From contig NZ_JBLYYF010000009.1 of the NCBI RefSeq assembly GCF_048550555.1, positions 19-64,018 on the forward strand: a DNA stretch of 64,000 bases, written 5' to 3'. Below are positions 1 to 64,000 of the stretch, in pieces. The stretch is from Qipengyuania sp. (GTDB lineage: Bacteria; Pseudomonadota; Alphaproteobacteria; Sphingomonadales; Sphingomonadaceae). How positions within the stretch are numbered: the stretch's first letter is position 1; the number at the start of each line of letters is the position of its first letter. The position numbers were made by a program, and so were the translations under genes. Below the pieces are notes generated by a model. The model worked only from the letters and a program-made list of their open reading frames with translations, did not search any database and was not told the DNA's origin.

Positions 1-450
1 CAGCTGCTTGCGCTCGGGCACCTTCTTGGGTCCGAACTCGGTCCACAGCCAGCTCAGCGCGCGGTCGGCGCTCTGCCACTGATCCTCGTCGATGGTGCGC
101 GGCAGGAAGCGCTTGATATTGGTCCCTTCGGGCGTAACCCCGCCGCCGATCATCTCGGCGATCGACCCGGTGACCACCACGGCGGGCAACTCCGGATCGA
201 GCGTCTGCCACGCGCGCTTCATCGCGCCCTCGGTGCCGGTCTTGCCGAGCTCTTCCTCGCCGAGCCCGGTGACCACGATCGGCAGCTCGTGCGGCGGCAG
301 CCCGTCGGTATAATGCAGCACGCTGGTGACCGGCAGGTTCTCGCAGCCGACCGGCCCGTCGATGACGACCTGCAGCCCCTTGACCGCGGTGAAGACGTAG
401 ACCGCGCCCCAGTAACCGCCGGCGCGGTCGTGATCGAGGACGAGCGTCAT
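1..450 (-). CDS. bchZ: chlorophyllide a reductase subunit Z (C-terminal part runs off the window edge)
   Basis: Hand translation from ATG at 450: [49 protein letters not shown], the typical BchZ N-terminus. ATGA overlap with the bchY stop. Confidence 0.95.
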
Positions 451-1970
451 GTGCCCACCGCCTCGGCCGCCTTGCGGGCCGCTTCGTTGAGTGCTGCGTA
501 TTTCTTCTTGAACTGCGGGCGGTCCTGCGGGGTGTCTTCCCACACACCGGCAGCATGGTCGGTGCCGACGCCGTCGAAGAACTCGCTCATCCTGGCCATG
601 CGGTCCTTGTTGGCGAGCGCACCGTTGATGACCTGTGCCAGGCTGCCTGCACCCGCCGGGCCCATCAGCGGGCGGGCCGAGATCAGGTTTGTGAAGTAGA
701 GCGCCGGAATTGCCCGCTGCTTGGCATGCTGGACCACCGGAGTCGTGCCGATAGCGAGGTCGGGGCCGAATTCATCGACCGCGGCGATGTCGTCCTCCAG
801 GCTGGCGCGGTAGTTGACGCGCACGCCCTTCGCCTCGAGCCATTCGCGATCCGGATCAGACCAGCGCGTCTTGGGGCAGGCTGTCCCGACATAGGGCACG
901 TCCGCGCCGCTTTCGATCAGCAGCCGCGCGACCAGCAGTTCGGAGCCTTCGTAACCCGAAACGGTGATTCTGCCCCGGATGGGGGTGGCGGCGAGGGCAC
1001 CACGGATAGCGGCGACAAAGCGGTCCTTTGCGTCATCTACGCTGCTCTGTTTGATACCGCAGGCCGAGCCGATGGCGTCGAGCCACGCCGCCGTCCCCTC
1101 CGCGCCCACCGGGGCGGAACCGACGACCGAACGACCGGCCGCTTCGAACTCGCGGACACTGGCCGTGTAGAACGGATGGATGGCTGCGACCGCCGCGCAA
1201 TCCAGTGCCGAGTAGAGCTCGCGCCATTCGCGCGTGGGAACGACCGGACCTGCCGCAAGGCCCAGTGGCGCCAGCATCATGCCGATGCCAACCGGGTCGG
1301 CCGGGAACATCTCGCCCAGGAGAGTCACGGTAGGCCTGTCCGATCGTTCGCGCGGTGCTGCGACGGGGCCGGCAGCGGCCTCCTCGCGCGCATAGGCGAG
1401 CATGGCGCCCGCCAAGACGTCCTTCGCTTCGGCATGGGTTGGAATGCCGAAGCCCGGGACGTCTATTCCGATGATGCGCACACCGTTGATCTGCTTTTTG
1501 AGCAGCCGCAGCGGAACACCGCTCGCAGTGGGCACGCACAGATTGGTGACGACGATCGCGTCGTAGTTCGCGGGATCGGCGAGATTCTCGACCGCTTCCT
1601 TGATGTCCTCGAACAGCTTGCCCGTGACCAGCGTTTCGGAGTTGAACGGAACGTAGCCGACGGTCCGGCGGGCGCCATAGAAATGCGAGGTGAAGGTGAG
1701 GCCGTAGACGCAGCAGGCCGAGCCGGAAAGCACGGTCGCCGTGCGCCGCATCCTGAGGCCGACGCGCAACGACCCGAAAGCCGGGCACATGCTCTGCGGC
1801 TGGTCGTGCGGACCGACGGGATAGTCTTCCGCGTAGCGATCGAGAACGTCGCTCTTGCCCGCCTTGCGCGCCGCGTCGCGCATGGTCTCGGAATTTGCGC
1901 AGCCACCCTCGTCGGCCTCGCCCACGTCGAGCCTGTCGCGCTCACGCACCGGGGTGCCGAGGTCGGTCAT
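447..1970 (-). CDS. bchY: chlorophyllide a reductase subunit Y
   Basis: 507-aa ORF with [22 protein letters not shown] and [21 protein letters not shown]; lies between bchX and bchZ. Confidence 0.96.
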
Positions 1971-1973
1971 TCC

Positions 1974-2960
1974 TCAGACCTCGTCATAGATGACCTCGAG
2001 ACTGGCTTTCGGTTCGAAGCTGCCGCCGCGCATGTCGGCCTGGGTCGCCGGGACGAGCTTGATGTCGCCTCCGGTCTCCTCCGGGGAGAACAGGCCAAGC
2101 AACCCGTCCTGGTCGAGGGGAGTGGGCTGGCGCGGCGGCGCCTCGGCGACATTGGTGGCGAGCTGCTCGAATAGCCCGCCCCACTGACCGCCGGGGGTGC
2201 CGATGATCTGGTAATTGGCCGATTTGCGGCGAATGTCCTCGTTCGCGGGGATCGCGGTGAGCACCGGAATGCCGACCGCTTCGGCGAAGCCCTGCGCCTC
2301 GCCGGTGCCGTCGTCCTTGTTGATGATCATGCCCGCGACGCCGACGTTGCCGCCCATCTTGCGGAAATATTCGACCGCCTTGCAGACGTTGTTCGCGACA
2401 TAGAGCGACTGGAGGTCGTTCGAGCCGACGACGATCACCTTCTGGCACATGTCGCGCGCGATCGGCAGGCCGAAGCCGCCGCAGACGACATCGCCGAGGA
2501 AATCGAGCAGGACGTAGTCGAAACCCCAATCGTGGAAGCCCAGTTTTTCCATCAGCTCGAAGCCATGGATGATCCCACGACCACCGCAGCCGCGACCGAC
2601 TTCGGGGCCACCGAGTTCCATCGCGAAGACGCCGTCGCGCTGGAAGCAGACGTCCTCGATGGTCACCTCCTCGCCGGCGAGCTTCTTCTTCGAACTCGTC
2701 TCGATGATCGTCGGGCAACTCTTGCCGCCGAACAACAGGCTGGTGGTGTCGCTCTTGGGATCGCAGCCGATCAGCAGGACGCGCTTGCCTTGCTGCGCCA
2801 TCATGTAGCTGAGGTTGGACAGGGCGAAGCTCTTGCCCGATCCGCCCTTGCCGTAGATCGCGATGATCTGCGTTTCCTTCTTCACCTCTCCGGTGTGCAC
2901 GGGGTCCGGCTCGATCGCCGCCTCCTCGCGCAGGGCCGTATCGGTTTCGAGCATCGTCAT
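1974..2960 (-). CDS. bchX: chlorophyllide a reductase iron protein subunit X
   Basis: NifH-like motifs IYGKGGSGKS, GPEVGRGCGGRG and LGDVVCGGFG. Start placed at ATG 2960 (overlaps the bchC stop); the track ORF is over-extended. Confidence 0.96.
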   Translation of the reverse strand: MTMLETDTALREEAAIEPDPVHTGEVKKETQIIAIYGKGGSGKSFALSNLSYMMAQQGKRVLLIGCDPKSDTTSLLFGGKSCPTIIETSSKKKLAGEEVTIEDVCFQRDGVFAMELGGPEVGRGCGGRGIIHGFELMEKLGFHDWGFDYVLLDFLGDVVCGGFGLPIARDMCQKVIVVGSNDLQSLYVANNVCKAVEYFRKMGGNVGVAGMIINKDDGTGEAQGFAEAVGIPVLTAIPANEDIRRKSANYQIIGTPGGQWGGLFEQLATNVAEAPPRQPTPLDQDGLLGLFSPEETGGDIKLVPATQADMRGGSFEPKASLEVIYDEV

Positions 2961-3892
2961 GCGATTTCTCTCCAGTCGAGAACCATCTTGAGGCAGTCGG
3001 GATCGAGGAGCGCGTGGGGATAGGCCTGCTCCGCCTGGTCCGCGGGCATCACGTCCGAGACCAGTCCGTCGAGCGCGAGATCGCCCGACTCGATCATCGC
3101 GCGGGTCGATGCGAGGTCGTCCGGCCCCCATTCGGCGGCGACACGCATGCGCGCTTCGGCCTGGAATGCAGGGGCGAAGGCGAAATTGAGGCGATTGGCG
3201 TAGAAACCGGCGAGGACGATCTCGCCCCCCTTCGCCAGCTTGCCGACCAGGGAGTCGAGCCCGTCGGCAAAACCGCTGACGTCGTAGATCGTGCGATAGT
3301 CGCTCCGCGTATCGTCCTTGGGGGCGATAACCTCGTATCCCCGCGCGCCCTGGCGGCGGCATTCCTTGTTGTCCCAGACAGTCGGCGGCGGCGCTCCCGC
3401 CGCGATCGTCAGCCTCGCAAGCAGCCGCCCAAGCACACCGTGCCCCACGATGAGGTCCGGCGGGTTGCCCGCCGCGAGAGCATGATGGGCCGTTGCGGCC
3501 AGCGCGAAGAGGATGCCGTCGACGCCGAGCGACTCGGCGATCGGGAAGGCGCGGGCCGAAGGAACCACCAGCGTGCGCGCGGTCCCGCCGAACAGGCCAC
3601 GGGCATCGGTGTAGCAATTGGCGCCCGGGACGAAGACCCAGTCGCCGATCCTGCCACGCACCTGGTCGCCTGCATCCACGACGCGGCCGACCGTTTCGTA
3701 ACCGGGAACGAGCGGATAGCCCATGCCGGGGAAGCGCGGCATTTCACCGGTCCAGAGCAATTTCTCCGTCCCGCTGCTAATGCCGCTCCAATGGGCTTCG
3801 ACGACAAGGTCTGAGGGACCTGGCGGAATCAGGTCGAGCGTCCGGAGCGCCAGGCGCCGCGGTGCCTCTACTATGACTGCCAGTGCATCCAT
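2957..3892 (-). CDS. bchC: 2-desacetyl-2-hydroxyethyl bacteriochlorophyllide a dehydrogenase
   Basis: SGISSGTEKLLWTGEMPRFPGMGYPLVPGYE; first gene of bchCXYZ. Confidence 0.95.
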   Translation of the reverse strand: MDALAVIVEAPRRLALRTLDLIPPGPSDLVVEAHWSGISSGTEKLLWTGEMPRFPGMGYPLVPGYETVGRVVDAGDQVRGRIGDWVFVPGANCYTDARGLFGGTARTLVVPSARAFPIAESLGVDGILFALAATAHHALAAGNPPDLIVGHGVLGRLLARLTIAAGAPPPTVWDNKECRRQGARGYEVIAPKDDTRSDYRTIYDVSGFADGLDSLVGKLAKGGEIVLAGFYANRLNFAFAPAFQAEARMRVAAEWGPDDLASTRAMIESGDLALDGLVSDVMPADQAEQAYPHALLDPDCLKMVLDWREIA

Positions 3893-3960
3893 CTCGCAGG
3901 CCCGTCCCCCTTATTGTTGGTTGACCCGACGCCAGCGCACGAAGAGGTGCATTGGCGCAG

Positions 3961-4004
3961 TGTCACCTTAGGCCTTTAGCCCTAAGTGTCAATCCAACAT
4001 TACA
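3961..4004. promoter_or_regulatory. PpsR/CrtJ operator pair overlapping the bchC promoter
   Basis: Exact TGT-N12-ACA at 3987-4004 (TGTCAATCCAACATTACA) and a degenerate copy at 3961-3978 (TGT-N12-TTA), 8 bp apart. TTGACA on the minus strand at 3987-3992. Confidence 0.8.
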
Positions 4005-4014
4005 GTTTAGATTG

Positions 4015-5145
4015 TCAGGCAATAGCGACAATAAGCGAGGTTATCACCGGAAGGTTGGTGCCAAGCTTGCGCCAGGATCGAAATCCGGCTTGTTCGATCA
4101 TGGTGCCGATTTCGTCGGTGCGGCGAGGGCGCCCGCTTTGCATGGCCCATAGATAGAGGCCGAAATAGGCCTCGCCCATGCGCTCGGCCCCGGCGACGCC
4201 CGCCATCGGCTCGGCGATCACGAGAGTGCCTCCGGGAGGCAGGGCTGCATGGACCGCGCGGAGGAGGGCGATCGCCTTGTCGTCATCGTGATCGTGCAGG
4301 ATGCGAACCAGAGTGATGCATTGGTAAGCCGCCGGGAGTGGGTCGGTGAAGAAGTTGCCTGGGTGAAGGGCGAGGTGGCCGGCAGCCGAGTCGACCTCGG
4401 CTTCCCGAGATCCCTTCGAGAGCACCTCGGGAAGATCGAATATCCCCACCCGTTTGTCGGGGTACTGCGCCAGGACCTTTCCGGCGAACACGCCCAGGCC
4501 ACCGCCGACATCAAGAATCGTATCGAAGTGCTTCAGCACCCCACTGACAATTACCTGATCGGCGACCATTTCCTGGGAGGAAGCCATCAATGCGCTGTAC
4601 TCGCCCGCATCGATCGCGGGGTTTGCATAGTCCCAGAACCGTGAGAGATGGGTAGGCCCGACCGGGCGATTGCGCAGTAGCTCGAGCGGCTCGGCAAGGT
4701 CGCGATAGAGCAGGGCGTGGTGCCTGATCATGGCTTGCGCGCCGGGATTGGCGTGGAGCGCAGCGCCCTGTTCTCCGAGCATCCAGCACTCGTCGCCGAC
4801 GTCTTCCACGAGCTCAAGAGCCTGCGCCGAGCGCAGCAGGCGTTGCGCGGCATCGACCTGCATCTCGCATGCGGCGGCTATGTCCTTGGTCGCGATCGGG
4901 CCGCGTGCAAGAAGGTCGATCAACCCGGCCTCGACGGTTGCACGCAGGATTTGCGTGTAGGCGAAGCCCGCTACCAGGTCGAAGAGCGCGGCCGAACGCC
5001 GTCGTGCTACCGGGCGCAGGAAAGGATTGCGCGCGGCGTGTCCTTGGAAACTCGGGCTGCCGATGACGGCATTTCGCAGGGCAATCCAGCGTCGCCGCAG
5101 CCGAATGCGAAATTGACGGAATTCAGAGGCCTCACCATCGCCCAT
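4015..5145 (-). CDS. crtF: hydroxycarotenoid O-methyltransferase
   Basis: SAM motif ILDVGGGLG, RRRSAALFDLVAGFAYTQIL, LVRILHDHDD; upstream of bchC. Confidence 0.92.
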   Translation of the reverse strand: MGDGEASEFRQFRIRLRRRWIALRNAVIGSPSFQGHAARNPFLRPVARRRSAALFDLVAGFAYTQILRATVEAGLIDLLARGPIATKDIAAACEMQVDAAQRLLRSAQALELVEDVGDECWMLGEQGAALHANPGAQAMIRHHALLYRDLAEPLELLRNRPVGPTHLSRFWDYANPAIDAGEYSALMASSQEMVADQVIVSGVLKHFDTILDVGGGLGVFAGKVLAQYPDKRVGIFDLPEVLSKGSREAEVDSAAGHLALHPGNFFTDPLPAAYQCITLVRILHDHDDDKAIALLRAVHAALPPGGTLVIAEPMAGVAGAERMGEAYFGLYLWAMQSGRPRRTDEIGTMIEQAGFRSWRKLGTNLPVITSLIVAIA

Positions 5146-5146
5146 A

Positions 5147-5164
5147 TGTCCAAATGATTGGACA
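5147..5164. promoter_or_regulatory. PpsR/CrtJ palindrome between divergent crtF and crtD
   Basis: TGTCCAAATGATTGGACA = TGT-N12-ACA with extended dyad symmetry (TGTCCAA/TTGGACA). Confidence 0.8.
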
Positions 5165-5208
5165 TCGTGTATGTAAAGGTCAAATGTATTCGGCGAAGGG
5201 AGTGATGT

Positions 5209-6768
5209 GTGTCAGGTCGCGTCGTCATCGTGGGAGCGGGAATGGGCGGGCTGGCCAGCGCCGTCCGGCTGGCTGCTGCGGGCGTCGACGTGGTCGTGGC
5301 GGACAAGCTCGCTCATGTCGGCGGGAAGGCCCGCCAATTGCCGGTGGAGGGCGTGCCGGTCGACGCCGGTCCGACCGTCTTCACGCTGCGCGACGTCTTC
5401 GACGACGTCTTCCGGTCCGCCAGCCGACGTCTCGACGATTATGTGACGGTGAACCAGGCATCCGTCATCGCCCGCCACGCCTGGAGACCCGACGACAGGC
5501 TGAACCTATATGCCGATCCCTTGCAGAGCGAGGAGGCGATCGGCGACTTCGCCGGGTCAGCAGCGGCACAGGGATACCGGACCTTCCGGAAGGAATCCGC
5601 CCGGATCTATTCGATCCTCGAGAACAGCATGCTGCGCGCCGACAAGGTCAGCTGGCCGCTTCCGTTGATGTGGCGCATCGGCCTGTGGCGCGTCGGCGAT
5701 CTGATCGCGATCCGTCCCTACGAGAGCCTGTGGAAGGTTCTTGGCGAACATTTTGCGGATTCGCGTCTGCGCCAGATGTTCGCGCGCTACGCGACCTATT
5801 GCGGCTCGTCGCCCTTCGCCACACCGGCAACTCTCATGCTCATCGCCCATGTCGAAGCGCAAGGCGTGTGGCTCATCGACGGCGGGATGAACTCGCTTGC
5901 AAATGCCCTGAGGCGCGTGGCCGAAGAGCACGGAGCACGCTTTCGTTTGGGCCAGGCGGTCGATCGGATCGTCGTCGAACGCGGACGCGCCTGCGGAGTG
6001 GTCCTTGCCGATGGCGATCGGATCGACGCCGACGCCGTGATGGTGAACGCCGATCCTGCGGCGCTGGGATCGGGCGCGTTTGGAGCGGAGGCGGCACGCG
6101 CGGCATCGCCGATGAAGCCGGCGAACCGCTCGCTATCGGCAATGGTCTGGCTGGCCCGTACGCGCACCAACGGCTTTGCCCTATCCCGCCACAATGTGTT
6201 TTTCTCGCCCGACTACCGCCGCGAATTCGCCGACATTGGTGCGGGCTGCCCGCCCGCTGACCCAAGCGTATACGTTTGCGCGCAGGATCGGGGCGCAGCC
6301 GGCAGCGAACCCATCGATGGCCGAGAAAGGCTGCAGATCATCGTCAACGCCCCCGCCAATGGCGATACGCACACCTATTCATCCAAGGAGAGAGAACGAT
6401 GCACCAGGGCCATGCAGCGCAGCCTCGCCCGATGCGGGCTGGAGCTGGAGGAAGCCTTTCCGCATACGATGGTGACGCCGAACGAGTTCGCGGACCTTTC
6501 GCCCTCGACCGGAGGAGCGATCTATGGACGGGCCTCGCACGGCTGGGCGGCCTCCTTCCTCCGGCAGGGCACGCGGACGTGGATCCCTGGGCTCTATTGC
6601 GCGGGTGGAAGCACCCACCCGGGAGCGGGCGTGCCGATGGCCGCCTTGTCCGGGCGCCTCGCGGCACAGCAGGTGATGCGCGACCTCGCTTCGATGAGGC
6701 GATTCCACCCGGTGGCTATGGCTGGTGGTATGTCGATGCGATCAGTGACGACGGAAGGCACGGGCTGA
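5209..6768 (+). CDS. crtD: 1-hydroxycarotenoid 3,4-desaturase
   Basis: VVIVGAGMGGL dinucleotide fold, DAGPTVFT, C-terminal GGSTHPGAGVPMAALSG; GTG start. Confidence 0.93.
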   Translation: MSGRVVIVGAGMGGLASAVRLAAAGVDVVVADKLAHVGGKARQLPVEGVPVDAGPTVFTLRDVFDDVFRSASRRLDDYVTVNQASVIARHAWRPDDRLNLYADPLQSEEAIGDFAGSAAAQGYRTFRKESARIYSILENSMLRADKVSWPLPLMWRIGLWRVGDLIAIRPYESLWKVLGEHFADSRLRQMFARYATYCGSSPFATPATLMLIAHVEAQGVWLIDGGMNSLANALRRVAEEHGARFRLGQAVDRIVVERGRACGVVLADGDRIDADAVMVNADPAALGSGAFGAEAARAASPMKPANRSLSAMVWLARTRTNGFALSRHNVFFSPDYRREFADIGAGCPPADPSVYVCAQDRGAAGSEPIDGRERLQIIVNAPANGDTHTYSSKERERCTRAMQRSLARCGLELEEAFPHTMVTPNEFADLSPSTGGAIYGRASHGWAASFLRQGTRTWIPGLYCAGGSTHPGAGVPMAALSGRLAAQQVMRDLASMRRFHPVAMAGGMSMRSVTTEGTG

Positions 6769-7604
6769 CGATCATCGCCTTCCTGGGGAGCGTATTCTCC
6801 CCCTATTACAAGCGAAGCGGACGGCACGACCCGGTCGATCATTCGGCCCTCAATGTCGCCCTCTATGGCCCGCGCGCGCGCTGGACGATGACCGAACGCG
6901 GCCGCCGCGCGGTCGAGCGGGAGAGCGACGTGCTGCAGATCGGGCCAAGCGCGGTGTGCTGGACCGGCGACGCGCTCGAAATCCACATTGAGGAGCGCGA
7001 CAAGCGACTTGGCGTGCCGTGGCAACGGAGGGTCTGCGGCCGCGTGCGGGTGATCCCCGAGGCACTCAACCCGACCGGCTTCGCGCTCGACCCCGGCGGT
7101 CGGCACAGCTGGCACTGCATTGCGCCGCGGGCTCGCGTGGAAGTGACGATGGAAAAACCGGGCCTGCGATGGTGCGGGGCGGGGTATTTGGATTCGAATT
7201 TCGGCAGCGAGTCGCTCGAAGAAGGCTTTCGGGTCTGGCACTGGTCGCGGGCACACACCAGGCGCGGTGCGGCGGTCTGCTACGAAGGCATTCGGCGCGA
7301 CGGCACGGCCTTTGCGAGCGCCTTGCGCTTCGAGCCCGATGGCACCCCGGTGCAGGAAGACTTGCCGCTGGTAGCCCCGCTGCCGAACACGCTCTGGCAG
7401 ATGGAGCGCAAGACGCGGGCAGATCACGGGTCCGCGGGCGTCATCAGGACATGGGAAGACGCACCGTTCTACGCCCGATCGCGCCTGCATTCGCGGCTGT
7501 TCGGGGAGCAGGTCACGGCGGTGCAGGAAAGCCTCGATCTCGACCGCTTCTCCTCACCGATCGTCCAGTTCATGCTCCCCTACCGCATGCCCCGTCTCGC
7601 TTGA
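6579..7604 (+). CDS. crtC: carotenoid 1,2-hydratase (start uncertain, overlaps crtD)
   Basis: PPGGYGWWYVDAISDDGRHGLTIIAFLGSVFSPYY and WEDAPFYARS motifs. Nearest in-frame starts upstream of the motif are TTG 6597 and GTG 6579, both inside crtD. Confidence 0.88.
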   Translation: MDPWALLRGWKHPPGSGRADGRLVRAPRGTAGDARPRFDEAIPPGGYGWWYVDAISDDGRHGLTIIAFLGSVFSPYYKRSGRHDPVDHSALNVALYGPRARWTMTERGRRAVERESDVLQIGPSAVCWTGDALEIHIEERDKRLGVPWQRRVCGRVRVIPEALNPTGFALDPGGRHSWHCIAPRARVEVTMEKPGLRWCGAGYLDSNFGSESLEEGFRVWHWSRAHTRRGAAVCYEGIRRDGTAFASALRFEPDGTPVQEDLPLVAPLPNTLWQMERKTRADHGSAGVIRTWEDAPFYARSRLHSRLFGEQVTAVQESLDLDRFSSPIVQFMLPYRMPRLA

Positions 7605-7739
7605 CTCGCGCTTCTTCTCTTCGCGGTCACGGGCGATCTCGCGGTTGACCGACCACAACTGATAGACACTGAAGCCGAGCGCGATCACGGCGGTGAAGAT
7701 GATCTCGACCCAGCCGAAATGATCCGAAAAACTGCCCAC
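7554..7739 (-). CDS. small single-pass membrane protein of unknown function (61 aa)
   Basis: GTG start at 7739, 2 nt after the bchO stop, with GGGAG upstream. One hydrophobic helix (WVEIIFTAVIALGFSVYQLW) followed by a charged tail. Confidence 0.65.
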   Translation of the reverse strand: MGSFSDHFGWVEIIFTAVIALGFSVYQLWSVNREIARDREEKKRESSETGHAVGEHELDDR

Positions 7740-7741
7740 GG

Positions 7742-8629
7742 TCAGGCTCCCTCTGTCTCGACGATCGCGTGCTGCGCGGCGAAGTCCTGGACAAGCTCGA
7801 CTGCCCGACGCGGTGCTTCCTCGTGGGCGAGGTGGCCCAGGCCTTCGAATCCCACCAGACGGCAATCGCGCAGCAATCGGCATGCGTCTTCCACCGACGA
7901 CAGGGGTACGGCGCTATCGTGGGTCCCGTGTGCGAGCATGACCGGGGCGTCGATTGTCGGCAGCCGATTGGCCAGCGCCGCGAGATCCCAATTGGCCATC
8001 ATTGCCAAGGCGCCTGCACAGTGTTCGCTGTTTCCCAGCAGGGTCGCATAGCAGCGCAAGCCCGTGGCATCGATCCGCGACTGCGTCGCGCGGTGGAGGA
8101 AGCGCTCGGTCTCGCCGGAGCCGCGCGCCATACGGGCGAAAATCGAAGGCACGAAGGGATTGACGAACAGCACTTTGGCGAGCGCGGGGAAGAGGCGCGC
8201 GGCGAGGCCGGGAAAGGGCATCAGCGCGGGGCTGAAGCCGATCGTCGGGCATGACGAGCGCACGGTCATCTGCAGCGCGATCGCTGCACCGGCCGAGTGA
8301 CCTGCAACCAGTGCGGGCTGTTCGCCGAGTTCCTCGACCAGGCAGCGCACTGCGTCGGCAACAGCGGGCAGGGTGGGACCCTTCGACAGCCTGCCGGACG
8401 TAAAGCCATGGCCAGGCAGGTCGGGCACGATGACGGTGAACCTCTGGGCCAGCGGACCGAGCATGTCGCGCCAGCTATGGGTCGATGCCCCGGTGCCGTG
8501 GAGCAACAGGAGGACGGGGCCCGATCCGGCGATCTGCACGTGCCACCGTAATCCTGCTGCCTCTATGAACCGGCTCGTCTCGCGGTTGGGCCAATCGCGG
8601 CCCTCGCGGTCCCAGCGCAGCGCGCTCAA
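7742..8629 (-). CDS. bchO: alpha/beta hydrolase, magnesium-chelatase-associated
   Basis: WDREGRDWPNR, LLLHGTGASTHSW, GHSAG; TTG start; follows bchD. Confidence 0.9.
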   Translation of the reverse strand: MSALRWDREGRDWPNRETSRFIEAAGLRWHVQIAGSGPVLLLLHGTGASTHSWRDMLGPLAQRFTVIVPDLPGHGFTSGRLSKGPTLPAVADAVRCLVEELGEQPALVAGHSAGAAIALQMTVRSSCPTIGFSPALMPFPGLAARLFPALAKVLFVNPFVPSIFARMARGSGETERFLHRATQSRIDATGLRCYATLLGNSEHCAGALAMMANWDLAALANRLPTIDAPVMLAHGTHDSAVPLSSVEDACRLLRDCRLVGFEGLGHLAHEEAPRRAVELVQDFAAQHAIVETEGA

Positions 8630-10305
8630 GCTGCCTGCGGCGAAGGACGCGCCGCTTCGACTGCCCGCCGGACTGCCGAGGCGTCCGCAACCGGAAGCGG
8701 CAGGTAGCGAGCGCGCATGGTGCGCGCGAGCGCCTCGGCTTCGGGCCGCGGCCGTGGCGCTATGTCGAGTACAAGCGCGGCAACGCCCCGCGTGGCGACT
8801 GCACGAGCGGCCACTTCCGCATCCTCGCGGGCCTGCGCGCGTCCCGGGATCCCGTCGGCAGCGATATTGGCGCTGCCATCGGTGAGGAAGACGAGAAAGG
8901 GTGTGGCGCCGTGCGAGGCGACGGTTTCGGCCAGCTTGCGCGCTGCCGTAATTCCCGAGGCCAGCGGCGTGCCGCCCCCTCCCGGCAAGTCAGCGAGTGC
9001 TCTCCTTGCGCGCGTCAGCGAGCGGGTCGGCGGCAGCAGCAGGTCCGCGCCATGGGCGCGAAAGGCGATCAGGGCCACCTCGCTCCGCGTGATATAGGCC
9101 TGCGCCAGCATCAGTTCGACTGCCCCCTTGGCCTCGGCAAGGCGAGCCATTGCGGCAGAACCCGAGGCATCGACGCAGAAGATGGTGACGGCAACCGACC
9201 GGTCCTCGAAGCGCCGAACCCTGAGATCCACCTTGCGAACCAGAAGGCCGGACGCGGCGGCTTCGCCCGCTTCGCGTCTGCGCAGCGGCTGCCAGGGGAC
9301 GGCCGCGCGTAGCGTGTCGATCAGTGCCAGACGCGCGCCGCCCCGGGGCATTCCAGGCCTTGCTCCCAGCGGTTTCCCGCGCAGTTTCGACTTTGCCCTG
9401 CGCCCGCCGCCGCTGCCGTTCGATCCGCGACGCGCGGCCCCGTTGGCCAGCCGCGCCAACAGATCGGCGGGTATTGCCGCCACGACCGCCTCGAGGATCC
9501 TTTCCTCTGCGGACTCCGACCTTCCGCTATCGTCCTCACCACCCTTGGCTTGCGCATCGGAGGATTGTGGCTCCGGCTGGCTTTCTTCCTCAGCCTCGGG
9601 AGCCGGCGGAAGACGCGTCGCCCTCGGAGCGAGCACCAGGCGGGCCGCCGCGCTCAGGTCCTCCTCGGCAAGGCTGGATCGACGGTTGAGCGCGGCATGC
9701 GCTCGCGCAGCCGTCAGGGCAAACATGAGCGCTCTGACCGACCCTATGCCGAGGAGGGTTGCGAGCCCAGCCAAGGTTGCCAAGGCCTCACCCTCGCCGG
9801 CTTCGACTTGTGCGACCGGCAATGCGGCCGGCGGCGAACGGACGGGCGCGAGGCGCACCCCGGTCAGATCGATCGAAAATGCCACGCGCTCTACCAAGGC
9901 CGAGGGCGGGGCCTGTTCGTCGCCGATACCGTCGTCGAGCAGGACAAGGCTGAAGCCACCATCGCGACCATCCATTGCCTGCGCCATCCGCCCGGCAATG
10001 GCATCGTTCAGCCGCTCGGCGCGCTGCACGAGCAAGACGCCGCCGCGCGCTTCGGCCAGCAAGCCGGCGTGCCCAACGCTCCGCCCTGCTGCAAGGCTGG
10101 CCGCGAGATCGATTCCTCCTAGCAGACGCTCGTCGTCGATGTTCGTGGGCAGGCGACGGACCGGCATCGCCTGTTGCAGCCGCTCGACCAGTGGCTCGCG
10201 TGCAGGACCGGGGCCGCGCAGGACCAGCCCGCCAAGTTGACTGGGCGCAACGAGAAACAGGTCGAGGGCGAGCGAGGCATCGTCGAAGGCCTCGCCCGTA
10301 CTCAT
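8626..10305 (-). CDS. bchD: magnesium chelatase subunit D
   Basis: Degenerate AAA N-terminus, Pro/Glu-rich linker and a VWA domain (VDASGSAAMARLAEAKGAVELML, GGGGTPLASG). Start ATG 10305 overlaps the bchI stop. Confidence 0.94.
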   Translation of the reverse strand: MSTGEAFDDASLALDLFLVAPSQLGGLVLRGPGPAREPLVERLQQAMPVRRLPTNIDDERLLGGIDLAASLAAGRSVGHAGLLAEARGGVLLVQRAERLNDAIAGRMAQAMDGRDGGFSLVLLDDGIGDEQAPPSALVERVAFSIDLTGVRLAPVRSPPAALPVAQVEAGEGEALATLAGLATLLGIGSVRALMFALTAARAHAALNRRSSLAEEDLSAAARLVLAPRATRLPPAPEAEEESQPEPQSSDAQAKGGEDDSGRSESAEERILEAVVAAIPADLLARLANGAARRGSNGSGGGRRAKSKLRGKPLGARPGMPRGGARLALIDTLRAAVPWQPLRRREAGEAAASGLLVRKVDLRVRRFEDRSVAVTIFCVDASGSAAMARLAEAKGAVELMLAQAYITRSEVALIAFRAHGADLLLPPTRSLTRARRALADLPGGGGTPLASGITAARKLAETVASHGATPFLVFLTDGSANIAADGIPGRAQAREDAEVAARAVATRGVAALVLDIAPRPRPEAEALARTMRARYLPLPVADASAVRRAVEAARPSPQAA

Positions 10306-11303
10306 CCAAACAGCACTGAAATTGCTCGCTCGATCCGGACCGTCGAGCCGACTTCGTCGAGGACGTCGCGGCGCAACCGGTGGCGCAGCGCCATCGGCGC
10401 CACTTCGAGGAGATGCTCCCTGCGCACGGATTTCGCGCCATTGAGCGCGGCGAGTGCGCGCGCCGCCCGCATCAGCGTGAGTTCGCCGCGCAGCCCATCG
10501 GCACCGACCGCGCGGCACAACTCGGCCATGTCCGCCATGACATCGTCGGGCACGTTCAATGAGGTGAGTTTCTTCTGCCCACGCGCGATCCGCCTGAGGA
10601 CCTTGTCGTCTTCGGCCTCCCAAGAGGCCGCGAAGCTGTCCGGGTCGGCCTCGTGTGCCGCACAGCGCCGCATGATCTCGACGCGCTGCTCGATTGCATC
10701 GGGCGTGCGCACTTCGACCGAAAGACCGAACCGGTCGAGCAGCTGCGGACGCAACTCCCCTTCCTCAGGGTTCCCGCTGCCAATGAGGACGAACTGCGCG
10801 CGATGACGGACTGACAGCCCCTCGCGCTCGACCAGGTTTTCGCCCGATGCGGCCACGTCGAGCAGCAGGTCGACGAGGTGGTCCTCGAGCAAATTGATCT
10901 CGTCGATATAGAGGAACCCGCGATGCGCTTTGGCCAGCAGGCCGGGCTCGAACGCCTTTTCGCCAGCGCGCAATGCGCGTTCGAGATCGAGCGCGCCGAG
11001 AACGCGATCTTCGGTCGCGCCCAACGGCAGGTCGACGAAGGGCACCGCGACCTTTCGTTTGCGCTGCGAGCTGCAGGGGTCCGGGCAGGTCCCGCGCTCG
11101 TCGGGGCGGCAATGGTAGCGGCATCCTTCGGCGATGGTCATCGGCGGGAGCAATGCGGCCAGCGCGCGTGCGGCGGTGGACTTTCCCGTGCCCCGGTCAC
11201 CGAAGACCATCACGCCGCCGATAGCGGGATCGGTCGCCGCAATCAGCAGCGCCAGCTTCATCTCGTCCTGCGCGACGATTGCCGAGAATGGGAACCGGGC
11301 CAT
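10302..11303 (-). CDS. bchI: magnesium chelatase subunit I
   Basis: FPFSAIV, GDRGTGKST Walker A, GATEDRVLGALD, LYIDEINLLEDH. Confidence 0.96.
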   Translation of the reverse strand: MARFPFSAIVAQDEMKLALLIAATDPAIGGVMVFGDRGTGKSTAARALAALLPPMTIAEGCRYHCRPDERGTCPDPCSSQRKRKVAVPFVDLPLGATEDRVLGALDLERALRAGEKAFEPGLLAKAHRGFLYIDEINLLEDHLVDLLLDVAASGENLVEREGLSVRHRAQFVLIGSGNPEEGELRPQLLDRFGLSVEVRTPDAIEQRVEIMRRCAAHEADPDSFAASWEAEDDKVLRRIARGQKKLTSLNVPDDVMADMAELCRAVGADGLRGELTLMRAARALAALNGAKSVRREHLLEVAPMALRHRLRRDVLDEVGSTVRIERAISVLFG

Positions 11304-11342
11304 GTGTCAATCCTTCTGGACGGATCGGTTCGTCTGGACAAG

Positions 11343-12620
11343 TTACTTGTTGGGCGGGCTCCGGAGAACGCGCTTCTTGACCAGCGAGGTCGCGAGCCAG
11401 ACGCCCAGCAGGACGGGGATGACGAGGATGCCCACAATCGTGTTCGACTCCCCATCCAGAACGCCTGGCGGAAGGCCATCCAACGCCATCTTGACCAGCC
11501 CGAGCGCATAGTAGCTGAGCGCCACGACCGAGAGCCCTTCGACGAGCTGCTGCAGGCGCAATTGCATCGAGCTGCTGCGCTCCATCGACGCGAGGAGGTC
11601 CGCGTTCTGGCTCTCGATCCGGGTTTCGACGCGCGCTCGTAGCAATGAGGACAGCTGCTCCGCACGCACAGCCAGTTCGCGCAGGCGCTCCGTGCTGGCC
11701 ACACAGGTATTCATGGCAGGGTGAAAGCGTCGCTGGGTAAAATCGTCGAGCGACGAGAAACCCTCGATCGCTCGCGGGGCGAGCTGCTCCAGCCGCTCTT
11801 CGACGATCTGGGCGTAAGCCTTCGTCGCGTCCATGCGGAATTGCATGGCAGTGGAAAGGCTGACGAGTTCGAGCGACAGACTGGAGAGCGCGTCGAGCAA
11901 GTGATCGTCGGGCTCCGCGCTGTTGGCGACGCGGTTCGAAAGGTCGCGCAGGCTCGCCTCCGCCGCGTTGAGATGCGGCCAGGATTCGCGCGCCAGCGGC
12001 AGGCCCAGGAGGGCGCGATTGCGATAGTTGCCGAGCTCCTGCAGTTGTTGCAGCGTCCTGGTGAGATCGCTGGCGTGCGTGTCGTTGGCGGCGACGACCA
12101 GCAGCCCGAAACCGTCTTGCTTGATCCGGAAATCCGACCACACCCGCATCTCGCCCGAGCCGACGTAGCATGACACCAGTTCGTCCCGCTCGAACTCGAT
12201 GCTGGCGACAATGCGTTCCGCCTCCGCTTCGTTTGCAACCAGAAGGATGCGGGTACTCCTGACGATTTCGCCCGGGAGCGATCTGGCCCATTCGAGGCCG
12301 ATCCGCAGCGCCTCGTCATTTTCGAGTTGGGGGTGGGGCGCGGCTGAATCGCCCTTCAAAAAGTAGGTCAGGCTGCTGCCTTCGCTATGACGCTCCCAGA
12401 CAAAGCGGAGGCCGCTCGCCGCCCAGCCGGACCGGTGAGAGGGGGCGAAGCCGGCGTCTTGAGGGTCCGACTTTGACTCGATCGCCGCCAGTTCCTCGGC
12501 ACGATCGTCGTCGGAAACCATCACAACCCACTGCAGGATCGTGCTGGGAACGTCGACTGCGGGCCATCTCCGCAGATGCATTTCCGAGACAGCTACCTTG
12601 CGGAGTTCATGGTCGCGCAT
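11343..12620 (-). CDS. DUF3422-family membrane-anchored protein
   Basis: E.H.RRWP N-terminus, VWERHSE, VWSDFR, QLRLQQLVEGLSVVALSYY plus two C-terminal TM helices. ATG 12620 has a GAGG RBS. Confidence 0.8.
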   Translation of the reverse strand: MRDHELRKVAVSEMHLRRWPAVDVPSTILQWVVMVSDDDRAEELAAIESKSDPQDAGFAPSHRSGWAASGLRFVWERHSEGSSLTYFLKGDSAAPHPQLENDEALRIGLEWARSLPGEIVRSTRILLVANEAEAERIVASIEFERDELVSCYVGSGEMRVWSDFRIKQDGFGLLVVAANDTHASDLTRTLQQLQELGNYRNRALLGLPLARESWPHLNAAEASLRDLSNRVANSAEPDDHLLDALSSLSLELVSLSTAMQFRMDATKAYAQIVEERLEQLAPRAIEGFSSLDDFTQRRFHPAMNTCVASTERLRELAVRAEQLSSLLRARVETRIESQNADLLASMERSSSMQLRLQQLVEGLSVVALSYYALGLVKMALDGLPPGVLDGESNTIVGILVIPVLLGVWLATSLVKKRVLRSPPNK

Positions 12621-12786
12621 GGGTCCCCTCGTTTCCTTCGTCGGGATGGCGACCCTATCGGTTTTGGATTGCAAGCGAAACGAGTCGTTGAATTGGCCTT
12701 CCTGATGGCCGGTTCTCTTGTCTCTGGACGAAGTCAAATGCGCGAGGTGAATCCTGCGGCACGCGCCGCCGAGCGATTCTCTCACC

Positions 12787-13070
12787 TCAGGGGTTCAGGA
12801 AGCTTTCGGGAAGCACGACATCGACTGGCTCGCCGAGCGCTTTGGCCGAGGTGCCGAGGGCAAAGCGATAGCGACCGCCTCGAATGTGCCTCCGGTCTTC
12901 GTCCCAATCGGCGAGGAGGCGCGGGTCGATTTCTAGCGTGACAGTCCGGGTTTCGCCGGGGTCGAGTTGGACGCGCTGAAATGCGGCGAGGCGCCGGAGA
13001 GGCCTGCCTGGGGGCAAGAAACCGCTGCGCGAAATATTCAGGATTTGTGCATTGCCGTGATCGGGTCCCT
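12787..13070 (-). pseudogene. C-terminal fibronectin-III-like fragment of a GH3 beta-glucosidase
   Basis: PLRRLAAFQRVQLDPGETRTVTLEIDPRLLADW...GGRYRFALGTSA. No catalytic domains upstream; the left boundary is approximate. Confidence 0.7.
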
Positions 13071-13516
13071 GATGAACCCCGACCAATAGATTGATGCTGT
13101 GACGCGGCTCCCCGCGCTTGGGTTCGGAGGTCTCGGCGCTTTGTCCCAGGATCGCACCTGCGCTCATAGGTCTCACTCTGACAAGGAGATGAGATGCCTG
13201 CAACCTCCCTATTACGTCATGACTGAAGTAACGCCGTGTTTTCACCTTCCGGCGTCAGCCACTCTCCAACAGTTGGGGGAACCAATAGAGGTATCGAGCA
13301 GACGATTGCTTCGTCCTATCGGTCTCGATGACTGCCGCATAGAATCCGTACTAGCTGATTGACCACTTCCGGTAGAAAGCCGCCCGTCGGCTTTGCGCCC
13401 CCATTTCGACCGTAGCGAGCATCCTTCCCGTTGCCGAGAAGCTGTCGTAAGATTTGCTTGAGATCGGGTGCCTTCGCGTTCTCCAATTGGCCAATCCTTG
13501 GCAGAGAAGAAATGCC

Positions 13517-13760
13517 ATGTGCTACTCACACTATGATCCGCCGATACAGGATTGAGCACCTTTGAATGCAGGAAAGAAAGTCGGGACCAAGCGACCACTG
13601 TCTCAGTAGCAGATATGGGCGGTTAGCTTCTTTCTCGAATGCGAGCAACGGACCAGAGACCGCGCGTTGTTCGATCTCGCAATCGACAGCAGGTTACGCG
13701 GCCGTGACTGGGTCAATCTCAGGATCGGCGACCTTGTAGCCAGCAGTGAGATCCGAAGGA
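13517..13760 (+). pseudogene. tyrosine recombinase/integrase N-terminal remnant
   Basis: Hand translation from ATG 13517: MCYSHYDPPIQD*APLNAGKKVGTKRPLSQ*QIWAVSFFLECEQRTRDRALFDLAIDSRLRGRDWVNLRIGDLV. In-frame stops TGA 13553 and TAG 13607, then truncated. Matches the common alphaproteobacterial RDRALFDLAIDSKLRGCD integrase type. Confidence 0.85.
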
Positions 13761-13879
13761 TCCATTGGAATATTCCTTCTGGAACTAGGCGCGCCTCGGC
13801 GTAAATAGTCCTAAACGTTATAATTCCGAAGGAGAAAATGCTTGAGCCTGTTTGCGCAAACCTCTTGTCGGACGCGGCC

Positions 13880-14515
13880 CTAGTCCGATCCATCGCGGAT
13901 GATGGTTAGCGCCTCGGCGAGATTTATGACCTCTGCATATTTCGCCTGCAGGTCGAACAGGTTTGCTTCGTGCGGAGCTTCGTGGCGATCAGCGCAGGCG
14001 TCGCGCACAACGAATGGCGCGAATTCGTTTTGGAGCGCATCGAGAGCGCTTGCACGGACACAGCCCGAGGTCGAGAACCCGCCGATGAGGAGCGTGCCGA
14101 TGCCAAGCGCGCGGAGGCGGCTGGCGAGTTGGGTTCCGAAGAAGGCCGAGGGGTATTGCTTCGTGACGAGCAGGTCGTCGGCATGTGGCTGCAAGGCAGG
14201 CGGGAATTCTCCCAATGGAGAGCCAACATCGAAAGACTTCAGCGCGGGGACCTTGCGATAGAACAGGCCTCCGTTCGCGCCGCCCGGCTCATATTCCACT
14301 TTGGTGAAAATCACCGGTCGGCCTACGCTGCGCGCGGCGTCCGCGAGCTTTGCCGCAACCTGCAACGCAGCGTCGGCGCTGGGGCAGTAGAACGGCGACC
14401 CTTCGGCCGTATAGGCCTGCACCATGTCGACCAGCAGCAGGGCAGGGAGGCTGCCGGGCTTCAAGTGCCCGTCATAAGTCGTGGCGTAGTTGGTGCCGAG
14501 GTTATCGTCTCCCAT
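13880..14515 (-). CDS. isochorismatase-family amidohydrolase (N-carbamoylsarcosine amidase/maleamate amidase-like)
   Basis: Asp-Lys-Cys triad motifs LLVDMV, VTKQYPSAFFGT and TSGCVRAS. Start ATG 14515. Confidence 0.88.
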   Translation of the reverse strand: MGDDNLGTNYATTYDGHLKPGSLPALLLVDMVQAYTAEGSPFYCPSADAALQVAAKLADAARSVGRPVIFTKVEYEPGGANGGLFYRKVPALKSFDVGSPLGEFPPALQPHADDLLVTKQYPSAFFGTQLASRLRALGIGTLLIGGFSTSGCVRASALDALQNEFAPFVVRDACADRHEAPHEANLFDLQAKYAEVINLAEALTIIRDGSD

Positions 14516-15711
14516 CAGACCACACCCTGCGCTTGCATGGCCTCCAACTCCCCAGCATCGATGCCGAGTAGTTCGCCGTAGATCGCTGCATTGTCCTGGC
14601 CCGGCCGCGACGGGGCCGGTCGCCTGACCGACGACGGCGTCTTCGAAAATTTCGGGAAGGCGTTCTGCATCTTGATCGGGCCGCGAGTCTCGGTCTCGAC
14701 CTTGATGATCGCCTCGCGCGCCTGGAAATGCGGATCGGCCAGCATCTCCCTCGCCGTATAGACACGGCCTGCGGGGATCGAGTGTTCGATCATCAGCGCA
14801 TCGACCTCGTCGATCGTCAACGTCGCTGTCCACGCGTTGACCAGCGCGTCCAGCTCGGTCTGGTTTTCGCCACGGGCGAGATGGGTCGCGTAGCGTGGAT
14901 CGTCGGCGAGCTCGGGCTGACCCATCGCGGTGGCAAGACGCGCAAAGATCGCGTCCTTGTTGGCCCCGATCATGAACGGGCCGTCCTTGCAGGTGTAGAC
15001 GTTCGAGGGGGCGATTCCGGGCAGGATCGACCCGGAGCGTTCGCGGATGTAGCCGTTGTAGTCGTATTCGGGGACGAGCCCCTCCATCACCTGCAGCACG
15101 GCCTCATAAAGCGCCGTGTCGATCACCTGACCCTCGCCTGTCTTTTCGCGGTGATGCAACGCGGCGAGCACGCCCATCGTGCCGTAGGTGGCACAAAGCG
15201 TATCGCCGATCGAGATGCCCATGCGCGCCGGCGGTCGGTCGGACTCGCCCACGACATAGCGCCAGCCGCCCATCGCCTCGCCGATGCCGCCGAAGCCGGC
15301 GCGATCCGAATAGGGGCCGTCCTGTCCGTATCCCGACATGCGCGCGATGATGAGCGAGGGCTTCTCGCGGAGTAATTCGTCCGGCCCCAAGCCCCATTTT
15401 TCGAGCGTGCCTGGCTTGAAGTTCTCGATCACGATATCGGCGGTCATGATCAGCTGGCGGGCGAGCGCCTGGCCCTCGGCAACGCGCAGGTTGCAGGTGA
15501 CCGAGCGCTTGTTGCGGCCGATGACCTCCCACTGTACCTTTTCCTCGCCCTGGCCCCAGACGCGCATGGGATCGCCCGCGCCGGGCGGCTCGACCTTGAT
15601 GACTTCGGCGCCCATGTCGCCGAGCAGCTGGCCGCAGAATGGCCCGGCGAGCAGCTGGCCGAGTTCGACCACGCGCAGGCCGGCAAGGGCACCGGGCGAA
15701 ACCGAGGTCAC
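14515..15711 (-). CDS. CaiB/BaiF family III CoA transferase
   Basis: LAGLRVVELGQLLAGPFCGQLLGDMGAEVIKVEPPGAGDPMR, ENFKPG, GYGQDGPY. Confidence 0.93.
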   Translation of the reverse strand: MTSVSPGALAGLRVVELGQLLAGPFCGQLLGDMGAEVIKVEPPGAGDPMRVWGQGEEKVQWEVIGRNKRSVTCNLRVAEGQALARQLIMTADIVIENFKPGTLEKWGLGPDELLREKPSLIIARMSGYGQDGPYSDRAGFGGIGEAMGGWRYVVGESDRPPARMGISIGDTLCATYGTMGVLAALHHREKTGEGQVIDTALYEAVLQVMEGLVPEYDYNGYIRERSGSILPGIAPSNVYTCKDGPFMIGANKDAIFARLATAMGQPELADDPRYATHLARGENQTELDALVNAWTATLTIDEVDALMIEHSIPAGRVYTAREMLADPHFQAREAIIKVETETRGPIKMQNAFPKFSKTPSSVRRPAPSRPGQDNAAIYGELLGIDAGELEAMQAQGVV

Positions 15712-17603
15712 TCAGCTGCCTCCGCCATCCGGACGTGGGCCCATTCGGGCTGCACCGGGGCGTTGAGCCCGGTCTCCGCCTGGCAATTGGCGCGCAGCTC
15801 CTCGATCGAGGGGCCGTAGTCGAACAACTTGTCCTCCACGCGCGCAGCCCGCATCGCGTCGCGCAGGGAGGCCGTCGCAGCCTCGTCGACCGTTCCGCTG
15901 GTATCGGCGACGACGCCGTAGTCCCGCGCGCCTTCAGGCGTCACCAGCCCCTGTCTGATCTCCAGCCCGACCATCGCCGGATCGCGGTCGAGCGGATCAC
16001 CCCAGCCGCCGCCGCCCCAGGTGATGTAATGCAGCTGGTCGCCCGCGCGCACGGCGATGTCGTCGGCCTTATTGCCGACGATCTCGGTCGTGCCATCGGC
16101 GCGTTCGAGGACCTTTCTCGCCCGCATGCCCGGCAGGCCGTTGTTGACGCCCCAGGGGGGCACGAACCAGCGGTCGTCGTGGATGCCGATCTGCCCGTCG
16201 GCGAGGAAGCGGTAGGTCATGTGGATGCCGTTGCCGCCGCGGTGCAGGCCCGCCCCGCCGCTGTCGGGCTCTGTCTCGTAGCGCTCGATGCGCATCGGGA
16301 AGTAGCGTTCGAGGAATTCGTTCGGCACGTTGGTGAAGCCGGGCCATAGCGAATGGCCGTCCGGCCCGTCGCCCAATGGCCTGCCGGGAATGCCGCCGAA
16401 GCCGATCTGGAAGAGCTGGAACCACTCGCCTTCGCGCCCCTCCCGGTTGTCCCAGCCGGAATAGAACAGGTGGGGGGAGGAGCTGAAACCCGCGGCATTG
16501 AGGAACTCAGGGGTCTTCTGCCCCAATAGTCCGCCGAGGATATCGAAGATACGCCCGAGAGCATGGGTGCGACCCGACAGGGCTGCCGGGAACTTAGGCT
16601 TGAGGAGCGATCCTTCGGGGATGCGGACCTCGATCAGGTCGTAGAACCCGTCGTTGAACAGGATCTGCGGATCGAAGACCATGATCATGTAGATGCCGAA
16701 GAACATCTTGAACATGTTCTCGTTGAGATAGAAGTTGATCGAGGCCGCGCTCTGCGGGTCGGTGCCCTCGAAATCGAGGATCACCTTGTCGCCCTCGCGC
16801 CACATGGTGCACTTGATCCTGTAGGGGCCAAAGCCGAGCCCGTCGTCGCAGATGTAGTCCTCGAAGCTGACCGGTTCCTCGGCCACCGCCATCCCGATCA
16901 GCGCCTTCATCGCGCGGTGGTTGCGCGCCAGCAGTTCCTTCGTCGCCGAGACATAGACATCGTCGCCGAAGCGGTTCGCCATTTCCACCACGCGGTTGGC
17001 GGCGACGCGGCAGGAGGCGATGAGCGCGTTGAGATCGGCCTGGCACCAGTCGGGCTTGCGCGTCTGGTGCATGACCAGCTTCATCAGGTCTTCGTTGTAT
17101 TCGCCCTTGCGCCAGATCTTCACCGGCGGAATGCGCACGCCTTCCTCGAAGATCGACTTGGCATCGATAGGCATGGAGCCGACGACCTTGCCGCCGATAT
17201 CGCTCTGGTGGCCGAACATGGCGGTCCAGGCGAGCAGGCGACCGTCCTTGTAGACCGGCAGCAGCACCAGCCAGTCGTTCGAATGGCTGATTGCGCCCTC
17301 GCAGGAATAGGGATCGGACAGGAAGATCATATCCCCGTCCTCGATCGTCCCGTCGAAGCCCTTGAGGAAGCCGTCGATGAAACTGCCGAATTGGCCGACG
17401 ATCATCTTGCCGTCGGGATCGGCGATCAGCGGGAAGGCATCGCCCTGTTCGCGAATGCCGGGCGACATGGCGGTACGCACCAGCGTCGCATCCATCTCGA
17501 TCCGGGCATTGCGCAGCGCGTTCTCGATGATGTCGAGCGTAACGGGGTCGATCACGACCTTGCCGAAGGGCGTGGTGTTTTCCTGGATGATCTGGGCGGG
17601 CAT
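15708..17603 (-). CDS. hydantoinase B/oxoprolinase family subunit
   Basis: DIIENAL...RTAMSPGIRE, HSNDW, EEGVRIPPVK, GGGGWGDPLDRDP. Start ATG 17603 with a GAGG RBS. Confidence 0.92.
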   Translation of the reverse strand: MPAQIIQENTTPFGKVVIDPVTLDIIENALRNARIEMDATLVRTAMSPGIREQGDAFPLIADPDGKMIVGQFGSFIDGFLKGFDGTIEDGDMIFLSDPYSCEGAISHSNDWLVLLPVYKDGRLLAWTAMFGHQSDIGGKVVGSMPIDAKSIFEEGVRIPPVKIWRKGEYNEDLMKLVMHQTRKPDWCQADLNALIASCRVAANRVVEMANRFGDDVYVSATKELLARNHRAMKALIGMAVAEEPVSFEDYICDDGLGFGPYRIKCTMWREGDKVILDFEGTDPQSAASINFYLNENMFKMFFGIYMIMVFDPQILFNDGFYDLIEVRIPEGSLLKPKFPAALSGRTHALGRIFDILGGLLGQKTPEFLNAAGFSSSPHLFYSGWDNREGREGEWFQLFQIGFGGIPGRPLGDGPDGHSLWPGFTNVPNEFLERYFPMRIERYETEPDSGGAGLHRGGNGIHMTYRFLADGQIGIHDDRWFVPPWGVNNGLPGMRARKVLERADGTTEIVGNKADDIAVRAGDQLHYITWGGGGWGDPLDRDPAMVGLEIRQGLVTPEGARDYGVVADTSGTVDEAATASLRDAMRAARVEDKLFDYGPSIEELRANCQAETGLNAPVQPEWAHVRMAEAAE

Positions 17604-17613
17604 GGCTTCGTCC

Positions 17614-19662
17614 TCAGGCAGGGTTGATCTGAATATTACCGACGGCATCGACGGTGGCGACGCAGCCGGTTTCCACCAGCGTAGTCGAATCCATTTCGGT
17701 GATGATGGCGGGGCCGGGGATCGTGTCGCCCTGTTTCAGGCGCGAGCGGTCATAGATCACCGCGGCCTGTTCGCGCCCGTCCATCCATAGTGCGTGGTCG
17801 CGGATCTTGGCAGCCGAGAGATCGCCGGTCCCTTTTTCCAGCTCGGCCGCGGGCAATTGCGGCGCCTCACCCAGCGCCACGGCGCGCAGGTTCACAATCT
17901 CGTGCGGCGTTTCCATGTTGAAGGTGAAGAGACGGCGATGCTCTTCATCAAATCGAGCAAGGATGCCCTCGATGCCTTTCTCGCGCAGGGTCGCTTGGTC
18001 TATCGTGAGCGGCACTTCGAAAGCTTGCCCGGCATAGCGCACGTCGACCTCGAATTCGCTGGTCACCTGGCTTTCGGGGATGCCGTCATTGGTCAGTTCG
18101 GTCCGGGTCTGGGCGGCCATTTCGTCGAGCACCGCGACGAGTTCCTCGACCTTAGTTTCGGTGGCGAGGCGGTTGAAGCTGCGCGCGGTCTCGGTCCGCA
18201 TGCGCGTGGTGGCATCGCCGAGCGCGCACAGCACGCCGGGCGACACCGGGCTGATTGCGGGCCAACTGCCCATCAGCTTGGCGACCGCATTGACGTGCAG
18301 CGGACCTGCTCCGCCGAAGCCCATCAGCGCGAAGTGTCGGGGATCGTAGCCCTGCTGGACGCTGATCATCCGCAGCGCGCCGAACATGTTCTCGTTGACG
18401 ATATCGATGATCCCGCGCGCGGCCTCCATCAACGGAATGTCTAGCGCATCGGCGATGGTCTGGACGGAGCGTTTGGCGCCTTCGCGATCGAGCTTGAACG
18501 CACCCCCCAGCAGATCCTCAGGCAGATAGCCGAGCACGACGTTGGCATCTGTCACGGTCGGCTTGTCGCCGCCCTTGCCATAGGCGACGGGCCCCGGCAC
18601 CGCGCCCGCGCTTTCAGGCCCTACGCGCAATGCGCCGGTGAGTTCAGGGACATAGGCGATAGAACCGCCGCCGGCGCCCACCGTCTTCACATCGAGAGAG
18701 GAGGCGCGGACCGACAGGTGGCCGACCTCGGTCGTCCGTATCCGGCGCGGCTCGAGGTTCTCGATCAGCGCAACGTCGGTCGAAGTGCCGCCCACGTCGA
18801 GCGTGAGGATGTTCTTGAAGCCCGCATTCTTCGCGACCCAGAGGGCTCCCGTTACGCCGCCCGCCGGGCCGGACATGAGGATGTTGACCGGGTGTTCCTC
18901 GGCCTTCTGGCTGCTCATCAAGCCGCCGTCCGAGCGCAGCAGCGACAGCTTGCCGGTGACGCCGGCGTGCTTGAGCTTGGTGCGCAGGTTCGAGACGTAT
19001 TTCCCGACCACCGGCCGCACCGAGGCGTTGGCGACGGTGGAGAGCGTGCGCTCGTATTCCTGCATCTCGGGCAGCACTTCATGGCTCAGCGAGACCGGAA
19101 TATCGGGCATGATCTCCTGCGCGATCTCGCCGATGCGCTGTTCGTTGCGCCCGTCGACATAGGCGTTGATGAGGCTGACCGTGATCGCTTCCACGCCGGA
19201 ATCGCGCAACTGGGTCAGCTTCTGCCGGATTTCCGCTTCGTCTAGCGGGCGAACTTCCTTGCCGTCGGCATCCATCCGCCCCTTGATCGTGACCGTGTCC
19301 TCGAGCGCGGCAAGCGGCTGCGGCTTGGGCCAGACGATCCATGCAGCAAGGCCGCCCGGCACGAAGCTGCGTGCGATCTGCATTATGTCACGATAGCCCT
19401 CGGTCGTTACCAAGCCGACCCGCGCACCCTTGCCTTCGAGCACAGCATTGGTCGCGACAGTGGTTCCGTGGAGGAAGAACTCGATCTCGCCCGGATCGAC
19501 GCCGGCAGCCTGCGTGATCTCGGTGACACCGTTGAGGATGCCTTCCGAACTGTCGTGCGGGGTGGAGGGCGTCTTGTCGCGCCAGAAGCGGCCGGTCTCG
19601 TTGTCGAACAGCAGGAGATCGGTGAAGGTGCCGCCGACATCGACGCCAAGCCGGTAACGCAT
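17614..19662 (-). CDS. hydantoinase A/oxoprolinase family ATP-binding subunit
   Basis: GVDVGGTFTD, HGTTVATNA, DVGGTSTDV, GAGGGSIA. Start ATG 19662. Confidence 0.93.
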   Translation of the reverse strand: MRYRLGVDVGGTFTDLLLFDNETGRFWRDKTPSTPHDSSEGILNGVTEITQAAGVDPGEIEFFLHGTTVATNAVLEGKGARVGLVTTEGYRDIMQIARSFVPGGLAAWIVWPKPQPLAALEDTVTIKGRMDADGKEVRPLDEAEIRQKLTQLRDSGVEAITVSLINAYVDGRNEQRIGEIAQEIMPDIPVSLSHEVLPEMQEYERTLSTVANASVRPVVGKYVSNLRTKLKHAGVTGKLSLLRSDGGLMSSQKAEEHPVNILMSGPAGGVTGALWVAKNAGFKNILTLDVGGTSTDVALIENLEPRRIRTTEVGHLSVRASSLDVKTVGAGGGSIAYVPELTGALRVGPESAGAVPGPVAYGKGGDKPTVTDANVVLGYLPEDLLGGAFKLDREGAKRSVQTIADALDIPLMEAARGIIDIVNENMFGALRMISVQQGYDPRHFALMGFGGAGPLHVNAVAKLMGSWPAISPVSPGVLCALGDATTRMRTETARSFNRLATETKVEELVAVLDEMAAQTRTELTNDGIPESQVTSEFEVDVRYAGQAFEVPLTIDQATLREKGIEGILARFDEEHRRLFTFNMETPHEIVNLRAVALGEAPQLPAAELEKGTGDLSAAKIRDHALWMDGREQAAVIYDRSRLKQGDTIPGPAIITEMDSTTLVETGCVATVDAVGNIQINPA

Positions 19663-20606
19663 CAGGCCAGTTCCTCTTTTCGTTTTGTTTCTGGGCGCGG
19701 GAAGCCGCCCGCCTTGCCCACCATCGCAGGCAGTTGCTTCTCCATGACGCCGGCGAGCCAGCGATTGGTTTCGATCAGCAGGTCGAGGTCGAAGCCGGTC
19801 GCAATGCCCGCCCGCTCGAGCATGTAGACGACGTCCTCGGTCGCGACATTGCCGGCAGCACCGGGGGCGAAGGGGCACCCGCCGAGGCCTCCGATCGATG
19901 CGTCGACGACGGTTGCGCCCGCCCCGATGGCCGCCCAGAGATTGGCAAGGCCTGTGCCGCGCGTGTTGTGGAAATGCACCCGCACGGGAAGGGGGGCAAT
20001 CGCATCGCGAACGCGGGTCACGAGACGCTCGACATGCGCGGGATTGCCGACGCCGATCGTGTCGGCGAGCGCGATCTCGACCGGATCGGCTTCAGCGATT
20101 GCCTCGGCCATGGCAAGAACCCTGTCTTCCGCCACCTCGCCTTCGAAGGGACAACCGAAGCTCGCAGCAATGGTCGCCTGTCCGGTAAGGCCAGCGGCTT
20201 GAGCACGGCGGATGATGTCCTTGGATGCTTCGACCGACCCGTCGCTTGTCTGCCCCTGGTTGGCCATAGCGAAGCGGTCTGTCGTGACCGCGACCGCGCC
20301 GAGCTGGTCGATCCGACCGGTGGCGATCGCCCGTTCCGCCCCGCGCGGATTCATGACGAGGCCGATGAAAGTCACGTCGTCACGCTGGGGCAGTCCCGCG
20401 CAGACCTGCTCCGCACCGGCCATTTGCGGGACCGCTTTCGGATTGACGAAGCTCGTCACCTCGATCCGTCGCGCACCGGTCGCGATGGCCTGCTCGATCA
20501 GCGTCAGCTTGTCGGCGGTTGCAACAATTGCGCGCTCGTTCTGGAGCCCGTCGCGCGGGCTCACTTCGACCATTTCGATCGAGGATGTATACATTTTATC
20601 GGTCAT
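19662..20606 (-). CDS. HMG-CoA lyase family acyl-CoA lyase
   Basis: EVSPRDGLQNE, HFHNTRG, GGLGGCPFAPGAAGNVATED. Confidence 0.92.
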   Translation of the reverse strand: MTDKMYTSSIEMVEVSPRDGLQNERAIVATADKLTLIEQAIATGARRIEVTSFVNPKAVPQMAGAEQVCAGLPQRDDVTFIGLVMNPRGAERAIATGRIDQLGAVAVTTDRFAMANQGQTSDGSVEASKDIIRRAQAAGLTGQATIAASFGCPFEGEVAEDRVLAMAEAIAEADPVEIALADTIGVGNPAHVERLVTRVRDAIAPLPVRVHFHNTRGTGLANLWAAIGAGATVVDASIGGLGGCPFAPGAAGNVATEDVVYMLERAGIATGFDLDLLIETNRWLAGVMEKQLPAMVGKAGGFPRPETKRKEELA

Positions 20607-21283
20607 GCCCCGCGCTTGCGCTCCTGCCTGTCGATTGCAGTGAGGCCACGATGCGCATCTGCGTAGGCGTGGAAGGCGCGGCGGATGTGGCCCGACATGA
20701 TCGAGTTGGCCCACGCGCCGTCCCGGCGCGCGAAGGCGGCGAGCAATTCGTCATGCTCGCCGCATGATCGGCGGAGTTCCTCCGCACCATAGTGATGGGC
20801 GGTCCGCCAGACGACCGGCTGCTCTATCACCGAGGCGAGCAATGAGACCAGCTTGCGCGAACCGGCCGCCTCAATGATCAGTGCGTGGAATTCCTTGTTT
20901 CGCTCGAGGAAGCGATCGACATCGGGCGGGCTGGCCTGGACGGCGTCTCGCAAGTCGGCATTGCAGGCGCGCAGCGACCTGAGGGCCTCGTCGCCCATCC
21001 GCTCGGCGGCGCGCTGCGCGGCATGGCCCTCCAGCATCGCCCGCAGCTCGAATACATCGGCGACATCGTCGAGCGACCAGTCGGCGACGAAGCTGCGCTG
21101 CGTGTCGGTACGGCTTATAAGCATGTCGGCCTCGAGCCTGCGCAGAGCGTCGCGCACGGGCGTTCGGGAGACGCCGCAGCGTTCTGCCAACGCCTCCTCC
21201 CCGAGCGCCCCGCCGGGCGCGAGTTCGCCCGACATGATCATCTCGCGGATGGCGTTGTAGGCGCGATCGGATGCGCGCGACAT
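20603..21283 (-). CDS. GntR (FadR/FCD) transcriptional regulator
   Basis: wHTH LAERCGVSRTPVRDAL and an FCD-type C-terminus. ATG 21283 with an AGGAG RBS. Confidence 0.92.
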   Translation of the reverse strand: MSRASDRAYNAIREMIMSGELAPGGALGEEALAERCGVSRTPVRDALRRLEADMLISRTDTQRSFVADWSLDDVADVFELRAMLEGHAAQRAAERMGDEALRSLRACNADLRDAVQASPPDVDRFLERNKEFHALIIEAAGSRKLVSLLASVIEQPVVWRTAHHYGAEELRRSCGEHDELLAAFARRDGAWANSIMSGHIRRAFHAYADAHRGLTAIDRQERKRGA

Positions 21284-21313
21284 GGTTCTCTCCTGACGGC
21301 TTGACCGACTCGA

Positions 21314-21325
21314 ATTGTATACAAT
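21314..21325. promoter_or_regulatory. candidate GntR/FadR operator
   Basis: Perfect palindrome ATTGTATACAAT in the short divergent promoter region between gntR and the TonB receptor. Confidence 0.7.
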
Positions 21326-21397
21326 AAGGATATTGCGTCGCAAGTCACATTTGCCGCCCGAAAATTTTACCGGGCCGACAGACGGGGAGATTTCCGT

Positions 21398-23914
21398 ATG
21401 CGTTCGTTCAAGACGCTTCTGCTTGCCACCATTGCCGCAAGTCCGTTCACCGCCACCGCAGTTTCGGCGCAGGGGCAAAGCGAAACGGAAGCGAATGAGG
21501 CGGGTGGCGACGTGATCATCGTCACTGCGCGCAGGCAAAGCGAGCGTCTGCAGGACGTGCCGGCCTCGGTCTCGGTCCTTACTGCCGACGCGCTCCAAAA
21601 GACCGGTGCCGACAGTGCCGACGATTTCGCCCAGCTCACGCCGGGCGTGACGATCGTGACCGGTACCGCCGAAGCGGGCGACACGCAGATCAACATCCGC
21701 GGGATCAACGGTGCCCGCGATGCTGAAAGTTCGGTTGCGCTGGTGGTCGACGGCATACTCAAGACCAACACCGCGCAGCTCAATCAGCCACAGGGCACGC
21801 TCCAGCAGGTCGAAATCCTCAAGGGCCCGCAGGGCGCGCTCTACGGTCGGAACGCAGCAGCCGGTGCGATCGTCCTGCAAACCCTAAAGCCGGGCGACGT
21901 CTTCGAAGGCGCCTTGCAAGCATCCTATGCCAACGAGAACACGTTCGAAGCGACCGCCCATGTGGCGGGCCCGATTGCCGAGAATCTGGGCTTTGTCCTG
22001 TCCGGCTATTACCGCACCACCGACGGATTCTATCGGAACACCTTCCTCGATGCGAAAGTCGTCGACGACCAAGAGGTCTGGACCGTCGATGGACGGCTCG
22101 TCGCGGACCTCGGCGAAGCCACAGAGCTCGACGTTAAGGCCCGCTACTCGCAGCTGCGCGGCGCGTCGATCAACTTCAACGCCTCCTTCCACCTGCCCAA
22201 TTTCGCGGCTGTGAATCCGGCCTTCTACGAGGACGTGAACCGCCACGAGTTCAATTATTACAGCAACATTCGCCCGACCAACGAGCAGGACAGCTTCGAC
22301 ATCTCGGCTAAGGTCGAGCACCGTTTCGGCAGTGACCTCGTCCTCACCGCATGGGCGCTTTACTCTGATATCCAGCAAAGTCTGACGGCGGACGGCACAT
22401 CCGCCGATTTCGCACGCTACATCGCCGCCGCCGATCCGGCGGGCGCGACAGCGGTCAATTCCTGCTTCGCAACTACCGCAGCCCTGACCGGCTTCCCGGT
22501 AAACCAGCCTGGTTTCATCGGGCAGATCCCGGTGCCTTTCATCTTCGCTCCCGCCAACGGCTCGACCTTCGGCGCCTACAGCCCTTCGACTTGCGACGGC
22601 ACCCAGCTTCAGACGCGCGACCAGCGCGACATCAGTGCTGAAATCCGCCTCGCCTCGGACAGCGGCGGTCCGTTCAACTGGCAGCTAGGCGTCTATTATC
22701 TCAACATCGACCGCGAGACAGGCGTCAGCCTTGGCGCGGACACCGGCGCAGGTGTCCTGCCGACGCTTTACAACGGTCCGAACAGTTCCAACCCTACCTC
22801 GCTGTTACTCAACGACAGCTTCAAGACTGATGTCTACGCGGCCTTCGGTTCGATCGACTACGAAATCACGCCCGAATTCGATCTCGGCCTCGCCCTGCGC
22901 TACGATATCGAGGATCGCTCGACGGCATCGCTCGTCCCGACCGCCACGGACCCCTTCACCGGCGGTCCGATCAATCCGGGGCAGGCCTTCGGCGCGCTGG
23001 CCCCCAAGGATGCGACGTTCAAGCAGCTGCAGCCCAAGGTCAGCCTGAGCTATCGGCCGATGCCGAACCTCAACCTCTATGCGAATTGGGGAATCGGCTT
23101 CAAATCGGGCGGCTTCAACAACCAAGGTTCATCGACGATCATCGATCAGAACTTCAACCAGTTCATCGGCTCGAACGTCACGATCGAGGACCAGTACCGC
23201 AAGGAAACCTCGAGCGCGATCGAAGTGGGCATCAAAGGCGAAACGGCGGGCGGTCGTCTGACATTCGATCTCGCGGGATATTACACCGAGATCGACGACA
23301 TGCAGTTCTTCGAATTCTTCGTCGGCCCCTTCGGCCTGCTGCGCGTCGTCTCGAACATCGACAAGGTGAAGGTCAAAGGGTTCGAGGCAAACGTCGGCGC
23401 GGAGATCGTCGACGGGTGGAAGCTATACAGTGCGCTCAACGTGACCGACAGCGAGATAACGGCCAACAGCTCTCGGCCCGATACCGTCGGCAACAAGTCG
23501 CCCTATACGGCCGACTGGACGCTCAACATCGGGACCGAGATCGATACGCCGCTCACCGACGCGATCGACCTGATCCTGCGCGCTGACTATCGCCTGACCG
23601 GCCCGACCTGGTTCCATTCGGTCCAGGATCAGGAGCGTCCGACGTTGTTCAGCGGCCTTCTGCCAATCTCGGCGCTGGGCTTGCCGGCGTTCGTCGGCAA
23701 CGCCCGCTACGACGTCGCGCAACGCGACACCTTCGGCGTGCTGAACGTGCGGGCAGGCCTCGACTTCGGCAAATTCAACGCAGCCGTCTTCGCCAACAAC
23801 GTGCTCGACGAAGAGTATCTCAACGAAGTCATCCCGGCCATCGAGTTCGGCGGCTCCTTCATTTCACCTGGCGCTCGGCGGCTGGTTGGCGTGGAACTGG
23901 GATACAAATTCTGA
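21398..23914 (+). CDS. TonB-dependent receptor
   Basis: Signal peptide, IIVTARRQSERLQDVP, VEILKGPQGALYGRNAAAG, C-terminal ELGYKF. Confidence 0.95.
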   Translation: MRSFKTLLLATIAASPFTATAVSAQGQSETEANEAGGDVIIVTARRQSERLQDVPASVSVLTADALQKTGADSADDFAQLTPGVTIVTGTAEAGDTQINIRGINGARDAESSVALVVDGILKTNTAQLNQPQGTLQQVEILKGPQGALYGRNAAAGAIVLQTLKPGDVFEGALQASYANENTFEATAHVAGPIAENLGFVLSGYYRTTDGFYRNTFLDAKVVDDQEVWTVDGRLVADLGEATELDVKARYSQLRGASINFNASFHLPNFAAVNPAFYEDVNRHEFNYYSNIRPTNEQDSFDISAKVEHRFGSDLVLTAWALYSDIQQSLTADGTSADFARYIAAADPAGATAVNSCFATTAALTGFPVNQPGFIGQIPVPFIFAPANGSTFGAYSPSTCDGTQLQTRDQRDISAEIRLASDSGGPFNWQLGVYYLNIDRETGVSLGADTGAGVLPTLYNGPNSSNPTSLLLNDSFKTDVYAAFGSIDYEITPEFDLGLALRYDIEDRSTASLVPTATDPFTGGPINPGQAFGALAPKDATFKQLQPKVSLSYRPMPNLNLYANWGIGFKSGGFNNQGSSTIIDQNFNQFIGSNVTIEDQYRKETSSAIEVGIKGETAGGRLTFDLAGYYTEIDDMQFFEFFVGPFGLLRVVSNIDKVKVKGFEANVGAEIVDGWKLYSALNVTDSEITANSSRPDTVGNKSPYTADWTLNIGTEIDTPLTDAIDLILRADYRLTGPTWFHSVQDQERPTLFSGLLPISALGLPAFVGNARYDVAQRDTFGVLNVRAGLDFGKFNAAVFANNVLDEEYLNEVIPAIEFGGSFISPGARRLVGVELGYKF

Positions 23915-23949
23915 CGAGGAATTCGCCGATAGGTTGGAAGAGAATTATT

Positions 23950-24300
23950 GGTCCAATTGATTTGGGCAAATCTTGTGATGCCCTGCTAATGCCGCGGCCA
24001 TGGCAATCCTTCCCGGTGCGGCGAGCGAGTGTGTGAGAGCGAAGCACGTACCCCACATCCCCAACCTGGGAGACAATCAACGCCTGCCGGGCGGGAACCC
24101 AGCAATTCGGCTTTTCGGTATCCCTTCCGATGGCCCGGAAGAGGCACCGCGATCCGGTGGATTACAGCAACGTCATCGATCCAGATTTCTCGCCGGGCGA
24201 ACACTTCACGATGAATCGGGTCAGGCTTGCGGAAATCGAGGACGAGACCTGCGCCCTTTCTTCCCGACCGTTGCTTCCGGGGGCCACCCATCTGATCGGG
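23950..24300 (-). pseudogene. possible decayed alpha/beta-hydrolase remnant
   Basis: Fragments in shifting frames (GLVLDFR..., RPAGVD..., RLGMWGTCF) loosely resemble the GVDxxRIGLWGTSF nucleophile elbow. Weak evidence. Confidence 0.25.
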
Positions 24301-24490
24301 AAACGTATTCGCACCGCTGGCGGCCTCGCTTGTCCGTTGAAACTCGCACGGACAAATGGAGGCCTCGCGTATCTGGCGCGCATTGACCGCATTCTCGCTT
24401 GGCGTTCTTCAGGCAAATTCGCGAAGCCCTTTGTCGGGCTGCCTCAAGCGACGCATCTCGCCGCGCAAATCGACGCGATCAATCATTCCG

Positions 24491-26155
24491 CTAGCATCCG
24501 AATTTCACGAACTCCAGTTCCGGAAACCCTGCGTCAGCCGATTGATCGAGCCTGTCGTAGTACGCGTTTGCTCCGCCGAAATAGATCAGGACGCGCGGCG
24601 CCTTGTCGTCGCGGTTCGCGCCCATCATCCAGGAATTGACCTCGTCGCCCCGGGCCATCAACGTCTGGTTGTGGATGTCCGCGGTATGCTTGGTCCATTC
24701 GCGCTCGGCCGCGATGCGCGGCTCGAAGACGTCGTATCCTTCGCGCTCCATCTTCTGCACGCAGCGGGCGATCCAGATGACGTTCTGCTCGATCGATGTC
24801 GGCAGGTTGGCAAACGGCGCTTGCGGTCCGGTGATGATGAACAGGTTGGGGAAGCCGGCAACGCAAGTCCCCATTATGGAATCGGACGACTTGCGCCATT
24901 TCTCGTTGAGTGTCTCACCCTCGCTGCCGCGGATCGGGAAGGCCTCGAGTGCGCCCGTATAAGCCTTGAAGCCGGTGGCCAGCACGATGATGTCGAATTC
25001 GTGGTCCTTGCGCGTGGTGCGCAGCCCGGCCTCGGTGATCTCGACCAGGGGCTCCTTGTCTTTGATGTCGACCAGGGTGACGTTGTCGCGATTGAGTGAT
25101 TTCAGGTAGCCTTGGTCGAGCGGCGGGCGTTTGGCGAACAGCGGGTATTCGTCGAGATCCGGTGCCACCAGGTCGGCGGTTTCGGGATCGTCGACCTGTT
25201 CCTTCATCTTGCGCGTGATGAATTCGGAAGCCAGGCGATTGGCCTCGGGATTGGTCAGCAAGTCATCGAAGGTTTCGAAGACCCAGCGGAAGCTGCCCGT
25301 CCAGTTCTCCTCGAACACGCGTTGCACCTCGTCGGGAGCCGTATCTGCGACGGTCCTGCCGGTCGGGCTGTCGAACGCCATTCCGAACGAATGACTGCGG
25401 CATTTCTGCACGATGGCGTCGTAATTCTCTTTGATCTCCTTTTCCCATTCCGAGGTCATCGGTCGCTGCATTGCGGGGAGAATGTAGTTGGGCGTGCGCT
25501 GGAACACCGTGACGCTGGCGGCGGTTTCGGCGAGGACCGGGACCATCTGCACGGTCGTCGATCCGGCGCCGATGACGGCCACCTTCTTGCCCGCATAGTC
25601 GAGGTCCCGCGGCCAGCGCGAGGAATGGAAGATCGGCCCCTCGAAGCGCTCGATGCCCTTGATCTTCGGGATCATCGGCTCCGAGATCATGCCCATCGCG
25701 CTGACGAGATATTTGCAGGTCAGGGTCTCGCCGTCATCCGTCGTGACACGCCAGCATCCCCGGTCGGCAAGGTATTCCGCCTCGACCACTTCGGTGTCGA
25801 ACTGGATGTGAGGCCACATATCGCATTCGTCGGCAACGAACTTCAGATAGGCCTGCGTTTCCTCCCACCCGGGATAGCGTTTCGTCCAGGACCACTTCTG
25901 CAACAGGTCCTTCGAGAAGGTCAGGCAATAGTAATAGCTTTCGCTATCGGTCGCCGCGCCCGGGTAGCAGTTCCAGTTCCAGGTTCCGCCGATATCCTTC
26001 GCGCGGTCGAGTATGCGGACCGACAGCCCCTCCTGACGCAGGTAATGGATCAAGGCCAGGCCCGCGAAACCGGCACCGATCCCGATCGCGTCGAAGTCCA
26101 CATCCGATCCGGTTTTGCGAGTCGCCATTGCCGTACCGAGTTCCTGCGTCGTCAT
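24491..26155 (-). CDS. type I Baeyer-Villiger monooxygenase (cyclohexanone monooxygenase family)
   Basis: Two Rossmann motifs (GAGFAG, GAGSTT), GGTWNWNCYPGAATD, fingerprint FEGPIFHSSRWP, ATGF. ATG 26155 with a GGAG/AGG RBS. Confidence 0.94.
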   Translation of the reverse strand: MTTQELGTAMATRKTGSDVDFDAIGIGAGFAGLALIHYLRQEGLSVRILDRAKDIGGTWNWNCYPGAATDSESYYYCLTFSKDLLQKWSWTKRYPGWEETQAYLKFVADECDMWPHIQFDTEVVEAEYLADRGCWRVTTDDGETLTCKYLVSAMGMISEPMIPKIKGIERFEGPIFHSSRWPRDLDYAGKKVAVIGAGSTTVQMVPVLAETAASVTVFQRTPNYILPAMQRPMTSEWEKEIKENYDAIVQKCRSHSFGMAFDSPTGRTVADTAPDEVQRVFEENWTGSFRWVFETFDDLLTNPEANRLASEFITRKMKEQVDDPETADLVAPDLDEYPLFAKRPPLDQGYLKSLNRDNVTLVDIKDKEPLVEITEAGLRTTRKDHEFDIIVLATGFKAYTGALEAFPIRGSEGETLNEKWRKSSDSIMGTCVAGFPNLFIITGPQAPFANLPTSIEQNVIWIARCVQKMEREGYDVFEPRIAAEREWTKHTADIHNQTLMARGDEVNSWMMGANRDDKAPRVLIYFGGANAYYDRLDQSADAGFPELEFVKFGC

Positions 26156-26198
26156 TTGCCATCCTCTCCACAAATCCAAATATCTCTTGCCGGGTCCG

Positions 26199-27380
26199 TC
26201 AACGTCCCGCCCAACGAGCACCTCCGGTTTCGAATTCTCCAACAGGATCGGGCAGCCCGATCTCGGCCAGCAGGTCCTCGCGGTCGGCGTCACGGCGCCA
26301 CATTCTGGGCGTGACGGCTGGCGTATTCTCGAACCGGGGTGCCGGCTTCGGTTGCACATACCCGTCGGCTTCGCAGAAGATGTCCCGGGCGAGGCAATGT
26401 TCGTGCGCCAAGGCGTCTTCCATCGTGAGGACTTCGGTGAAACAGCAGTCGACGCTCGCCAGTCGATCGATCCAATCTGCGCGCGGAGCGGATGCAAATG
26501 TCTTCGCCAGTCGCGCTTGCATGGTCGGCCACCTCGACCGGTCGTGCTGGTCGGCAAATAGCGGGTCCGCGTCGAGGCCCATCGCTTCGAGAAAACTCGC
26601 GTAGAACTTGGCTTCGATGGCTCCGATCGCGACGAACCGGCCATCGGCGCATGCATAGCACGAATAGAACGGGGCGCCGCCGTCGAGAAGGTTTTCGCCG
26701 CGCGCCCCGTTCCACATGCCGTTGTGCTTGAGCGACCACATTCCGGCCATGAGCGCGGCCGAGCCGTCGGCCATCGCGCAATCGATCACCCGGCCGCGGC
26801 CGTCGGCCCGAGCCGCGAGCAAGGCCGATACGAAACCGAACGCCAGCAGCATCCCGCCGCCGCCGTAGTCGCCGATCAGGTTGAGCGGAGGCGACGGCGG
26901 CTGCGTTTTCGGGCCCAGGGTTGCAAGGCAACCGCTCATCGAAATGTAGTTGAGATCGTGACCCGCCTTGGCCGCCAGCGGCCCGCTTTGCCCCCAACCG
27001 GTCATCCGACCGTAGACGAGAGAGGGCTTGCGCTCCATCATCGCCTCGGGCCCGAGGCCAAGTCGCTCGGCGACGCCGGGCCGAAACCCTTCGATGAGGC
27101 CGTCGGCAGTTTCGACCAGCCTTGCGACGATCTCGACCGAGTCCGGTTGTTTGAGGTCCAGGGTGATGGTCCGGCGCGACCGCAACAGGACATCGCGTTC
27201 CTGGTCCTGCGAGAGCGGGTCGCTTCCGCCCGGACGATCGATCCTGATGACCTCTGCCCCATGATCTGCGAGCATCATCCCGCAAAACGGCGCCGGGCCG
27301 ATTCCCGCCAACTCGATGACGCGTACGCCATCGAGCACCGGTCGCAGCGACGTGTCGTCGAGGTGTTCCGCGCGGCCCAT
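26199..27380 (-). CDS. CaiB/BaiF family enzyme, alpha-methylacyl-CoA racemase-like
   Basis: ELAGIGPAPFCGMMLADHGAEVIRIDRPG, EGFRPGVAERLGLGP, GHDLNY, LLDGGAPFY. Confidence 0.9.
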   Translation of the reverse strand: MGRAEHLDDTSLRPVLDGVRVIELAGIGPAPFCGMMLADHGAEVIRIDRPGGSDPLSQDQERDVLLRSRRTITLDLKQPDSVEIVARLVETADGLIEGFRPGVAERLGLGPEAMMERKPSLVYGRMTGWGQSGPLAAKAGHDLNYISMSGCLATLGPKTQPPSPPLNLIGDYGGGGMLLAFGFVSALLAARADGRGRVIDCAMADGSAALMAGMWSLKHNGMWNGARGENLLDGGAPFYSCYACADGRFVAIGAIEAKFYASFLEAMGLDADPLFADQHDRSRWPTMQARLAKTFASAPRADWIDRLASVDCCFTEVLTMEDALAHEHCLARDIFCEADGYVQPKPAPRFENTPAVTPRMWRRDADREDLLAEIGLPDPVGEFETGGARWAGR

Positions 27381-27542
27381 TCTATTGCTTCGCCTCAATC
27401 CGGTCAGGTCCGCAGGACGAAGGCCGCCGACAGTCCGCTTGCGCCGGTGCAAACACACAACTTCGCAGATGCCGCTGCGCTGCTGCAGGTGCCATGCCAT
27501 CTCTCCTACCACCACCAAACGAAAGCGGGGGCTCTCATCTTA

Positions 27543-27561
27543 TTTGTTAGCGTCTAGCAAA
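27543..27561. promoter_or_regulatory. candidate TetR operator upstream of the racemase-BVMO unit
   Basis: Near-perfect dyad TTTGTTAG-CGT-CTAGCAAA in an AT-rich spacer. Confidence 0.45.
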
Positions 27562-27627
27562 TGTAATATCAAGCGTGAATGCCCGTTGGCGAGGCGGGGT
27601 CAGCCAGGAAACATGAGTGCGCGCAGC

Positions 27628-28335
27628 TCAGTCGGCGATGCCGAAGGTTGCTTTCGTCGAGGTACGGAAGGATGTGAATTCCTTGGCGAGATCGACGCTC
27701 TCAGGCGCGACGAGCCATTGGTAGATCGTGCCGAAGATGAAGCTGCAAAATCCGAACGCATAGCTTTGCGCATCGACCGATTTGTCGATCTCCCCACTCG
27801 CCATGCCTTCCTCGACCCAGTGCGCGATGTCGCTACGATAGATCTGGTGATAGGCGGCAAGGTGCCTGCGCACGTCGTTGTGCGAACTGATCGATTCAAA
27901 CCACAATATATACATTGCCTTCATGTAACCGCTATGGCTCGACAGGAACCCTTCGACCGCGCTCAGCGCGGCGAGACAGGCCTGCGCACCGCCCTGTTCG
28001 CCCACCTTGTTGGCGAGTTCGCGCGTCCAGCTCGTGTTGAAATGCAAAACCAGCTGACCGAACAGCGCGTCCTTCGACCCGAAGCGGCTCGACGCCAGCC
28101 CCCGTGAATATCCCGCCCGCTCGCCGACGGATTTGAGGGTGGTCGCGTGCGTTCCCTGTTCGACGATCAGCTGCATCGCCGCATCGAACATGCGCGCATC
28201 GGAAAGCGCGGTGCGTTCCGCCTGCGTCCGGCGCCGGGAGCGCGGCTTCTTGGGTTTCTGTATCGGGTTCGCAACCTGCGATTTCGTCACCTCGCGAAGT
28301 GAAGCCTTTCCCTTTGTTGGCGATGATGCGCTCAT
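27628..28335 (-). CDS. TetR/AcrR family regulator
   Basis: RRTQAER...MFDAAMQLIVEQGTHATTLKSVGERAGYSRGLASSRFGSKDALF HTH. The start may be a later GTG. Confidence 0.9.
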   Translation of the reverse strand: MSASSPTKGKASLREVTKSQVANPIQKPKKPRSRRRTQAERTALSDARMFDAAMQLIVEQGTHATTLKSVGERAGYSRGLASSRFGSKDALFGQLVLHFNTSWTRELANKVGEQGGAQACLAALSAVEGFLSSHSGYMKAMYILWFESISSHNDVRRHLAAYHQIYRSDIAHWVEEGMASGEIDKSVDAQSYAFGFCSFIFGTIYQWLVAPESVDLAKEFTSFRTSTKATFGIAD

Positions 28336-29966
28336 TGGACTTCGTCGATCCTTTCAAACTCTGTGTCGCCGGCCGCAACTGCTTCACGCAGGGCCTGCTT
28401 GTCTATCTTGCCGACGCTGGTCAACGGCAGGGCATCGATATGCGCCCAGTATTCGGGCACCCAGAAATGCGCGATCCGGTCCCGCAACGAACCTCTCAGC
28501 CGGGCGAAATCGGGCCGTGCGCCATCGACGGTAGTCACGATCGCGAGGGGCCGTTCCTCCCAGCGCGGATCGGGCACACCAATCACAGCGGCGAGATCGA
28601 TGCCCGGCAGGCCCGATACATGGTTTTCCAGCTCCGCCGAAGGGATCCACTCGCCACCCGACTTGATGAGATCTTTCAGGCGGTCGGTCACCTGGACGTA
28701 GCCCCGCTCGTCGATCGTCCCGGCATCGCCGGTGTCGAGCCAGCCATCCACCGTCAGGACGTCGTCGCCCACGCCACGGTGATAACCACTTGCGATCCAG
28801 GCGCCCCTCAACTGGAGCCTGCCTACGTCGGCACCGTTCTCGGCGACCAACATGCCATCGTCGTCGACCAGACGGACCTTCACCCCGGGAACCGGACGAC
28901 CGCTTTTGGCGCGCAGCCTGCGCGCTTCGGCCTCCACCACATCGGCGGCAGGCTGAGACAGCACGCACAGGGGGCTCGTTTCGGTCATGCCCCATCCCTG
29001 GATCAAGGGCACGTGCCAAGAGCGTTCAACCTCGGCAATAAGTCTCTCGGACACGGCCGAACCGCCGGCGACGATTGTTCTGAAACTGGTCATGTCGACC
29101 GGATCCTCCGCGTCCGCGCGCAGCAGATCGTTAAGTATGGTCGGGACGGTGGCGGTAAAGGTCGGTGCCGTCACGGCGATCATTTTGCGGATCGCGACGG
29201 GCTGCAGGTGCGGCCCCGGAAGCACGAAATCCGACCCGGCCAACCAACCAGAAAAGGGCAAGCCCCAGGCGTTGGCGTGAAACATCGGCGGCAGCAACAG
29301 GATGGTGTCGCGGTCGCCAAGTCCAAAGGCGTTGGCCGCCATCGATGCCAGGCTGTGAAGGAAGATTGTCCTGTGCGAATACACAACACCTTTGGGATTC
29401 CCCGTCGTTCCCGAGGTGTAGCACACGGCCGCCGCAGCGGTTTCGTCAGGGATCGGGAAATTGACCATGGGGCCGTGGGCTGAGATGAGTTCTTCGTAGC
29501 TCACCCAGGGTTTTGTCAGGCCTTTGGGCGTCGCGGGATTTCCCGTGACGACCACCAGCTTCAGCGCAGACAGCGCATTGACCTGCGCGAGCACATCGCC
29601 GAGCAGGTCGCTATCCGCAATCAGTATCGCATCTTCTGCGTCCGCCATGATGAAGCCGATCTGGTCGGGATGGAGACGAAGGTTGAGCGTGTGCAGGACC
29701 GCACCCATCGCCGGGACTGCGAGATAGGCCTCGAAATGGGCGAAGTCGTTCCAGCTCAGCGTCGCGACCCGCGTATTGTTTGCTACCCCGACGGCGCGAA
29801 GCGCGGTCGCCAGGCGGCGCGCCCGTTCGGCCGTCTGCGCGTAGGTTTGCCACGTCATGTCTTCGCCGTCGAAACAGCCTATCCGTTTCGTCGCGTGGAT
29901 GCGTTCACCGTGCTCGAAAATGGCGGCCGTTCCCAGCGGCTCGTGCATCATGGTCGCCTCCATCAC
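28332..29966 (-). CDS. acyl-CoA synthetase (AlkK/LvaE/DmdB-type)
   Basis: CYTSGTTGNPKGVVYSHR, PMFHANAWGLP, QGWGMTETSP, DRLKDLIKSGGEWI. Confidence 0.92.
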   Translation of the reverse strand: MMEATMMHEPLGTAAIFEHGERIHATKRIGCFDGEDMTWQTYAQTAERARRLATALRAVGVANNTRVATLSWNDFAHFEAYLAVPAMGAVLHTLNLRLHPDQIGFIMADAEDAILIADSDLLGDVLAQVNALSALKLVVVTGNPATPKGLTKPWVSYEELISAHGPMVNFPIPDETAAAAVCYTSGTTGNPKGVVYSHRTIFLHSLASMAANAFGLGDRDTILLLPPMFHANAWGLPFSGWLAGSDFVLPGPHLQPVAIRKMIAVTAPTFTATVPTILNDLLRADAEDPVDMTSFRTIVAGGSAVSERLIAEVERSWHVPLIQGWGMTETSPLCVLSQPAADVVEAEARRLRAKSGRPVPGVKVRLVDDDGMLVAENGADVGRLQLRGAWIASGYHRGVGDDVLTVDGWLDTGDAGTIDERGYVQVTDRLKDLIKSGGEWIPSAELENHVSGLPGIDLAAVIGVPDPRWEERPLAIVTTVDGARPDFARLRGSLRDRIAHFWVPEYWAHIDALPLTSVGKIDKQALREAVAAGDTEFERIDEVQ

Positions 29967-30994
29967 GCGAACCCTTCTTCGCGCGCGAACCGCGCGGCTG
30001 CGTCGAGCAGGGAGGGGACATCGTGTTCGAGCGCACGCTCATATTTTCCGTCGACCAAGCCAAGGCGATGGAGCACGTACGCCCCTTCGACGATCGCGGC
30101 GAGGCGCCAGAGCGCGAAGGCCTGGTAGAAGCGAAGGCGGTCGATCGACAGCCCGGTCCGTCGGCTCCATCGCAAGGCGAGACCGTCGCCCCCGATCACC
30201 CCGGCATGGTTGGACATCCTCTGGACGAAGGCAAAGCCCAACGGCTGGCTCTCGTCGCGATTCCACATCGCGGTGACCAGGCCGACATCGACCAGTGGAT
30301 CGGCCAGCGTTGCCATTTCCCAATCGAGGATCGCATTCACGCGCGGTTGCTCCGAAGCCATGAGCACATTGTCGAGATGGTAGTCGCAATGGACGATTCG
30401 CACCGTTTCAGGTGCCGGCGCGTTTTCCGAAAGCCATCCGCCGATGGCTTCGATCAAGGGTAGGTCGCGCGCCTTGCGTTCACGCCGCTCCTCGCGCCAG
30501 CGTTCGACCTGCCGGAGGACGAAGTCGCGCCCCTTATCGATGCTGCCGAGCCCAGCAGACGGCGGATTGATCGCATGGACGCTGGCCAGCGCATCGATAA
30601 GCGCCGCACCGATCGCGTCGCGGCAGGCCGCGGTGTCCGGATAGGTCTTGGGCAGGCGATCGGTTATCGCTTCGCCGTTTACGAAGCGGGTGATGGAGAA
30701 AGGCACGCCGATGAGGTCGAGATCATCGCAAAACAGGACTGGCTCAGCGACCGGGGCCGAGCCTGCGATGGCGGATATGAAGCGGAATTCGCGAGCAATG
30801 CCTGCTCCGGCGAGCTTGGAAATGGTTGCTTGAGGCGGGTGGCGCAAGATCATTGGCCCATTCGCCGTCTCGATCAGGCTGGTGACGTTGGCATTGCCTC
30901 CTGCCACGGGCCGCACCAACCGAGCATCTCCAAGTCCGGCCTCTGTGTCCAGCCAGCGCACGAGGCGCTCGGGCAAATCGACTATAGCTTGCAC
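29963..30994 (-). CDS. APH-family phosphotransferase (LvaA/ACAD10-11 kinase-like)
   Basis: GGNANVT glycine loop, IVHCDYHLDNVL, ILDWEMATLADPLVDVG. Start GTG 30994 is tentative. Confidence 0.88.
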   Translation of the reverse strand: MQAIVDLPERLVRWLDTEAGLGDARLVRPVAGGNANVTSLIETANGPMILRHPPQATISKLAGAGIAREFRFISAIAGSAPVAEPVLFCDDLDLIGVPFSITRFVNGEAITDRLPKTYPDTAACRDAIGAALIDALASVHAINPPSAGLGSIDKGRDFVLRQVERWREERRERKARDLPLIEAIGGWLSENAPAPETVRIVHCDYHLDNVLMASEQPRVNAILDWEMATLADPLVDVGLVTAMWNRDESQPLGFAFVQRMSNHAGVIGGDGLALRWSRRTGLSIDRLRFYQAFALWRLAAIVEGAYVLHRLGLVDGKYERALEHDVPSLLDAAARFAREEGFA

Positions 30995-31716
30995 ATCAGA
31001 CCGCCATCGTTCGCGATTATGGAGCCTGTCATGTAAGTCGAGCCCGCGACCCACCAAACGACTTCCGCCAGTTCTTCGGGCGTGCCTTCGCGTCGAAGGG
31101 GGATTCCGTCGATCAGTTTTGTCTTCGCGCGTTCCGGAATGTTGTCGGTCATATCGGTTGAGATCATCCCCGGAATGACGAGATTTACCCGGATCGCCTG
31201 CCGAGCGAGTTCGATCGCCAGCACCTGGGTCAGTCCGGCCAACCCGGCTTTCGACGCCCCGTATGCGGCATCACCGGCAAACCCCCGCAGGCCAACCACG
31301 GCCCCGATGTTCACGATCGATCCGCCCTTGCCCATGTGCGGCAGAGCGGCGCGCACGAAGTTGAACGGACCGGAAAGGTTCGTATCGAGCACGCGCTGCC
31401 AATCCTCCTGCGGCAGGGCCGACACCAGCCCTCCGCGATGCAGGCCCGCATTGTTGACAAGGACATCGATCCCGCCCCAGCGCTCGGCTACCTGTTTGCA
31501 GACTGCATTGGCCTCTTTCGGATCCGAGACGTCCGCCGCCAAGCCGATGGTGTCGCCATCGATCGAATTGGCGCTCGCCTCGATGTCGTTGCCACGTGAC
31601 ACGAGCGCGACCCGATCGCCGTTGCTGGCAGCCACCTGGGCAATCGCGAGACCCAACCCTCGCGATGCCCCCGTGACGATCCATCTTCGCTGTTCGCTTT
31701 GCGGGCCCGACGCCAT
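30982..31716 (-). CDS. short-chain dehydrogenase/reductase (FabG-like)
   Basis: TGASRGLG, NNAG, YGASK. Confidence 0.92.
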   Translation of the reverse strand: MASGPQSEQRRWIVTGASRGLGLAIAQVAASNGDRVALVSRGNDIEASANSIDGDTIGLAADVSDPKEANAVCKQVAERWGGIDVLVNNAGLHRGGLVSALPQEDWQRVLDTNLSGPFNFVRAALPHMGKGGSIVNIGAVVGLRGFAGDAAYGASKAGLAGLTQVLAIELARQAIRVNLVIPGMISTDMTDNIPERAKTKLIDGIPLRREGTPEELAEVVWWVAGSTYMTGSIIANDGGLMCKL

Positions 31717-31728
31717 TGCGCGATCGTC

Positions 31729-33990
31729 TTAGAACGTCTGGGTCAGAGCGACGCCCCAACTCCGCCGAGGTCGCGGGGCGGCATAGCTCCAGACACCCTG
31801 CACGTCGTAGCCGATGGTCCAGCCGTCCTCGTTCGCGAGGTTCTTGCCGAACAGGCTGAGCGTGGTTTGATTGAACCGGACGTTGACGGAGGCATCGATC
31901 AGGAATTGTCCGTCATTGCGCAGGTTCGGGTTGTTGAGGAAGGTTATTTCGTGCCCGCCAATATAGTGGATATCGCCGGTCACCCAGGCCGTCGCATTCT
32001 GCGCTACTGCCGCCTCATAGGTTCCGCCGATGCTCCAGGTCCATTTCGGGGCGCGACGAATCTTGAGGAATGTTGCGTCCACCGGCGTCCCGGTGCTGAA
32101 GATATCGCCCATGAAGTCCTTGTACTTGGCGTCGAGGTAGCCGAGGTTCCCGCGTATCGTGAGCCCGTCGACCGGGATGGCGGTCAGGTCGAGTTCGACG
32201 CCTTTGAATTCAGCCGAGGAAGCGTTGATCGTACGGTTCTCGCGTCCGGTCGAGGTGCCCGGGGCCGGCACGTCGAGGTCCTGCTGCATGTCGTCGTATT
32301 TCATCAGGAAGACCGCGCCGTTGAGGCGGACCAGCCCGTTCGCGAATTCGGCCTTGAAGCCGGCTTCGTAGTTGTCGAGCGTTTCCGGGTCGTAGGGAAT
32401 GGTCGCCGCACCGATCGTTGCCGGTCGCCCATTGAAGCCGCCGCCGCGATAGCCACGCGACCATAGGGCATAGACCATCGCGTCGTCGGAAAGTTCGTAG
32501 CGCAGTGACACGCGCGGTGTGAATTTCGACCAGCTTTCCCGAACGGGCGCAGCCATCGAAATCGCGCCGGGAAGGGTCGCGACCGGGTCCTCCTCGACCG
32601 TGGTTCCATAAAGCAAGATCGGCAGGTCGTTGACGATGCTCGACTTCTTGTCCTTGGTGTAGCGCGCACCGAGAGTCAGGGTCAGCCGATCGACAAGCTC
32701 GTAGTCGGCCTCACCGTAGAGCGCCCACGACTTGTTGGTCTGTGCAACGTCCTGCGCGCTCGTCAGCAATGGCACGCCGGCGAAGCCGATGTAGTTCTTC
32801 AGGTTGATAGTGTAGCGCGAGTCCCACAGATACGCGCCCAGCACGAAGGTCAAGGGACCGTTACCGCCCTTGGTCAGCCGCAACTCGTTCGTCGTCTGGC
32901 GCCAGCGGGCGGGCCGGTCGGTGTGATAGAGTGTGAACGGGGCCGCATCGAAATCCTGATAGATTTCTTCGTCGGTCTTGAGCCAGCCGAAGATGTAATC
33001 GACCTGCATGTCCGCCCCGATGTCGTAGGTCGCCTTGCCGATCGCCATGTCGAGCTTGAATGTCGCGTTCTTCTGCAGGCGGCCGTCCGAAACGCTGACA
33101 TAGCGGTCGCCCGAAGTTGGCACGCCGGGCGAAGGGGAGCATTGGTCGTAGGCGACGCAGAAGAGGTCCGTGTCGCGGTTGATTGCCAGTAGCTGCGGCG
33201 GATCCTGTCTGGTTTTCTGGTGGTCGTAGCTGAGCAGGATGTCGAGGTTCTCGGTGGGCTCGATCAGCAGAGCGCCCGCGACGGCGTAGAATTCCGAGCG
33301 CTGTCCCGGCTGGTCGTAGAAGCGGTTGTAGATATATCCGTCGGACGCTTCGTAGGCTCCACTCACCTTCAGCGCGATGTTCTCGGATAAGCCGGTGCTG
33401 GCGACGCCTTCTATTTTCCAGGTGTCGAACCTGCCATAGGTCGCGCGCACTTTGCCCGTGAGGTCGTATGTCGGGCGAGAGCGCGCTAGATTGATGACGC
33501 CGCCGGTAGCATTGCGACCGAAGAGCGTCCCCTGCGGGCCCCGCAGGACCTCGACCCGGTCGATGTCGATCGCCTTCAGAAGGCTGCCCGAGCTCTGGCC
33601 GATATAGATGTCGTCGAATACCACGCCGACGGCCGGGTCGACCGATTTCTCGACATCGGCGACGCCGATTCCGCGAATGTAGACCGCTGCCACACCGCCT
33701 GGCCCCTGCTGCGTATCGTCGATCACGATGTTGGGCGAAGAGTCAGCAAAATCCCTGACATCCGAATCGAACCGCTTGTCGAGCTCGCCGGCGGAGAGCG
33801 CACTGATCGATGCGGGCACGTCCTGCATACTTTCTTCGCGCTTGCGCGCGGTCACCACGATGACGTCGAGCCCGCCCGAGGTGGCGGCCTGTTCGCTATC
33901 GGTTTCTTCCTGTGCATGAGCGACCGTGGCGGGGCCGAATGTGGCCGCCGCGATCGCAAGCAGGCTCACGTACGTCGCTTGATTGATCAT
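31729..33990 (-). CDS. TonB-dependent receptor
   Basis: Signal peptide, IVVTARKREESMQDVP, VEVLRGPQGTLFGRNATGG, C-terminal Phe. ATG 33990 with a GGGAGAG RBS. Confidence 0.95.
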   Translation of the reverse strand: MINQATYVSLLAIAAATFGPATVAHAQEETDSEQAATSGGLDVIVVTARKREESMQDVPASISALSAGELDKRFDSDVRDFADSSPNIVIDDTQQGPGGVAAVYIRGIGVADVEKSVDPAVGVVFDDIYIGQSSGSLLKAIDIDRVEVLRGPQGTLFGRNATGGVINLARSRPTYDLTGKVRATYGRFDTWKIEGVASTGLSENIALKVSGAYEASDGYIYNRFYDQPGQRSEFYAVAGALLIEPTENLDILLSYDHQKTRQDPPQLLAINRDTDLFCVAYDQCSPSPGVPTSGDRYVSVSDGRLQKNATFKLDMAIGKATYDIGADMQVDYIFGWLKTDEEIYQDFDAAPFTLYHTDRPARWRQTTNELRLTKGGNGPLTFVLGAYLWDSRYTINLKNYIGFAGVPLLTSAQDVAQTNKSWALYGEADYELVDRLTLTLGARYTKDKKSSIVNDLPILLYGTTVEEDPVATLPGAISMAAPVRESWSKFTPRVSLRYELSDDAMVYALWSRGYRGGGFNGRPATIGAATIPYDPETLDNYEAGFKAEFANGLVRLNGAVFLMKYDDMQQDLDVPAPGTSTGRENRTINASSAEFKGVELDLTAIPVDGLTIRGNLGYLDAKYKDFMGDIFSTGTPVDATFLKIRRAPKWTWSIGGTYEAAVAQNATAWVTGDIHYIGGHEITFLNNPNLRNDGQFLIDASVNVRFNQTTLSLFGKNLANEDGWTIGYDVQGVWSYAAPRPRRSWGVALTQTF

Positions 33991-34084
33991 GGTTCTCTCT
34001 CCCAGCGCTGGGCGCAATTTCTGATCGCGGATGCTATTGCCATTCTCGCGATTTGCGCTGCTACAAGAGCATGACTCACATGCT

Positions 34085-34208
34085 TGCTCTCGACAAGCAA
34101 ATATTTTCGACAAGCGCATATGCCTCTGTTGGAAAATTCTAAGATTTTGACTCCAAACGACTTTATTCTGAATTCCGGTGCAAACACTATTGTTGCTTGT
34201 TCCAAGCT
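34085..34208. promoter_or_regulatory. divergent promoter region with candidate operator dyads
   Basis: TGCTTG-TTC-CAAGCT at 34194-34208 and TGCTCT-CGA-CAAGCA at 34085-34099 in an AT-rich spacer. Confidence 0.45.
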
Positions 34209-34261
34209 ACTAAGTGTGCAAAAAGATTTCAGAGGATAATTCGACGATCGGGAGAGAGTGA

Positions 34262-35014
34262 ATGGCAGGCCGACTTTCGGGAAAGTCGGCGCTTATCTCG
34301 GGTGGCGCGAGCGGCCTGGGCGAAGCGCAGGCGACCTTGTTTGCGCGGGAGGGCGCGACCGTCCTCGTCGGCGACTTGCAGGGCGACAAGGGCAACGCCG
34401 TCGTCGAGACGATCCGCGCCGAGGGGGGTGAGGCAGCCTTCATCCGCCTCGATGTTTCCGATCCGGAAAGCTGGGCAACCGCTGTATCGGATGCGGTCTC
34501 GCGCTTCGGCAAGCTGACAACGCTGGTCAACAATGCCGGCATCTTTCATCCGGGCGGCATTCTCGAGGAAACAAAGGAAGGCTGGGATCGCATGATCGCG
34601 ATCAACCAGACCGGCGTGTTTCTGGGTATGAAGGCGGCGGGCGACGCCCTGCTGCAATCGGGCAATGCGGCGATCGTCAACATCAGCTCACTCTATGGCC
34701 TGATGGGCAGCCCGAATGCCATTTCCTATCACGCATCTAAGGCAGCCGTCCGGTTGATGGGCAAGGCCGGCGCGCTCGAATTCGCCAAGCGCGGCATTCG
34801 CGTGAACACGATTTTTCCGGGTCAGATATTGACCCCGATCCTCGGCGACATCACGCCCGAACAGGATGCCGCCATCAAGGCGTCGATCCCGATGGGGACC
34901 GTAGGCGACCCGATGGATATCGCCTATGCCAGCCTCTACCTTGCGTCGGACGAGGCGAAATACGTCTCGGGTGCCGAGCTGTGGGTCGATGGGGCGTGGT
35001 ACGCCGGGCAATGA
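34262..35014 (+). CDS. short-chain dehydrogenase, LinX-like
   Basis: 250 aa; MAGRLSGKSALISGGASGLG, LTTLVNNAGIFHPGG, YHASK, IPMGTVGDPMDIA, LASDEAKY. Collinear with Sphingobium LinX as recalled. Confidence 0.9.
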   Translation: MAGRLSGKSALISGGASGLGEAQATLFAREGATVLVGDLQGDKGNAVVETIRAEGGEAAFIRLDVSDPESWATAVSDAVSRFGKLTTLVNNAGIFHPGGILEETKEGWDRMIAINQTGVFLGMKAAGDALLQSGNAAIVNISSLYGLMGSPNAISYHASKAAVRLMGKAGALEFAKRGIRVNTIFPGQILTPILGDITPEQDAAIKASIPMGTVGDPMDIAYASLYLASDEAKYVSGAELWVDGAWYAGQ

Positions 35015-35054
35015 ACACGGTGTCGCCATCGCAGCAGATCGTACGGAGCCGCTA

Positions 35055-36350
35055 ATGGGCTGGGACTTTTCGACCGACCCCGAGTTCGAGGAACAGCTCG
35101 AGTGGATGCGCGGTTTCGTCGCCGAGGAAGTCGAACCGCTGGATCTCGTGTTCAGGGATCCCGGTGCGCATGTCGATCCGAAATCTCCCGCCGCCCGCGC
35201 CATGGCACCGCTCAAGGACGAGGTGAAACGGCGCGGGTTGTGGGCCTGCCATCTCGGCCCCGATCTCGGCGGCAAGGGCTTCGGCCAGCTCAAACTCGGC
35301 CTGATGAACGAAATCCTCGGTCGCAGCCGGTTCGCCCCGACCGTGTTCGGGACGCAGGCCCCCGACACCGGCAATGCGGAAATTCTCGCCCGGTTCGGGA
35401 CCCTCGAACAGAAGGCCAAGTATCTCCAGCCACTGCTCGACGGCGAGATCGTGTCGTGCTTTTCGATGACAGAGCCGCAGGCGGGCGCCGACCCGGGCGA
35501 GTTCTCCTGCACGGCGAAGCTCGATGGCGACCAGTGGGTAATCGATGGCGAAAAATGGTTCGCCAGCCACGCCTGTCTCGCCGAATTCCTGATCGTGATG
35601 GCAATCACCGATTCGGCCGTGCCCGTACATCACGGATCCACGATGCTCATCGTTCCGCACGATACACCCGGGCTGGAGATCGTGCGCAACACGGCGGTCG
35701 GGCCGAAGGACGAGATCGGCAGCGGGGTCCACGGCTATCTGCGCTTCACGAATTGCCGGGTGCCGGAGGCCAGCCGCCTAGGTCCGGTGGGGGAAGGCTT
35801 CAAGGTCGCCCAGTCGCGGCTCGGCGGCGGGCGCATCCACCACGCGATGCGCACCGTCGGCATGCTCAACAAGGCGATGGAATACATGACCGAGCGCGTT
35901 GTCAGCCGTACGACCAAGGGCGAGCGGCTGGCCGACAAACAGATGGTTCAGGAGAAGATCGCGGACAGCTACACGCAGATCCTCCAGTTCCGGCTTCACG
36001 TGCTTTACGCAGCCTGGCTGCTCGACCAGGACCGGGCCTATACGCGCAGGGTCCGACGCGAAATCGGCGCAATCAAGGCGGCCATGCCGGGTGTGCTCAA
36101 GGACGTGGTCTATCGGGCGCTGCACCTCCACGGTTCGCTGGGTATGTCGAACGAAACGCCGCTGATGGACATGTGGCAGTACGTTCCCGAAATGGGGATC
36201 GTCGACGGCCCGACCGAAGTGCACAAGGTAGCCGTGGCGAAGGACATCCTACGCGGAGTCGCGCCCGCCGACGGCCCCTTTCCCAGCTATCACGTGCCGA
36301 CCCGCCTGGCGGCGGCACGGCGAAAATTCGCGGATTTCATCGAACACTAG
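35055..36350 (+). CDS. acyl-CoA dehydrogenase family protein (ACAD10/11, LvaC/FadE2-type)
   Basis: GTQAPDTGNAEIL, SCFSMTEP, AQSRLGGGRIHHAMR, DGPTEVHK. Start ATG 35055. Confidence 0.92.
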   Translation: MGWDFSTDPEFEEQLEWMRGFVAEEVEPLDLVFRDPGAHVDPKSPAARAMAPLKDEVKRRGLWACHLGPDLGGKGFGQLKLGLMNEILGRSRFAPTVFGTQAPDTGNAEILARFGTLEQKAKYLQPLLDGEIVSCFSMTEPQAGADPGEFSCTAKLDGDQWVIDGEKWFASHACLAEFLIVMAITDSAVPVHHGSTMLIVPHDTPGLEIVRNTAVGPKDEIGSGVHGYLRFTNCRVPEASRLGPVGEGFKVAQSRLGGGRIHHAMRTVGMLNKAMEYMTERVVSRTTKGERLADKQMVQEKIADSYTQILQFRLHVLYAAWLLDQDRAYTRRVRREIGAIKAAMPGVLKDVVYRALHLHGSLGMSNETPLMDMWQYVPEMGIVDGPTEVHKVAVAKDILRGVAPADGPFPSYHVPTRLAAARRKFADFIEH

Positions 36351-36373
36351 GCTGGAGTGCGTGGGAGCGGAAC

Positions 36374-36841
36374 ATGTCTGACGGTACGGAGTTGGAACAT
36401 CGCCTCGACCGGATCGAGAGCAGGTTCGCGATGCACGAGCTCGTGAGCGACTACTGCCACGGTTTCGACAAGCGCGACTGGGACCGGTTCGCCGCGATCT
36501 GGTGGCCCGACGCGATCTGGGACATCGGCCCGCCTTTCGGCACGTTTCAGGGGATCGAGGAGATCACGGATGTCACCAAGGACATCCTGTGGGACGCCTG
36601 GCTCGCCTCGAGCCATTTCACCACCAATCTGGTCATCACCTTCGATGGCAGGGATGCGGCAAACGGCCTGTGCGACGTCGACTGCATCGGCACTACCTCC
36701 GACAAACAGGCGCAGACCGTCAGTGCGAGCTATTTCGACCGGTTCGAAAGGCGCGGAGGGATCTGGAAAATCGCCACTCGCAAGGTGAAGATGTACCACT
36801 TCAATCCATTGCCTGGCGTCACGCTGACGCCGCCTGCATAG
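36374..36841 (+). CDS. NTF2/SnoaL-fold protein, LinA (gamma-HCH dehydrochlorinase)-like
   Basis: 155 aa from ATG 36374 (GGGAG RBS): LDRIESR, FDKR, IWWPDAIW, ILW...SHFTTNL, NG..DV, FERRGGIWK...R, FNPLPG. Confidence 0.88.
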   Translation: MSDGTELEHRLDRIESRFAMHELVSDYCHGFDKRDWDRFAAIWWPDAIWDIGPPFGTFQGIEEITDVTKDILWDAWLASSHFTTNLVITFDGRDAANGLCDVDCIGTTSDKQAQTVSASYFDRFERRGGIWKIATRKVKMYHFNPLPGVTLTPPA

Positions 36842-36849
36842 GAGCAACT

Positions 36850-37653
36850 ATGGCCTATTTCGAAACCGAAGGCGGCGGCCACGTCTATTACGAGCATTTT
36901 CGCGGCGAAAAATTTCCCGTCGTCCTGGTCCATGGCTGGGGCATGTCGGGCGAATACTGGGCATCCGCAATCGAGGCGCTGCAGGCGGAAGGCCATGGCG
37001 CGATCATCGTGGACCATCGTGGATGTGGACGATCGGATCGCGACTTCGCCGATATGTCGATCGGCGCGATCGCCGGCGACGTGGCCGCGATCGTCCGTCA
37101 GTGCGGCCCGGAGCGTGTCGTGCTCAACGGCTGGTCGCTCGGCGCGGCCGTGGTCGTCGCGGCCGCCGAGATCCTCGGCGACCGGGTGGCGGGGCTGATC
37201 CTGACCTGCGGTGCCTCGCCGCGCTACGTTCAGGGAGAGGGCTTCCCCCATGGCGGAACCGCCGAGGATGTGCTCGGCATTTGCAGCGCGATTACCGCCG
37301 ACCGACCCGGCTTCTTCCGCACGCTCGCCGAAGGCGCGGCGGGCGAAGGCGCGAGCGAGGCGCTGATCGGCTGGGTCGAGCGCGGCTTCCTCGCCTCCGG
37401 TCCACGCGCAAGCGAAACGCTTGCCGGACTCGCCACGCTCGACCAGCGCGTGTTGCTCTCGTCCTTTCCCTTCCCGGTGCTCTCGATCGGGGGGGCGAAT
37501 GATGCCATCGCCGATCCGGCCATCGCGGGATTCGCGGCCGACTGTGCGCAGCACGGGACGCTGGTGACACTGAACACGGGCCATTCGCCCCAGCTCGAGA
37601 CCCCCACAGCCTACAACAACGTCCTGATAGAATTTATGAGGAAGCTCGCATGA
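36850..37653 (+). CDS. alpha/beta hydrolase (serine nucleophile; lactonase/esterase-like)
   Basis: VHGWG, DHRGCGRSD, GWSLG elbow, GGANDAI, GHSP. AGGAG RBS overlaps the previous stop. Confidence 0.9.
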   Translation: MAYFETEGGGHVYYEHFRGEKFPVVLVHGWGMSGEYWASAIEALQAEGHGAIIVDHRGCGRSDRDFADMSIGAIAGDVAAIVRQCGPERVVLNGWSLGAAVVVAAAEILGDRVAGLILTCGASPRYVQGEGFPHGGTAEDVLGICSAITADRPGFFRTLAEGAAGEGASEALIGWVERGFLASGPRASETLAGLATLDQRVLLSSFPFPVLSIGGANDAIADPAIAGFAADCAQHGTLVTLNTGHSPQLETPTAYNNVLIEFMRKLA

Positions 37654-38792
37654 TCTCCTCCGTGGTCGACGACCTCGCCGCTTTACTCGCACCCTTGCGG
37701 GCACCCTTCGAATGCAAGTCCTTGAAGGCGCCGAACCGCTTCTGCATGGCGCCGATGTCGCGCTATTTCGCGCCCGGCGGCATCCTGACCGAGGACGGAG
37801 CCGAATATTATCGCCTTCGCGCAGCGGCGGGTATCGGCACGATCATCACCGAGGGCACCGGCGTTGCAATCGATCACAGCGTTGCCGCGGATTCGGTGCC
37901 GCTGTTCGCCGGCGACGAAGCGCTGGCTGCGTGGAAGAGAGCGGTGGACGCGGTTCATGCCGAAGGCGGAACGTTCGTACCGCAACTGTGGCATGTGGGT
38001 GGCTGCTCCGATTTCAATTTCCCCGATTCACCCCACGCCCCGCTGGTCAGCCCGTCGGGTTTCGCCGGACCCGACGTGCCCGGTGGCCGTGCCATGAGCG
38101 ACGAGGACATTGCCGATACCGTGGCGGCATTCGCCGAATCCGCGCGCGCGGCGAAGGACATGGGTTGCGACGCGATCGAACTCCACGGCGCGCACGGCTA
38201 CATCTTCGACCAGTTCTTCTGGGACAAGACCAATTTGCGTAAGGATCGCTATGGCGGACCGGACATTGCCGACCGGGCGACTTTCGCGGCCGAAGTCGTG
38301 GCCGCATGTCGCGAGGCGGTGGGCGATGATTTCGCGATCATCCTGCGCATTTCGCAATGGAAGACCTACGACTACGAGGTGAAACTCGCGAACGATCCCG
38401 ACGAGATGCAACGCTGGCTCGACCCGCTCGTTCGTGCCGGAGTGGATATCTTCCACGCATCGCAACGCCGGTTCTGGGAGCCCGAATTCGTCGGCGACAC
38501 GAAGAACTTCGGCGGTTGGATCAAGGAGGTAACCGGCAAGCCGGTGATCACCGTCGGATCCATCGGCATGAACCGTGATCTGATGGAGGATTTCGTCGAG
38601 GGCATTTCCTCGCCCATGCTCAACCGGCTGGTCGATCTGGTGGACATGTTCGACCGAGGCGAGTTCGATCTCGTCGCACTGGGCCGCGTCCTTCTCGCCG
38701 ACCCAGACTGGCTGGAAAAGATCGAGCAGCGGCGGATCGACGAACTCAAGCCCTACGACCGCGCGACTGCGCTCGAGCGCTACGAACACTGA
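37650..38792 (+). CDS. Old Yellow Enzyme family NADH:flavin oxidoreductase
   Basis: NRFCMAPMSR, QLWHVG, ELHGAHGYIFDQF, RKDRYGG, LGRVLLADP. Confidence 0.93.
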   Translation: MISSVVDDLAALLAPLRAPFECKSLKAPNRFCMAPMSRYFAPGGILTEDGAEYYRLRAAAGIGTIITEGTGVAIDHSVAADSVPLFAGDEALAAWKRAVDAVHAEGGTFVPQLWHVGGCSDFNFPDSPHAPLVSPSGFAGPDVPGGRAMSDEDIADTVAAFAESARAAKDMGCDAIELHGAHGYIFDQFFWDKTNLRKDRYGGPDIADRATFAAEVVAACREAVGDDFAIILRISQWKTYDYEVKLANDPDEMQRWLDPLVRAGVDIFHASQRRFWEPEFVGDTKNFGGWIKEVTGKPVITVGSIGMNRDLMEDFVEGISSPMLNRLVDLVDMFDRGEFDLVALGRVLLADPDWLEKIEQRRIDELKPYDRATALERYEH

Positions 38793-39312
38793 TCGCATAT
38801 GGTGTCGGTCGATTGTGCGATAACCTCCCCAGGTTGAGCAAGCTGCGGCAATCCCGATAGAAAGCAGTCCGATCCGAACGTCTGCATTCGTTGCCCGCTC
38901 GCCCCGAATCTGACGATCCGCTACCGGCCCCATAGCAGTCATAAGCGACGGTCATTCAGATCGATATTGGCCTAGCAACTTCGGTTCCCTACAGCCGAGC
39001 GGTCGGTTAGGCGAAACCGAGTTCTGCAAAGGTCCAATCGAGCCCCGCAACCACCACCACAACACACACCAATGCCGCCCACGGGCGGCCGCTTGCGCTC
39101 CGGGAATAGCAGTCGCGCTGGGCAAGCTGCCTCAAGGCAGTCCGACTCCTGACCGAGCGATGCAAAAGCCACCACGCTAGCGCCGAGGCCCTTGCGACCC
39201 TGAAGGTGAACGGAGAGATGGCCGGCGATCGCAACGCCAGGTCCTGCCTATCGCGACCCACGGTACGGATCGCCGGACGCTCGCCATCTTCGCCCAGCGC
39301 GTCGACGCGGGA

Positions 39313-39876
39313 TCAGGGCATCTGCCCGGCGAGCTTGCGGAGCGTCTGGGCCGCGATGTCCAGCGTCTGGAGCTTGGTCATGAAGCGCGCGACGACGGCC
39401 GGATCGTCGGCCAGCTCGTCGGACAGCGCCTCCATGGCCGCAGCCGTATGGATGATGTCCTCGCGGCTCAATTCGGTCGAGAACAGCGGGGCCGCGACCT
39501 TGGCCACGGGGGCTGCGACCAGTTCGGCCCTGGCCATCTTGATCGCCACGTCGACTTCTGACTGGGTGCGCCGGCCCGACGGTAGCCACAGACCGACGTC
39601 GGCGGGGTGGTGAAAGCGGATACCCGCCTTGCCGTCACCCTTCCAGACGACCGTCGCATCGAGCGAGATCTCGCCGCGATGGAGAAGGCAGGCCGTGCCC
39701 GGAGTCGGGAGATGTGCAGCCTCGACCAGTGCGCCGCCGCTCGACATGTTGCGGACCTTGGCCGTTTCGCGCGAGGTGTTGGTCACCAGTGCGGCCATGA
39801 CGAACATGTTGGTTCGCGGCTCCGAACGGGCGCAATCGGGAAAGGCTTCCGGTGTATCGTACGCTGTTGTGAACAT
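39313..39876 (-). CDS. PilZ-domain protein
   Basis: RSEPR (RxxxR) and NMSSGG ((D/N)xSxxG) motifs followed by a helical C-terminal extension. Start may be TTG 39888. Confidence 0.85.
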   Translation of the reverse strand: MFTTAYDTPEAFPDCARSEPRTNMFVMAALVTNTSRETAKVRNMSSGGALVEAAHLPTPGTACLLHRGEISLDATVVWKGDGKAGIRFHHPADVGLWLPSGRRTQSEVDVAIKMARAELVAAPVAKVAAPLFSTELSREDIIHTAAAMEALSDELADDPAVVARFMTKLQTLDIAAQTLRKLAGQMP

Positions 39877-39997
39877 GTCGAATTCCAATAGCCTGCATGC
39901 CCGATCTTCGGCAAGATTGCCTCATCGCCCGGCTAGGTAAATGTACGAGGTAGGCCCGCCCGTTGCGGCGCGCGCCGACCGGGGCCCGAACGAGTGA

Positions 39998-40025
39998 GGC
40001 CCGCCGCTCTTGCGAGCGACGGGCC
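39998..40025 (-). terminator. hairpin downstream of flagellin
   Basis: Minus strand GGCCCGTCGCTC-GCAA-GAGCGGCGGGCC: 12-bp stem with one G-U pair and a GNRA loop; weak U tract. Confidence 0.65.
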
Positions 40026-40053
40026 ATCTTCTCGTTGCTAGGCTTGTGGAGGC

Positions 40054-40893
40054 TTAGCGGAGCAGCGAGAGGACGTTCTGCTGGCTCTGGTTGGCCTGCG
40101 CCAGCATCGCACCCGAAGCCTGGCTCAGGATCTGGGCCTTGGCGAGGGCGGTCGTTTCAGCCGAATAGTCGGTGTCTTCGATCCGCGAACGCGCGTCGGT
40201 CAGGTTGGTGATGTTGTTGGCGAGGTTGTTGACAGCCGATTCGAGCTGGTTCTGCGATGCACCGAGGCTGGCGCGCGAGGTCGAGATGGTCTTGATCGCA
40301 TCGTCGAACACGGCGAGTTCGCTGCCGTCGCCGGCCAGCGCCGTCACGTCGACCGCAGCAGCGGCGGTGATGGTGGCGTCGGCCGTGAGGTCGGTCGACA
40401 GGTCGATGGTGACGGTGTCCGAAGCATTCGCACCGGCCTGCACCGTGACCGAACCGTCGCCAGCCGGGCCTGCGGTGCCGTCGAACAGCTTCTGGCCGTT
40501 GAATTCACTGTTGGTCAGGACGCTGCTGATCTGCGTGTTCAGTGCGGTCATTTCCGACTGCAGGTTGGCGAGGTCGTCGGCCGAGTAGGTGCCGTTCGAA
40601 GCCTGGACGGTCAGTTCACGCTGGCGCTGCAGCATGTTGGTGACTTCGTTGAGCGCGCCTTCAGCGGTCTGCGCCATCGAAATGCCGTCGTTGGCGTTGC
40701 GGATGCCCTGGTTCATGCCCTTGACCTGCGAGGTCATGGAGGTGGCGATGGCGAGGCCGGCTGCATCGTCCTTGGCGGAGTTGATGCGCTTGCCGGTCGA
40801 CAGGCGTTCCATCGCGGTGCCGAGCGCTTTGCCGGCGACGTTCGATGCGTTCGACGCCTTCATGGCGCTGATATTGGTGTTGATGACGTTCAT
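40054..40893 (-). CDS. fliC: flagellin
   Basis: [50 protein letters not shown]; 279 aa. Confidence 0.97.
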
Positions 40894-40954
40894 GGCTCAG
40901 TTCCCTTTGGTCTACGATCACTGCCCCCCGGTCAGGATGCGGCAGCCGAGAACC

Positions 40955-40981
40955 AGACCGGCAGAAATGTTCCGGGATTAA
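40955..40981 (-). promoter_or_regulatory. sigma28 (FliA) promoter of fliC
   Basis: Minus strand TTAAT-N14-GCCGGTCT; same geometry as the fliD, flgM and motA sites. Confidence 0.6.
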
Positions 40982-41102
40982 GTGGGTCGCCGAAAGTTCG
41001 CTGCCGGCCCGTTAACCAACCTCGTAAATCTACCAACCCTAAAATTATCCAATCTTTGGACGTGGGGGTGGCATTTCCGGGTCTGTCGATAAGACTTGCC
41101 AT

Positions 41103-42368
41103 GTGGGGGCACAAATGGACGGGATTACAAAGACTGCGAATTTTTCGCGTGCACACGGGACCATCGAGGCCCGGTTGGCGGGAATCGCGTCGTCTCTGTT
41201 TATGGAACGGCCGGTCACGCTGGCTGACGGAAGCGATATCGCGGCGAACCGCGACGCGCGTACCATCACTCTCGCGCGGGGCGATGAGCCGGCGATCGTG
41301 CCGAGCGGCACTGGCGGAACGCTGATCTATAGCGACCCGATTGCCGAAAGCAGCATCGCCGCGCTGGTCGCGCTGACCTATGCCGGCCAGGGTCCGGTTG
41401 CCGCCGATCCCGCGTCGCTCTCGATCATTGCACTGGCCGACCGTCTCGCACGGACCGACATTCCCGTGCTGATCAACGGCCCGACGGGTACCGGCAAGGA
41501 AGTCCTCTCCAATTTCATCCATCGTCGCAGCGAGCGTGCGGACAAGCCCTTCATCGCGGTGAACTGCGCCGCGATCCCCGAAACCATGCTCGAAGCCATG
41601 CTGTTCGGTCATGAGAAGGGCTCGTTTACCGGCGCCAATGCCGCGGGCGAAGGTTTCTTCCGCGCCGCCCACGGCGGAACGCTGCTGCTCGACGAAATCG
41701 CCGAGATGCCGCTTTCGCTGCAGGCGAAGCTGCTGCGCGCGCTGCAGGAAGGCGAGGTCGTGCCGATCGGTGCGACCCGCCCGGTCAAGGTCGACGTCCG
41801 CATCATCGCTTGCGCCAACCGCGACCTTCCGCATGAAGTGGCCGAGGGCCGTTTCCGCGCCGACCTCTATTATCGCCTCAACGTCTTCCCGATCGAAATG
41901 CTGGCGCTGCGCGAGCGTCGCGCGGACATCGCGCCGCTGGCCTTCGCCATGCTGCTGCGCCACGCAGCGAAGGGCGCCAACGTGCCGTGGATCAGCGATG
42001 CCGCGATGGCCGAACTGATCGACTACGCCTGGCCCGGCAACGTCCGCGAGCTGGAAAACGTCATGCGCCGCGCGCTGCTGCTCTCGCAGGGCAAGAGCGT
42101 GATCGAGGCCGAACACATCATCTTCGACATGACCGCCCGCGCGGTCGAGAAACCTGCCGAAGTCGTGCAGATCGGTGAAAGCAAGGGGCCCGCCAAGCTG
42201 TCGAAGATCGTCCAGATCTCCGAAGCGCGTGCGATCATGGAAGCGCTCGACGCCGTCGGCGGCCACCGTGCCAACGCGGCCCGTGCGCTGGGGATCAGCG
42301 AGCGCACGCTGCGCTATCGACTGGCATCTTTCCGTGAAGCCGGTATTGCCGTGGGAGCGGGCCGATGA
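41103..42368 (+). CDS. sigma54-dependent flagellar activator (FleQ/LafK-like)
   Basis: [39 protein letters not shown]-terminal Fis HTH. No canonical receiver domain; start uncertain. Confidence 0.88.
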
Positions 42369-42727
42369 ACCCCGTAGGCGGCATCGGGGGCGGCGGTTCG
42401 ATCGAACAGATCATCGCCCTGCGCCAGCAGATCATCGATCGCTCCAAGGTCCTCCAGGAGCTTCATCAGCCCAAGCCGGCTGCGCCGACGGAAGCGACGA
42501 CGACCGCGCCGAACTTCGGCGATTCGCTGCGAACGGCGCTCGACAACGTCAACTCGGTCCAGGCCGAATCCGGTCGTATCACCGCCGCCTACGAACGCGG
42601 CGAGGAAACCGATATCGCCAAGGTGATGCTTGCCCGGCAGGAAGCCGGGGTCGCCTTCGAAGCCACACTTCAGGTCCGCAACAAGCTGCTTGCTGCGTAT
42701 CAAGAGACCATGCGGATGGGGGTCTAA
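42365..42727 (+). CDS. fliE: flagellar hook-basal body protein
   Basis: AFEATLQVRNKLLAAYQETMRM C-terminus. Confidence 0.93.
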   Translation: MNPVGGIGGGGSIEQIIALRQQIIDRSKVLQELHQPKPAAPTEATTTAPNFGDSLRTALDNVNSVQAESGRITAAYERGEETDIAKVMLARQEAGVAFEATLQVRNKLLAAYQETMRMGV

Positions 42728-42730
42728 TCC

Positions 42731-44353
42731 ATGAGCGGTCTGGTTCCTGCCAATAGCGCCCCGCAGGGGGTGCTGGCCCCGCTCACGAGCGGGTCGGGTT
42801 CGTTCGGCCAGCGGCTGAGTGCGTTCGTCGTACAGCCGCCGGTCAAGAAGGTCTTACCCTGGTTTGCCGGTACGGCCGGTCTCGGCCTGCTGGCCCTGAC
42901 CTGGGCGACGCTGTCCCCGGCACCGCAGCGTACTCTCTATTCCTCGCTCGGTGATGCGGAGCGCGCTAGCGTCGCCGCGACGCTCGACCAGGCGGGCATC
43001 GATTATGCGATCGACAACAACACCGGCACACTGACCGTGGGCGAGGACGATGTCTATCGCGCCCGAATGCTGGTGGCGTCCGACGGCTCGCTGGCGGCTC
43101 CCGAAAGCGGAACCGACCTGATCGAGAACCTTCCGATGGGGGCGAGCCGGACGCTCGAAGGTGACCGCCTGCGCGCCGCGCAGGAGCGCGAGCTGATGCT
43201 GACGATCATGGAGATCGACGGCGTCGAAGCCGTCCGGGTCCATATCGCCAAGGCCGAACGCTCGGTCTTCGTGCGCGAGAACATCGCGCCGACGGCATCG
43301 ATCATGGTGCGCATGGCGCGTGGCCGCCAGCTGAGCGATGGCCAGGTCATGGCGATCGCCAACCTCGTCGCCGGTTCGGTGCCGGGACTGGGGATCGACG
43401 CGGTCAAGGTCGTCGACCAGCACGGCAAGCTGCTCACGCAGGAGCGCGATCCCAAGAGCGGCCTCATCGACCTGCAGGCGCAGATGGAAGCCAAGCTCAA
43501 CGCCCAGGTCGACCATCTTCTCGCGCCCATGTTCGGGACCGATGCCTTTACCGCCCAGGTGCAGGTCGAGCTCGACATGAATGAAGTGACCTCGGCACGG
43601 GAAAGCTACGACAAGGACGGCACCGTCCGCCGCGAGACGACCCAGCAGTCGCAGACCAGTACCGCACCGGTTGGCGGAATTCCCGGCGTGCTGGCCAATA
43701 CGCCTCCGGCCGATCCGACGGCGCGGCCAGGCGCACCGCAGGATACAGAGAATGCGTCGGCGAACGGCGGGGCGGGCGAAAGCAGCGCAACGCGCGTCTA
43801 CGAACTGGGCCGCGAGGTTTCGGTCTCGAACCTCTCGCCCGGATCGATCAAATATCTTTCGGTCGCGGTCGCGATCGACCAGGCAGCGCTCGCCAAGGCC
43901 AGCGCCGCCGACATCACCAAGGTCAAGGAACTCGTATCCGCAGCCGTCGGCGCGCGCGCCGATCGCGGCGATCAGGTGACCGTGGTGATGCGCGCGTTCG
44001 AGAAGGTCGAGGCCGAAGGCGTGCCCTTCTACGAAACCAGCTGGTTCGGCATGGCCGTCCGCAACGGTGTGGCGATCCTCGGCGTGCTGCTGGTGCTGCT
44101 GCTTGCGGTGCGCCCGGCGGTCAATGCCCTGCGCAACGGGCTGAAAGGTGCCAGTCGCGCGGATATGCAGGGGGACGGGGGAACACCCGCGCTCGGCGGT
44201 CCGTCCTACGGCGCCGTATCGCCCTATGACCGAGAGGCGCTCGACGGGCAGATCGAACTGGCCCAGCGCATCGCGCGCGAAAATCCCGACGACGCCGTGC
44301 TGGCCTTGCGCCGCCTGCTCGCCGAAGACGCCCATCAGGGAGCATCGGCATGA
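42731..44353 (+). CDS. fliF: flagellar MS-ring protein
   Basis: AQERELMLTI, VRVHIA, SVPGL, V.VVDQHG, LSVAVAID; two TM segments. Confidence 0.94.
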   Translation: MSGLVPANSAPQGVLAPLTSGSGSFGQRLSAFVVQPPVKKVLPWFAGTAGLGLLALTWATLSPAPQRTLYSSLGDAERASVAATLDQAGIDYAIDNNTGTLTVGEDDVYRARMLVASDGSLAAPESGTDLIENLPMGASRTLEGDRLRAAQERELMLTIMEIDGVEAVRVHIAKAERSVFVRENIAPTASIMVRMARGRQLSDGQVMAIANLVAGSVPGLGIDAVKVVDQHGKLLTQERDPKSGLIDLQAQMEAKLNAQVDHLLAPMFGTDAFTAQVQVELDMNEVTSARESYDKDGTVRRETTQQSQTSTAPVGGIPGVLANTPPADPTARPGAPQDTENASANGGAGESSATRVYELGREVSVSNLSPGSIKYLSVAVAIDQAALAKASAADITKVKELVSAAVGARADRGDQVTVVMRAFEKVEAEGVPFYETSWFGMAVRNGVAILGVLLVLLLAVRPAVNALRNGLKGASRADMQGDGGTPALGGPSYGAVSPYDREALDGQIELAQRIARENPDDAVLALRRLLAEDAHQGASA

Positions 44354-45369
44354 CCGCGCCCGCCAGCCAGCTGCTCGGCGGCACCGACAAGGCGGCCATC
44401 ATGGTCATGCTGCTGGCCGAAGAGGATGCCTCGCGCATCCTTGGCCAGCTGACGCCCGACGAATTGCGCCAGCTCGCAGGCACCATGTGCAGCATCGGCG
44501 ATGTCCAGCCGCATGCGATCGCCGATGCGATTGCCGGCTTTTCGCGTTCGACCCAGCAGAACGGGCTTTCCGGTCACGGCCGGGTCGACAGCGTGCGCAA
44601 GATTCTCAGCGGCGCAGTGGGCGAGGTCAAGACCGAGAACCTGATGCGTCAGGTCGCGCCCGAGCATGAAGAGGCGAACCTGCCCGCACTGGGGCTGCTG
44701 CGCTGGCTCGATCCCAAGATCATCGGCGAAATCCTTGCCGACGAGCATCCGCAGGCGATTGCCGTCCTGCTGCTGCAGCTCGATACCGATGTCGCCGCGG
44801 CCGCGCTGGCGGCGCTGCCCGAGGATCTGCACACGCCGGTCCTGCACCGGGTCGCCCGTCTGGGCCCCGTTTCGCGCCAGGCGATCGAGATCCTCGAGCA
44901 CACGCTCAATGCCAAGATCGAGAAATTACACGGGACGATCCCTCTGACCATGGGTGGGATCAAGCATGCGGCGGATATCATCAACCGTTCGCATCGCAGC
45001 CTCGAGAAGCGCGTGATGCCGACGATCAACAAGATCGACAAGAAGCTCGCCAAGGAACTCGAGAACGAGATGTTCAAGTTCGAGCATCTCTTCGCGCTCG
45101 ATACGAAGATGACCGGGGTGCTGCTGCGCGAAGTCGAAAGCGATACGCTCATCCTCGCGCTCAAGGGCATCGAGGAAGATCAGCGCGACCAGTTCTTCGA
45201 CGCGATGTCTTCGCGTGCCGCCGATGGCCTGCGCGACGAGATCGAGATGCGCGGCAGGGTCAAGAAGGCCGATGTCGAAACCGCGCAGAAGGAAGTCGTT
45301 GCGATTGCCAAGCGCCTGATCGCGCAGGGCGACCTGATCATGGGCGAGGGCGACGAAGACTATGTCTAG
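44350..45369 (+). CDS. fliG: flagellar motor switch protein
   Basis: KAAIMVMLL, EHPQAIA, MFKFE, ALKG, MSSRAA. Confidence 0.94.
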   Translation: MTAPASQLLGGTDKAAIMVMLLAEEDASRILGQLTPDELRQLAGTMCSIGDVQPHAIADAIAGFSRSTQQNGLSGHGRVDSVRKILSGAVGEVKTENLMRQVAPEHEEANLPALGLLRWLDPKIIGEILADEHPQAIAVLLLQLDTDVAAAALAALPEDLHTPVLHRVARLGPVSRQAIEILEHTLNAKIEKLHGTIPLTMGGIKHAADIINRSHRSLEKRVMPTINKIDKKLAKELENEMFKFEHLFALDTKMTGVLLREVESDTLILALKGIEEDQRDQFFDAMSSRAADGLRDEIEMRGRVKKADVETAQKEVVAIAKRLIAQGDLIMGEGDEDYV

Positions 45370-45940
45370 AGTCGCCTACTCTGCATTGGGGCGGCGTGGG
45401 AGTTTCTCGCGCAACAGCCGCTTCACCACGCCCGAAGCTCCCTCGGCACCGCCTGCGGAAATCGAGGACGCGGCCGAAAAGGCTTACAGGGCCGGCTATG
45501 AAGACGGGCAGATTTCGGCACGCGCCGATTTCGACGCGCAGCTGAAGGCGGAACGGGCTGCGCGCGCGGCTATCGAACTGGCCTTTGCGCGTTTCGATGC
45601 CGAAAGCGAACGCAATCTGCGCGACGGCCTGCTCGCCACGGTGCATGCGCTGTGCGAGGAGGCTCTGCTGCCGCTCGCGCTCGACGCCGAAGGGCTTGCC
45701 CGACGGGTCGATGCGGCCGCCGCGATGCTCAAGCGCAAGCACGATCGCCGCATCATCCATATCCATCCCGACGATCTCGAACTGGTTCGCGACAGTGTCG
45801 CCGCCGATCTCGAACTGGTGCCCGATGGCAGCGTCGAACGGGGCGGCTTGCGCGTCGAAACCGAGGACGGCGGCGTCGAGGACGGCCCGCAGCAGTGGCA
45901 CCGCGCGCTCGCGGAAATCTTCGACACATGCAGGACCTGA
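45362..45940 (+). CDS. fliH: flagellar assembly protein H
   Basis: AYRAGYEDG, IHIHPDDL, ERGGLRVET; lies between fliG and fliI. Confidence 0.85.
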   Translation: MSRVAYSALGRRGSFSRNSRFTTPEAPSAPPAEIEDAAEKAYRAGYEDGQISARADFDAQLKAERAARAAIELAFARFDAESERNLRDGLLATVHALCEEALLPLALDAEGLARRVDAAAAMLKRKHDRRIIHIHPDDLELVRDSVAADLELVPDGSVERGGLRVETEDGGVEDGPQQWHRALAEIFDTCRT

Positions 45941-47259
45941 TCGACAGGACGCTGGCGGGATTCGCGTCGGCCTCGCTCGATCTGGCGCCGCGCCGCTTCG
46001 GTCGCGTGGTTGCCTGCGATGGCGGCTTGATCGAGGTCTCCGGCCTCGGGGTGCCGATCGGCACGATCTGCGGCATCGCCCAGGGCGCGTCGACGGAACA
46101 CCGTGCGGAGACCATCGGCTTCCGCAACGGCCATACGATGATGATGATGCTCGGCGACACCGTGCTGTTGCGACCCGGCGCTATCGTCCGCCCCGAAGGG
46201 CGCCCCGGCATGCTGCATGTCGGCTCCGAATTCCTCGGCCGCGCGGTCGACGGTTCGGGCGAACCGATCGACGGGCGAGGGCCGATAGGGGCGACCACAA
46301 GCTGGCCTGCAGGCGGCTACCGCGTCGGCGCACTCGACCGTTCGCGGGTCACCCAGGTCTTCGACAGCGGCATTCGCTCGCTCAACGCGCTCACGACTTT
46401 CGGCATCGGCCAGCGTATCGGCATCATGGCCGGTTCGGGTGTCGGCAAGTCGGTGCTGATGGACATGATCGTCGACGGGGCCCAGGCCGATGCCGTCGTC
46501 GTCGGATTGATCGGCGAACGGGCGCGCGAAGTGTCCGATTTCGTCACCCGCCACATGGCGGGCGAACGCGCCGCCAATACCGCGATCGTCGCCGTGCCCG
46601 CCGACCACGCCGCCAATCTGCGTCTGCGCGGGGCGATGCTCGCGACCTCGATTGCCGAGCATCTGCGTTCGCAGGGCAAGCGCGTCCTGCTGATCCTCGA
46701 CAGCCTCACCCGCGTGGCCCATGCGGCGCGCGAGATCGGTATCCTTCTGGGGGAGCCGGGCGCCGCGCGCGGCTATCCGCCCTCGGCGCTGGCGACTATT
46801 ACCAAGCTGATCGAGAGGGCGGGCAATTCACAGGAATCGGGCGGCGCCATTACCGGCATCTACACCGTGCTCGCCGATGGCGACGACCAGAACGATCCCG
46901 TGGTCGACACGGCTCGCGCAATCCTCGACGGGCATATCGTGCTGTCGCGAGAGATCGCCCAGCGCGGCCAGTATCCGGCCGTAGACGTGGGGGCCTCGCT
47001 CAGCCGCGTGATGAACGACATCGTCCCGCCCGAATGCGCCGCCACGGCGCGCCGGTTCCGGGCGCTGAGCGCGATCTACGAGGCCAATCGCGATCTGGTC
47101 ATGATGGGCGCCTATCGCCAGGGCGCCGATCCGCTGCTCGACGAGGCGATCGCGCTGCACCCGCGCATGTCCGCGTTCCTTTCTCAGGGCTGGGCCGAAC
47201 GCATCGATGTCGCCACTGCCTTCGCCCAGATGACCGAGCTGGTCGGCAATGGCGCCTGA
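45928..47259 (+). CDS. fliI: flagellar export ATPase
   Basis: GQRIGIMAGSGVGKS, LIGERARE, LILDSLTR, GYPPS. Start ATG 45928. Confidence 0.95.
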   Translation: MQDLIDRTLAGFASASLDLAPRRFGRVVACDGGLIEVSGLGVPIGTICGIAQGASTEHRAETIGFRNGHTMMMMLGDTVLLRPGAIVRPEGRPGMLHVGSEFLGRAVDGSGEPIDGRGPIGATTSWPAGGYRVGALDRSRVTQVFDSGIRSLNALTTFGIGQRIGIMAGSGVGKSVLMDMIVDGAQADAVVVGLIGERAREVSDFVTRHMAGERAANTAIVAVPADHAANLRLRGAMLATSIAEHLRSQGKRVLLILDSLTRVAHAAREIGILLGEPGAARGYPPSALATITKLIERAGNSQESGGAITGIYTVLADGDDQNDPVVDTARAILDGHIVLSREIAQRGQYPAVDVGASLSRVMNDIVPPECAATARRFRALSAIYEANRDLVMMGAYRQGADPLLDEAIALHPRMSAFLSQGWAERIDVATAFAQMTELVGNGA

Positions 47260-47635
47260 GCGCAAGAAGCTCAAACGCGCCCAGCTGATCCAGCGGATCA
47301 GGACGGTCGAGCGGATGCAATCGGCGGTCGCGGCCAGCGAGGCCGAGGCCAACCGCATGCGCCTTTCCGGCGTGGCCGAACGGACGCGCAGCCTTGCTGC
47401 CCATTATGCCCGCCGGGACGACGATCTCGTCGGCGCCGACCTGCGCAGCGGCAAGGCGATGCAAGATCAATTGCAGAAGCTCTCCGAGCTGAGCGAACGA
47501 CAGGCGCAGGAGGCCGAACTGCAGTCGCAGGCGCGGCGTGAAGACTTCGCTCAATCGGACCTGCGCCTCCGCAAGGCGGAGGAAGGGACGCGCGACCTCG
47601 TTCGCACCATCGTCGCGGGCTTGGGAAAGGCTTGA
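47249..47635 (+). CDS. FliJ-like coiled-coil export protein
   Basis: 128-aa helical protein directly after fliI; call is based on position and composition only. Confidence 0.6.
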   Translation: MAPERKKLKRAQLIQRIRTVERMQSAVAASEAEANRMRLSGVAERTRSLAAHYARRDDDLVGADLRSGKAMQDQLQKLSELSERQAQEAELQSQARREDFAQSDLRLRKAEEGTRDLVRTIVAGLGKA

Positions 47636-47648
47636 CCCGGAACGCGTT

Positions 47649-47665
47649 TTGGCACGCTTCTTGAT
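47649..47665 (+). promoter_or_regulatory. sigma54 promoter upstream of the fliK-like gene (variant -12)
   Basis: TTGGCACGCTTCTTGAT: -24 GG intact, TTGA instead of TTGC. Confidence 0.55.
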
Positions 47666-47696
47666 AGTAAGTCCGCAAACAACAAGCGGACTTGCC

Positions 47697-49271
47697 ATGA
47701 CTTTTTCACTCGCTCTGCCGAAATCGCTGGATAGCCTCCTTCCCGTCGCCGCATTCGAGGGCGAGAACGGTCGGAAATCCGCGACTTCGCAGGGTGGTGA
47801 CGGCTTTGCCGAGCTGCTCAATCAGTTGGCGTCCGTTATCCCTCCCGCGCGCGGAGAGGGAGCCGCCGGAGACAAGGCAGCGATCGACCGGCAAGCCGGT
47901 GATTTGCCGACCGGCAATTCCTTGCCGGTTGCCGACCCTGGGCTGCCGCTCATGCTGCCGGAAATGCCGGACTCCGATGAAGCGGACGAAGCGTCTCCTG
48001 TCTCCGGCATCGTACCCTTCATGGCGTCGCCGATCGCCGCGCCGGTGCTGGCGCTCAAAGCACCCGCCGGAGGCGTTTCGGCAAGCCGCACCAGTGTCGA
48101 CCCGATGCCCGCAACCGATCTCCCCAAGATCGCCATGCCTGCCGCGCTTGCACCCGGCAAGGCAGCCGAACTGCCGATCGGCGCCCAGGCTGCGAGCGAA
48201 CCGAAGAGCAAGAGGCTCGAGGTGCGCATCGCTGCCGCCGGGGACCCCAGCACGCCGAAGGCCCCGGCGATGACCGCGGAGGCGGTAGGCGGCAAGGCCA
48301 GGATGGAGCTTCCCGTGTCGGATACCCCCGCTGCGGCGGCGGGCAAGTCGCAAGACCCTTCCGCCATCGGCGAGGCTCTCGCACGCCCCGATGGGGCGCG
48401 TCCGATCCGCACGGTTGGCGAACTCCGCAAGGACCTGTCGGGCGATCGCACTACAGCCGCGTCGGCCAAGCCGCTCGCCGAGGGTGAGGCGGTGATCGCG
48501 GCCAAGCTGGCGACGGGCGAAGCCGATGCTGCGCCCAAGGCCGAGCGCGTGCCCACTGCACGGGCGGCCACTACCTCGATGGAGGACAATTCGCGTCCCG
48601 CCACGCATGGCGCACGGGTCGAGCGAGCCGGAGAACTGGCGGCGGCTTCCGACCGCGAGGGCAAGCTTAAGCCCGCCGGTTCGGAAACTGCCGAAAGCGT
48701 ATCGCGCATGGCATCACCGCTCGATGGAGCGAAGAGCCCGATCCACGCCGCAGGGCGGATCGACGACGGAACGACCGTCGCGGGTGCGGTTCCCACGACG
48801 GCGCGGCCGGTCGTCAACGACCAGTTCGCCCAGGTCGAACGCATCGTCGACCAGATCATGGCCGCGCGCCACGTCGATTTCGCCAAGGCGGCGACGATCG
48901 CCGTCGCGCACAAGGACTTCGGTGACCTGACGGTCACGTTTGATTCCTCGAACGACGGCATGAACGTCCGCATCGCCGCCGAAGACAGCGAATCCCATCG
49001 CGCGCTCGCGGCGGCGATGGCGCAGGATCGCGGGCCGGTTCGCCAGCAGGAGACGGTCAGCCAAGCGCACCCCGCTTCGACCCAGACCGCCCAGGCGGGT
49101 GCGGAACGTGGGGCGAATTCGGGCCAGACGGGTACCGGCTTCGGCCAGGGCGGGGCGACCGGCGAGCAGCGCCAGCAGCAGGGCGAGCAGCGCGGCCGCG
49201 CCAGCGCTCAGTCGAACACCGCTCCCCAGCACGGCAAGCCCTCGTCGTCCGACGATGCGCTCTACGCCTAA
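47697..49271 (+). CDS. hook-length control protein-like
   Basis: Long Ala/Pro-rich low-complexity region, then a FliK-type C-terminal domain (HKDFGDLTVTF...MNVRIAA) and a Gln/Gly tail; precedes fliL. Confidence 0.7.
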   Translation: MTFSLALPKSLDSLLPVAAFEGENGRKSATSQGGDGFAELLNQLASVIPPARGEGAAGDKAAIDRQAGDLPTGNSLPVADPGLPLMLPEMPDSDEADEASPVSGIVPFMASPIAAPVLALKAPAGGVSASRTSVDPMPATDLPKIAMPAALAPGKAAELPIGAQAASEPKSKRLEVRIAAAGDPSTPKAPAMTAEAVGGKARMELPVSDTPAAAAGKSQDPSAIGEALARPDGARPIRTVGELRKDLSGDRTTAASAKPLAEGEAVIAAKLATGEADAAPKAERVPTARAATTSMEDNSRPATHGARVERAGELAAASDREGKLKPAGSETAESVSRMASPLDGAKSPIHAAGRIDDGTTVAGAVPTTARPVVNDQFAQVERIVDQIMAARHVDFAKAATIAVAHKDFGDLTVTFDSSNDGMNVRIAAEDSESHRALAAAMAQDRGPVRQQETVSQAHPASTQTAQAGAERGANSGQTGTGFGQGGATGEQRQQQGEQRGRASAQSNTAPQHGKPSSSDDALYA

Positions 49272-49304
49272 GCGATAATTTCAAGGTCCAGCCAGGATAA
49301 TACG

Positions 49305-49895
49305 ATGTCGAACGAAGAACCCACTACCGAACCCCAGCCGACGAAGAAGAAAGGCGGCAAGCTCAAGCTGCTGCTCCTTTCCCTTGTTCTTCTCGGCGCC
49401 GGCGGCGGCGGCACCTATGCGGCATTCGCCAGCGGTATGCTGGGCGCGCACAGCACCCAGAAGGAAGACAAGAACCCCAAGCTTGTCCGCAAGGGCGAGG
49501 AAGATCCCTATCCCGTGGGCGGCGAGGAAAAGGAAGGCCAAGGGACACCGATGGTTCACGGTGGCGGCGGCGGCGAGTATCGCACCGCCTATTACGACTT
49601 CACCGACGAGTTCACCTCGAACCTCGCCGATGGTGCCGCGCTGGTCCAGGTCAGCCTTGCCGCCTCGACCCATTACGACGGTCGCGTGCTGATGTGGCTC
49701 GACGAGCATGAAACCGCCATTCGCTCGCGCATTCTCGCCGAACTCGCGGCGACGAGCGAAGCCGACCTCGCCAGCATCAAGGGCAAGGAAGAGCTGCAGA
49801 AGCGCCTGACCAAGGCGATCAACCAGACGCTCGAGGAGCGCGAGGGCTTCGGCGGCGTCGACAACGTCTACTTCCGGTCGTTCATCGTCCAATGA
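49305..49895 (+). CDS. fliL: flagellar basal body-associated protein
   Basis: KKKGGKLK plus TM helix, FTSNL, GKEELQKRL, VDNVYFRSFIVQ. Confidence 0.92.
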   Translation: MSNEEPTTEPQPTKKKGGKLKLLLLSLVLLGAGGGGTYAAFASGMLGAHSTQKEDKNPKLVRKGEEDPYPVGGEEKEGQGTPMVHGGGGGEYRTAYYDFTDEFTSNLADGAALVQVSLAASTHYDGRVLMWLDEHETAIRSRILAELAATSEADLASIKGKEELQKRLTKAINQTLEEREGFGGVDNVYFRSFIVQ

Positions 49896-50788
49896 TCTCT
49901 TCGTCCCTCCCCGAACCCAGCGGCCGGGCAGCACGTCACTGCGACGAACTGCTGAGCCGTGCGGCGACACCGCCCGATCTCGACCTCGAGTTCGCGCGCT
50001 TCGCCCGTGGCTTTGCCGACCAGGCCCGCACGCAGCTGTCGGCACTGTGTGACGATCGCGGTCTCCTGACCGAAATCGTCGAGACCGAACTGCTGCCGGT
50101 CAGCGACTGGTACGCCAAGGTCGGCACGGCGAACCGCCACAGCTATTATTCCATGGGTCAGGAAAGTCGCGGCATTCTGGTGTCCGTGCGGATCGGGGAA
50201 CTGGTCGCGCAGTTCGAGCGCATCCTCGGCGGTACGGGCGAAGTCGACGAAGGTTGCACCGTCCTGCCGGCATCGGCCAAGCGCTTCGCCCAGCAGTTCG
50301 AGGATCGCATGGCCGAGGCCCTGCGCCGCACGAGCGATCGGCGCGAGATCGCGACGAGTGCCAATGGTGAAGAGGTCGAGCAGGTCGCACCCTTCGCTGC
50401 CGGCGATCGCGTGTGGACCATCACGCTCGAAGTCAGCAGCATCAAGGCTGCGTGCTCCTGGACGGTCCGCCTTGCGGTCTGCCGTCCGATGATTGCCGAA
50501 ATCGTCGGTACGCGCGCGGTTTCCCCCGCGACGGGCCGCACCATCGGCGCACGCGGTCTCGACGGTTCGGCGATCGCCGATGTCGACCTGCCGCTGCGCG
50601 CGGTGCTGGTCGACGTGCCGATGTCGATCGCGCAGCTCGCCAGCCTCGCACCGGGATCGGTCATCCCCGTCGCGGTGAACCGCAACGTTCCGCTTTTGAC
50701 CGGCAATCTCACTCTTGCGCATGGTTGCGTCGGCGAACTCGACGACCGCGTCGCTCTCGAACTCACCCAGACTTTCCTTTCGGAGTAA
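49892..50788 (+). CDS. fliM: divergent flagellar switch protein FliM
   Basis: C-terminal SpoA domain (LRAVLVDVPMSIAQLASLAPGSVIP); lies between fliL and fliN. Confidence 0.75.
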   Translation: MISSSLPEPSGRAARHCDELLSRAATPPDLDLEFARFARGFADQARTQLSALCDDRGLLTEIVETELLPVSDWYAKVGTANRHSYYSMGQESRGILVSVRIGELVAQFERILGGTGEVDEGCTVLPASAKRFAQQFEDRMAEALRRTSDRREIATSANGEEVEQVAPFAAGDRVWTITLEVSSIKAACSWTVRLAVCRPMIAEIVGTRAVSPATGRTIGARGLDGSAIADVDLPLRAVLVDVPMSIAQLASLAPGSVIPVAVNRNVPLLTGNLTLAHGCVGELDDRVALELTQTFLSE

Positions 50789-50793
50789 TACCA

Positions 50794-51117
50794 ATGGCTT
50801 CGCATGCAGACGGCTTCGGCCTCATCCAGGACATCGATGTCCGCCTCACCGTCGAGCTCGGACGCAAGTCGATGCGCCTGCGCGATGTTCTCGCGCTCGG
50901 CGAATCGAGCGTCATCGAGCTCGACCGGCTGACCGACGAACCGCTCGACATGTTCGTCAACGGCAAGCTGATCGCGCGTGGCGAGGTGATCGCCCAAGGC
51001 AGTCGCTTCGCCATCCGCGTCCTCGAGATCGTCGGTGCCACCTCGAGCGACGCATCGCTCGATCGCCGCGCGCCGCCGCTCACCGTGTCCTCGACCGGCG
51101 CAGGTGAGCTCGCCTGA
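50794..51117 (+). CDS. fliN: flagellar switch protein FliN
   Basis: DIDVRLTVELGRKSMRLRDVLALGESSVIELDR, VNGKLIARGEV. Start ATG 50794. Confidence 0.93.
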   Translation: MASHADGFGLIQDIDVRLTVELGRKSMRLRDVLALGESSVIELDRLTDEPLDMFVNGKLIARGEVIAQGSRFAIRVLEIVGATSSDASLDRRAPPLTVSSTGAGELA

Positions 51118-51398
51118 TGTTCTGGTACGTTCTCAAACTGCTGATCCTGCTGCCGCTGATCGGCGCGATGATCTGGGGCAGCCTCAAGCTGGCCAAGAAG
51201 ATGCAGGGTCAGTTCGGCGCCCCGGCAGGTGGCAGCAAGGCGGTGCGAATCGTCGAGACGACGATGCTGTCGCCCACCCTGCGCCTTGCCGTGATCGAAT
51301 TCCACGGTCGCGAAATCCTCGTTTCGACCTCGCGCAACGGCCTTACGCGGCTGGCCGAGGCTCCCGCGCGCCCGCAGATCGAGGAACCCGTCCAGTGA
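51117..51398 (+). CDS. fliO: flagellar biosynthesis protein FliO-like
   Basis: N-terminal TM helix, then IVETTMLSPTLRLAVIEF; lies between fliN and fliP. Confidence 0.8.
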   Translation: MFWYVLKLLILLPLIGAMIWGSLKLAKKMQGQFGAPAGGSKAVRIVETTMLSPTLRLAVIEFHGREILVSTSRNGLTRLAEAPARPQIEEPVQ

Positions 51399-52162
51399 TC
51401 GCACGCCTGACCAAGCTTGCGGCCACGCTGGCCGCGCTGACCTATCCCGCCCTGGCCGCCGCACAGACCGGCGATGCCGCGGTCTCGGGCGCGCTCGACC
51501 GCGCCTTTGGCCAGATGGCGGGCGCCGGTGGCGAGCCGTTGAGCCTGTCGCTCCAGCTGCTGCTGGTGATGGGCCTGCTGACCATCCTGCCCGCATTGCT
51601 GCTGATGATGACCAGCTTCACCCGTATCATCGTGGTGCTCGCGATCCTACGCCAGGCCCTGGGGCTGCAACAGTCGCCGCCAAACCAGGTGCTGATCGGG
51701 ATCAGCCTGTTCCTCTCGCTCTTCATCATGGCGCCGACGCTGGAGAAGGTGAACGAAACCGCCATCGCGCCCTATTCGGCGGGAACGATCGGGGCCGAAG
51801 TCGCGATCGAACGCGCCGGCGACCAGTTCCATGGCTTCATGATCCGCCAGACGCGCGAATACGATCTCGAAATGTTCGCCGACATCGCCAAGGCAGGCAA
51901 GTTCGCCAGCCCGCAGGACGTGCCTTTCTCGATCCTGCTGCCGGCCTTCGTCACCAGCGAGCTGAAGACCGCCTTCCAGATCGGCTTCATGCTGTTCCTG
52001 CCGTTCCTGGTCATCGACCTGGTCGTCTCCAGCGTGCTGATGAGTCTCGGCATGATGATGATGAGCCCGATGATCGTCTCGCTCCCCTTCAAGCTGCTGC
52101 TGTTCGTCCTGGTGGACGGCTGGGCGCTGCTGATGGGTTCGCTCGCCTCAAGCTTCGGATAA
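51395..52162 (+). CDS. fliP: flagellar export gate protein
   Basis: MMTSFTRIIVVL, RQALGLQQSPPNQVL, PAFVTSELKTAFQIGF, LPFKLLLFVLVDGW. GTG start 51395. Confidence 0.96.
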   Translation: MIARLTKLAATLAALTYPALAAAQTGDAAVSGALDRAFGQMAGAGGEPLSLSLQLLLVMGLLTILPALLLMMTSFTRIIVVLAILRQALGLQQSPPNQVLIGISLFLSLFIMAPTLEKVNETAIAPYSAGTIGAEVAIERAGDQFHGFMIRQTREYDLEMFADIAKAGKFASPQDVPFSILLPAFVTSELKTAFQIGFMLFLPFLVIDLVVSSVLMSLGMMMMSPMIVSLPFKLLLFVLVDGWALLMGSLASSFG

Positions 52163-52166
52163 TCTC

Positions 52167-52439
52167 ATGGACGAAAGCGCCATCCTTCTTTCCATGGCCG
52201 ACCGCATGCTGTGGATCGCCGCGCTGGTCGCGGCGCCGATCCTCATCGCCAGTCTCGCCATCGGCCTCGTCGTCGGCCTCGTGCAGGCAGCAACCTCGGT
52301 CAACGAACAGACGCTGACCTTCGTCCCCAAGCTGGCGGCAGTGGCCTTCGTGCTGGTCATCCTCGGCGCATCGATGATGGCGCTGGTGGTCGACTTCTCG
52401 CAGGACATCTTCGCCGAGATTGCGCGGATCGGCCACTGA
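52167..52439 (+). CDS. fliQ: flagellar export gate protein
   Basis: QAATSVNEQTLTFVPKL. Confidence 0.95.
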   Translation: MDESAILLSMADRMLWIAALVAAPILIASLAIGLVVGLVQAATSVNEQTLTFVPKLAAVAFVLVILGASMMALVVDFSQDIFAEIARIGH

Positions 52440-52449
52440 GGGACGCGCG

Positions 52450-53235
52450 GTGAACGGGCTCGATCTCGGTTTCGGTGCGCTGGAGCAGGACATGTGGCGG
52501 GTCGTCTTCCTGATGACCCGGCTCGGTGCCGCGCTGCTCGCCGCGCCTTTCTTCGGGGCGACCGCCGTGCCCATGTCAGTGCGCGTGTCGATCACCGGCG
52601 CGCTGGCGATCTTCGTGTCGATCTGGATGCCGGCGATCCAGACGCCGGACGCGCTGCTTTCGCTGGCCGGGCTCCTCGCCGTCGCCGGCGAAGTGCTCGT
52701 TGGGCTCGCGCTCGGCTTCGTGCTGCAGCTGGCCTTTGCCGCGCCGACCGTGGCCGCCGAAGTCATCGGCGGGGGCATGGGCATGAGCATGGCCGTCTCG
52801 CAGGACGCCATGGGGGGAGGGACCACGACGTCCTTCGGCCAGTATTTCGTGATCGTCCTGACGCTGATCTTCCTCGCCACCGGCGCGCATCTCCACTGGA
52901 TCGCGCTGGTCACCGAAAGCTACCGCGCCTTCCCGCCGGGCCAGACCTGGCTCGGCGCGGAGCGGCTGGCCGAGATCGTCGGCTTCGGCAGTTTCATGTT
53001 CGAAACGGCGGTGCGGATCGCCCTGCCGGTGACCGTCATCCTGCTGCTGGTGCAGGTGCTGACCGGGATCCTCAGCCGTTCGGCGCCTTCGCTCAACCTC
53101 TTCGCGCTCGGCCTGCCGGCGGGCGTCCTGGCGGGCATGGCCGCGCTGATCATTTCCGCCCCGCTGATCTACGACCAGTTCGCGGGGATCGTTGGCGTGG
53201 CGCTCGACCAGAGCGAAAGCGTGCTGGCACGATGA
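52450..53235 (+). CDS. fliR: flagellar export gate protein
   Basis: RLGAALLAAPFFG, GEVLVG, RSAPSLNLFALGLP. GTG start 52450. Confidence 0.93.
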   Translation: MNGLDLGFGALEQDMWRVVFLMTRLGAALLAAPFFGATAVPMSVRVSITGALAIFVSIWMPAIQTPDALLSLAGLLAVAGEVLVGLALGFVLQLAFAAPTVAAEVIGGGMGMSMAVSQDAMGGGTTTSFGQYFVIVLTLIFLATGAHLHWIALVTESYRAFPPGQTWLGAERLAEIVGFGSFMFETAVRIALPVTVILLLVQVLTGILSRSAPSLNLFALGLPAGVLAGMAALIISAPLIYDQFAGIVGVALDQSESVLAR

Positions 53236-54392
53236 GCGAGGACGCCGGTGAAAAGAACTTCGCGCCAACCGAAAAGCGGATGGCCGATGCCGCCAAGAAG
53301 GGCGACGTCCTCCGCTCGAAGGATGCTGGGACGGCCGCGGTCATGCTGTTCGGCGGAGCATGGCTGGCCTTCGCCGGGCCGTGGTTGCTCGAGGGCCTGG
53401 CAAATCTGACGCGCGAAGCCTTCCGCTTCGATACGCGCGACATTCGCGATTTCGGGGTCGACGACCTGCTGATGCAGGGTCTGCTACTGGGGGTCCCCGC
53501 AATCCTCACGCTTGCCGTGCCGGTGATCATCGTCACGCTGGTCACCCAGCTGGGTTTCGGGCGCGGCCGCTGGGTGGCCGAGAATCTCAAGGCCAAGGGC
53601 CAGCGCATCAACCCGCTGTCGGGTCTCAAGCGCATGTTCGGTCCGCAGGGGCTGGTCGAAATGGGCAAGGGCCTGCTCAAGGTCACTTTGCTCGGCAGCA
53701 TTGCCCTGGTCTGGTGGTGGAACAGTATGGAGACCATCGTCGGGCTCGGCCGGGGCAACCTCTCGGCCCAGCTAACCGCTGCCTGGCACGCCATCATCTC
53801 GCTGATCTTCGCCCTGGCCGCCGGGCTCGTGATCATCGCCTTCGTCGATTTCCCGATCCAGTGGCTGCGGCAGCAGAAGCGGCTGAAGATGAGCCATCAG
53901 GAAATGCGCGACGAGAACAAGGAAAGCGAGGGCTCGCCCGAGATGAAGGCCGCGCGGCGCCAGCGGCAGCGCGATATCGCCACCGGATCGGTCGCCGGCG
54001 CGATGCGCGAGGCGCAGTTCGTCGTCACCAACCCGACCCATTTCGCCGTCGCCATGACTTACGACCCGGCCAAGGCCTCGGCGCCGATCGTCCTTGCCAA
54101 GGGGCGCGGCGACAAGGCCATGGCGATGAAGGAGCTGGCACGCGAGAACGACCTGCCGATGCTCGAGATCCCGCAGCTCGCGCGTTCGCTCTACTACACG
54201 ACGCGCGAACGGCAGGTGATCTGCGAAGATCTCTACGGTGCCGTCGCCGCGGTGCTCGCCTACGTCTTCTCGCTCAAGCGCGGCGAAACCCCGCCGTTGC
54301 CCAGCGTCCAGGTGCCCGCTGCACTTCAGTTCGACGTCGATGGGCGCTTGCCGGTTAATCCTGCGGCGTCCGGGCCGTTATCAGAGCGATGA
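53232..54392 (+). CDS. flhB: flagellar export switch protein
   Basis: EKNFAPTEKR, KESEGSPE, autocleavage motif VTNPTH, AKGRG. Confidence 0.95.
   Translation: MSEDAGEKNFAPTEKRMADAAKKGDVLRSKDAGTAAVMLFGGAWLAFAGPWLLEGLANLTREAFRFDTRDIRDFGVDDLLMQGLLLGVPAILTLAVPVIIVTLVTQLGFGRGRWVAENLKAKGQRINPLSGLKRMFGPQGLVEMGKGLLKVTLLGSIALVWWWNSMETIVGLGRGNLSAQLTAAWHAIISLIFALAAGLVIIAFVDFPIQWLRQQKRLKMSHQEMRDENKESEGSPEMKAARRQRQRDIATGSVAGAMREAQFVVTNPTHFAVAMTYDPAKASAPIVLAKGRGDKAMAMKELARENDLPMLEIPQLARSLYYTTRERQVICEDLYGAVAAVLAYVFSLKRGETPPLPSVQVPAALQFDVDGRLPVNPAASGPLSER
54355..54381 (+). promoter_or_regulatory. sigma28 promoter of fliD-fliS, inside the flhB 3' end
   Basis: TTAAT-N14-GCCGTTAT, 7 nt before the fliD ATG. Confidence 0.65.
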
Positions 54393-55807
54393 GTATTTCC
54401 GCCTCCTCGATCGCCACTTCGCTGGGCATTGGCAGCGGCGTGGACATGACCGGCATTGCCGAGCAGCTCGCCGAGGCGCAGTTCGCCGGGCGCAACGAGC
54501 GCCTGACTGCCAAGTCGGAAACGCTCGAGCGGCGCATCTCGCTCGCCGGTTCGATCCGCAGCACCTTCGCGGCCTTCGCCAGCGCAATGGGAGACCGCCT
54601 GCGCACGGGCGACCTCGCGCCGTTGCCCTCGATAAGCAATGCGACGGTTGCCGCCGTGAGCTCTCCTCTGGGCTCGGTCGGGAAGGGCAGCTACACGCTC
54701 GAGATTTCCAAGCTGGCGAGCAACCAGGTTCTGAGCGGCCCCACCTATGCCAGCGCTTCCGACACGGTCGGTGCCGGCACGCTGACCATCCGCTTCGGCG
54801 AATCCACCAATTCCGGCTTTACCGAGGACACCGGTCATGCGGCGCTCAGCATCGACATCCCGGCAGGGGCAACGCTGAGCGACGTTGCCACGGCCATCAA
54901 CGCCAAGAACGCGGGGCTCAGTGCCTATGTCGCGCAGACGGGAAGCGGTGCCCAGCTGGTGGTGAAGGGGGCCGAAGGGCTCCAGAACGGCTTCGTCATC
55001 GAGGCGGTCGAGGATGGCGCGAATCCCGGGCTCTCGGCGCTCGCTTGGCAGGCCGGCGACGATCCCGCGCGGCTGGTCAAGACGTCCGCCGATGCCGAAT
55101 ATTCGCTCGACGGCATTGCCCGCACCAGCGCGTCGAACAAGATCGACAAGGTCGTCCCCGGCCTTTCGCTGAACCTTACCGGGACCAATGTCGGCGCGCC
55201 CGCGACGATTACCTTCGGCAACCCCGGCAGCGCGATCGCCAGCGTCATGCAGGACATCACCGGCGCGCTCAACGAGATCATCGGCGAACTGCGCAGTGCC
55301 ATCGACCCGATGACCGGCGATCTCGCGAGAGACAGCGGCGCCCGTTCGCTCAGCCGCAAGCTCTCCGGACTGGGGTCGATGGTGATCATGCCCAATGCGG
55401 CTCCTGGCGCACCACGGACGCTGGCCGAACTCGGCCTCGCCATCGGGCGCGACGGCAGTTTCAGTTTCGACGCCGCCAAGCTCACCGCCGTGATGGAGCG
55501 CGATCCCTCGGCCGTCGCGGCGATGTTCACCACTGGCCTCAACGGTGTGTATGCGACGATCGACAAGATGGCGCGTTCGAACAGTCTTTCGAGCGATCCG
55601 GGCTCGCTGGCCGGTTCGATCGCCCGTTACCAGACGCAGTCGCAGCAGGTGACGGAAGAGTTGGAAAAACTCGCCGAACAGCAGGAGACGCTGCGTGCCA
55701 CCATGGTCGCCCGCTTCGCCAAGGCCGACAGCCAGGTTGCCGCATCGAAGTCGACCCTGTCCTTCCTCCAGTCCCAGATCGACATCTGGAACGCGCAGAA
55801 GAACTGA
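54389..55807 (+). CDS. fliD: flagellar filament cap protein
   Basis: SLGIGSGVD N-terminus, SNKIDKVVPGLSLNL, MVARF C-terminus. Confidence 0.93.
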   Translation: MSISASSIATSLGIGSGVDMTGIAEQLAEAQFAGRNERLTAKSETLERRISLAGSIRSTFAAFASAMGDRLRTGDLAPLPSISNATVAAVSSPLGSVGKGSYTLEISKLASNQVLSGPTYASASDTVGAGTLTIRFGESTNSGFTEDTGHAALSIDIPAGATLSDVATAINAKNAGLSAYVAQTGSGAQLVVKGAEGLQNGFVIEAVEDGANPGLSALAWQAGDDPARLVKTSADAEYSLDGIARTSASNKIDKVVPGLSLNLTGTNVGAPATITFGNPGSAIASVMQDITGALNEIIGELRSAIDPMTGDLARDSGARSLSRKLSGLGSMVIMPNAAPGAPRTLAELGLAIGRDGSFSFDAAKLTAVMERDPSAVAAMFTTGLNGVYATIDKMARSNSLSSDPGSLAGSIARYQTQSQQVTEELEKLAEQQETLRATMVARFAKADSQVAASKSTLSFLQSQIDIWNAQKN

Positions 55808-55808
55808 C

Positions 55809-56201
55809 ATGCTAGCCCGAGCCCGACCCGGCGAAGCCTACCGGGAAAGCAACTTCGATGTGCGCCTGAAGGCCAGCGGTCGCGACGATCTTGTGCTGAT
55901 CTGCCTCGACGATCTCATCGAAAACCTGGGCGTGCTTCAGATCACCGAATCGCGGGGCGATCGCGCGTCGCGCAGCCGCACGCTGACGCGCTGCGTCACG
56001 GCGTTGACCGCATTGGAGATGGGCATCGACCGCGAGGCCGAACTGGCAACGAGCCTGATGCAGTTCTATGGTGCGGCGAAGGGCCTGTTGCTGGATTCGA
56101 TCCGCGCCATCGACCTTCAGAAAATCACGCAATTGCGCGGTGACCTGCGCGAAATCGCCGCGGCATTCCGCGCCGCGAAACTCGCCGCCGCGGCGGCCTG
56201 A
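55809..56201 (+). CDS. fliS: flagellin chaperone FliS-like
   Basis: EAYRES...ASGRDDLVLICLD, ELATSLMQFY; follows fliD. Confidence 0.75.
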   Translation: MLARARPGEAYRESNFDVRLKASGRDDLVLICLDDLIENLGVLQITESRGDRASRSRTLTRCVTALTALEMGIDREAELATSLMQFYGAAKGLLLDSIRAIDLQKITQLRGDLREIAAAFRAAKLAAAAA

Positions 56202-56472
56202 TATTCCAGCACGGTTCTCCGAGACGGAGAGCGGCAAATTCGCCGGGAGGAGACGAATATCGCACGGCCTCCGGTGTTGCGACGTACGTGCTGTATTTGA
56301 AAAATAGACTTGGCGCGGTGCGAATGGCGCCAGCAGATCGCAACCTCTTCGGGGTTGCGAGAATGGCGAAGTTTCTCGTCCTTGACGATGACAATGTGCG
56401 CCGTGTTGCGATCGAGGGGCGAGGCCTGTGGCCAGCGCCCGCAACGCTGTCCGTTCGGGCCATGGATCGGCC

Positions 56473-56877
56473 TCAGACTTCGGGCGCGGCGCCGTCCTTC
56501 ATGTGCGCGATCACGGCGACCAAGGCCGTTCCATAGGCGCCCAGCAAAGCGATCGCGGGATCGGCGGCGAAGAAGTTGCCTTCCTCGACTTCCTCGACGA
56601 TTTTGACCAGGCCCGAGGACGATCCGATAGCAGATCGCGAAATGAGTATCCCGCACAGCGGCCCGATAAGTTCGATCGCAGCGGTGACGTGGGCCTCGAC
56701 TTCAAGCAACTCAGCGACCCGCGCAGGCTCGGCGCGCGGAGTAATCAGGGGAGCGATGAATTCGGGCGCCTCTTCGAGAATCTGAGCCATCCCGAGAACG
56801 GCAGCGGAAGCCGTCTCGAACCCGTCGATCGAACATTCTTCGACGAAGGTCAGCAATCTGGATTCCCATGGAGACAT
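56473..56877 (-). CDS. hypothetical protein (134 aa)
   Basis: Acidic, helical, protein-like composition; lies in otherwise gene-free DNA downstream of fliA. No recognised motif. Confidence 0.5.
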   Translation of the reverse strand: MSPWESRLLTFVEECSIDGFETASAAVLGMAQILEEAPEFIAPLITPRAEPARVAELLEVEAHVTAAIELIGPLCGILISRSAIGSSSGLVKIVEEVEEGNFFAADPAIALLGAYGTALVAVIAHMKDGAAPEV

Positions 56878-57014
56878 TCAAATGCATCCCTAGCGCGCCT
56901 GTCCCAAGAGGGGCGGCGTAGCAATGTTACACGTCGCAATTCATCCATGCCATGCAGCAAGCCATGAATATCACCCGCCAATTTTTGACATTTCCGTGCC
57001 TGACTAAGTAATGT

Positions 57015-57740
57015 TCAGTCGTCTTCGCGTTCGACAATTGCAAGCTTGAGCTTCGAAAGGGCCGACGCTTTTAGCTGATGCACCCGCGGAACACTGACAT
57101 CCAGCACCGCAGCGATTTCGGTCAGATTCAGTTCTTCGATGAAGTGAAGCTTGATGATGAGCTGAAGGCGCTCGGGAAGTTCGGCGATGGCCTGGGCAAG
57201 AGCAACCCGGTCGCCGGCTTCTAGCAGTTGTGCTTCCGGATCGGGCTCTGCCGATTCGAAGAGCGAATTGGAATCCGAATAGCAATCCTCGAGATCGACC
57301 ATCCGGGTCGCGAGCTGCGTACGCATGTCGTGATACTCCTCGAGCGAGATTTCGAGCGCCCGCGCGATTTCCGCTGCCGAGGGATCGCGACCAAGCTTGC
57401 TCCGCAGCTCGTCGACTGCGGCATCGATCCGGCGCCGTTGCGACGCAGCGCCGCGCGCCTGCGGCGATTGTGAGCGCAGCAGGTCGATCATCGCCCCGCG
57501 CACACGCATCTTGGCGTAGGCGGCAAATCCGTCTTCACCGGGGCGATCGTGCTTCTGCGCACATTCGGTCAGGGCGATCATCCCGGCCTGCATCAGATCG
57601 TCGATATCGACCGAAGCGCCGCAGCTGCCCTCGTAATACCAGGCCAGCTTGCGAACCATCGGCAGGAACCGGCCTATGCGGTCGTTGATCTCGCTCGAAT
57701 AGGCGCGTTGGGCGTTGAAATTGGAGTGGTCGTACTTCAT
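57015..57740 (-). CDS. fliA: flagellar sigma factor sigma28
   Basis: DDLMQAGMIAL, YAKMRVRGAMIDLLR, ELNLTEIAAVLDVSVPRVHQL. Confidence 0.95.
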   Translation of the reverse strand: MKYDHSNFNAQRAYSSEINDRIGRFLPMVRKLAWYYEGSCGASVDIDDLMQAGMIALTECAQKHDRPGEDGFAAYAKMRVRGAMIDLLRSQSPQARGAASQRRRIDAAVDELRSKLGRDPSAAEIARALEISLEEYHDMRTQLATRMVDLEDCYSDSNSLFESAEPDPEAQLLEAGDRVALAQAIAELPERLQLIIKLHFIEELNLTEIAAVLDVSVPRVHQLKASALSKLKLAIVEREDD

Positions 57741-59839
57741 GCCGCAAGGGCCTCCGTTTCATGGCCGAGTTGGGCGGGTTGTTCGTGCTGTTCGTCGCCG
57801 ACGACCGCGATCACTTCGATCGGCTGCGCGGCGGGCAATTCGTTGATCGAGAGGACCAGGCACTGCGGGGCCCGCAGGCGCAGAAGTGCGGTCAGGGCGC
57901 GGCGCGCGCGCGGCTGCACGATCAGCGCGGGGCGCGCGGCGGCGGGGTCCCGCTGGGCGACGATGGCGCCGATCCGTTCACCGATCGAGCGGGCGAGATC
58001 GGGTTCGATCACGATCTCGCCCGAGGCCGGGTCCTGCAGCCCGCCGACGACCATTTCCTCGAGCCGCGCGGCCAGCGTGATGACCGGCAGTTTGGCGTCC
58101 GGCGGACAGGCCTCGGCGACGATCATCGCACCCAGGTCGGCGCGGACGAGGTCGATCAGGCGATCGTGTTCGGCGGTCTGCTGGGCGGCGAGCGAGATGC
58201 TCGAGAACACACGCAGCGAATGGCGCAGCGAGATTCCGTCGGCGAGCAGTGCCTTGAGCAGGCGAGTCACCGCCGCCAGCGTCAGCGGCTGGGGGGTGAT
58301 CGTATCGATCAGCTGCGAATGGCGGCCGCGGAGGTAGTCTATCAGGTCGCGGACCTGGTCCGGGCCGAGCAGATCCTGCGCCCGTACGGCGAGCAGCTGG
58401 TGGATCTGGGTGGCAATGACGCTTTCGGGATCGACCGCGAGATAGCCCTCGGCAACCGCCAGGTCGCGCGTGCCCGGATCGATCCACAGCGCCGGACAGC
58501 CGAAGCTCGGGTCGATGGTCGCTTCACCGGGGATCGGCTGCGAATTCATCACCTCGCCGGTATCGATCGCCAGCAAGTGGTCGGGTTTGATCCTGCCGCC
58601 GCCGATCATCGCGCCGCCGAGCGTGATGCGATAGCTGTCGGGCTCGACCTCGAAGCTGTCCTCGATACGGAATTGCGGCACGATGAAGCCGAAGGTCTGG
58701 CACATCTGCTTGCGCAGCCCGGTAAGCCGCGTCACCAGCGTCGCGCCCCGCTTCTCGTCGGTCATGTGGATCAGGCCGTAGCCGAGCTGGATGGTGACCA
58801 GCGTTTGGTCGGTGACTTCCTCGATCGCGATCCTCGCGGGGTCGACGACCACCTCGGGCTCGGGCTGGGTCTCCGCCGCTACCTGCCGCTTGCGCAGCTG
58901 GTTCCACAGCCAGAAGGCCCCTCCGGCCAGGGGCAGGATGATCGATTGCGGCATCGCCGGGATGCAGCCGATCACGGTGAGGATGCAGCCGACCGGCAGC
59001 CAGATCTTGGGATCCGACAGCTGGCCGCCGATCTGCCCGGTGAGATCGCGGGCATCGGACACGCGCGTCACGATCACCGCGGCGGCGATCGACAGCAGCA
59101 GCGCCGGGACCGATGCGACCAGCGCGTCGCCGACGGCGAGGGTGATGTAGAACTGCGCCGCTTCGCCTGCCGAGAGGTCGTGGGTGGTGATGCCCAGCAC
59201 GAGGCCGGCAATCACATTGATGCCCAGGATCAGCAGCGCGGCGACCGCATCGCCCTTCACGAACTTGCTGGCACCGTCCATCGAACCGTAGAAATCCGCC
59301 TCGGTGGCGATCTCGCGGCGGCGAGCCTTGGCCTCGTCGGCGGTCATCAGACCGGCGGCGAGGTCGGCGTCGATCGCCATCTGCTTGCCGGGCAGGGCAT
59401 CGAGGGTGAAACGGGCGGAGACTTCGGACACGCGTCCGGCACCCTTGGTCACGACCATCAGGTTGATCACCATGAGGATCAGGAAGACGAAGATGCCGAC
59501 GGCGAAATTGCCGCCGATCAGGAAAGCGCCGAAGGCCTCGATGACCTTGCCCGCCGCTTCACCGCCCTCGTGGCCGTTGAGCAGCACGATACGGGTCGAG
59601 GCGACATTGAGCGCGAGACGCAGCAGGGTCGCGAAGAGCAGCACGGACGGGAAGGAGGAGAAATCGAGCGGCTTCTTCGCATTCATCGCCGCCATCAGCA
59701 CCGACACCGACAGCGCGATGTTGAGCACGAAGAAGACGTCGAGCAGCATGGCAGGGATCGGCACGACCATCAGGAGGATGATCGTCAGGATGCCGACCGG
59801 GAGTGCGAGGCCGGGATTGAGGATCTGGCGCGCGCTCAC
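57737..59839 (-). CDS. flhA: flagellar export protein
   Basis: FSSFPSVLLFATLLRL, EVSARFTLDALPGKQMAIDADL, FYGSMDGASKFVKGDA. Confidence 0.97.
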   Translation of the reverse strand: MSARQILNPGLALPVGILTIILLMVVPIPAMLLDVFFVLNIALSVSVLMAAMNAKKPLDFSSFPSVLLFATLLRLALNVASTRIVLLNGHEGGEAAGKVIEAFGAFLIGGNFAVGIFVFLILMVINLMVVTKGAGRVSEVSARFTLDALPGKQMAIDADLAAGLMTADEAKARRREIATEADFYGSMDGASKFVKGDAVAALLILGINVIAGLVLGITTHDLSAGEAAQFYITLAVGDALVASVPALLLSIAAAVIVTRVSDARDLTGQIGGQLSDPKIWLPVGCILTVIGCIPAMPQSIILPLAGGAFWLWNQLRKRQVAAETQPEPEVVVDPARIAIEEVTDQTLVTIQLGYGLIHMTDEKRGATLVTRLTGLRKQMCQTFGFIVPQFRIEDSFEVEPDSYRITLGGAMIGGGRIKPDHLLAIDTGEVMNSQPIPGEATIDPSFGCPALWIDPGTRDLAVAEGYLAVDPESVIATQIHQLLAVRAQDLLGPDQVRDLIDYLRGRHSQLIDTITPQPLTLAAVTRLLKALLADGISLRHSLRVFSSISLAAQQTAEHDRLIDLVRADLGAMIVAEACPPDAKLPVITLAARLEEMVVGGLQDPASGEIVIEPDLARSIGERIGAIVAQRDPAAARPALIVQPRARRALTALLRLRAPQCLVLSINELPAAQPIEVIAVVGDEQHEQPAQLGHETEALAA

Positions 59840-60690
59840 AGGCCGAATGCCTTGAACTTGCCATAGGCGGCGGCGATGTGGTCGTTAGCCCGGCTAGCGC
59901 CCGTGCTGCCATCGCCGAAGGTCGAGCGCAGCGTATCCGCCATCGAGGGGCGCGGTCCGCCCGCCGGAGGCAGCGAGGGCATGGCGAGATTACTGCGGCT
60001 GTGCGTCGTCTGGCGGAAGGCGGGACGCGCGGCCAATCCGGCGAAATCGTATTCGATGCGATTGCCGCCATCCGGCATCTGGCCGGTGCCGTAGGCCGAG
60101 GCGACCTTGTTGCGCATGAGCGACATGACTTCGCCGACCGAACGCGGCGAGCCGCCGTCATAGAAGATCGGCCGGTTGGCGCGGGCCGCCTGCGGCATGA
60201 GTGCGGCGGCAGACTGGCCGGGATTGCTGTCGAGCGCGCCGAGAAACTGCTGGGCGCCACCGAGGCCGAGGAAATGGGCGAGATAGAGTTCGGCCGGTTC
60301 GGGTTCGCGTCCCAGGCTCGTGCGCAGACCGTCGGCGTTCTCGCGGGTCAGCTCGGCGGCCATCAGCGAGGAGGTATCGGCGTCGTAGCGCAGGGCCAGC
60401 AGGTGATCGCGCGTGGCGCGGTCGGCGACGCGGCCATTGGACCCGATCGCCGCATCGGCCCAGTCCATGCCGTGCTTGGCGCCATGCCGGTCGAGCGTTC
60501 GCAGCCAGGTCGAGTCGATGAACTGGTAGAGGCCCGTCGCGCTTGACGTGCCTGCCTTGGCGTTGGGATCGAGGCCCGATTCAAGCCGGGCCTGTGCCAG
60601 CAGGTAATCGAAGTCGACTCCGGTCCGCTGCGCAGCGCGGGCGATGGCGCCCTGCACTTCGGCGGTCTGGATTGGACTGATGGTGGGCAC
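59836..60690 (-). CDS. flagellum-associated lytic transglycosylase (SLT-like)
   Basis: LLAQARLESGLDP (catalytic Glu), SSATGLYQFIDSTW, LYLAHFLG. Confidence 0.85.
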   Translation of the reverse strand: MPTISPIQTAEVQGAIARAAQRTGVDFDYLLAQARLESGLDPNAKAGTSSATGLYQFIDSTWLRTLDRHGAKHGMDWADAAIGSNGRVADRATRDHLLALRYDADTSSLMAAELTRENADGLRTSLGREPEPAELYLAHFLGLGGAQQFLGALDSNPGQSAAALMPQAARANRPIFYDGGSPRSVGEVMSLMRNKVASAYGTGQMPDGGNRIEYDFAGLAARPAFRQTTHSRSNLAMPSLPPAGGPRPSMADTLRSTFGDGSTGASRANDHIAAAYGKFKAFGL

Positions 60691-60722
60691 GAAACCTCCG
60701 GGGATTGCTTTCCCGGTGGTTC

Positions 60723-60739
60723 AGCAAGGTCCGTGCCAA
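60723..60739 (-). promoter_or_regulatory. sigma54 promoter of the slt-flhA-fliA unit
   Basis: Minus strand TTGGCACGGACCTTGCT, the canonical -24/-12 form. Confidence 0.85.
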
Positions 60740-60766
60740 ATTTACCCGTGCGACCGGACCAAGGGC

Positions 60767-61102
60767 TCAGGCGAGCGCGACGCTCATACCCTGGCGGGGC
60801 AGGGCGGAATAGGGCTGGCCGCTGCCGCTCAGCGCGCCGAGGCGGTTCTGCACATTCGTCGCGATGAGGTTGCGCAGGCGGCGGTTGATCTCGTTGAGGC
60901 GGCGGACCGCGTCGAGTACGCCGAGGCATTCCTCGTCGAGGCTGTCCTGTTCGACGGCCTCCAGCCTGGCGCACAGATCCATCTTGCCGGTGGTGCAAGT
61001 GACGATCCGCTCGAGGTCGAGAGCGGCAAGCGCCTGCCGCTCACCCTGCAAAAGTGCGAGCATCTGTTGCAGGGTCGCCAGCGTTTCCTGTTTCCGGCTC
61101 AT
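60767..61102 (-). CDS. flgN: flagellar export chaperone FlgN-like
   Basis: LLQGERQALAALD, RRLNEINRRL; directly after flgM. Confidence 0.8.
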   Translation of the reverse strand: MSRKQETLATLQQMLALLQGERQALAALDLERIVTCTTGKMDLCARLEAVEQDSLDEECLGVLDAVRRLNEINRRLRNLIATNVQNRLGALSGSGQPYSALPRQGMSVALA

Positions 61103-61386
61103 TTCGCGATCTTTCCATAAAGGCCCGCAGCGATGATCGCGTCGGCGATCTCGAAGGGGATCAGCGGATAGGTATCGGATTCGATCGCCTTGCGGATCTC
61201 CGCCACGCGGTCGTTATCGACCGGGGCCTGCGAACCCGCCGAGAGGCGCGAGGTGGCAATGGGGGCGTCGGCCTGATGAGCTTCCGCCGCGGTCTTCTGT
61301 GAGGGCGAAATCTTTCCCGCTGCCGAAACGGCGGTGCTCGAACGCACTACCGCTCCCGAGAATTCCGGCAATCCGACAATTCGCAT
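61099..61386 (-). CDS. flgM: anti-sigma28 factor
   Basis: VDNDRVAEIRKAIESDTYPL...IADAII. Start ATG 61386. Confidence 0.88.
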   Translation of the reverse strand: MRIVGLPEFSGAVVRSSTAVSAAGKISPSQKTAAEAHQADAPIATSRLSAGSQAPVDNDRVAEIRKAIESDTYPLIPFEIADAIIAAGLYGKIAK

Positions 61387-61415
61387 CGTTCCGCTCCATT
61401 GGCTGGTTGCTTCAC

Positions 61416-61442
61416 AGAACGACGAAGTTTTTGCGAGTTTAA
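61416..61442 (-). promoter_or_regulatory. sigma28 promoter of flgM-flgN
   Basis: Minus strand TTAAA-N14-GTCGTTCT. Confidence 0.55.
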
Positions 61443-61466
61443 CTCCCCGGCAATGAAATTTGCCGC

Positions 61467-61979
61467 CTACGGCAATTCGATGCCGACCTGGCCCGGGCGG
61501 ATGACCATGGCGCGGATCGTTTCGGTGCGTTCGCCCGTGGCGCGCACCTTGATCCATTCGCCCTGCGCGCCGTCTTCCATGGCAGAACCCTGCCGGGTGA
61601 GCGTGAAGCCACCGCCGCGTACCTGGATGCTGACCGCTTCGCCGCGACGGACGAGCGTTTCACCATAGGCCTGCACCCCGTGGGAGGCACCGCCGCCGCC
61701 ATTGTCGACGGCGACATAGATCCGCCAACCGGCACTGGGACAGGCGATCTGGACCGAGCGCTGGTCGCGCCCGAACCATTGCAGGTCGAGCGGGGACTGG
61801 CAGCTTGCGAGCCGCAGGCGACGGTCGACGGGCAGCTTGGCGCCGCCCGGCTGACCGATCTCGGCACCGGTGAAATCGGCGACGGCGCGATCGATCATCG
61901 ACAGGTCCATCGGCGTGGCGGCTGCGGCAGCAGTCGCGAGCAGCGAAGCGGCAAGGGGTCCTAGAAAGAGATGGCGCAT
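61467..61979 (-). CDS. flgA: P-ring formation chaperone
   Basis: Signal peptide, VDRRLRLASC, LVRRGEAV, AMEDGAQGEWIKV. Confidence 0.9.
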   Translation of the reverse strand: MRHLFLGPLAASLLATAAAAATPMDLSMIDRAVADFTGAEIGQPGGAKLPVDRRLRLASCQSPLDLQWFGRDQRSVQIACPSAGWRIYVAVDNGGGGASHGVQAYGETLVRRGEAVSIQVRGGGFTLTRQGSAMEDGAQGEWIKVRATGERTETIRAMVIRPGQVGIELP

Positions 61980-62030
61980 GGTCGATCCTGGCTCTGATTG
62001 GCGTAGTGCCCCCGGCGGGAGCCTCCACCG

Positions 62031-62453
62031 CTATCGAGCAAGGTTCGTGCCATCTTCGCTTTCGCGGAGGTAGTCGACTGCGATCACGATATCGTCGCGT
62101 GCATCGGGCGTCGCCACCAGTCGCGCAGCCACGCCGGCATTTTCGGCTTCCTCGAGCAGGCGCTCGCCTTCGGCAAGAGCGCGCGCGCGCTGTTCGCGCG
62201 TATAGCTGACGGTGACAGTGGCGACCTGCCGCTCGTCGGTGACGGTGGCGAGCAACCACTTGCTGACGCTTTCGCCCTGCGCGGGTCTGTGCAGGGCGAG
62301 CGCGGAGGAAGCGGCCGGGGCGGAAGCCTCGTTCTCGACCGCTACGGCTGGCGTCGGCTGCTCCTCGCGCACGGCCTGCGCGGTGATAAGGAACAGGATC
62401 AGCGCAAGGTCCGCCGTGGCGGTCTGCCAGCCCGAGGCGGCGCGAATGATCAT
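62031..62453 (-). CDS. short MotB-like protein lacking an OmpA peptidoglycan-binding domain
   Basis: GWQTATADLALILFL resembles the MotB TM motif W..T.AD..TLL with the conserved Asp. 140 aa; ATGA-coupled to the motA-like gene. Confidence 0.7.
   Translation of the reverse strand: MIIRAASGWQTATADLALILFLITAQAVREEQPTPAVAVENEASAPAASSALALHRPAQGESVSKWLLATVTDERQVATVTVSYTREQRARALAEGERLLEEAENAGVAARLVATPDARDDIVIAVDYLRESEDGTNLAR
62037..62053 (-). promoter_or_regulatory. sigma54 promoter of flgA, inside the motB-like 3' end
   Basis: Minus strand ATGGCACGAACCTTGCT. Confidence 0.8.
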
Positions 62454-63106
62454 GCCGCTTCCCTCTGGGGCAGGGGGGTGACGCTGCGGACACCGGTCTG
62501 GCGGATACCGTGGGCCAGCCATTCGAGCACTTCGTCGCGATCGCTCTCTTCCTGCCGCGACTTGCGCCCGATCGCACTTGCCAGCGGCGCGAAGAGGAAA
62601 TTCGCGGCGACCAGCCCGTAGAGCGTGGTCACGACCGCCATGGCGATCGCCCCGACGAGCCCCGTGTCCGCGGAGGACGGCCCCTGTGCCTGGCCCAGCG
62701 CGATCAGCGTCCCGGCAAGCCCGAAGACCGGCGCGAGGTCGGCGGCGCATTCGAGCACGCGGGTCGCGGTCTGTGCGCGGGCGAGGCGCGCTTCCTTGAA
62801 CTTGAGGTGTTCGCTGTGCAGCGACTGGATCGAACGCTGGCTGATGATCAGGTCGGAGAGGCTGTCGAATTCCTTGTCGCCGAAGCGGCGGACCTCGGCG
62901 CGGACGAAGCCGTCGTCGGCGATCGTGCGGATCTGCAGCGAAAGCTCGGCCTTGGCGCGGGTCGCGTGGAACGATCGCTCGAACAGGCCGCGCACGGCAC
63001 CGAGGGCGGTTCGGCTGTCGGCTATGCCGCAGCGCATGGCGGTCGCCACTAGCGTGCCGACAAGGACGATGGCGATCGCGGCGGGGTCGAACCAGGTTTC
63101 CAGCAT
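62450..63106 (-). CDS. MotA/TolQ/ExbB family protein, short MotA-like
   Basis: APVFGLAGTLIAL and AMAVVTTLYGLVAANFLFAPLA match MotA TM3/TM4; only 218 aa. Confidence 0.82.
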   Translation of the reverse strand: MLETWFDPAAIAIVLVGTLVATAMRCGIADSRTALGAVRGLFERSFHATRAKAELSLQIRTIADDGFVRAEVRRFGDKEFDSLSDLIISQRSIQSLHSEHLKFKEARLARAQTATRVLECAADLAPVFGLAGTLIALGQAQGPSSADTGLVGAIAMAVVTTLYGLVAANFLFAPLASAIGRKSRQEESDRDEVLEWLAHGIRQTGVRSVTPLPQREAA

Positions 63107-63129
63107 GGGGTAGCTACTCCTTGCGGACT

Positions 63130-63156
63130 AGAACGGCGGCGGCAGCGGCAGTTTTA
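63130..63156 (-). promoter_or_regulatory. sigma28 promoter of the motA-motB-like pair
   Basis: Minus strand TAAA-N15-GCCGTTCT. Confidence 0.65.
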
Positions 63157-63239
63157 TCCGGCGGACGAACTTTGCCGCTATCCGGCAAAGCCTTGCCAGC
63201 CATTGCCGGTTTGACCCGTTTGAGGGCGGCAATTCGTTT

Positions 63240-63256
63240 TTGGCACGCCCCTTGCT
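63240..63256 (+). promoter_or_regulatory. sigma54 promoter of the flgB operon
   Basis: TTGGCACGCCCCTTGCT, the canonical -24/-12 form. Confidence 0.88.
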
Positions 63257-63289
63257 GAACATCTTCCGTAATTTTTCGCGGAGGCTCAC

Positions 63290-63637
63290 ATGAGCGAAGG
63301 TTTGTTCGGCATTCACGGGGCGGCACTGGAAATCCGGTCGCAGCGCATGAGCGTGCTCGGCTCGAATATCGCCAATGCCGCCACGCCCGGCTACAAGGCG
63401 CGCGACGTCGATTTCGCCGCCGCGCTGCAGGCCCGCCTGGGTGGCGTCGACAGCGATCGCGCCAGCGAAGGCGCGATGCAGTACCGCATCCCGACCATGG
63501 CCAGCCTCGACGGCAACACCGTCGAAATGGCGACCGAGCAGACGGCCTTCGCCGAGAACGCCGTCGCCTATACGGCGACGCTCAACTTCCTGCGCGGACG
63601 GGTCGAGACCGTCACCCGCGCGATCCGGGGCGAATGA
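63290..63637 (+). CDS. flgB: flagellar basal-body rod protein
   Basis: SNIANAATPGYKARDVDF, LDGNTVE. Confidence 0.95.
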   Translation: MSEGLFGIHGAALEIRSQRMSVLGSNIANAATPGYKARDVDFAAALQARLGGVDSDRASEGAMQYRIPTMASLDGNTVEMATEQTAFAENAVAYTATLNFLRGRVETVTRAIRGE

Positions 63638-64000
63638 CGATGGCGGGCCCGACCTTCTTCGAAATCGGTCATCGCGCCATGTCCGCCCAGCTTACGCGGA
63701 TGAACACGGCAGCGTCGAATCTCGCCAATGCCGGCTCGGTCGCGGGCAGCGAGGAAGAGGCCTATCGCCCGATGCGCACCGTGTTCGAGCAGGAGCTCGA
63801 CCGGGCCAGCGGCCTTTCGTCGGTCCGCGTCGGCGGAGTGGTGCGCGAGGATGTCGCGCCGATCCGCCGCCACGATCCGGGCCACCCGCTCGCCGACGAG
63901 AACGGCGATGTCTGGGAAGCCCCGGTCGATGAGAATTCCGAGATGGTCGAGATGCTCGAAGCCTCGCGCCAGTACCGCAACATGGTCGAAGCGATGTCGA
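63634..64000 (+). CDS. flgC: flagellar basal-body rod protein (runs off the window edge)
   Basis: Hand translation from ATG 63634: AMSAQLTRMNTAASNLANA...AYRPMRTVF...DPGHPLADENG...EMVEMLEASRQY. Confidence 0.93.
   Translation, partial: MTMAGPTFFEIGHRAMSAQLTRMNTAASNLANAGSVAGSEEEAYRPMRTVFEQELDRASGLSSVRVGGVVREDVAPIRRHDPGHPLADENGDVWEAPVDENSEMVEMLEASRQYRNMVEAMS

Follow-up and report, generated by a model that had tools for sequence, protein, structure and literature searches.

A conserved TonB receptor-linked gene cluster of sphingomonads and other aquatic bacteria with a possible role in cyclic imide catabolism

Organization of the locus

Within the window, the whole 64,000-nucleotide stretch of Qipengyuania sp. 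DNA that was analyzed, a minus-strand operon of six translationally coupled genes lies divergent from a TonB-dependent outer-membrane receptor. From its 5′ end, the operon encodes a GntR-family regulator with an FCD ligand domain (226 aa, 20603-21283; Pfam PF00392 and PF07729), an HMG-CoA-lyase-type (HMGL-like, DRE-TIM) acyl-CoA lyase (314 aa, 19662-20606; PF00682), the ATP-binding subunit HyuA of an ATP-dependent cyclic-amide hydrolase (682 aa, 17614-19662; PF05378, PF01968 and PF19278), the metal-dependent hydrolytic subunit HyuB (631 aa, 15708-17603; full-length PF02538), a family III (CaiB/Frc-type) CoA-transferase (398 aa, 14515-15711; full-length PF02515) and an isochorismatase-family cysteine amidase, or half-amidase (211 aa, 13880-14515; PF00857). 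The plus-strand receptor (838 aa, 21398-23914) has a signal peptide and Plug and beta-barrel domains (PF07715 and PF00593), and is separated from gntR by an intergenic region of 114 bp.

The five junctions from gntR to the amidase gene measure -4, -1, +10, -4 and -1 nt. The initial annotation of this DNA had described six tightly coupled genes, with no overlap or gap exceeding 10 nt, divergent from a TonB receptor; this description is correct, with the families assigned through Pfam and NCBIfam and all seven genes present at these coordinates. A ribosome-binding site (GGAGAG) precedes the gntR ATG at 21283. In a related locus (L001), amidase homology begins exactly where the CoA-transferase ORF stops, in favour of the amidase start at 14515; one database record uses an alternative start at residue 18.

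Conservation and accessory genes

DNA synteny with the closest relatives spans exactly positions 13929-23917 and the genes of the set are found again in 46-57 of 57 related loci, from which we conclude that the arrangement is not due to chance. Co-occurrence was counted in 57 sphingomonad loci with sufficient flanking sequence and in 22 long metagenome loci of another lineage. HyuA, CoA-transferase, lyase and GntR are each present in all 57 sphingomonad loci and the receptor in 56; among the long metagenome loci, the CoA-transferase is found in 22, the lyase in 20, and the amidase and receptor in 17 each. The linked set persists despite many rearrangements and differing regulators, and is also found, with an orthologous receptor, in marine metagenomes and in another proteobacterial class, the cluster receptor of which is 38-39% identical to ours over ~870 aa. 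The gene set occurs in hundreds of aquatic bacteria, very small genomes included (e.g. one of 1.7 Mb). Co-occurrence of the lyase and the amidase with the HyuAB pair, put forward as a check in the initial annotation, is conserved across bacterial classes, as is that of the TonB receptor. HyuA identity is 80-91% in sphingomonad loci and 52-57% in other lineages. The amidase, which is present in 46 of the 57 sphingomonad loci, absent from the other 11 and only 35-37% identical between lineages, may be accessory to the cluster.

Several clusters carry additional genes. Three sampled genomes, which belong to two families, have LeuC and LeuD either adjoining the amidase or at another place in the cluster, as do 7 of the 22 long metagenome loci. 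These genes come in addition to a housekeeping leuC, and one locus has a MaoC-type hydratase pair and a CoA ligase in place of LeuCD. A protein closest to allantoin/hydantoin racemases is encoded in 15 of the 57 sphingomonad clusters and in another lineage, and implies a ring stereocentre adjoining a carbonyl; a gene of this type is seen together with two SnoaL-like genes. 2-Alkylmalates and alkylmaleates are substrates of LeuCD-type enzymes. Taken together, the accessory genes point to a small C4-dicarboxylate of malate/maleate type with alkyl or hydroxy substituents, and away from a tricarboxylate or a glutarimide of the HMG type. In the genome studied here, neither a dedicated hydratase nor a racemase or SnoaL gene was found, and LeuCD is present as the housekeeping copy only.

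Regulation

The region between gntR and the receptor contains a palindrome, ATTGTATACAAT, at 21314-21325 (putative operator 1), which overlaps a minus-strand -10-like TACAAT; a promoter-like match, by consensus only, extends from 21343 to 21314. A second palindrome, ATGTATACAT, lies at 20585-20594 where gntR meets the lyase gene, and covers codons 4-8 of the latter (putative operator 2). Two copies of TGTATACA are present in the window, with 0 expected, and WTGTATACAW has two sites in the entire 2.94-Mb genome, both at the locus. Of 80 related loci, 69 carry the palindrome at both of these places, and 133 sites were counted over 1.48 Mb; operator 1 is kept upstream of gntR, and operator 2 is placed alike with respect to the lyase start. 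With the palindrome restricted to the locus genome-wide, the block constitutes a regulon of its own. The GntR/FCD protein is probably an autoregulated repressor of the operon, which would repress both promoters through the two TGTATACA palindromes and be released by the substrate or by an acidic intermediate. Regulators vary between clusters and include GntR-FCD, GntR-UTRA, IclR and PrpR-like proteins.

This mode of control bears on the suggestion, made in the initial annotation, that the substrate is a citrate- or siderophore-derived cyclic imide recycled after uptake through the TonB-dependent receptor. The receptor is conserved as an integral component of the cluster and citryl-CoA is formally an analogue of HMG-CoA, but the receptor reaches no NCBIfam equivalog, those for siderophore receptors included, and the block lacks an iron-type regulator, a reductase and an inner-membrane ABC or MFS importer. 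Local control would instead lie with the probable GntR/FCD repressor, replaced by PrpR-like activators in other lineages, and no Fur-box-like sequence was seen on reading the 114-bp control region. Citrate and aconitate, moreover, reach the TCA cycle without needing a CoA-transferase or a lyase, and the hydratase recruited by sister clusters is LeuCD rather than aconitase. We therefore regard a siderophore origin as highly improbable.

Enzyme families

Judged from their sequences, the families and catalytic motifs of the set are all intact. HyuA carries the N-terminal DVGGTFTD motif, and against the NCBIfam caprolactamase equivalogs the scores are 541 bits (HyuA, alpha model) and 216 bits, under cut-offs of 1000. 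The best solved relatives of HyuB are N-methylhydantoinase (7hk5) and the caprolactamase subunit CapB (6yra). HyuB has an Asp in the position of CapB Asp41 and retains the H-x-x-D and G-H motifs, the aligned residues serving in CapB as its metal tetrad (PMC8453981).

Public records label these proteins 5-oxoprolinase or N-methylhydantoinase and the same family includes carboxylases, which might suggest an ordinary 5-oxoprolinase or ketone carboxylase lying merely beside unrelated CoA-ester genes. Yet HyuB scores 211-232 bits against hydrolases and 44-124 bits against carboxylase subunits (acetophenone, acetone), a third, gamma-type subunit gene is absent, and a separate fused HyuA-HyuB ORF of 1202 aa elsewhere in the genome has a higher family-model score than the locus pair, which makes it the likelier 5-oxoprolinase. 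Linkage of HyuB with the CoA-transferase, lyase, amidase and receptor is furthermore conserved across classes and through rearrangements. Both identities, which the initial annotation had named as able to overturn its proposal, are hence poorly supported, and we disfavour this explanation as very unlikely.

The CoA-transferase is nearest to the NCBIfam models for succinate-glutarate and succinyl-CoA:mesaconate CoA-transferases, all below cut-off, and its solved relatives are 4ed9, formyl-CoA transferase (10uh) and succinate-hydroxymethylglutarate CoA-transferase (9br7). The lyase scores 291.8 bits against the HMG-CoA lyase subfamily NF004283 (cut-off 246), and its motifs PRDGLQNE, HFHNTRG and GLGGCPFAPGAAGN align with the corresponding stretches of solved HMG-CoA lyases. 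It groups together with 23 further lyases encoded in such clusters, and the second lyase copies of two genomes (G019 and G373) fall outside this group; each of these copies adjoins a same-strand ORF of 530-558 aa. In four Erythrobacteraceae genomes (G000, G359, G140 and G311) the cluster lyase is the only HMG-CoA-lyase-type gene, although the Qipengyuania genome studied here has isovaleryl-CoA-dehydrogenase-like and MccB-like genes.

With all HMG-CoA lyase motifs kept, the cluster lyase could be an ordinary HMG-CoA lyase. The corresponding pathway would start from a six-membered, glutarimide-type imide that yields 3-hydroxy-3-methylglutarate or a close analogue, to be activated by a SUGCT-like CoA-transferase and cleaved by a true HMG-CoA lyase to acetoacetate and acetyl-CoA. 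The subfamily score above cut-off, the complete motifs, the resemblance of the CoA-transferase to 9br7 and to the succinate-glutarate model, and the genomes with a sole lyase all favour such a route. It is at odds, however, with the LeuCD and MaoC enzymes of sister clusters, which act on malate/maleate-type acids or CoA esters and not on HMG, with the four-atom carbamoyl-carboxylates, rather than glutaramates, taken by the nearest relatives of the amidase, and with the separate grouping of the cluster lyase where a genome has a second copy elsewhere; to our knowledge, no HMG-type imide occurs naturally. We consider this route unlikely. Among the substrates envisaged in the initial annotation, an HMG- or tricarboxylate-derived imide is disfavoured by the accessory genes, which argue for a C4-dicarboxylate skeleton; an HMG-type product may still be formed.

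The best solved relative of the amidase is 3ot4/3uao, deposited as a putative isochorismatase and which we take to be the maleamate amidohydrolase NicF, followed by N-carbamoylsarcosine amidohydrolase and 4l07, presumably the maleamate amidase Ami (125 bits for 3ot4/3uao and 112 for 4l07). The Asp/Lys/Cys motifs (LLVDM, VTKQYPSAF and TSGCVRAS) and a C-terminal DR..PHEANLFD block are intact. The substrates of maleamate and N-carbamoylsarcosine amidases are isosteric carbamoyl-carboxylates, that is, ring-opened five-membered imides or hydantoins.

These relationships also raise the prospect of a creatinine-type route, in which a 5-substituted hydantoin is converted to an N-carbamoyl amino acid and then to an amino acid by the CSHase-like enzyme, with the CoA-transferase and lyase acting in a later or side step. 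N-methylhydantoinase as the best solved HyuB relative, the closeness of N-carbamoylsarcosine amidase to the cluster amidase and the allantoin/hydantoin type of the accessory racemase agree with it. The conserved block nonetheless encodes no aminotransferase, oxidase or deaminase that could process such an amino acid, amino acids are not substrates of LeuCD paralogs, and the CoA-transferase and lyase, which are more strictly conserved than the amidase, are left without a role, so that we deem this route quite unlikely.

Proposed pathway

Our preferred interpretation, to which we give slightly better than even odds (about 0.55), is that the block is a regulon for the catabolism of a small cyclic amide, with a five-membered cyclic imide or hydantoin-like ureide bearing alkyl and/or hydroxy substituents on carbon as the likeliest substrate. 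The set would probably import a nitrogen-containing ring compound, open the ring with ATP, remove the nitrogen and split the branched acid as a CoA ester. We infer the reactions from family membership, and likewise their order and the substrate. Of the initial proposal of a cyclic imide or lactam of a 3-hydroxy acid, the cyclic imide stands as the best-fitting substrate class; the citrate or siderophore origin is without supporting genes.

The compound would cross the outer membrane through the TonB-dependent receptor, and a small uncharged substrate would fit a conserved block without an inner-membrane transporter. Its ring amide would be activated by HyuA with ATP and hydrolyzed at the HyuB metal site, a mechanism suggested by homology with caprolactamase and oxoprolinase, to give an open-chain half-amide of the type H2N-CO-C-C-COO-. 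The NicF/CSHase-type cysteine amidase would then free ammonia, leaving a substituted maleate- or malate-type dicarboxylate; an unsaturated product or wrong isomer might be converted by an aconitase-type LeuCD hydratase/isomerase, a dedicated paralog in some lineages. Since no dedicated hydratase is present here, an unsaturated (maleimide-type) substrate would need the single housekeeping LeuCD. Formation of a CoA thioester by the family III CoA-transferase would be followed by HMG-CoA-lyase-type retro-Claisen cleavage to an acyl-CoA and a 2-oxo acid, a citramalyl-type ester giving acetyl-CoA and pyruvate, and an HMG-like acid acetoacetate. The racemase suggests an sp3 ring carbon and LeuCD a maleate or malate, and one substrate family fits both just loosely.

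Relation to known systems

A literature search found no published pathway matching the gene set, in keeping with the initial annotation, which could assign it to no named pathway. Partial parallels can be drawn. The creatinine/N-methylhydantoin branch also employs a HyuA/HyuB amidohydrolase and then an isochorismatase-family N-carbamoylsarcosine amidase, sharing the order of ATP-driven opening of a five-membered ring followed by a cysteine amidase acting on a carbamoyl-carboxylate. Unlike that branch, the cluster has no creatinine deaminase or sarcosine oxidase, reaches no equivalog score and strictly co-conserves a CoA-transferase, an HMG-CoA-lyase-type enzyme and a TonB receptor. The Blastobacter sp. 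A17p-4 cyclic-imide pathway reportedly follows the same logic, with an imidase and then a half-amidase converting imide to half-amide and this to dicarboxylate and ammonia; its imidase, however, is said to be an ATP-independent enzyme of the dihydropyrimidinase type, whereas the cluster has an ATP-dependent HyuAB and would cleave the acid as a CoA ester. Simple imides are usually handled by ATP-independent imidases, so that only an unusually stable ring would account for the use of ATP. With NicF and Ami of nicotinate and nicotine degradation, as we identify the PDB entries, the cluster amidase has in common its Asp, Lys and Cys motifs and, towards the C terminus, the DR..PH block, but the locus has no nic or nicotine context in the form of a ring dioxygenase, deformylase or maleate isomerase, the accessory racemase being of the allantoin/hydantoin type and not a maleate isomerase.

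A lactam could in principle take the place of the imide: ring opening of an oxindole- or pyrrolidinone-type lactam with a 3-hydroxy-3-carboxymethyl group, such as dioxindole-3-acetate (oxidized auxin), would give a 2-substituted malate directly, the amidase being a side activity. IaaCE of Aromatoleum is linked, together with a family III CoA-transferase, with anaerobic auxin breakdown. This HyuAB-like enzyme is counted among the hydantoinase-like hydrolases with homology to caprolactamase (PMC8453981), the iad pathway removes an acetyl unit from dioxindole-3-acetate as a CoA ester (PMC12633357), and an oxindole with an acidic C3-H would suit the racemase and SnoaL-like proteins. Such a substrate is nevertheless improbable, as it leaves the role of an amidase present in ~80% of clusters unexplained, genes for an aromatic product are absent in and near the regulon, and the cluster is found even in very small genomes, such as that of 1.7 Mb.

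For the terminal steps of the preferred cyclic imide pathway, there is a likeness with (R)-citramalate metabolism, in which (R)-citramalyl-CoA lyase belongs to the HMGL-like family. In the Chloroflexus branch, succinyl-CoA:(R)-citramalate CoA-transferase (EC 2.8.3.20) and (R)-citramalyl-CoA lyase (EC 4.1.3.46) are an established enzyme pair, by description alike in joining a family III CoA-transferase with a lyase converting 2-substituted malyl-CoA to acetyl-CoA and a 2-oxo acid (PMC8307300). The Chloroflexus pair serves carbon fixation or assimilation and, in contrast to the cluster, is not joined to ring-opening enzymes. For the ring-opening step, the parallels are caprolactamase CapAB of Pseudomonas jessenii (6yra) and, in P. 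putida, the valerolactam lactamase, likewise two-subunit ATP-dependent enzymes whose metal tetrad and ATP motif recur in the cluster pair; downstream, the CapAB pathway proceeds through an aminotransferase and beta-oxidation, where the cluster encodes an amidase, a CoA-transferase and a lyase.

Organization of the locus

The genes under study form an operon on the minus strand that comprises gntR (20603-21283), an HMGL-type lyase gene (19662-20606), hyuA (17614-19662), hyuB (15708-17603), a family III CoA-transferase gene (14515-15711) and a gene for an isochorismatase-family amidase (13880-14515), with successive junctions of -4, -1, +10, -4 and -1 nt. A TonB-dependent receptor gene (21398-23914) diverges from this six-gene operon across a 114-bp region. 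Pfam and NCBIfam searches upheld every family call made in the initial annotation. The locus, with a GC content of 0.62-0.68 over most of its length, belongs to a 2.94-Mb, 95%-complete sphingomonad genome whose nearest relatives are Qipengyuania and Erythrobacter, and DNA synteny with the nearest relatives spans exactly positions 13929-23917.

Directly downstream of the operon (12787-13880) the GC content falls to 0.55, and the only open reading frames encode a 152-aa protein consisting of an Fn3-like domain alone (PF14310, a domain known from the C-termini of family-3 glycosidases) and a 118-aa product without family assignment. Located at the end of synteny (13929), this segment resembles what is left of a gene at the edge of a rearrangement. 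The adjacent region (8626-12785) encodes a ChlI/BchI-like AAA protein (333 aa) and an AAA-lid plus VWA protein (665 aa), either a BchD-like or a MoxR-VWA pair, adjoining a DUF3422 gene (480 aa).

Conservation and distribution of the gene set

A scan of species-representative genomes identified over 560 stretches with a gene for a HyuB relative; the top 80 all come from Sphingomonadales (83-93% identity). Genes near hyuB were counted in the 57 sphingomonad loci, and in the 22 metagenome loci of a second lineage, having enough flanking sequence. HyuA and the CoA-transferase accompany HyuB throughout (57/57 and 22/22), the TonB receptor does so in 56/57 and 17/22 loci, and the GntR-FCD regulator is found in all 57 sphingomonad loci and in one of the 22 metagenome loci. 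Conserved co-occurrence of the lyase and the amidase with the HyuAB pair, on which the initial annotation had staked its proposal of a joint pathway, is borne out both in sphingomonads (57/57 for the lyase, 46/57 for the amidase) and in the second lineage (20/22 and 17/22). A GC3-filtered ORF scan of the amidase-less loci returned nothing usable.

Outside the class, HyuB is present at 63-66% identity in four sampled genomes, and a second sample of 401 genomes contributed 7 further carriers from 7 families. Genomes outside the class harbor the same set in altered gene orders and orientations, again with a TonB receptor, which is 38-39% identical to that of the window, and the pattern is alike in 80 marine and aquatic metagenome contigs. 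The module is common: it abounds in marine and freshwater metagenomes, and outside its home family approximately 2% of the sampled Pseudomonadota genomes have it. Misannotation of its genes as 5-oxoprolinase, N-methylhydantoinase, HMG-CoA lyase and isochorismatase is routine.

The components all belong to known families and their chemical logic has precedents; it is the combination for which full-text literature searches found no published description, in line with the original remark that no named pathway matches the set. A paper on methylsuccinate/itaconate (PMC12290011) proved unrelated to it. Identification of the substrate would define a new catabolic pathway, widen the known uses of ATP-dependent ring hydrolases and reveal a nutrient whose value to aquatic oligotrophs justifies a dedicated TonB receptor.

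Proposed pathway

We favor, with a probability of roughly 55%, a scheme in which the TonB receptor would import a small ring compound, HyuAB would open the ring at the cost of ATP to yield a half-amide, and the amidase would strip ammonia from it to leave a substituted maleate or malate. LeuCD would hydrate or isomerize this acid where needed, the CoA-transferase would activate it, and the lyase would split the resulting CoA ester into an acyl-CoA and a 2-oxo acid. The imported compound is probably uncharged, because the conserved block comes without an inner-membrane transporter. The steps assigned to the CoA-transferase and the lyase mirror the established pair of (R)-citramalate CoA-transferase and lyase (PMC8307300).

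Predicted ring opening by HyuAB

HyuA contains three domains (PF05378, PF01968 and PF19278) and an N-terminal DVGGTFTD ATP motif (ASKHA), the conserved Asp of which has been described (PMC8453981). HyuB spans the full-length PF02538 domain (profile positions 1-519). Its alignment to CapB places an Asp opposite CapB Asp41, and SHSND and FGHQSD opposite SHILD and KGHLTD, retaining the Asp-His-Asp-His metal site reported for caprolactamase (PMC8453981). By domains and motifs HyuAB fits the hydantoinase/oxoprolinase A+B family of ATP-dependent cyclic-amide hydrolases, and it is predicted to couple hydrolysis of a ring amide to ATP. No NCBIfam equivalog was reached by HyuA or HyuB, and assignment to the caprolactamase CapA/CapB equivalogs NF050156 and NF050157 was rejected at 541 and 216 bits, below cut-offs of 1000.

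The best solved matches of HyuB are the fused N-methylhydantoinase 7hk5 (232 bits) and caprolactamase CapB (6yra, 211 bits), versus far lower scores for the carboxylases of acetophenone (124 bits) and acetone (44 bits). An acetone or acetophenone carboxylase was rejected on these scores, and the coupled operon fits two subunit genes only, with no space for the additional small gamma or epsilon subunit of such carboxylases. In the genome of the window, contig C20 carries at about 63276-64799 a separate fused HyuA-HyuB ORF of 1202 aa, which outscores the operon copy on the Hydantoinase_B model and is more likely than the operon pair to be the housekeeping 5-oxoprolinase; PxpA (LamB_YcsF) was not found in this genome. 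Given this separate candidate and partners conserved across classes, we rejected the operon HyuAB as the housekeeping enzyme. The conserved partners and the separate fused enzyme contradict the broader proposal of a plain 5-oxoprolinase or ketone carboxylase, which we regard as extremely improbable.

Eukaryotic and fused relatives (49-54% identity) offered no functional lead beyond one more HyuAB-isochorismatase adjacency. Immediately downstream of an isochorismatase-family gene, the contig of protein record P0124 encodes a fused 1287-aa HyuAB, 49% identical to the HyuB of the window. This operon also has a second, split HyuA/HyuB pair together with Ldh_2, Aminotran_4, beta-eliminating lyase, AtuA and DUF4387 genes, and appears to be another uncharacterized ring-amide cluster.

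Amidase and receptor

The best solved matches of the amidase are 3ot4/3uao, deposited as a putative isochorismatase and in our assumption maleamate amidohydrolase NicF, N-carbamoylsarcosine amidohydrolase, and the isochorismatase-family hydrolase 4l07, presumably maleamate amidase Ami. In alignments to 3ot4, 26st and 4l07 the Asp-Lys-Cys triad is intact and the conserved C-terminal Arg block is kept; the Arg of the DR motif is presumed to bind the substrate carboxylate. By these motifs the enzyme fits the maleamate amidohydrolase/N-carbamoylsarcosine amidase subgroup of the isochorismatase family. An ESM Atlas look-up of the amidase returned generic isochorismatase clusters only. The carbamoyl-carboxylates maleamate and N-carbamoylsarcosine are isosteric; ring opening of a five-membered imide gives the former, that of a hydantoin the latter. 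A route from a hydantoin to an amino acid would find no enzyme for the resulting amino acid and would leave the CoA-transferase and the lyase idle, and we deem it quite unlikely.

Imides derived from citrate siderophores, which the initial annotation had offered as an example of the substrate, found no support. On the TonB-siderophore subfamily model the receptor reaches 151.9 bits, short of the 223.5-bit cut-off; the conserved block contains no siderophore-receptor equivalog, inner-membrane importer or reductase, and its control is exerted via GntR operators. We consequently rejected a siderophore locus and, with iron-related features absent, consider a citrate-siderophore imide highly improbable.

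CoA-transferase and lyase

The CoA-transferase has a full-length CoA_transf_3 domain (PF02515 over profile positions 1-366, 425 bits) and reaches no equivalog, the best being succinate-glutarate (272 bits versus a cut-off of 750); its sequence resembles those of dicarboxylate-specific family III members. The lyase passes the HMG-CoA lyase subfamily model NF004283 (291.8 bits, cut-off 246). When aligned with 6nds, 1ydo, 2ftp and 2cw6, it keeps the Arg-Asp of PRDGLQNE, a Glu, HxH, the Cys of GLGGCP and an Asn, all of which we take to have catalytic roles.

In the lyase tree, 24/24 cluster-linked lyases split, on a branch with 100% SH-aLRT, from second lyase copies found elsewhere in genomes G019 and G373, these two rows being the only outgroup and the root not being established. 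This separation from the second copies argues for a dedicated lyase type, as read from a tree with two outgroup rows only. A leucine-catabolic HMG-CoA lyase of the LiuE type, expected to group with the second copies and to lie in a liu gene context, is not supported by this tree. Next to each second copy is an ORF of 530-558 aa, which in G373 terminates in a KMEH stretch resembling a biotin-carrier motif.

The cluster lyase is the sole HMG-CoA-lyase-type gene in four Erythrobacteraceae genomes (the genome of the window, G359, G140 and G311), and the first of these nevertheless has an isovaleryl-CoA-dehydrogenase-like gene and an MccB-like carboxyltransferase gene (locus L183, contig C20 29000-47000). 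On these grounds, an HMG-type product, or a double role of the lyase in leucine catabolism, is possible. The corresponding HMG or glutarimide route fits the names of the lyase and the CoA-transferase but is at odds with LeuCD and with the relatives of the amidase, and we consider it unlikely.

Accessory genes and candidate substrates

The accessory genes of sister clusters are the most useful new clues. LeuC and LeuD are encoded inside the cluster, adjoining the amidase, in three sampled genomes of two families and in 7 of the 22 long metagenome loci. Their scores exceed the leuC/leuD cut-offs, and they come in addition to a housekeeping leuC. LeuCD enzymes, members of the aconitase family, convert alkylmaleates into 2- or 3-alkylmalates and back. 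One locus has, in place of LeuCD, a CoA ligase and a pair of MaoC-type hydratases.

In 15/57 sphingomonad loci, and also in another lineage, the cluster contains a gene of the Asp/Glu/hydantoin-racemase family and two SnoaL-like genes. The best solved relatives of this racemase are allantoin/hydantoin racemases, which implies a ring stereocentre beside a carbonyl. A NicE-like maleate isomerase was rejected for this protein, as no maleate isomerase matched at E <= 0.01. A nicotinate (nic) cluster was likewise rejected, since the ring-cleavage enzymes NicC/NicX, the NicD deformylase and the NicE maleate isomerase are absent among the seven genes and their flanks, and the racemase-like protein matches a different kind of enzyme. 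The racemase and SnoaL genes are absent from the window, and its 95%-complete genome, in which the racemase was not found and leuC is single, has no LeuCD paralog, MaoC, racemase/SnoaL or other sister-cluster accessory.

Candidate substrates for the proposed pathway may include monopyrrolic imides formed in water by light or chemical oxidation of chlorophylls, bacteriochlorophylls and bilins, which the module would mineralize, a proposal that we advance tentatively and hold to be unlikely. The compounds concerned may be alkyl-substituted maleimides and succinimides, such as ethylmethylmaleimide, methylethylidene-succinimide and hematinic-acid-type imides. An ATP requirement would follow from the strong preference of dialkyl-substituted rings for the closed form; isomers of the sp3 or ethylidene type would be brought into the pathway by the hydantoin-racemase-like and SnoaL-like proteins, hydration of the dialkylmaleate would fall to LeuCD, and the CoA-transferase and lyase would then give a 2-oxo acid and an acyl-CoA. 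If true, pigment-derived carbon and nitrogen would enter a microbial sink not described so far. The iad and iaa auxin pathways suggested an oxindole-type or other hydroxy-lactam as an alternative, which appears very unlikely.

At least two forms of the cluster exist in sphingomonads, one with a lyase 72-83% identical to that of the window and the other with a lyase only 52-57% identical (L007, L010, L014-L016, L037-L039, L045, L050 and L051, among other sphingomonad loci). The second form includes some loci with a divergently oriented CoA-transferase gene, its product being about 56% identical to that of the window, and many loci in which the receptor gene and gntR are separated by the racemase and two SnoaL genes. 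Metagenome contig L081 (HyuB 62% identical) has an enolase-superfamily MR/MLE gene between hyuA and hyuB (8882-9979), with L-talarate/galactarate dehydratase as its nearest NCBIfam model (204 bits, below cut-off). VOC, alpha/beta-hydrolase, Zn-ADH, AKR and ALDH genes occur sporadically in sister clusters.

Regulation of the locus

The region between gntR and the receptor gene carries a perfect palindrome, ATTGTATACAAT, overlapping a -10-like TACAAT, and a second palindrome, ATGTATACAT, is located at the gntR-lyase junction. The sequence TGTATACA occurs twice in the window versus 0 occurrences expected, and the only two genome-wide occurrences of WTGTATACAW are both in the block. The octamer is found in 69 of 80 related loci, usually at these two positions and nowhere else within about 20 kb. 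Allowing one mismatch in TTGTATACAA produced 9 sites versus 7 in the control and added no members to a wider regulon, and a terminator and promoter scan remained at chance level save for the position of one -10-like hexamer over the intergenic operator. With two genome-unique palindromes kept at the same positions in related loci, the block is therefore a self-contained GntR/FCD regulon. This autonomy and the genome-unique operator make the locus experimentally tractable and ideal for a reporter-based ligand screen. In other lineages, the regulators of the set are PrpR-like sigma-54 activators, GntR-UTRA and IclR proteins.

Follow-up and report, generated by a model that had tools for sequence, protein, structure and literature searches.

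Which chemistry would call for a Baeyer-Villiger monooxygenase (BVMO), a kinase and an acyl-CoA dehydrogenase (ACAD)-like flavoenzyme at one bacterial locus? In both bacteria and mammals, a kinase and a flavoenzyme form a pair that removes the blocking 4-hydroxyl group from fatty acyl-CoAs. Here we analyzed a 64,000-nucleotide stretch of a Qipengyuania sp. contig (the window), in which ring-opening ketone enzymes appear to be joined to a new branch of this pair. We put the probability at roughly 60% that the locus as a whole is a catabolic island, horizontally scattered and under TetR control, that acts on an imported compound of alicyclic or ketone-bearing type, which is probably methyl-branched.

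Gene content of the locus

Open reading frame calls, Pfam and NCBIfam place 12 closely spaced genes in three transcription units at 24491–38792. The first minus-strand unit contains a racemase-like gene followed by the BVMO; the second begins with a TonB-dependent receptor and continues with an SDR, the kinase, an acyl-CoA ligase and a TetR-family regulator. The plus-strand unit encodes another SDR, the ACAD, a LinA-like protein, an α/β hydrolase and an Old Yellow Enzyme (OYE). Neighboring genes overlap by 13 nt (SDR/kinase) or 4 nt (kinase/ligase, ligase/TetR and hydrolase/OYE). A preliminary description had reported the overlapping ligase, kinase and SDR, a divergent unit with a DGPxEVH-bearing ACAD, a Ser hydrolase and an OYE, and a BVMO, racemase-like CoA enzyme and TonB receptor completing the locus. 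Each of these genes is real and lies where it was placed, with the motif reading DGPTEVH, but three genes had been omitted: those for the TetR regulator, for the SDR that opens the ACAD operon and for the LinA-like NTF2 protein. The absence of an LvaB-like small gene, also reported there, extends to the whole genome, in which no DUF6285 gene was found. The other TonB receptor (21398–23914) is outside the conserved unit and has 27% identity to cluster-adjoining receptors elsewhere.

The receptor that heads the kinase operon (31729–33990, minus strand; 753 aa) has Plug and TonB_dep_Rec barrel domains and is 55–87% identical in orthologous clusters. The first gene of the ACAD operon encodes an SDR (34262–35014, plus strand; 250 aa; adh_short, YHASK) that probably acts as a dehydrogenase on a ring or secondary alcohol. 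Among named NCBIfam models it comes nearest to alcohol and hydroxycyclohexanecarboxylate dehydrogenases, below their cut-offs. The BVMO (24491–26155, minus strand; 554 aa; Pfam FMO-like/Pyr_redox_3) is of type I, with the motif FEGPIFHSSRWP (FxGxxxHxxxW[P/D]) and a Rossmann GAGFAG, and among solved structures it is nearest to the cyclohexanone monooxygenase of T. municipale (E 7e-140). The α/β-fold serine hydrolase (36850–37653, plus strand; 267 aa; Abhydrolase_1/6), a predicted lactone or ester hydrolase, has the nucleophile elbow GWSLG; its relatives include arylesterases, cofactor-free haloperoxidases, γ-lactamase, BioH and PcaD. The OYE (37650–38792, plus strand; 380 aa; PF00724) is classified as a classical ene-reductase, with OPR1/3, PETN reductase and NEM reductase as relatives.

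The LinA-like NTF2/SnoaL_4 protein (36374–36841, plus strand; 155 aa; PF13577) matches LinA, its closest solved relative, over the full length (E 4e-31, 39% identity). Its family keeps the Asp-His dyad and has a conserved, family-specific Tyr at position 20, where LinA has Lys or Gln; this residue resembles the Tyr in the oxyanion hole of NTF2 dehydratases. In NTF2 enzymes that have a His-Asp dyad, the typical reaction is elimination of a β leaving group beside an electron sink (PMC9942872). The LinA-like protein probably catalyzes an elimination or a dehydration.

The ligase (28332–29966, minus strand; 544 aa; AMP-binding domains) passes the NCBIfam PRK06187 cut-off and is of the 1ULT/LvaE2 type. 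Among solved structures it is nearest to 1ULT, a fatty acyl-CoA synthetase of T. thermophilus (E 3e-116), which is also the template structure for LvaE2 (PMC6692424), and it is 38–41% identical to the ligases that occupy the LvaE2 position in two lva-type loci (L207 and L208). The SDR in the LvaD-like position (30982–31716, minus strand; 244 aa; adh_short, YGASK) is translationally coupled to the kinase, whose start it overlaps, and is 55–78% identical in orthologous clusters. The ligase-kinase-SDR triad thus mirrors LvaE/LvaA/LvaD. The CoA enzyme of the first unit (26199–27380, minus strand; PF02515, CoA_transf_3) has a CoA-transferase family III fold, and its earlier naming as racemase-like is borne out: it scores 379 bits against the α-methylacyl-CoA racemase MCR of M. 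tuberculosis versus at most 106 bits against true CoA-transferases.

The kinase and the ACAD

The APH-family kinase (29963–30994, minus strand; 343 aa; PF01636) is a predicted 4-hydroxyacyl-CoA kinase. Its closest solved relatives are 9o56, 3dxp and the ACAD11 kinase domain (E 5e-28). It contains the motifs HCDYHLDN and DWE, and the catalytic HxDxxxxN and DWE align to ACAD11 D220/N225, with only 27% identity to mouse ACAD11 overall.

The ACAD (35055–36350, plus strand; 431 aa; three ACAD domains) resembles the ACAD10/11-LvaC type and is predicted to eliminate phosphate from 4-phosphoacyl-CoA. It scores 227 bits against mouse ACAD11, to which it is only 38% identical, versus at most 145 bits against ordinary ACADs, and is 74–90% identical across clusters. 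The signatures APDTGN, SRLGGGRIHHAMR and VDGPTEVH are all seen. The protein retains R626, H634 and R637 (HxMR motif), R631, the catalytic Asp753 and the APDxGN loop; published mutagenesis and modelling have shown that R626, H634 and R637 bind the 4-phosphate. These signature residues occur in all three kinase-linked ACAD clades and are absent from nine aligned ordinary ACADs of this genome.

In the ACAD tree, the kinase-linked ACADs are monophyletic. The cluster proteins fall in clade B, whose sister is the ACAD10/11 clade; the lva-type clade diverges outside the two of them, so that clade B is bracketed by the two known types. Lva-type membership was assigned by synteny, as L207 and L208 match the published, RNA-seq-supported lva locus of P. 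citronellolis. Function has been demonstrated for the lva-type LvaC of P. putida; B. pseudomallei orthologues, demonstrated to be active, were left out of the trees. The cluster kinases are sister to the kinases of a Pseudomonas “type 2” kinase-ACAD operon and group with type-2 and lva-type kinases. Kinase and ACAD co-diverge across the two trees, and the cluster pair shares a third clade with the type-2 operon.

The preliminary description had called this an lva/ACAD10-11-type module and had proposed placing both proteins in trees with LvaA, LvaC and ACAD10/11. Membership in the superfamily holds by signature residues and by trees, but the pair lies outside the strict lva-type and ACAD10/11 clades. 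Based on these comparisons, it is a new, uncharacterised subfamily rather than an LvaA/LvaC orthologue pair. The active-site signatures and the tree position of the ACAD support the module well as a mechanism, and the two proteins very probably form a 4-hydroxyacyl-CoA phospho-elimination pair.

Conservation and control of the gene set

The same 11–12 genes occur in unchanged order in nine Sphingomonadales genomes or MAGs. All 11 core genes are syntenic in those nine with kinases down to 48% identity, an arrangement far beyond chance. The cluster is otherwise rare, with 5 of the 301 Sphingomonadales genomes searched carrying it and none of the same-genus genomes searched. No published description of it was found. 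We conclude that the 12 genes form an uncharacterised island that is conserved among sphingomonad bacteria.

Gene content varies at the edges. The racemase is present in six of the nine full clusters, in a reduced variant (L152) and in L143. L152 keeps the ligase, kinase, SDR, ACAD, LinA-like protein, hydrolase and racemase; the BVMO, OYE, first SDR and receptor were not found on its 39-kb contig, which suggests that the core can do without the BVMO front end. The LinA-like gene is bound more tightly than the BVMO to the kinase/ACAD core. In three more distant versions of the cluster (L021, L022 and L151), the BVMO has joined the ACAD operon as its last gene, which strengthens the earlier view that it is joined to the phospho-elimination module.

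The TetR-family regulator (27628–28335, minus strand; PF00440 plus a TetR C-terminal domain) is kept in all cluster copies. An operator-like palindrome with the consensus TTGCTWG-N5-ARCAA is present in exactly the three promoter regions of the cluster. Upstream of racemase-BVMO, TTGCTAGACGCTAACAA (27544–27560) matches perfectly on one strand and with 1 mismatch on the other, and a site is found at the same place in L011, L012, L013, L211 and L212. On the receptor side of the divergent region, TTGCTTGTCGAGAGCAA (34084–34100; 0 mismatches) is kept in the same five loci. On the ACAD-operon side, TAGCTTGGAACAAGCAA (34193–34209) has 1 mismatch on both strands and a counterpart in the divergent region of L011, L012, L211, L021 and L022. 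The first two are the only 0-mismatch sites in the 2.94-Mb genome scanned, and the motif recurs in the same promoter regions of most orthologous clusters. The BVMO, hydrolase and OYE are linked to the kinase-ACAD module by their conserved gene order, by the operon fusion and by the operator-like motif in common, and we consider it highly likely that the 12 genes are one regulated functional unit.

A proposed pathway and its alternatives

In the upper part of the proposed pathway, the compound would enter through the TonB-dependent receptor, and the first SDR would oxidize a ring or secondary alcohol to the ketone. The LinA-like enzyme could then expel a β leaving group, most simply water, giving an enone whose C=C bond the OYE would reduce. 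The BVMO would insert oxygen beside the ketone, and the lactone or ester so formed would be opened by the hydrolase, giving a hydroxy acid. In the lower part, the ligase would form the CoA thioester and, in copies that have it, the racemase would epimerise 2-methyl centers. β-Oxidation would stall once an oxygen function reached C4. The kinase-coupled SDR may act like LvaD and set this function as a 4-hydroxyl, the kinase would phosphorylate it with ATP, and the atypical ACAD would eliminate the phosphate via transient flavin-dependent oxidation, returning a 2-enoyl-CoA to β-oxidation. We infer the upper steps, and the lower part is much better supported; family chemistry is the basis for the step order and for the roles given to both SDRs and the LinA-like protein. 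The preliminary description had tentatively put ene reduction first, with alcohol oxidation, Baeyer-Villiger expansion, lactone hydrolysis, CoA ligation, phosphorylation and elimination to follow. Whether the BVMO and hydrolase feed the ligase/kinase/ACAD part is an even call, and a cyclic, terpenoid-like ketone or alcohol is only tentatively suggested as the substrate.

Classical cycloalkanone pathways use hydroxyacid and aldehyde dehydrogenases, which the kinase-ACAD module would replace here. This would fit a secondary alcohol, which cannot be oxidized to a carboxylate. However, a six-membered ring opened by the BVMO gives a 6-hydroxy rather than a 4-hydroxy acid, so an extra round of β-oxidation must be assumed, and no genes for it are among those of the cluster. 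A γ-lactone opened by the hydrolase would give the 4-hydroxy acid directly. The core could thus be a lactone or 4-oxo/4-hydroxy-acid pathway (hydrolase, ligase, SDR, kinase, ACAD and LinA-like protein) for γ-lactones, butenolides or 4-oxo acids, with the BVMO, OYE, first SDR and receptor as a range-widening add-on in some lineages. L152 keeps exactly this set plus the racemase, the hydrolase relatives include an enol-lactonase (PcaD), γ-lactamase and lactone-active arylesterases, and butenolides are reducible by an OYE. We nevertheless regard this reading as rather unlikely. The BVMO is present in 9 of 10 cluster copies, is among the most conserved proteins (71–85% identity in orthologous clusters) and is co-operonic with the ACAD in three; the G057 assembly is fragmented (460 contigs), so missing genes may sit on other contigs.

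The three separate transcription units, and the three full copies lacking the racemase, could also reflect two or three independent catabolic operons that travel together on an island with no common pathway. This is improbable given that content and order are kept down to the most divergent kinases, that the BVMO relocates into the ACAD operon rather than drifting away, and that one operator-like motif is common to the three promoters. At least two units must cooperate, since the kinase and its obligate ACAD partner are encoded in different ones.

A further alternative pairs the kinase with the LinA-like protein, the ACAD being an ordinary dehydrogenase. A ring or side-chain alcohol, rather than a 4-hydroxyacyl-CoA, would be phosphorylated and its phosphate expelled as LinA expels chloride, an ATP-driven dehydration like that of 25-hydroxysteroid kinase and 25-phosphosteroid lyase. 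There is precedent for an APH-like kinase whose partner is a separate phosphate lyase (PMC8449060), and LinA chemistry needs no keto sink to eliminate a good leaving group (PMC9942872). The LinA-like gene is within ~6 kb of the kinase in 5/5 kinase-bearing genomes of the order and is retained in L152. Conversely, four genomes carry a sister LinA-like subfamily that has no kinase in its neighborhood, and nine related Pseudomonas type-2 loci have kinase and ACAD with no LinA-like match in 15–16 kb windows. The kinase scores 101 bits against the ACAD11 kinase and only 36 bits against 9fsg, which we take to be a steroid-kinase-like entry. An ordinary ACAD would have no use for the full phosphate-binding and Asp signature, and the co-divergence of kinase and ACAD and the dehydratase-like Tyr also speak against this pairing, which we judge slightly less probable still than independent operons.

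Finally, a hexachlorocyclohexane/organochlorine (lin-type) locus with LinA-like and LinX-like dechlorination, or a resistance locus whose APH kinase inactivates an aminoglycoside or macrolide, would accord with LinA being the closest solved relative of the NTF2 protein and with the Pfam APH match and weak hygromycin and macrolide kinase matches of the kinase, but can be set aside as highly improbable: the identity to LinA is modest and Tyr replaces Lys/Gln20; haloalkane dehalogenase (LinB), ring-cleavage dioxygenase (LinE) and glutathione transferase (LinD) are absent among the twelve genes; many marine and freshwater sphingomonads and MAGs carry the cluster; every NCBIfam resistance model is far below cut-off; and antibiotic kinases reach at most 29 bits versus 101–145 bits for ACAD-linked kinases.

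Gene layout and genomic setting

The cluster comprises twelve genes between positions 24491 and 38792, arranged in three transcription units with almost no intergenic space. Genes were assigned from Pfam and NCBIfam matches, and start codons were chosen from orthologue lengths. On the minus strand, unit 1 encodes a TonB-dependent receptor (31729–33990), an SDR (30982–31716), an APH kinase (PF01636; 29963–30994), an acyl-CoA ligase (28332–29966), and a TetR regulator (27628–28335), with overlaps of 13, 4, and 4 nt linking the SDR, kinase, ligase, and regulator. Unit 2, also on the minus strand, starts with an alpha-methylacyl-CoA racemase-like gene of the CoA_transf_3 family (26199–27380), followed by a type I Baeyer-Villiger monooxygenase (BVMO; 24491–26155). 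Unit 3 diverges from the receptor on the plus strand and contains a further SDR (34262–35014), an acyl-CoA dehydrogenase (ACAD; 35055–36350), a SnoaL_4/LinA-like NTF2 protein (36374–36841), an alpha/beta hydrolase (36850–37653), and an OYE (37650–38792). The genes named in the preliminary description were correct, but three had been left out: those for the TetR regulator, the LinA-like protein, and the SDR that opens the ACAD operon.

The G+C content is 60–64% across roughly 22000–40000 of the window, compared to 65–70% in the flanks, which fits horizontal acquisition. The dip also spans a neighboring TonB receptor at 21398–23914; this second receptor was considered as a cluster member and rejected. 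Among the small ORFs checked at the cluster edges, there was no match to a transposase, integrase, or other mobile element, and only a PilZ match was found. A PilZ-domain ORF (39313–39888) lies between the island and a flagellin gene.

The kinase and ACAD pair

The best solved relatives of the ACAD are 4HR3 from M. abscessus (246 bits) and mouse and human ACAD11 (221–227 bits), with the next ACADs at 145 bits or below. In ACAD11, the phosphate-binding residues R626, H634, and R637 and the catalytic D753 have been defined, and R631 is conserved (PMC12440821). The cluster ACAD places its predicted catalytic Asp in VDGPTEVH, opposite LADGPDEVH of ACAD11 (D753 in mouse), where ordinary ACADs have Glu. 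All six aligned cluster copies share this motif without variation, and none of the nine aligned ordinary ACADs from the same genome has it. The residues of the phosphate-binding helix, R626...R631..H634-x-M-R637 (HCMR), are also matched (SRLGGGRIHHAMR in the cluster, GRLGPGRIHHCMR in ACAD11); the cluster has HAMR in place of HCMR, and the same Cys-to-Ala change occurs in M. abscessus 4HR3. The APDxGN loop (P463 of human ACAD11), highlighted in PMC11342911, is present as GTQAPDTGNAE, compared to NCxAPDTGNME in the ACAD10/11 type.

For placement we used canonical kinase-ACAD pairs from many bacteria, second-copy pairs from Pseudomonas, and two loci, L207 and L208, which are synteny-matched to the published levulinate (lva) locus of P. 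citronellolis LA18T and stand in for the KT2440 sequences. Kinase-linked ACADs are monophyletic (94) with respect to the nine ordinary ACADs of the same genome and one Pseudomonas paralogue, and they form three clades. Clade A is the lva type, with membership assigned through synteny to the published LA18T locus and not from KT2440 sequences; clade B holds the cluster and Pseudomonas operons of a second type ("type 2"); and clade C holds ACAD10/11 and the canonical bacterial pairs. The cluster ACAD falls in clade B (100 SH-aLRT), which is sister to clade C (99), with clade A outside both. When the Pseudomonas second-copy pairs were omitted, it formed an isolated long branch. All three signature motifs are present in clades A, B, and C and in none of the ordinary ACADs aligned.

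Phosphate elimination from 4-phosphoacyl-CoA has been shown for P. putida LvaC, ACAD10/11, and B. pseudomallei orthologues (PMC6692424, PMC12440821, PMC11342911), of which LvaC is put in clade A by synteny, ACAD10/11 are in clade C, and the B. pseudomallei orthologues were outside the tree set. Because clade B is bracketed by A and C and retains an intact signature, the same elimination is most likely its function, as predicted from sequence. Clade B as a whole, including the Pseudomonas type-2 operons, appears to be uncharacterized.

The kinase motifs HCDYHLDN and DWE align to HGDFKLDN and DWE of ACAD11, corresponding to the HxDxxxxN loop and the Mg-binding Asp. Among solved structures, the kinase scores highest against 9O56, 3DXP, and the kinase domain of ACAD11 (101–145 bits), with all others at 36 bits or less. 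Every complete cluster copy encodes an ACAD alongside the kinase. In the kinase tree, the cluster kinases are sister to the type-2 kinases, and the two together group (99) with the lva-type and Bacillales 9O56-type kinases, apart from the ACAD11 type. The kinase and ACAD trees are congruent, and the pair has therefore co-diverged. The pair lies outside the LvaA/LvaC clade, and we therefore describe it as a new subfamily, most likely one that works like Lva and ACAD10/11, rather than as LvaA/LvaC orthologues. The preliminary description had placed both proteins with the Lva/ACAD10-11 type; this stands insofar as the ACAD signature is complete and the protein sits among the kinase-linked ACADs, but not as membership of either the LvaA/LvaC or the ACAD10/11 clade.

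PDB 9O56 was considered as a possible LvaA and ruled out by protein search, which gave Caldalkalibacillus thermarum as its source. It is an APH-family protein of a family widespread in Bacillales, with >7,000 relatives at E ≤ 1e-60, and our literature search on this entry found nothing relevant.

The same genome carries a second pair, of the canonical ACAD10/11 type, at C26:4701–7437 and C21:23647–24570 (contig coordinates; loci L145 and L146), with its ACAD apparently split over two contig ends. This pair is conserved across the genus, and its kinase is 28% identical to the cluster kinase. With a canonical pair elsewhere in the genome, the cluster pair is therefore an extra, specialized copy.

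The enzyme logic of LvaE/LvaE2, LvaD, LvaA, and LvaC has been described for the P. putida KT2440 lvaRABCDEFG and P. citronellolis LA18T operons (PMC6692424). The cluster resembles lva in having a CoA ligase, an SDR predicted to act at C4, an APH kinase, and a putative phosphate-eliminating ACAD with the same active-site signature. However, its ACAD belongs to clade B rather than A, identity to proteins of the lva-type loci is about 31–33%, and its kinase and ACAD genes belong to divergently transcribed operons. The regulator is a TetR protein instead of the sigma-54 PrpR-type LvaR, a TonB receptor takes the place of the ActP/DUF485 transporters, and the cluster further includes the BVMO, OYE, hydrolase, LinA-like protein, and racemase. 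L207 and L208 match the LA18T locus gene by gene: one strand carries a PrpR-type sigma-54 regulator, a ligase, and an SSF symporter, and the opposite strand carries an APH kinase, a DUF6285 protein, a histidine phosphatase, an ACAD, and an SDR.

Unlike lva, the cluster also lacks an LvaB-like DUF6285 gene and a histidine phosphatase. A histidine phosphatase gene is likewise published for the P. citronellolis lva locus (PMC6692424). In L207, a 127-aa DUF6285 ORF (7286–7669, minus strand) is translationally coupled to the LvaA-like kinase, with the histidine phosphatase gene following it, and from this coupling LvaB probably belongs to DUF6285. No DUF6285 match was found in the whole Qipengyuania genome, which bears out the earlier remark that no LvaB-like small gene was seen, and the cluster genes are too closely spaced to accommodate one. 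LvaB is dispensable in ACAD10/11 too.

ACAD10/ACAD11 and the related bacterial pairs (B. pseudomallei; 8V3U, 2WBI, 4HR3, 3DXP) couple a 4-hydroxyacyl-CoA kinase to FAD-dependent phosphate elimination, as predicted for the cluster. The equivalents of R626, R631, H634, R637, and D753 and the kinase catalytic motifs are shared, and the ACADs form sister clades. ACAD11 is a fusion, whereas the cluster proteins are separate, and they are 38% (ACAD) and 27% (kinase) identical to mouse ACAD11.

The closest relatives found are the Pseudomonas type-2 operons, with ACADs 53–57% identical to the cluster ACAD and sister kinases. These operons also have SDRs flanking the pair and a CoA-activating enzyme, but no BVMO, OYE, LinA-like protein, alpha/beta hydrolase, or TonB receptor was found in their 15–16 kb windows. 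One form is arranged as tandem CoA-transferase III (739 aa), SDR, ACAD, kinase, and SDR (L187:1929–8106; also L188, L195, and L201), with CoA activation by the transferase, unlike the cluster ligase. The other has SDR, kinase, ACAD, and SDRs, then a ligase (L191 and L192; no ligase was detected in L205).

Genome contigs were also scanned with the "Pseudomonas LvaC" peptide FNCSAPDTGNMET from the supplement of PMC11342911. This gave 120 canonical ACAD10/11-like genes, about two thirds with an adjacent kinase, and no lva operon among the matches. The peptide belongs to the canonical ACAD10/11-type clade and not to the synteny-defined lva-type clade. The UniProt accessions listed in that paper for P. 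putida LvaA (Q88G01), "LvaC" (Q88K54), and LvaE (Q88EH6) are far apart for adjacent genes, and because they are non-consecutive we set aside its "LvaC" identity figures.

Front-end enzymes and a candidate route

The best solved relative of the ligase is T. thermophilus 1ULT, the template used for LvaE2 (PMC6692424). The cluster ligase is 38–41% identical to the ligase in the LvaE2 position of L207/L208, compared to 24–28% for most other ligases near kinase-ACAD pairs, and the SDR overlapping the kinase holds the position of LvaD. The CoA_transf_3 protein scores 379 bits against the M. tuberculosis racemase MCR and at most 106 bits against family III CoA-transferases; it is clearly racemase-like in sequence, which points to 2-methyl-branched acyl-CoA intermediates.

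The BVMO carries the type I fingerprint FxGxxxHxxxW[P/D] as FEGPIFHSSRWP and a Rossmann GAGFAG motif. It matches CHMO at E 7e-140, with PAMO, STMO, and OTEMO all below 1e-100, and the cyclohexanone monooxygenases are closest. The OYE is a classical ene-reductase judging by its relatives. The hydrolase has a GWSLG nucleophile elbow and groups with arylesterase, cofactor-free haloperoxidase, gamma-lactamase, BioH, and PcaD.

From these assignments we infer an upper pathway in which substrate uptake would be followed by the oxidation of an alcohol, either on a ring or secondary, then by a beta-elimination that yields an enone, and then by ene reduction. Baeyer-Villiger oxygen insertion, hydrolysis of the lactone or ester, and CoA ligation would come next, with racemization as required. 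The subsequent steps are better supported: the oxygen function at C4 would be set as a hydroxyl by the SDR, the kinase would phosphorylate it, and the ACAD would eliminate the phosphate to yield a 2-enoyl-CoA.

Pathways with a BVMO and a lactone hydrolase include Acinetobacter chn, Comamonas cpn, and the carveol/dihydrocarvone route of Rhodococcus erythropolis DCL14. Like the candidate route, these use an alcohol dehydrogenase, in some cases an ene-reductase, a type I BVMO, and a lactone hydrolase, and then beta-oxidation. In classical cycloalkanone clusters, however, hydroxyacid and aldehyde dehydrogenases oxidize the omega-hydroxy acid to a dicarboxylate, whereas the cluster has a ligase, kinase, and ACAD instead, along with the LinA-like NTF2 protein and TonB receptor. 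None of its twelve genes encodes an omega-hydroxyacid, aldehyde, or Fe/Zn alcohol dehydrogenase. A substituted ring would yield a secondary alcohol or methyl ketone that the dicarboxylate route could not remove, and this would be a reason to join the front end to the kinase-ACAD module. Chain shortening would then deliver a 4-hydroxy- or 4-oxoacyl-CoA, the substrate class of the module. From a six-membered ring the product is a 6-hydroxy acid, and one round of beta-oxidation, supplied from outside the cluster, is needed.

To our knowledge, a kinase and atypical ACAD have been demonstrated as the answer to a 4-hydroxyl block only for Pseudomonas levulinate catabolism, the Burkholderia pair, and mammalian ACAD10/11, and the published monoterpene and cycloalkanone pathways that we know of leave open the fate of the secondary hydroxy or oxo group. 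The cluster adds a third clade of the pair, set within a complete, regulated island that would lead from uptake to beta-oxidation and that includes a Baeyer-Villiger front end for ring opening. Its suggested natural role is the disposal of the secondary hydroxy or oxo group left by ring cleavage of substituted cyclic ketones. What is new here is the subfamily, its regulatory and transport context, and its joining to a Baeyer-Villiger/OYE/LinA-like front end, while the chemistry itself is known; our literature search turned up no relevant paper on this combination of genes. The BVMO, OYE, kinase, and ACAD may also serve as a set for biocatalytic deoxygenation of hydroxy acids.

Conservation, regulation, and the LinA-like protein

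Relatives of the cluster kinase with 48–82% identity were found in Sphingopyxis, Tsuneonella, Altererythrobacter, Croceicoccus, Allopontixanthobacter, Sphingomonas, and MAGs, and the gene set and order are retained in every long contig inspected. Full copies are carried by Sphingopyxis fribergensis (L012), Altererythrobacter sp. GH1-8 (L013), Sphingomonas sp. SUN019 (L021), an ENA MAG (L011), a JGI MAG (L022), and three further genomes (L211, L212, and L151). Cultured strains are among the carriers, and the proposal is therefore experimentally tractable. The island is nevertheless rare and patchy: a kinase orthologue occurs in 5 of 301 genomes of the order, and the island is absent from all 24 same-genus genomes searched and from the further same-genus genomes sampled. 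Across copies, the ACAD (74–90% identity) and BVMO (71–85%) are the most conserved proteins, and the kinase (46–75%) and hydrolase (41–82%) the least. Two copies carry an additional APH-family kinase gene (L013:1141–2163 and L212:3766–4818) in the ACAD operon, directly after the OYE gene; its product shares 31% identity with the cluster kinase.

The cluster could also be a core for lactones or 4-oxo acids to which the BVMO is an optional addition. That the BVMO front end can be dispensed with is shown by a reduced variant, L152: it retains the TetR regulator, ligase, kinase, SDR, ACAD, LinA-like protein, hydrolase, and racemase, and no receptor, first SDR, OYE, or BVMO was found on its 39-kb contig. 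In the three most distant copies (kinase 48–51% identical), the BVMO gene has become the last gene of the ACAD operon and no racemase gene is present, which indicates that the BVMO is a member of the unit and the racemase an accessory. We regard the reading as a core for lactones or 4-oxo acids as unlikely.

A palindrome, TTGCTWG-N5-ARCAA, occurs with at most one mismatch in only three places in the 64-kb window: once upstream of the racemase-BVMO unit (27544–27560) and twice in the divergent promoter region (34084–34100 and 34193–34209). The whole 2.94-Mb genome contains two perfect matches, both among these three sites. In most orthologous clusters the motif lies in the same promoter regions, and at that stringency it occurs almost nowhere else in their 20-kb loci. 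Through this shared palindrome, the cluster TetR protein would control all three units. Set beside the shared motif and the retained gene order, the explanation that the genes are mere neighbors appears very improbable. The sole other two-strand palindromic operator match in the genome, with one mismatch, is at C45:27173–27189 (L144:5174–5190), flanked by two divergent genes that encode an NAD(P)-binding protein and an FAD-dependent oxidoreductase; this site could be a further regulon member or a chance occurrence.

The LinA-like protein matches LinA over its full length (E 4e-31, 39% identity), with the Asp25-His73 dyad intact and the C-terminal arm conserved. Its family has a conserved Tyr at the position of Lys/Gln20 in LinA (3A76, 3S5C, and 5KVB). 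In NTF2 enzymes bearing the dyad, the group that is expelled lies beta to an electron sink, and Tyr often serves as the oxyanion hole (PMC9942872). The leaving group of LinA is chloride; that of the cluster homologue is expected to be hydroxyl, or possibly phosphate. Within the order, the LinA-like gene lies within about 6 kb of the kinase in all five genomes that have a kinase orthologue.

The last possibility would make the cluster the native home of the LinA lineage, with the LinA-like enzyme as the elimination partner of the kinase. There is a precedent in Sterolibacterium denitrificans, in which a 25-hydroxysteroid kinase uses ATP to turn a hydroxyl into a phosphate leaving group that a 25-phosphosteroid lyase then eliminates (PMC8449060). 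That system acts on a free steroid alcohol and its lyase is unrelated to ACADs, whereas the cluster kinase is much closer to ACAD-linked kinases and has an ACAD partner with the full phosphate-elimination signature. The co-divergence of kinase and ACAD, the type-2 operons with no LinA-like protein in their 15–16 kb windows, and a LinA-like subfamily with no kinase also argue against a LinA-like phosphate lyase. We consider this assignment very improbable. If it were true, a ring-derived substrate would be phosphorylated by the kinase on a hydroxyl group, and the Asp-His enzyme would expel phosphate as LinA expels chloride, which amounts to ATP-driven dehydration on an NTF2 scaffold. It would then be understandable that a leaving-group eliminase could give rise to a pesticide dehydrochlorinase in a matter of decades.

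A lin or resistance locus is almost certainly not the explanation, as LinA occurs in a lin-island/IS6100 setting, whereas the cluster gene sits in a conserved CoA-dependent catabolic operon, its product is by sequence a LinA homologue and not a LinA, and no other lin-type enzyme is encoded among the twelve genes. The cluster also gives the closest natural homologues of LinA a defined physiological setting, and the ancestral function of the HCH dehydrochlorinase becomes testable. The sister LinA-like subfamily, 49–53% identical, is found in other sphingomonad clusters (L147–L150), together with a related TonB receptor (44–46%), a ligase, and an SDR. Pfam annotation of one of these (L147:2454–15768) gave no kinase; the locus also contains a PQQ dehydrogenase, an enoyl-CoA hydratase, two ACADs, a TetR regulator, an Amidohydro_2 protein, a KstD-like FAD_binding_2 flavoprotein, and a PNPOx-like protein. 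This context fits a role on alicyclic ketones or CoA esters.

Follow-up and report, generated by a model that had tools for sequence, protein, structure and literature searches.

Where did the linX-linA gene pair of HCH degraders come from, and could a chromosomal operon carrying relatives of both genes be its source? Hexachlorocyclohexane (HCH, lindane being its gamma isomer) has been in use since the 1940s. LinA, known from Sphingobium japonicum UT26 and S. indicum B90A, is a gamma-HCH dehydrochlorinase. LinX and LinX2, whose genes adjoin linA, are SDRs active as 2,5-dichloro-2,5-cyclohexadiene-1,4-diol (2,5-DDOL) dehydrogenases. Comparative-genomics studies treat linA-linC as single genes that were acquired horizontally and had one origin, without naming a progenitor (PMC4478539, PMC5144681, PMC4289293). 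linX is dispensable for HCH degradation (PMC4478539), and linX and linX2 were both described as linC-like sequences unneeded for it (PMC4478539, PMC5144681, PMC4289293).

The window analyzed here is a stretch of 64,000 nucleotides from a contig of Qipengyuania sp. (NZ_JBLYYF010000009.1). A first-pass annotation noticed a LinX-like and a LinA-like gene in one operon of this window and proposed that such loci were the donor context from which linX-linA was excised. We found in the window an ordinary copy, located on the chromosome, of a sphingomonad catabolic cluster that is widespread and mostly inherited vertically, referred to below as T1; the SDR and NTF2 enzyme of this copy are members of the two families that gave rise to LinX/LinX2 and to LinA.

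Gene Content of the Locus

In T1 a minus-strand unit (TonB receptor, SDR2, APH kinase, acyl-CoA ligase, TetR, CoA-transferase III and Baeyer-Villiger-type monooxygenase) is combined with a plus-strand operon (LinX-like SDR, ACAD10/11-type ACAD, LinA-like NTF2, alpha/beta hydrolase and OYE). The features of the window are as follows.

24491..26656, minus strand: flavin monooxygenase, Baeyer-Villiger type (Pfam FMO-like 8.5e-19, Pyr_redox_3 7e-17); start codon uncertain
26199..27518, minus strand: CoA-transferase family III/racemase-like enzyme (Pfam CoA_transf_3 5e-83)
27628..28335, minus strand: TetR-family regulator, likely a local repressor (Pfam TetR_N 3.6e-12)
28332..29966, minus strand: acyl-CoA ligase, putative LvaE-like role (Pfam AMP-binding 5.5e-73)
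29963..31057, minus strand: APH-family kinase, putative role like LvaA or the ACAD10-11 kinase domain (Pfam APH 4.9e-40)
30982..31716, minus strand: SDR2, a second SDR, FabG-like (Pfam and NCBIfam)
31729..34119, minus strand: TonB-dependent outer-membrane receptor, divergent from the plus-strand operon (Pfam Plug and TonB_dep_Rec_b-barrel)
34120..34261, no strand: divergent intergenic region of 142 nt between the receptor and SDR genes (read directly)
34262..35014, plus strand: LinX-like classical SDR, 250 aa, accessory first gene of the operon (Pfam adh_short_C2 8e-61)
35055..36350, plus strand: ACAD10/11-type acyl-CoA dehydrogenase-family protein (ACAD), 431 aa, ATG at 35055 (Pfam Acyl-CoA_dh N, M and C domains)
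36374..36841, plus strand: LinA-like SnoaL_4/NTF2-fold enzyme, 155 aa, with residues Y27, D32, H81 and R136 (Pfam SnoaL_4 1.1e-23)
36850..37653, plus strand: alpha/beta-fold hydrolase, 267 aa (Pfam Abhydrolase_1 5.9e-24; NCBIfam BioH/PcaD-like matches below cut-off)
37650..38792, plus strand: Old-yellow-enzyme-family (OYE) flavin oxidoreductase, 380 aa, last gene of the operon (Pfam Oxidored_FMN 4.7e-53)

The SDR, ACAD and LinA-like genes were described in the annotation as co-oriented with short gaps, and indeed all three lie on the plus strand, separated by exactly 40 nt (SDR-ACAD) and 23 nt (ACAD-NTF2). A gap of 8 nt follows between the NTF2 and hydrolase genes, and the hydrolase and OYE genes overlap by 4 nt. 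The acyl-CoA ligase gene has a 4-nt overlap with its neighbor at both ends. The ORF of the CoA-transferase overlaps that of the monooxygenase, and it is for this reason that the start of the former is uncertain. Promoters and an operator presumably lie within 34120..34261. SDR2 is only 30% identical to the LinX-like SDR of the window. The hydrolase is a candidate lactonase or esterase. By its sequence the ACAD is of the ACAD10/11 type: its best PDB matches are 4hr3 (9.7e-72) and the ACAD11 entries 8v3u (5e-66) and 2wbi (2e-64), while ordinary ACADs in the PDB match no better than 3e-41. The locus was also said to be free of IS6100; no gene for an IS6100 transposase occurs in any part of the 64,000-nt window.

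Comparison of the SDR and the NTF2 Enzyme with Lin Proteins

The SDR had been likened to LinX on account of its equal length, a set of LinX motifs and an identity judged to exceed one half. Using LinX of Sphingobium sp. TKS (pTK4) and of B90A (pSRL1) as references, we measured 57.0% identity over 249 of the 250 residues (E 4e-100) between proteins of equal length (250 aa); identity to LinX2 is 57.4%. These motifs occur in both proteins, with the sole exception of VNQT in LinX versus INQT in the window SDR. Like LinX and LinX2, the window protein is a classical SDR: its translation contains the Gly-rich NAD(P) motif GGASGLG, NNAG and, in ISS and YHASK, the Ser-Tyr-Lys catalytic residues, and adh_short and adh_short_C2 match it at full length. 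Among more than 5000 matching plasmid records, its best matches are LinX records. The annotation had also asked whether the SDR would group with LinX or with other dehydrogenases. It groups with LinX, whose nearest non-lin relatives are SDRs of T1 operons (up to 64% identity) from loci with full synteny. Within this grouping the window SDR stands outside the LinX/LinX2 clade, in a T1 SDR clade whose sister group comprises LinX, LinX2 and the T2 SDRs (T2 is defined below). The two situations also differ in that linX2 abuts linA, whereas the window SDR gene is parted from the NTF2 gene by the ACAD gene.

The presence of a LinA-like gene in the operon was likewise borne out. The best PDB matches of its product are the LinA structures 5kvb, 3s5c and 3a76 (E 4e-31 to 4e-28), aligned over residues 10-154, and the next match reaches only 8.5e-06. 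Identity to LinA is 37.7-39.0% over 146 residues. The two enzymes have the SnoaL_4/NTF2 fold and their length in common, and D32, H81 and R136 of the window protein align with the catalytic dyad D25-H73 and with R129 of LinA; these positions and the active site are invariant in 53 of 53 T1 NTF2s examined. W42, I44, L64, V94 and A111 of LinA are kept as well. Position 20 of LinA (Lys) is, however, a tyrosine (Y27) in the window enzyme. Of 16 substrate-pocket positions examined besides D25, H73 and R129, with the list of LinA residues taken from PMC3507683, nine differ from every LinA variant compared, including Y20, C21, F24, W68, S71, V109, V131 and K132, and the residues of active LinA variants (K/Q20, L21, V24, F/Y68, C/T71, I109, A/G131 and C132) are absent.

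Known LinA variants are at least 86% identical and a divergent metagenomic form reaches 74%; the window protein, at 38-39%, falls outside the LinA clade. The closest non-lin relative of LinA (locus L093, 74-76% identity) has His at the position of D25, and no SDR gene was found within 600 nt upstream of it. No LinA relatives of 50-73% identity were found. In lin loci, as in the window, the gene is situated downstream of a LinX-family SDR gene (linX2 in lin), but the window gene belongs to a conserved operon on the chromosome, without IS6100.

Distribution and Conservation of the T1 Cluster

A survey of genomes for the SDR-ACAD-NTF2-hydrolase-OYE synteny, as suggested in the annotation, revealed it as recurrent: it is present in 80 species genomes from Sphingomonadales, other Alphaproteobacteria and Gammaproteobacteria. 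We define T1 by this operon in divergent orientation to TonB receptor-SDR2-APH, which is the arrangement of the window. The same order with near-identical spacing was found in Sphingopyxis, Erythrobacter, Altererythrobacter, Croceicoccus, Novosphingobium and other loci. In a further set of metagenome loci, 41 of 42 are of the T1 type and the remaining one (L110) is too short to show its neighbors; in many MAGs from fresh water and soil the operon is conserved. The TonB receptor is 78-86% identical to its counterparts at the same position in Sphingopyxis- and Erythrobacter-type loci, SDR2 is conserved across T1 loci, and the APH kinase gene adjoins SDR2 in nearly all of them.

Of the 73 T1 loci that could be assessed, 69 have the ACAD gene immediately before the NTF2 gene, and the hydrolase gene is downstream of the NTF2 gene in 67/72. 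An OYE gene is present in 51/72 loci and a LinX-like SDR gene in 42/73. Thus, ACAD, NTF2 and hydrolase form the core of T1, while the LinX-like SDR is accessory; since 31 of the 73 loci are devoid of the SDR, its linkage to the NTF2 gene is not obligatory. Conserved linkage of LinX-like and LinA-like genes elsewhere, on which the proposal depended, does exist: besides the 42 T1 loci it is seen in all four T2 loci uncut by insertion sequences and in lin itself. Pairwise identities of the T1 SDRs and NTF2s co-vary (r = 0.855). T1 NTF2s are 34-46% identical to LinA and T1 SDRs 55-64% to LinX. Judged by identity alone, some T1 NTF2s (46-48%, Novosphingobium fuchskuhlense) are as near to LinA as those of T2 (36-46%).

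Structure of the T2 and lin Loci

We define T2 as a locus with a TonB receptor (minus strand), SDRa-NTF2-SDRb and OYE (minus strand), without an ACAD gene. It was found in Novosphingobium sp. ST904, a Sphingobium sp., Sphingopyxis indica, plasmid pISP0 of Sphingomonas sp. MM-1 and one metagenome contig; a T2 piece of 1,050 bp is 99.6% identical between pISP0 and the S. indica chromosome. T2 resembles the window in its divergent TonB receptor, LinX-family SDRs, LinA-family NTF2 and nearby OYE, but it lacks genes for ACAD, APH kinase and hydrolase and carries an SDR gene on each side of the NTF2 gene. The T2 NTF2s are 46-52% identical to that of the window and have the same pocket residues except at positions 24, 64, 71, 132 and 133. 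In an exhaustive search with LinA, the next match was a T2 NTF2 (44%, E 3.5e-34), followed by proteins at 32-34%. Compared with T1, LinA and the T2 NTF2s share a gap of one residue and a shortened N-terminus.

As the annotation had it, linX is located about 1 kb upstream of linA, at a distance of 1081 nt in UT26-type loci (TKS pTK4; also MM-1 pISP1). This spacer, in which a remnant of the ACAD gene might have been sought, is a frameshifted second LinX paralogue, the linX2 pseudogene (97.5% in an alignment with the B90A region, where linX2 is intact, and two gaps that add up to 22 nt), and no similarity to the ACAD was detected in it. In strains with an intact linX2, 60 nt separate it from linA downstream, just as SDRa abuts the NTF2 gene in T2 with gaps of 21-44 nt. 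The whole lin unit consists of an ACAD11-type gene (minus strand) followed by linX-linX2-linA. Its order is therefore SDR-SDR-NTF2, versus SDR-NTF2-SDR in T2.

Phylogeny of the SDR and NTF2 Families

Comparison of the two gene trees revealed that: (i) in the NTF2 tree, LinA and the T2 proteins form a clade (support 100/96-97) inside a T1 superclade supported at 100/97; (ii) in the SDR tree, LinX, LinX2, T2 SDRa and T2 SDRb form a clade (97/95), with the alpha T1 SDRs as its sister group (94/80); and (iii) the window SDR and NTF2 both belong to the Sphingopyxis/Erythrobacter T1 sub-clade. Incongruent phylogenies of the two genes, which would have spoken against the earlier proposal, were not observed: the trees agree at the available resolution. 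The placement of LinA+T2 among the T1 sub-clades is not robust, and LinA has a long branch. One NTF2 tree nests LinA+T2 beside a Novosphingobium T1; in another it falls, weakly supported, between the alpha T1 and the gamma T1 groups. Support is also weak for pairing LinX with SDRb and LinX2 with SDRa as orthologs, and a sister relationship between LinX and LinX2 was not rejected by an AU test (p = 0.32).

Origin of linX-linA

The explanation that we consider likely is that the window carries a T1 copy, that lin is nearest to T2, that the window locus is a cousin of lin and not its donor, and that its NTF2 enzyme is an acid-base eliminase or isomerase. The SDR-NTF2 linkage of T1, T2 and lin is probably ancestral, because T2 groups with lin and because the linX-linA spacer is linX2 and not an ACAD gene. 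On a more tentative footing, plausible but still short of probable, it can be hypothesized that linA, linX2 and linX descended together from a T2-like SDR-NTF2(-SDR) cassette akin to T1, that LinX beside linA is a leftover of this descent, that LinA was a Tyr/Asp/His eliminase acting on alicyclic hydroxy-ketones which lost the tyrosine and outpaced its partner SDR, and that IS6100 in HCH-dumpsite strains still picks up this cassette family. The true progenitor of linA is so far unsampled.

The donor role first proposed for T1, with linX-linA excised and the ACAD gene lost or decayed in the 1-kb spacer, did not hold and is very improbable. The SDR and NTF2 genes do have the same order and orientation in T1, about 1.3 kb apart versus 1.08 kb for linX-linA, an ACAD10/11-type gene does adjoin linX, and one tree does place LinA+T2 inside a Novosphingobium-type T1 clade. 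Yet that nesting vanishes once T2 sequences are added and long outgroups removed; the ACAD gene beside linX is divergently oriented, and its product is 34% identical to the T1 ACAD; and the spacer is the linX2 pseudogene. T1-lin identities of 34-64% rule out T1 as a recent donor, the divergence being far too great for an excision after the 1940s. Moreover, it is the ACAD-less T2, with its SDR directly adjoining the NTF2, that groups with lin in both trees. It also seems to us unlikely, though less so, that the linkage is coincidental or convergent, either because IS6100 shuffled linA beside linX/linX2 or because SDR-NTF2 pairs were assembled repeatedly through cooperation, so that T1 and T2 would be uninformative on the origin of linA. 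Reshuffling of lin genes by IS6100 is documented (PMC4478539, PMC5144681), the gene order differs between T1, T2 and lin, the LinA relative of L093 has no upstream SDR, and the G+C content of linA (53%) is below that of linX and linX2 (59%). However, the NTF2 gene is lower in G+C than its neighbors in 64 of 65 T1 loci, which makes the low value of linA in part characteristic of the family; linX2 and linA are joined without an IS at a gap similar to that of T2; and the nearest relatives of LinA and of LinX/LinX2 come from the same loci.

Hardly any credence can be given to a cryptic lindane-degradation locus, in which the window NTF2 would be an HCH dehydrochlorinase and the SDR a 2,5-DDOL dehydrogenase. 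The equivalents of D25, H73 and R129 are intact, and in JGI pipelines the labels 'gamma-hexachlorocyclohexane dehydrochlorinase' and '2,5-DDOL dehydrogenase 2' are given to members of the families. These names are automatic transfers and, on family members, over-annotations; against them stand the LinA identity of only 38%, the nine deviating pocket positions, the absence of IS6100 and an operon that is conserved in many MAGs from soil and fresh water and sits within a CoA-dependent pathway.

The window itself is a modest result, a typical copy of a common operon. LinA is now placed in an enzyme family that is large and well conserved, has an invariant pocket and habitually neighbors a LinX-family SDR, and the lin trio has its nearest known relative in a compact SDR-NTF2-SDR cassette. 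Joint descent from a T2-like cassette, if true, would offer the first concrete start for reconstructing the rise of a dehydrochlorinase for a chemical of the 1940s. Latent dehydrochlorinase activity of T1 and T2 enzymes, the role of Tyr27, ancestral sequences and the natural substrate of the family can now be tested.

Predicted Function of the Cluster

Judging from gene content, the native function of the NTF2 enzyme is probably a Tyr/Asp/His-catalyzed elimination or isomerization in a BVMO/lactonase/Lva-like pathway. It would be a cofactor-free acid-base catalyst acting via Tyr27, Asp32 and His81, with Arg136 nearby, and would carry out a 1,2-elimination (dehydration) or allylic isomerization of an oxo- or hydroxy-substituted, probably alicyclic substrate prepared by the neighboring SDR. 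OYE, monooxygenase and hydrolase could then saturate, lactonize and open the ring, and the ligase, SDR2, APH kinase and ACAD would pass the 4-oxo or 4-hydroxy acid formed in this way on to beta-oxidation via phospho-elimination, on the model of the levulinate (Lva) and ACAD10/11 pathways. LinA would be seen as a family member without the tyrosine (position 20 is Lys, Gln or Leu) that turned to HCl elimination from a cyclohexane ring, and LinX and LinX2 as SDRs that traveled with it.

Two known systems are similar in part. The NTF2-fold dehydratases BaiE and scytalone dehydratase are very distant relatives: Tyr-x4-Asp and His of the window enzyme (Y27, D32, H81) align with BaiE 4leh in a weak HMMER match (E 8e-4). 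In the bai operon, BaiE acts with an SDR (BaiA) and OYE-family flavoenzymes (BaiCD, BaiH); the window locus, however, contains no steroid genes. LvaABCDE of Pseudomonas putida and mammalian ACAD10/ACAD11 combine a 4-hydroxyacyl-CoA kinase with a phospho-eliminating ACAD, and the window has an acyl-CoA ligase, an SDR, an APH kinase and an ACAD11/4hr3-like ACAD. It differs from Lva in that kinase and ACAD are encoded in divergent transcription units and in the addition of the NTF2 enzyme, hydrolase, OYE, monooxygenase and TonB receptor.

The SDR-NTF2 operon of the window

The LinA-like gene lies in a plus-strand operon of five genes, separated by a 142-nt spacer from a divergent minus-strand unit. 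The products of the five plus-strand genes were all assigned to Pfam and NCBIfam families.

Genes of the window locus
34262-35014, plus: SDR, 250 aa
35055-36350, plus: acyl-CoA dehydrogenase (ACAD), 431 aa
36374-36841, plus: NTF2-fold protein, 155 aa
36850-37653, plus: alpha/beta hydrolase, 267 aa
37650-38792, plus: OYE, 380 aa
31729-34119, minus: TonB-dependent receptor
30982-31716, minus: SDR2, FabG-like
29963-31057, minus: APH-family kinase
28332-29966, minus: acyl-CoA ligase
27628-28335, minus: TetR regulator
26199-27518, minus: family-III CoA-transferase
24491-26656, minus: Baeyer-Villiger-type flavin monooxygenase

The co-orientation of the first three plus-strand genes, reported in the first-pass annotation, was read again in the ORF list and at the junctions: the gaps from SDR to hydrolase are 40, 23 and 8 nt, and the hydrolase and OYE genes overlap by 4 nt. 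No IS6100 transposase is encoded within the 64-kb window, as had also been claimed. It should be mentioned that the APH kinase ORF, as listed, overlaps the 3' end of SDR2 by 76 nt (30982-31057), and that overlaps of about 50-75 nt occur in many related loci; either this is a conserved long overlap or the start codon has been mis-assigned alike across loci.

We compared the window proteins with LinX, LinX2, LinA and LinC references taken from the annotated plasmids of Sphingobium sp. TKS (pTK4), S. indicum B90A (pSRL1) and Sphingomonas sp. MM-1. The likeness of the SDR to LinX, first judged by eye from equal length and more than half of the residues, held: the two are 57.0% identical across 249 of 250 residues, and LinX records were its best matches among more than 5000 matching plasmid records. 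Its identity to LinX2 is 57.4%, and to LinC only 36%. In the PDB the best matches were R-specific alcohol dehydrogenases and 3-alpha(20-beta)-hydroxysteroid dehydrogenases (about 1e-50), weaker than the match to LinX, for which we know of no solved structure. For the NTF2 protein, three LinA structures (4e-31 to 4e-28) stood far ahead in the PDB, with nothing else better than 8.5e-06. It is 37.7-39.0% identical to LinA, and its D32, H81 and R136 are the equivalents of LinA Asp25, His73 and Arg129. The window genes are new members of known families within a common operon.

Distribution and composition of the T1 cluster

More than 300 database clusters are related to the window NTF2 protein at an identity of at least 64%, and JGI pipelines have already given many of these clusters the label "gamma-HCH dehydrochlorinase". 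To survey the locus type of the window (T1), we scanned one genome per species, which gave 80 loci, and ran the window proteins against them by tblastn. The gene order SDR-ACAD-NTF2-hydrolase-OYE, for which the first-pass annotation had proposed such a survey, recurs with near-identical spacing in Sphingopyxis, Erythrobacter, Altererythrobacter, Croceicoccus, Novosphingobium, Sphingomonas and Polymorphobacter; the nearest locus is that of Erythrobacter sp. AP23 (85-90%). A reduced form was found in Rhodospirillaceae, Rhizomicrobium, Rhodobiaceae, Steroidobacteraceae and Pseudomonadales. The ACAD gene lies directly upstream of the NTF2 gene in 69 of 73 assessable loci, with the LinX-like SDR upstream of it in 42 of the 73; downstream, the hydrolase is present in 67 and the OYE in 51 of 72 assessable loci. 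Thus, the invariant core is ACAD-NTF2-hydrolase; the first gene, that of the LinX-like SDR, is accessory and missing for example from Sphingorhabdus-type loci. A scan of metagenomes added 42 loci, 41 of which were T1, the remaining contig (L110) being too short to display neighbours.

Pairwise identities of the T1 SDR and NTF2 proteins co-vary (r = 0.855 over 946 non-independent pairs), as co-inheritance predicts. On average, the G+C content of the NTF2 gene is 2.8 points under that of the adjacent ACAD and hydrolase genes, the deficit being present in 64 of 65 T1 loci. It is absent from third codon positions and thus stems from amino-acid composition; in part, then, the low G+C content of linA is a trait of its family. 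In one T1 locus (Logan DRR783088 contig, L087, 8310-12913) four genes take the place of the OYE gene, encoding a luciferase-like monooxygenase, an F420-type oxidoreductase, a CofH-like radical-SAM protein and a flavin reductase. The operon seems to be modular at its 3' end.

Structure of the lin unit

In the UT26-type arrangement (TKS pTK4), linX and linA are 1081 nt apart, which agrees with the distance of roughly 1 kb given in the first-pass annotation. This spacer contains two LinX-like tblastn segments in differing reading frames and aligns end to end with the B90A region carrying an intact linX2 (97.5% identity, two gaps totalling 22 nt). Intact linX2 ends 60 nt before linA in B90A pSRL1, MI1205 pMI2 and three further assemblies, and therefore the true lin unit is an ACAD11-type gene on the minus strand followed by linX-linX2-linA. 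The possibility that the spacer is a relic of the ACAD gene was ruled out: the window ACAD, run by tblastn against the TKS, B90A and MM-1 loci, gave no hit there, and the spacer is a decayed, frameshifted linX2. The sole ACAD gene near linX lies upstream of it and is divergently oriented (4329-5567 in locus L001, 3286-4524 in locus L002). Its product, like the window ACAD, belongs to the ACAD10/11 type (E 8e-137 to ACAD11), although the two are only 34% identical. Thus, a LinX-family SDR and this unusual ACAD subfamily occur together in both lin and T1.

The T2 cassette

A LinA variant served as query in an exhaustive phmmer search of 1.84 billion representatives. LinA fragments ranked first, followed by a single 148-aa protein (44% identity, E 3.5e-34) and next by proteins at 32-34%. 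The contig encoding the 148-aa protein carries a TonB receptor gene on the minus strand divergent from an SDRa-NTF2-SDRb cassette, a second locus type without ACAD (T2). We further found this cassette in Novosphingobium sp. ST904, a Sphingobium sp., Sphingopyxis indica and MM-1 pISP0. In ST904 and the Sphingobium sp. it is flanked alike: one side carries OYE, DUF423 and GST genes, and the opposite side encodes an SDR, a metallo-beta-lactamase-fold protein, an acyltransferase and an FAD monooxygenase. In ST904 the locus further takes in an epoxide-hydrolase-like gene. The T2 NTF2 proteins are 36-46% identical to LinA and 46-52% to the window NTF2, while SDRb is 59-62% identical to LinX and SDRa 57-60% to LinX2.

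The Sphingopyxis indica cassette has an IS21-family element upstream and IS6100 downstream, and the MM-1 copy is a truncated piece adjoining IS6100. At 99.6% identity, pISP0 (L003, 7905-8954) and the S. indica chromosome (L096, 7417-8466) share a 1,050-bp piece comprising the NTF2 gene and the first 466 bp of SDRb, with an IS6100 copy about 0.7 kb upstream in pISP0. Evidently, linA relatives are being shifted around in these two strains, which are presumably HCH-dumpsite isolates.

Relationship of lin to T1 and T2

In the NTF2 trees the LinA variants and T2 proteins form one clade (support 100/96-97) nested in a T1-type clade (100/97) from which other SnoaL_4 families are excluded. The point at which LinA and T2 attach was unstable: one run set them next to a Novosphingobium T1 protein, the other between the alpha and gamma T1 groups. 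A nesting of LinA in Novosphingobium-type T1 was lost once three T2 sequences were added and eight long outgroups dropped, and we therefore claim superclade membership alone. Compared with T1, LinA and T2 also both lack one residue and have a shorter N-terminus. In the SDR trees LinX, LinX2 and both T2 SDRs group together (97/95), their sister clade being the alpha T1 SDRs (94/80), and the pairs inside the group are LinX-SDRb (93/87) and LinX2-SDRa (88/72). Orthology within these pairs is favoured by the tree, yet the AU test allows LinX and LinX2 to be sisters (p = 0.32). At the resolution available, both gene families suggest that lin is closest to T2 and that both are related to T1.

The first-pass annotation had proposed that a locus of the window type was the donor from which linX-linA was excised. 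The SDR did not group apart from LinX, nor did we find incongruent trees together with a lack of linkage elsewhere, and the view that linX-linA mirrors an older natural linkage stands. The excision from T1 does not: T1 NTF2 proteins are 33.6-46.2% identical to LinA (median 38) and T1 SDRs 55.4-63.9% to LinX (median 58), far too low for excision within the approximately 80 years since the appearance of HCH. For the T1 NTF2 protein of Novosphingobium fuchskuhlense the identity to LinA is 46-48%. Both window copies fall within a Sphingopyxis/Erythrobacter sub-clade. Thus, the observation is confirmed and its interpretation is partly supported. Direct SDR-to-NTF2 adjacency is common to T2 and lin. 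The broader evolutionary lead, of moderate interest and directly testable, is a probable SDR-NTF2 cassette of ancestral age, T2 being the closest relative of the lin trio known so far.

The true linA progenitor remains unsampled. For LinA relatives of 47-74% identity, word-based, exhaustive representative and metagenome searches gave only one garbled sequence at 66% (P0278). Of the LinA-clade proteins found, the most divergent shares 74-76% identity with LinA and is encoded at 608-1033 of a 1,090-bp contig (L093, JGI metagenome 3300048997). It has His at the catalytic Asp25 position, and upstream lies a cytochrome-c-like ORF and no SDR; it is this contig that speaks most strongly against SDR and NTF2 genes having stayed adjacent throughout the lineage of LinA.

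Ten sites (20, 23, 68, 71, 96, 113, 115, 129, 131 and 133) separate UT26-type LinA from LinA1/type 2. One or both relative families side with LinA1/type 2 at five of them, namely T1 and T2 at G23, C96 and Y113, T2 at T71 and most T1 at M133. Both carry the UT26-type state at D115 and R129, and the three other sites match neither variant. By these states, neither variant is wholly ancestral. A mirror-tree regression placed LinA about 8 identity points below the value predicted from the identity of its partner SDR; this extrapolates beyond the T1 range and so only hints that LinA may have changed faster after its shift of function.

Earlier work describes linX and linX2, which lie near linA, as linC-like and dispensable for HCH degradation, and treats each lin gene as of single origin and spread by IS6100; none of these papers names a progenitor or an SDR-NTF2 cassette (PMC4478539, PMC5144681, PMC4289293). 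In the literature searched, with subscription journals outside its scope, we found no paper stating an SDR-NTF2 ancestry of lin, which does not prove novelty.

NTF2 active site and proposed pathway

We compared 19 LinA pocket positions (PMC3507683) across 53 T1 proteins. Fourteen are invariant (Y27, C28, F31, D32, W49, L72, W76, H81, V102, C104, A118, Y120, R136 and V138), a uniformity that suggests one conserved substrate. At position 20, where LinA forms have Lys, Gln or Leu, all T1 and T2 proteins have Tyr. This Tyr lies five residues ahead of the Asp, and Tyr, Asp and His align, in a weak match (E 8e-4), with what we take to be the catalytic residues of BaiE, the bile-acid 7-alpha-dehydratase. 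From this alignment we propose that the NTF2 protein would be a cofactor-free eliminase using Tyr/Asp/His, of either the dehydratase or the allylic isomerase kind. Its substrate would be an oxo- or hydroxy-substituted, probably alicyclic compound made ready by the adjacent SDR. The OYE would saturate an enone, the monooxygenase would form a lactone and the hydrolase would open it, and the ligase, SDR2, APH kinase and ACAD10/11-type enzyme would process the resulting 4-oxo or 4-hydroxy acid. Such processing would run along the lines established for the levulinate (Lva) and ACAD10/11 pathways. The six-membered rings of the LinA (cyclohexane) and LinX (cyclohexadiene-diol) substrates suit an alicyclic ancestry.

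Hsh2 of Sphingobium sp. Chol11, an NTF2-type 7-alpha-hydroxysteroid dehydratase, is by its description alone a possible characterised member of T1. It should also be mentioned that an EthD-domain gene lies directly downstream of linC (11848-12534 in L001, 10242-10928 in L002). Hsh3 of Chol11 is an EthD protein and a 7-beta-hydroxysteroid dehydratase (PMC12175502), so that linC too may have been recruited along with a dehydratase-type neighbour.
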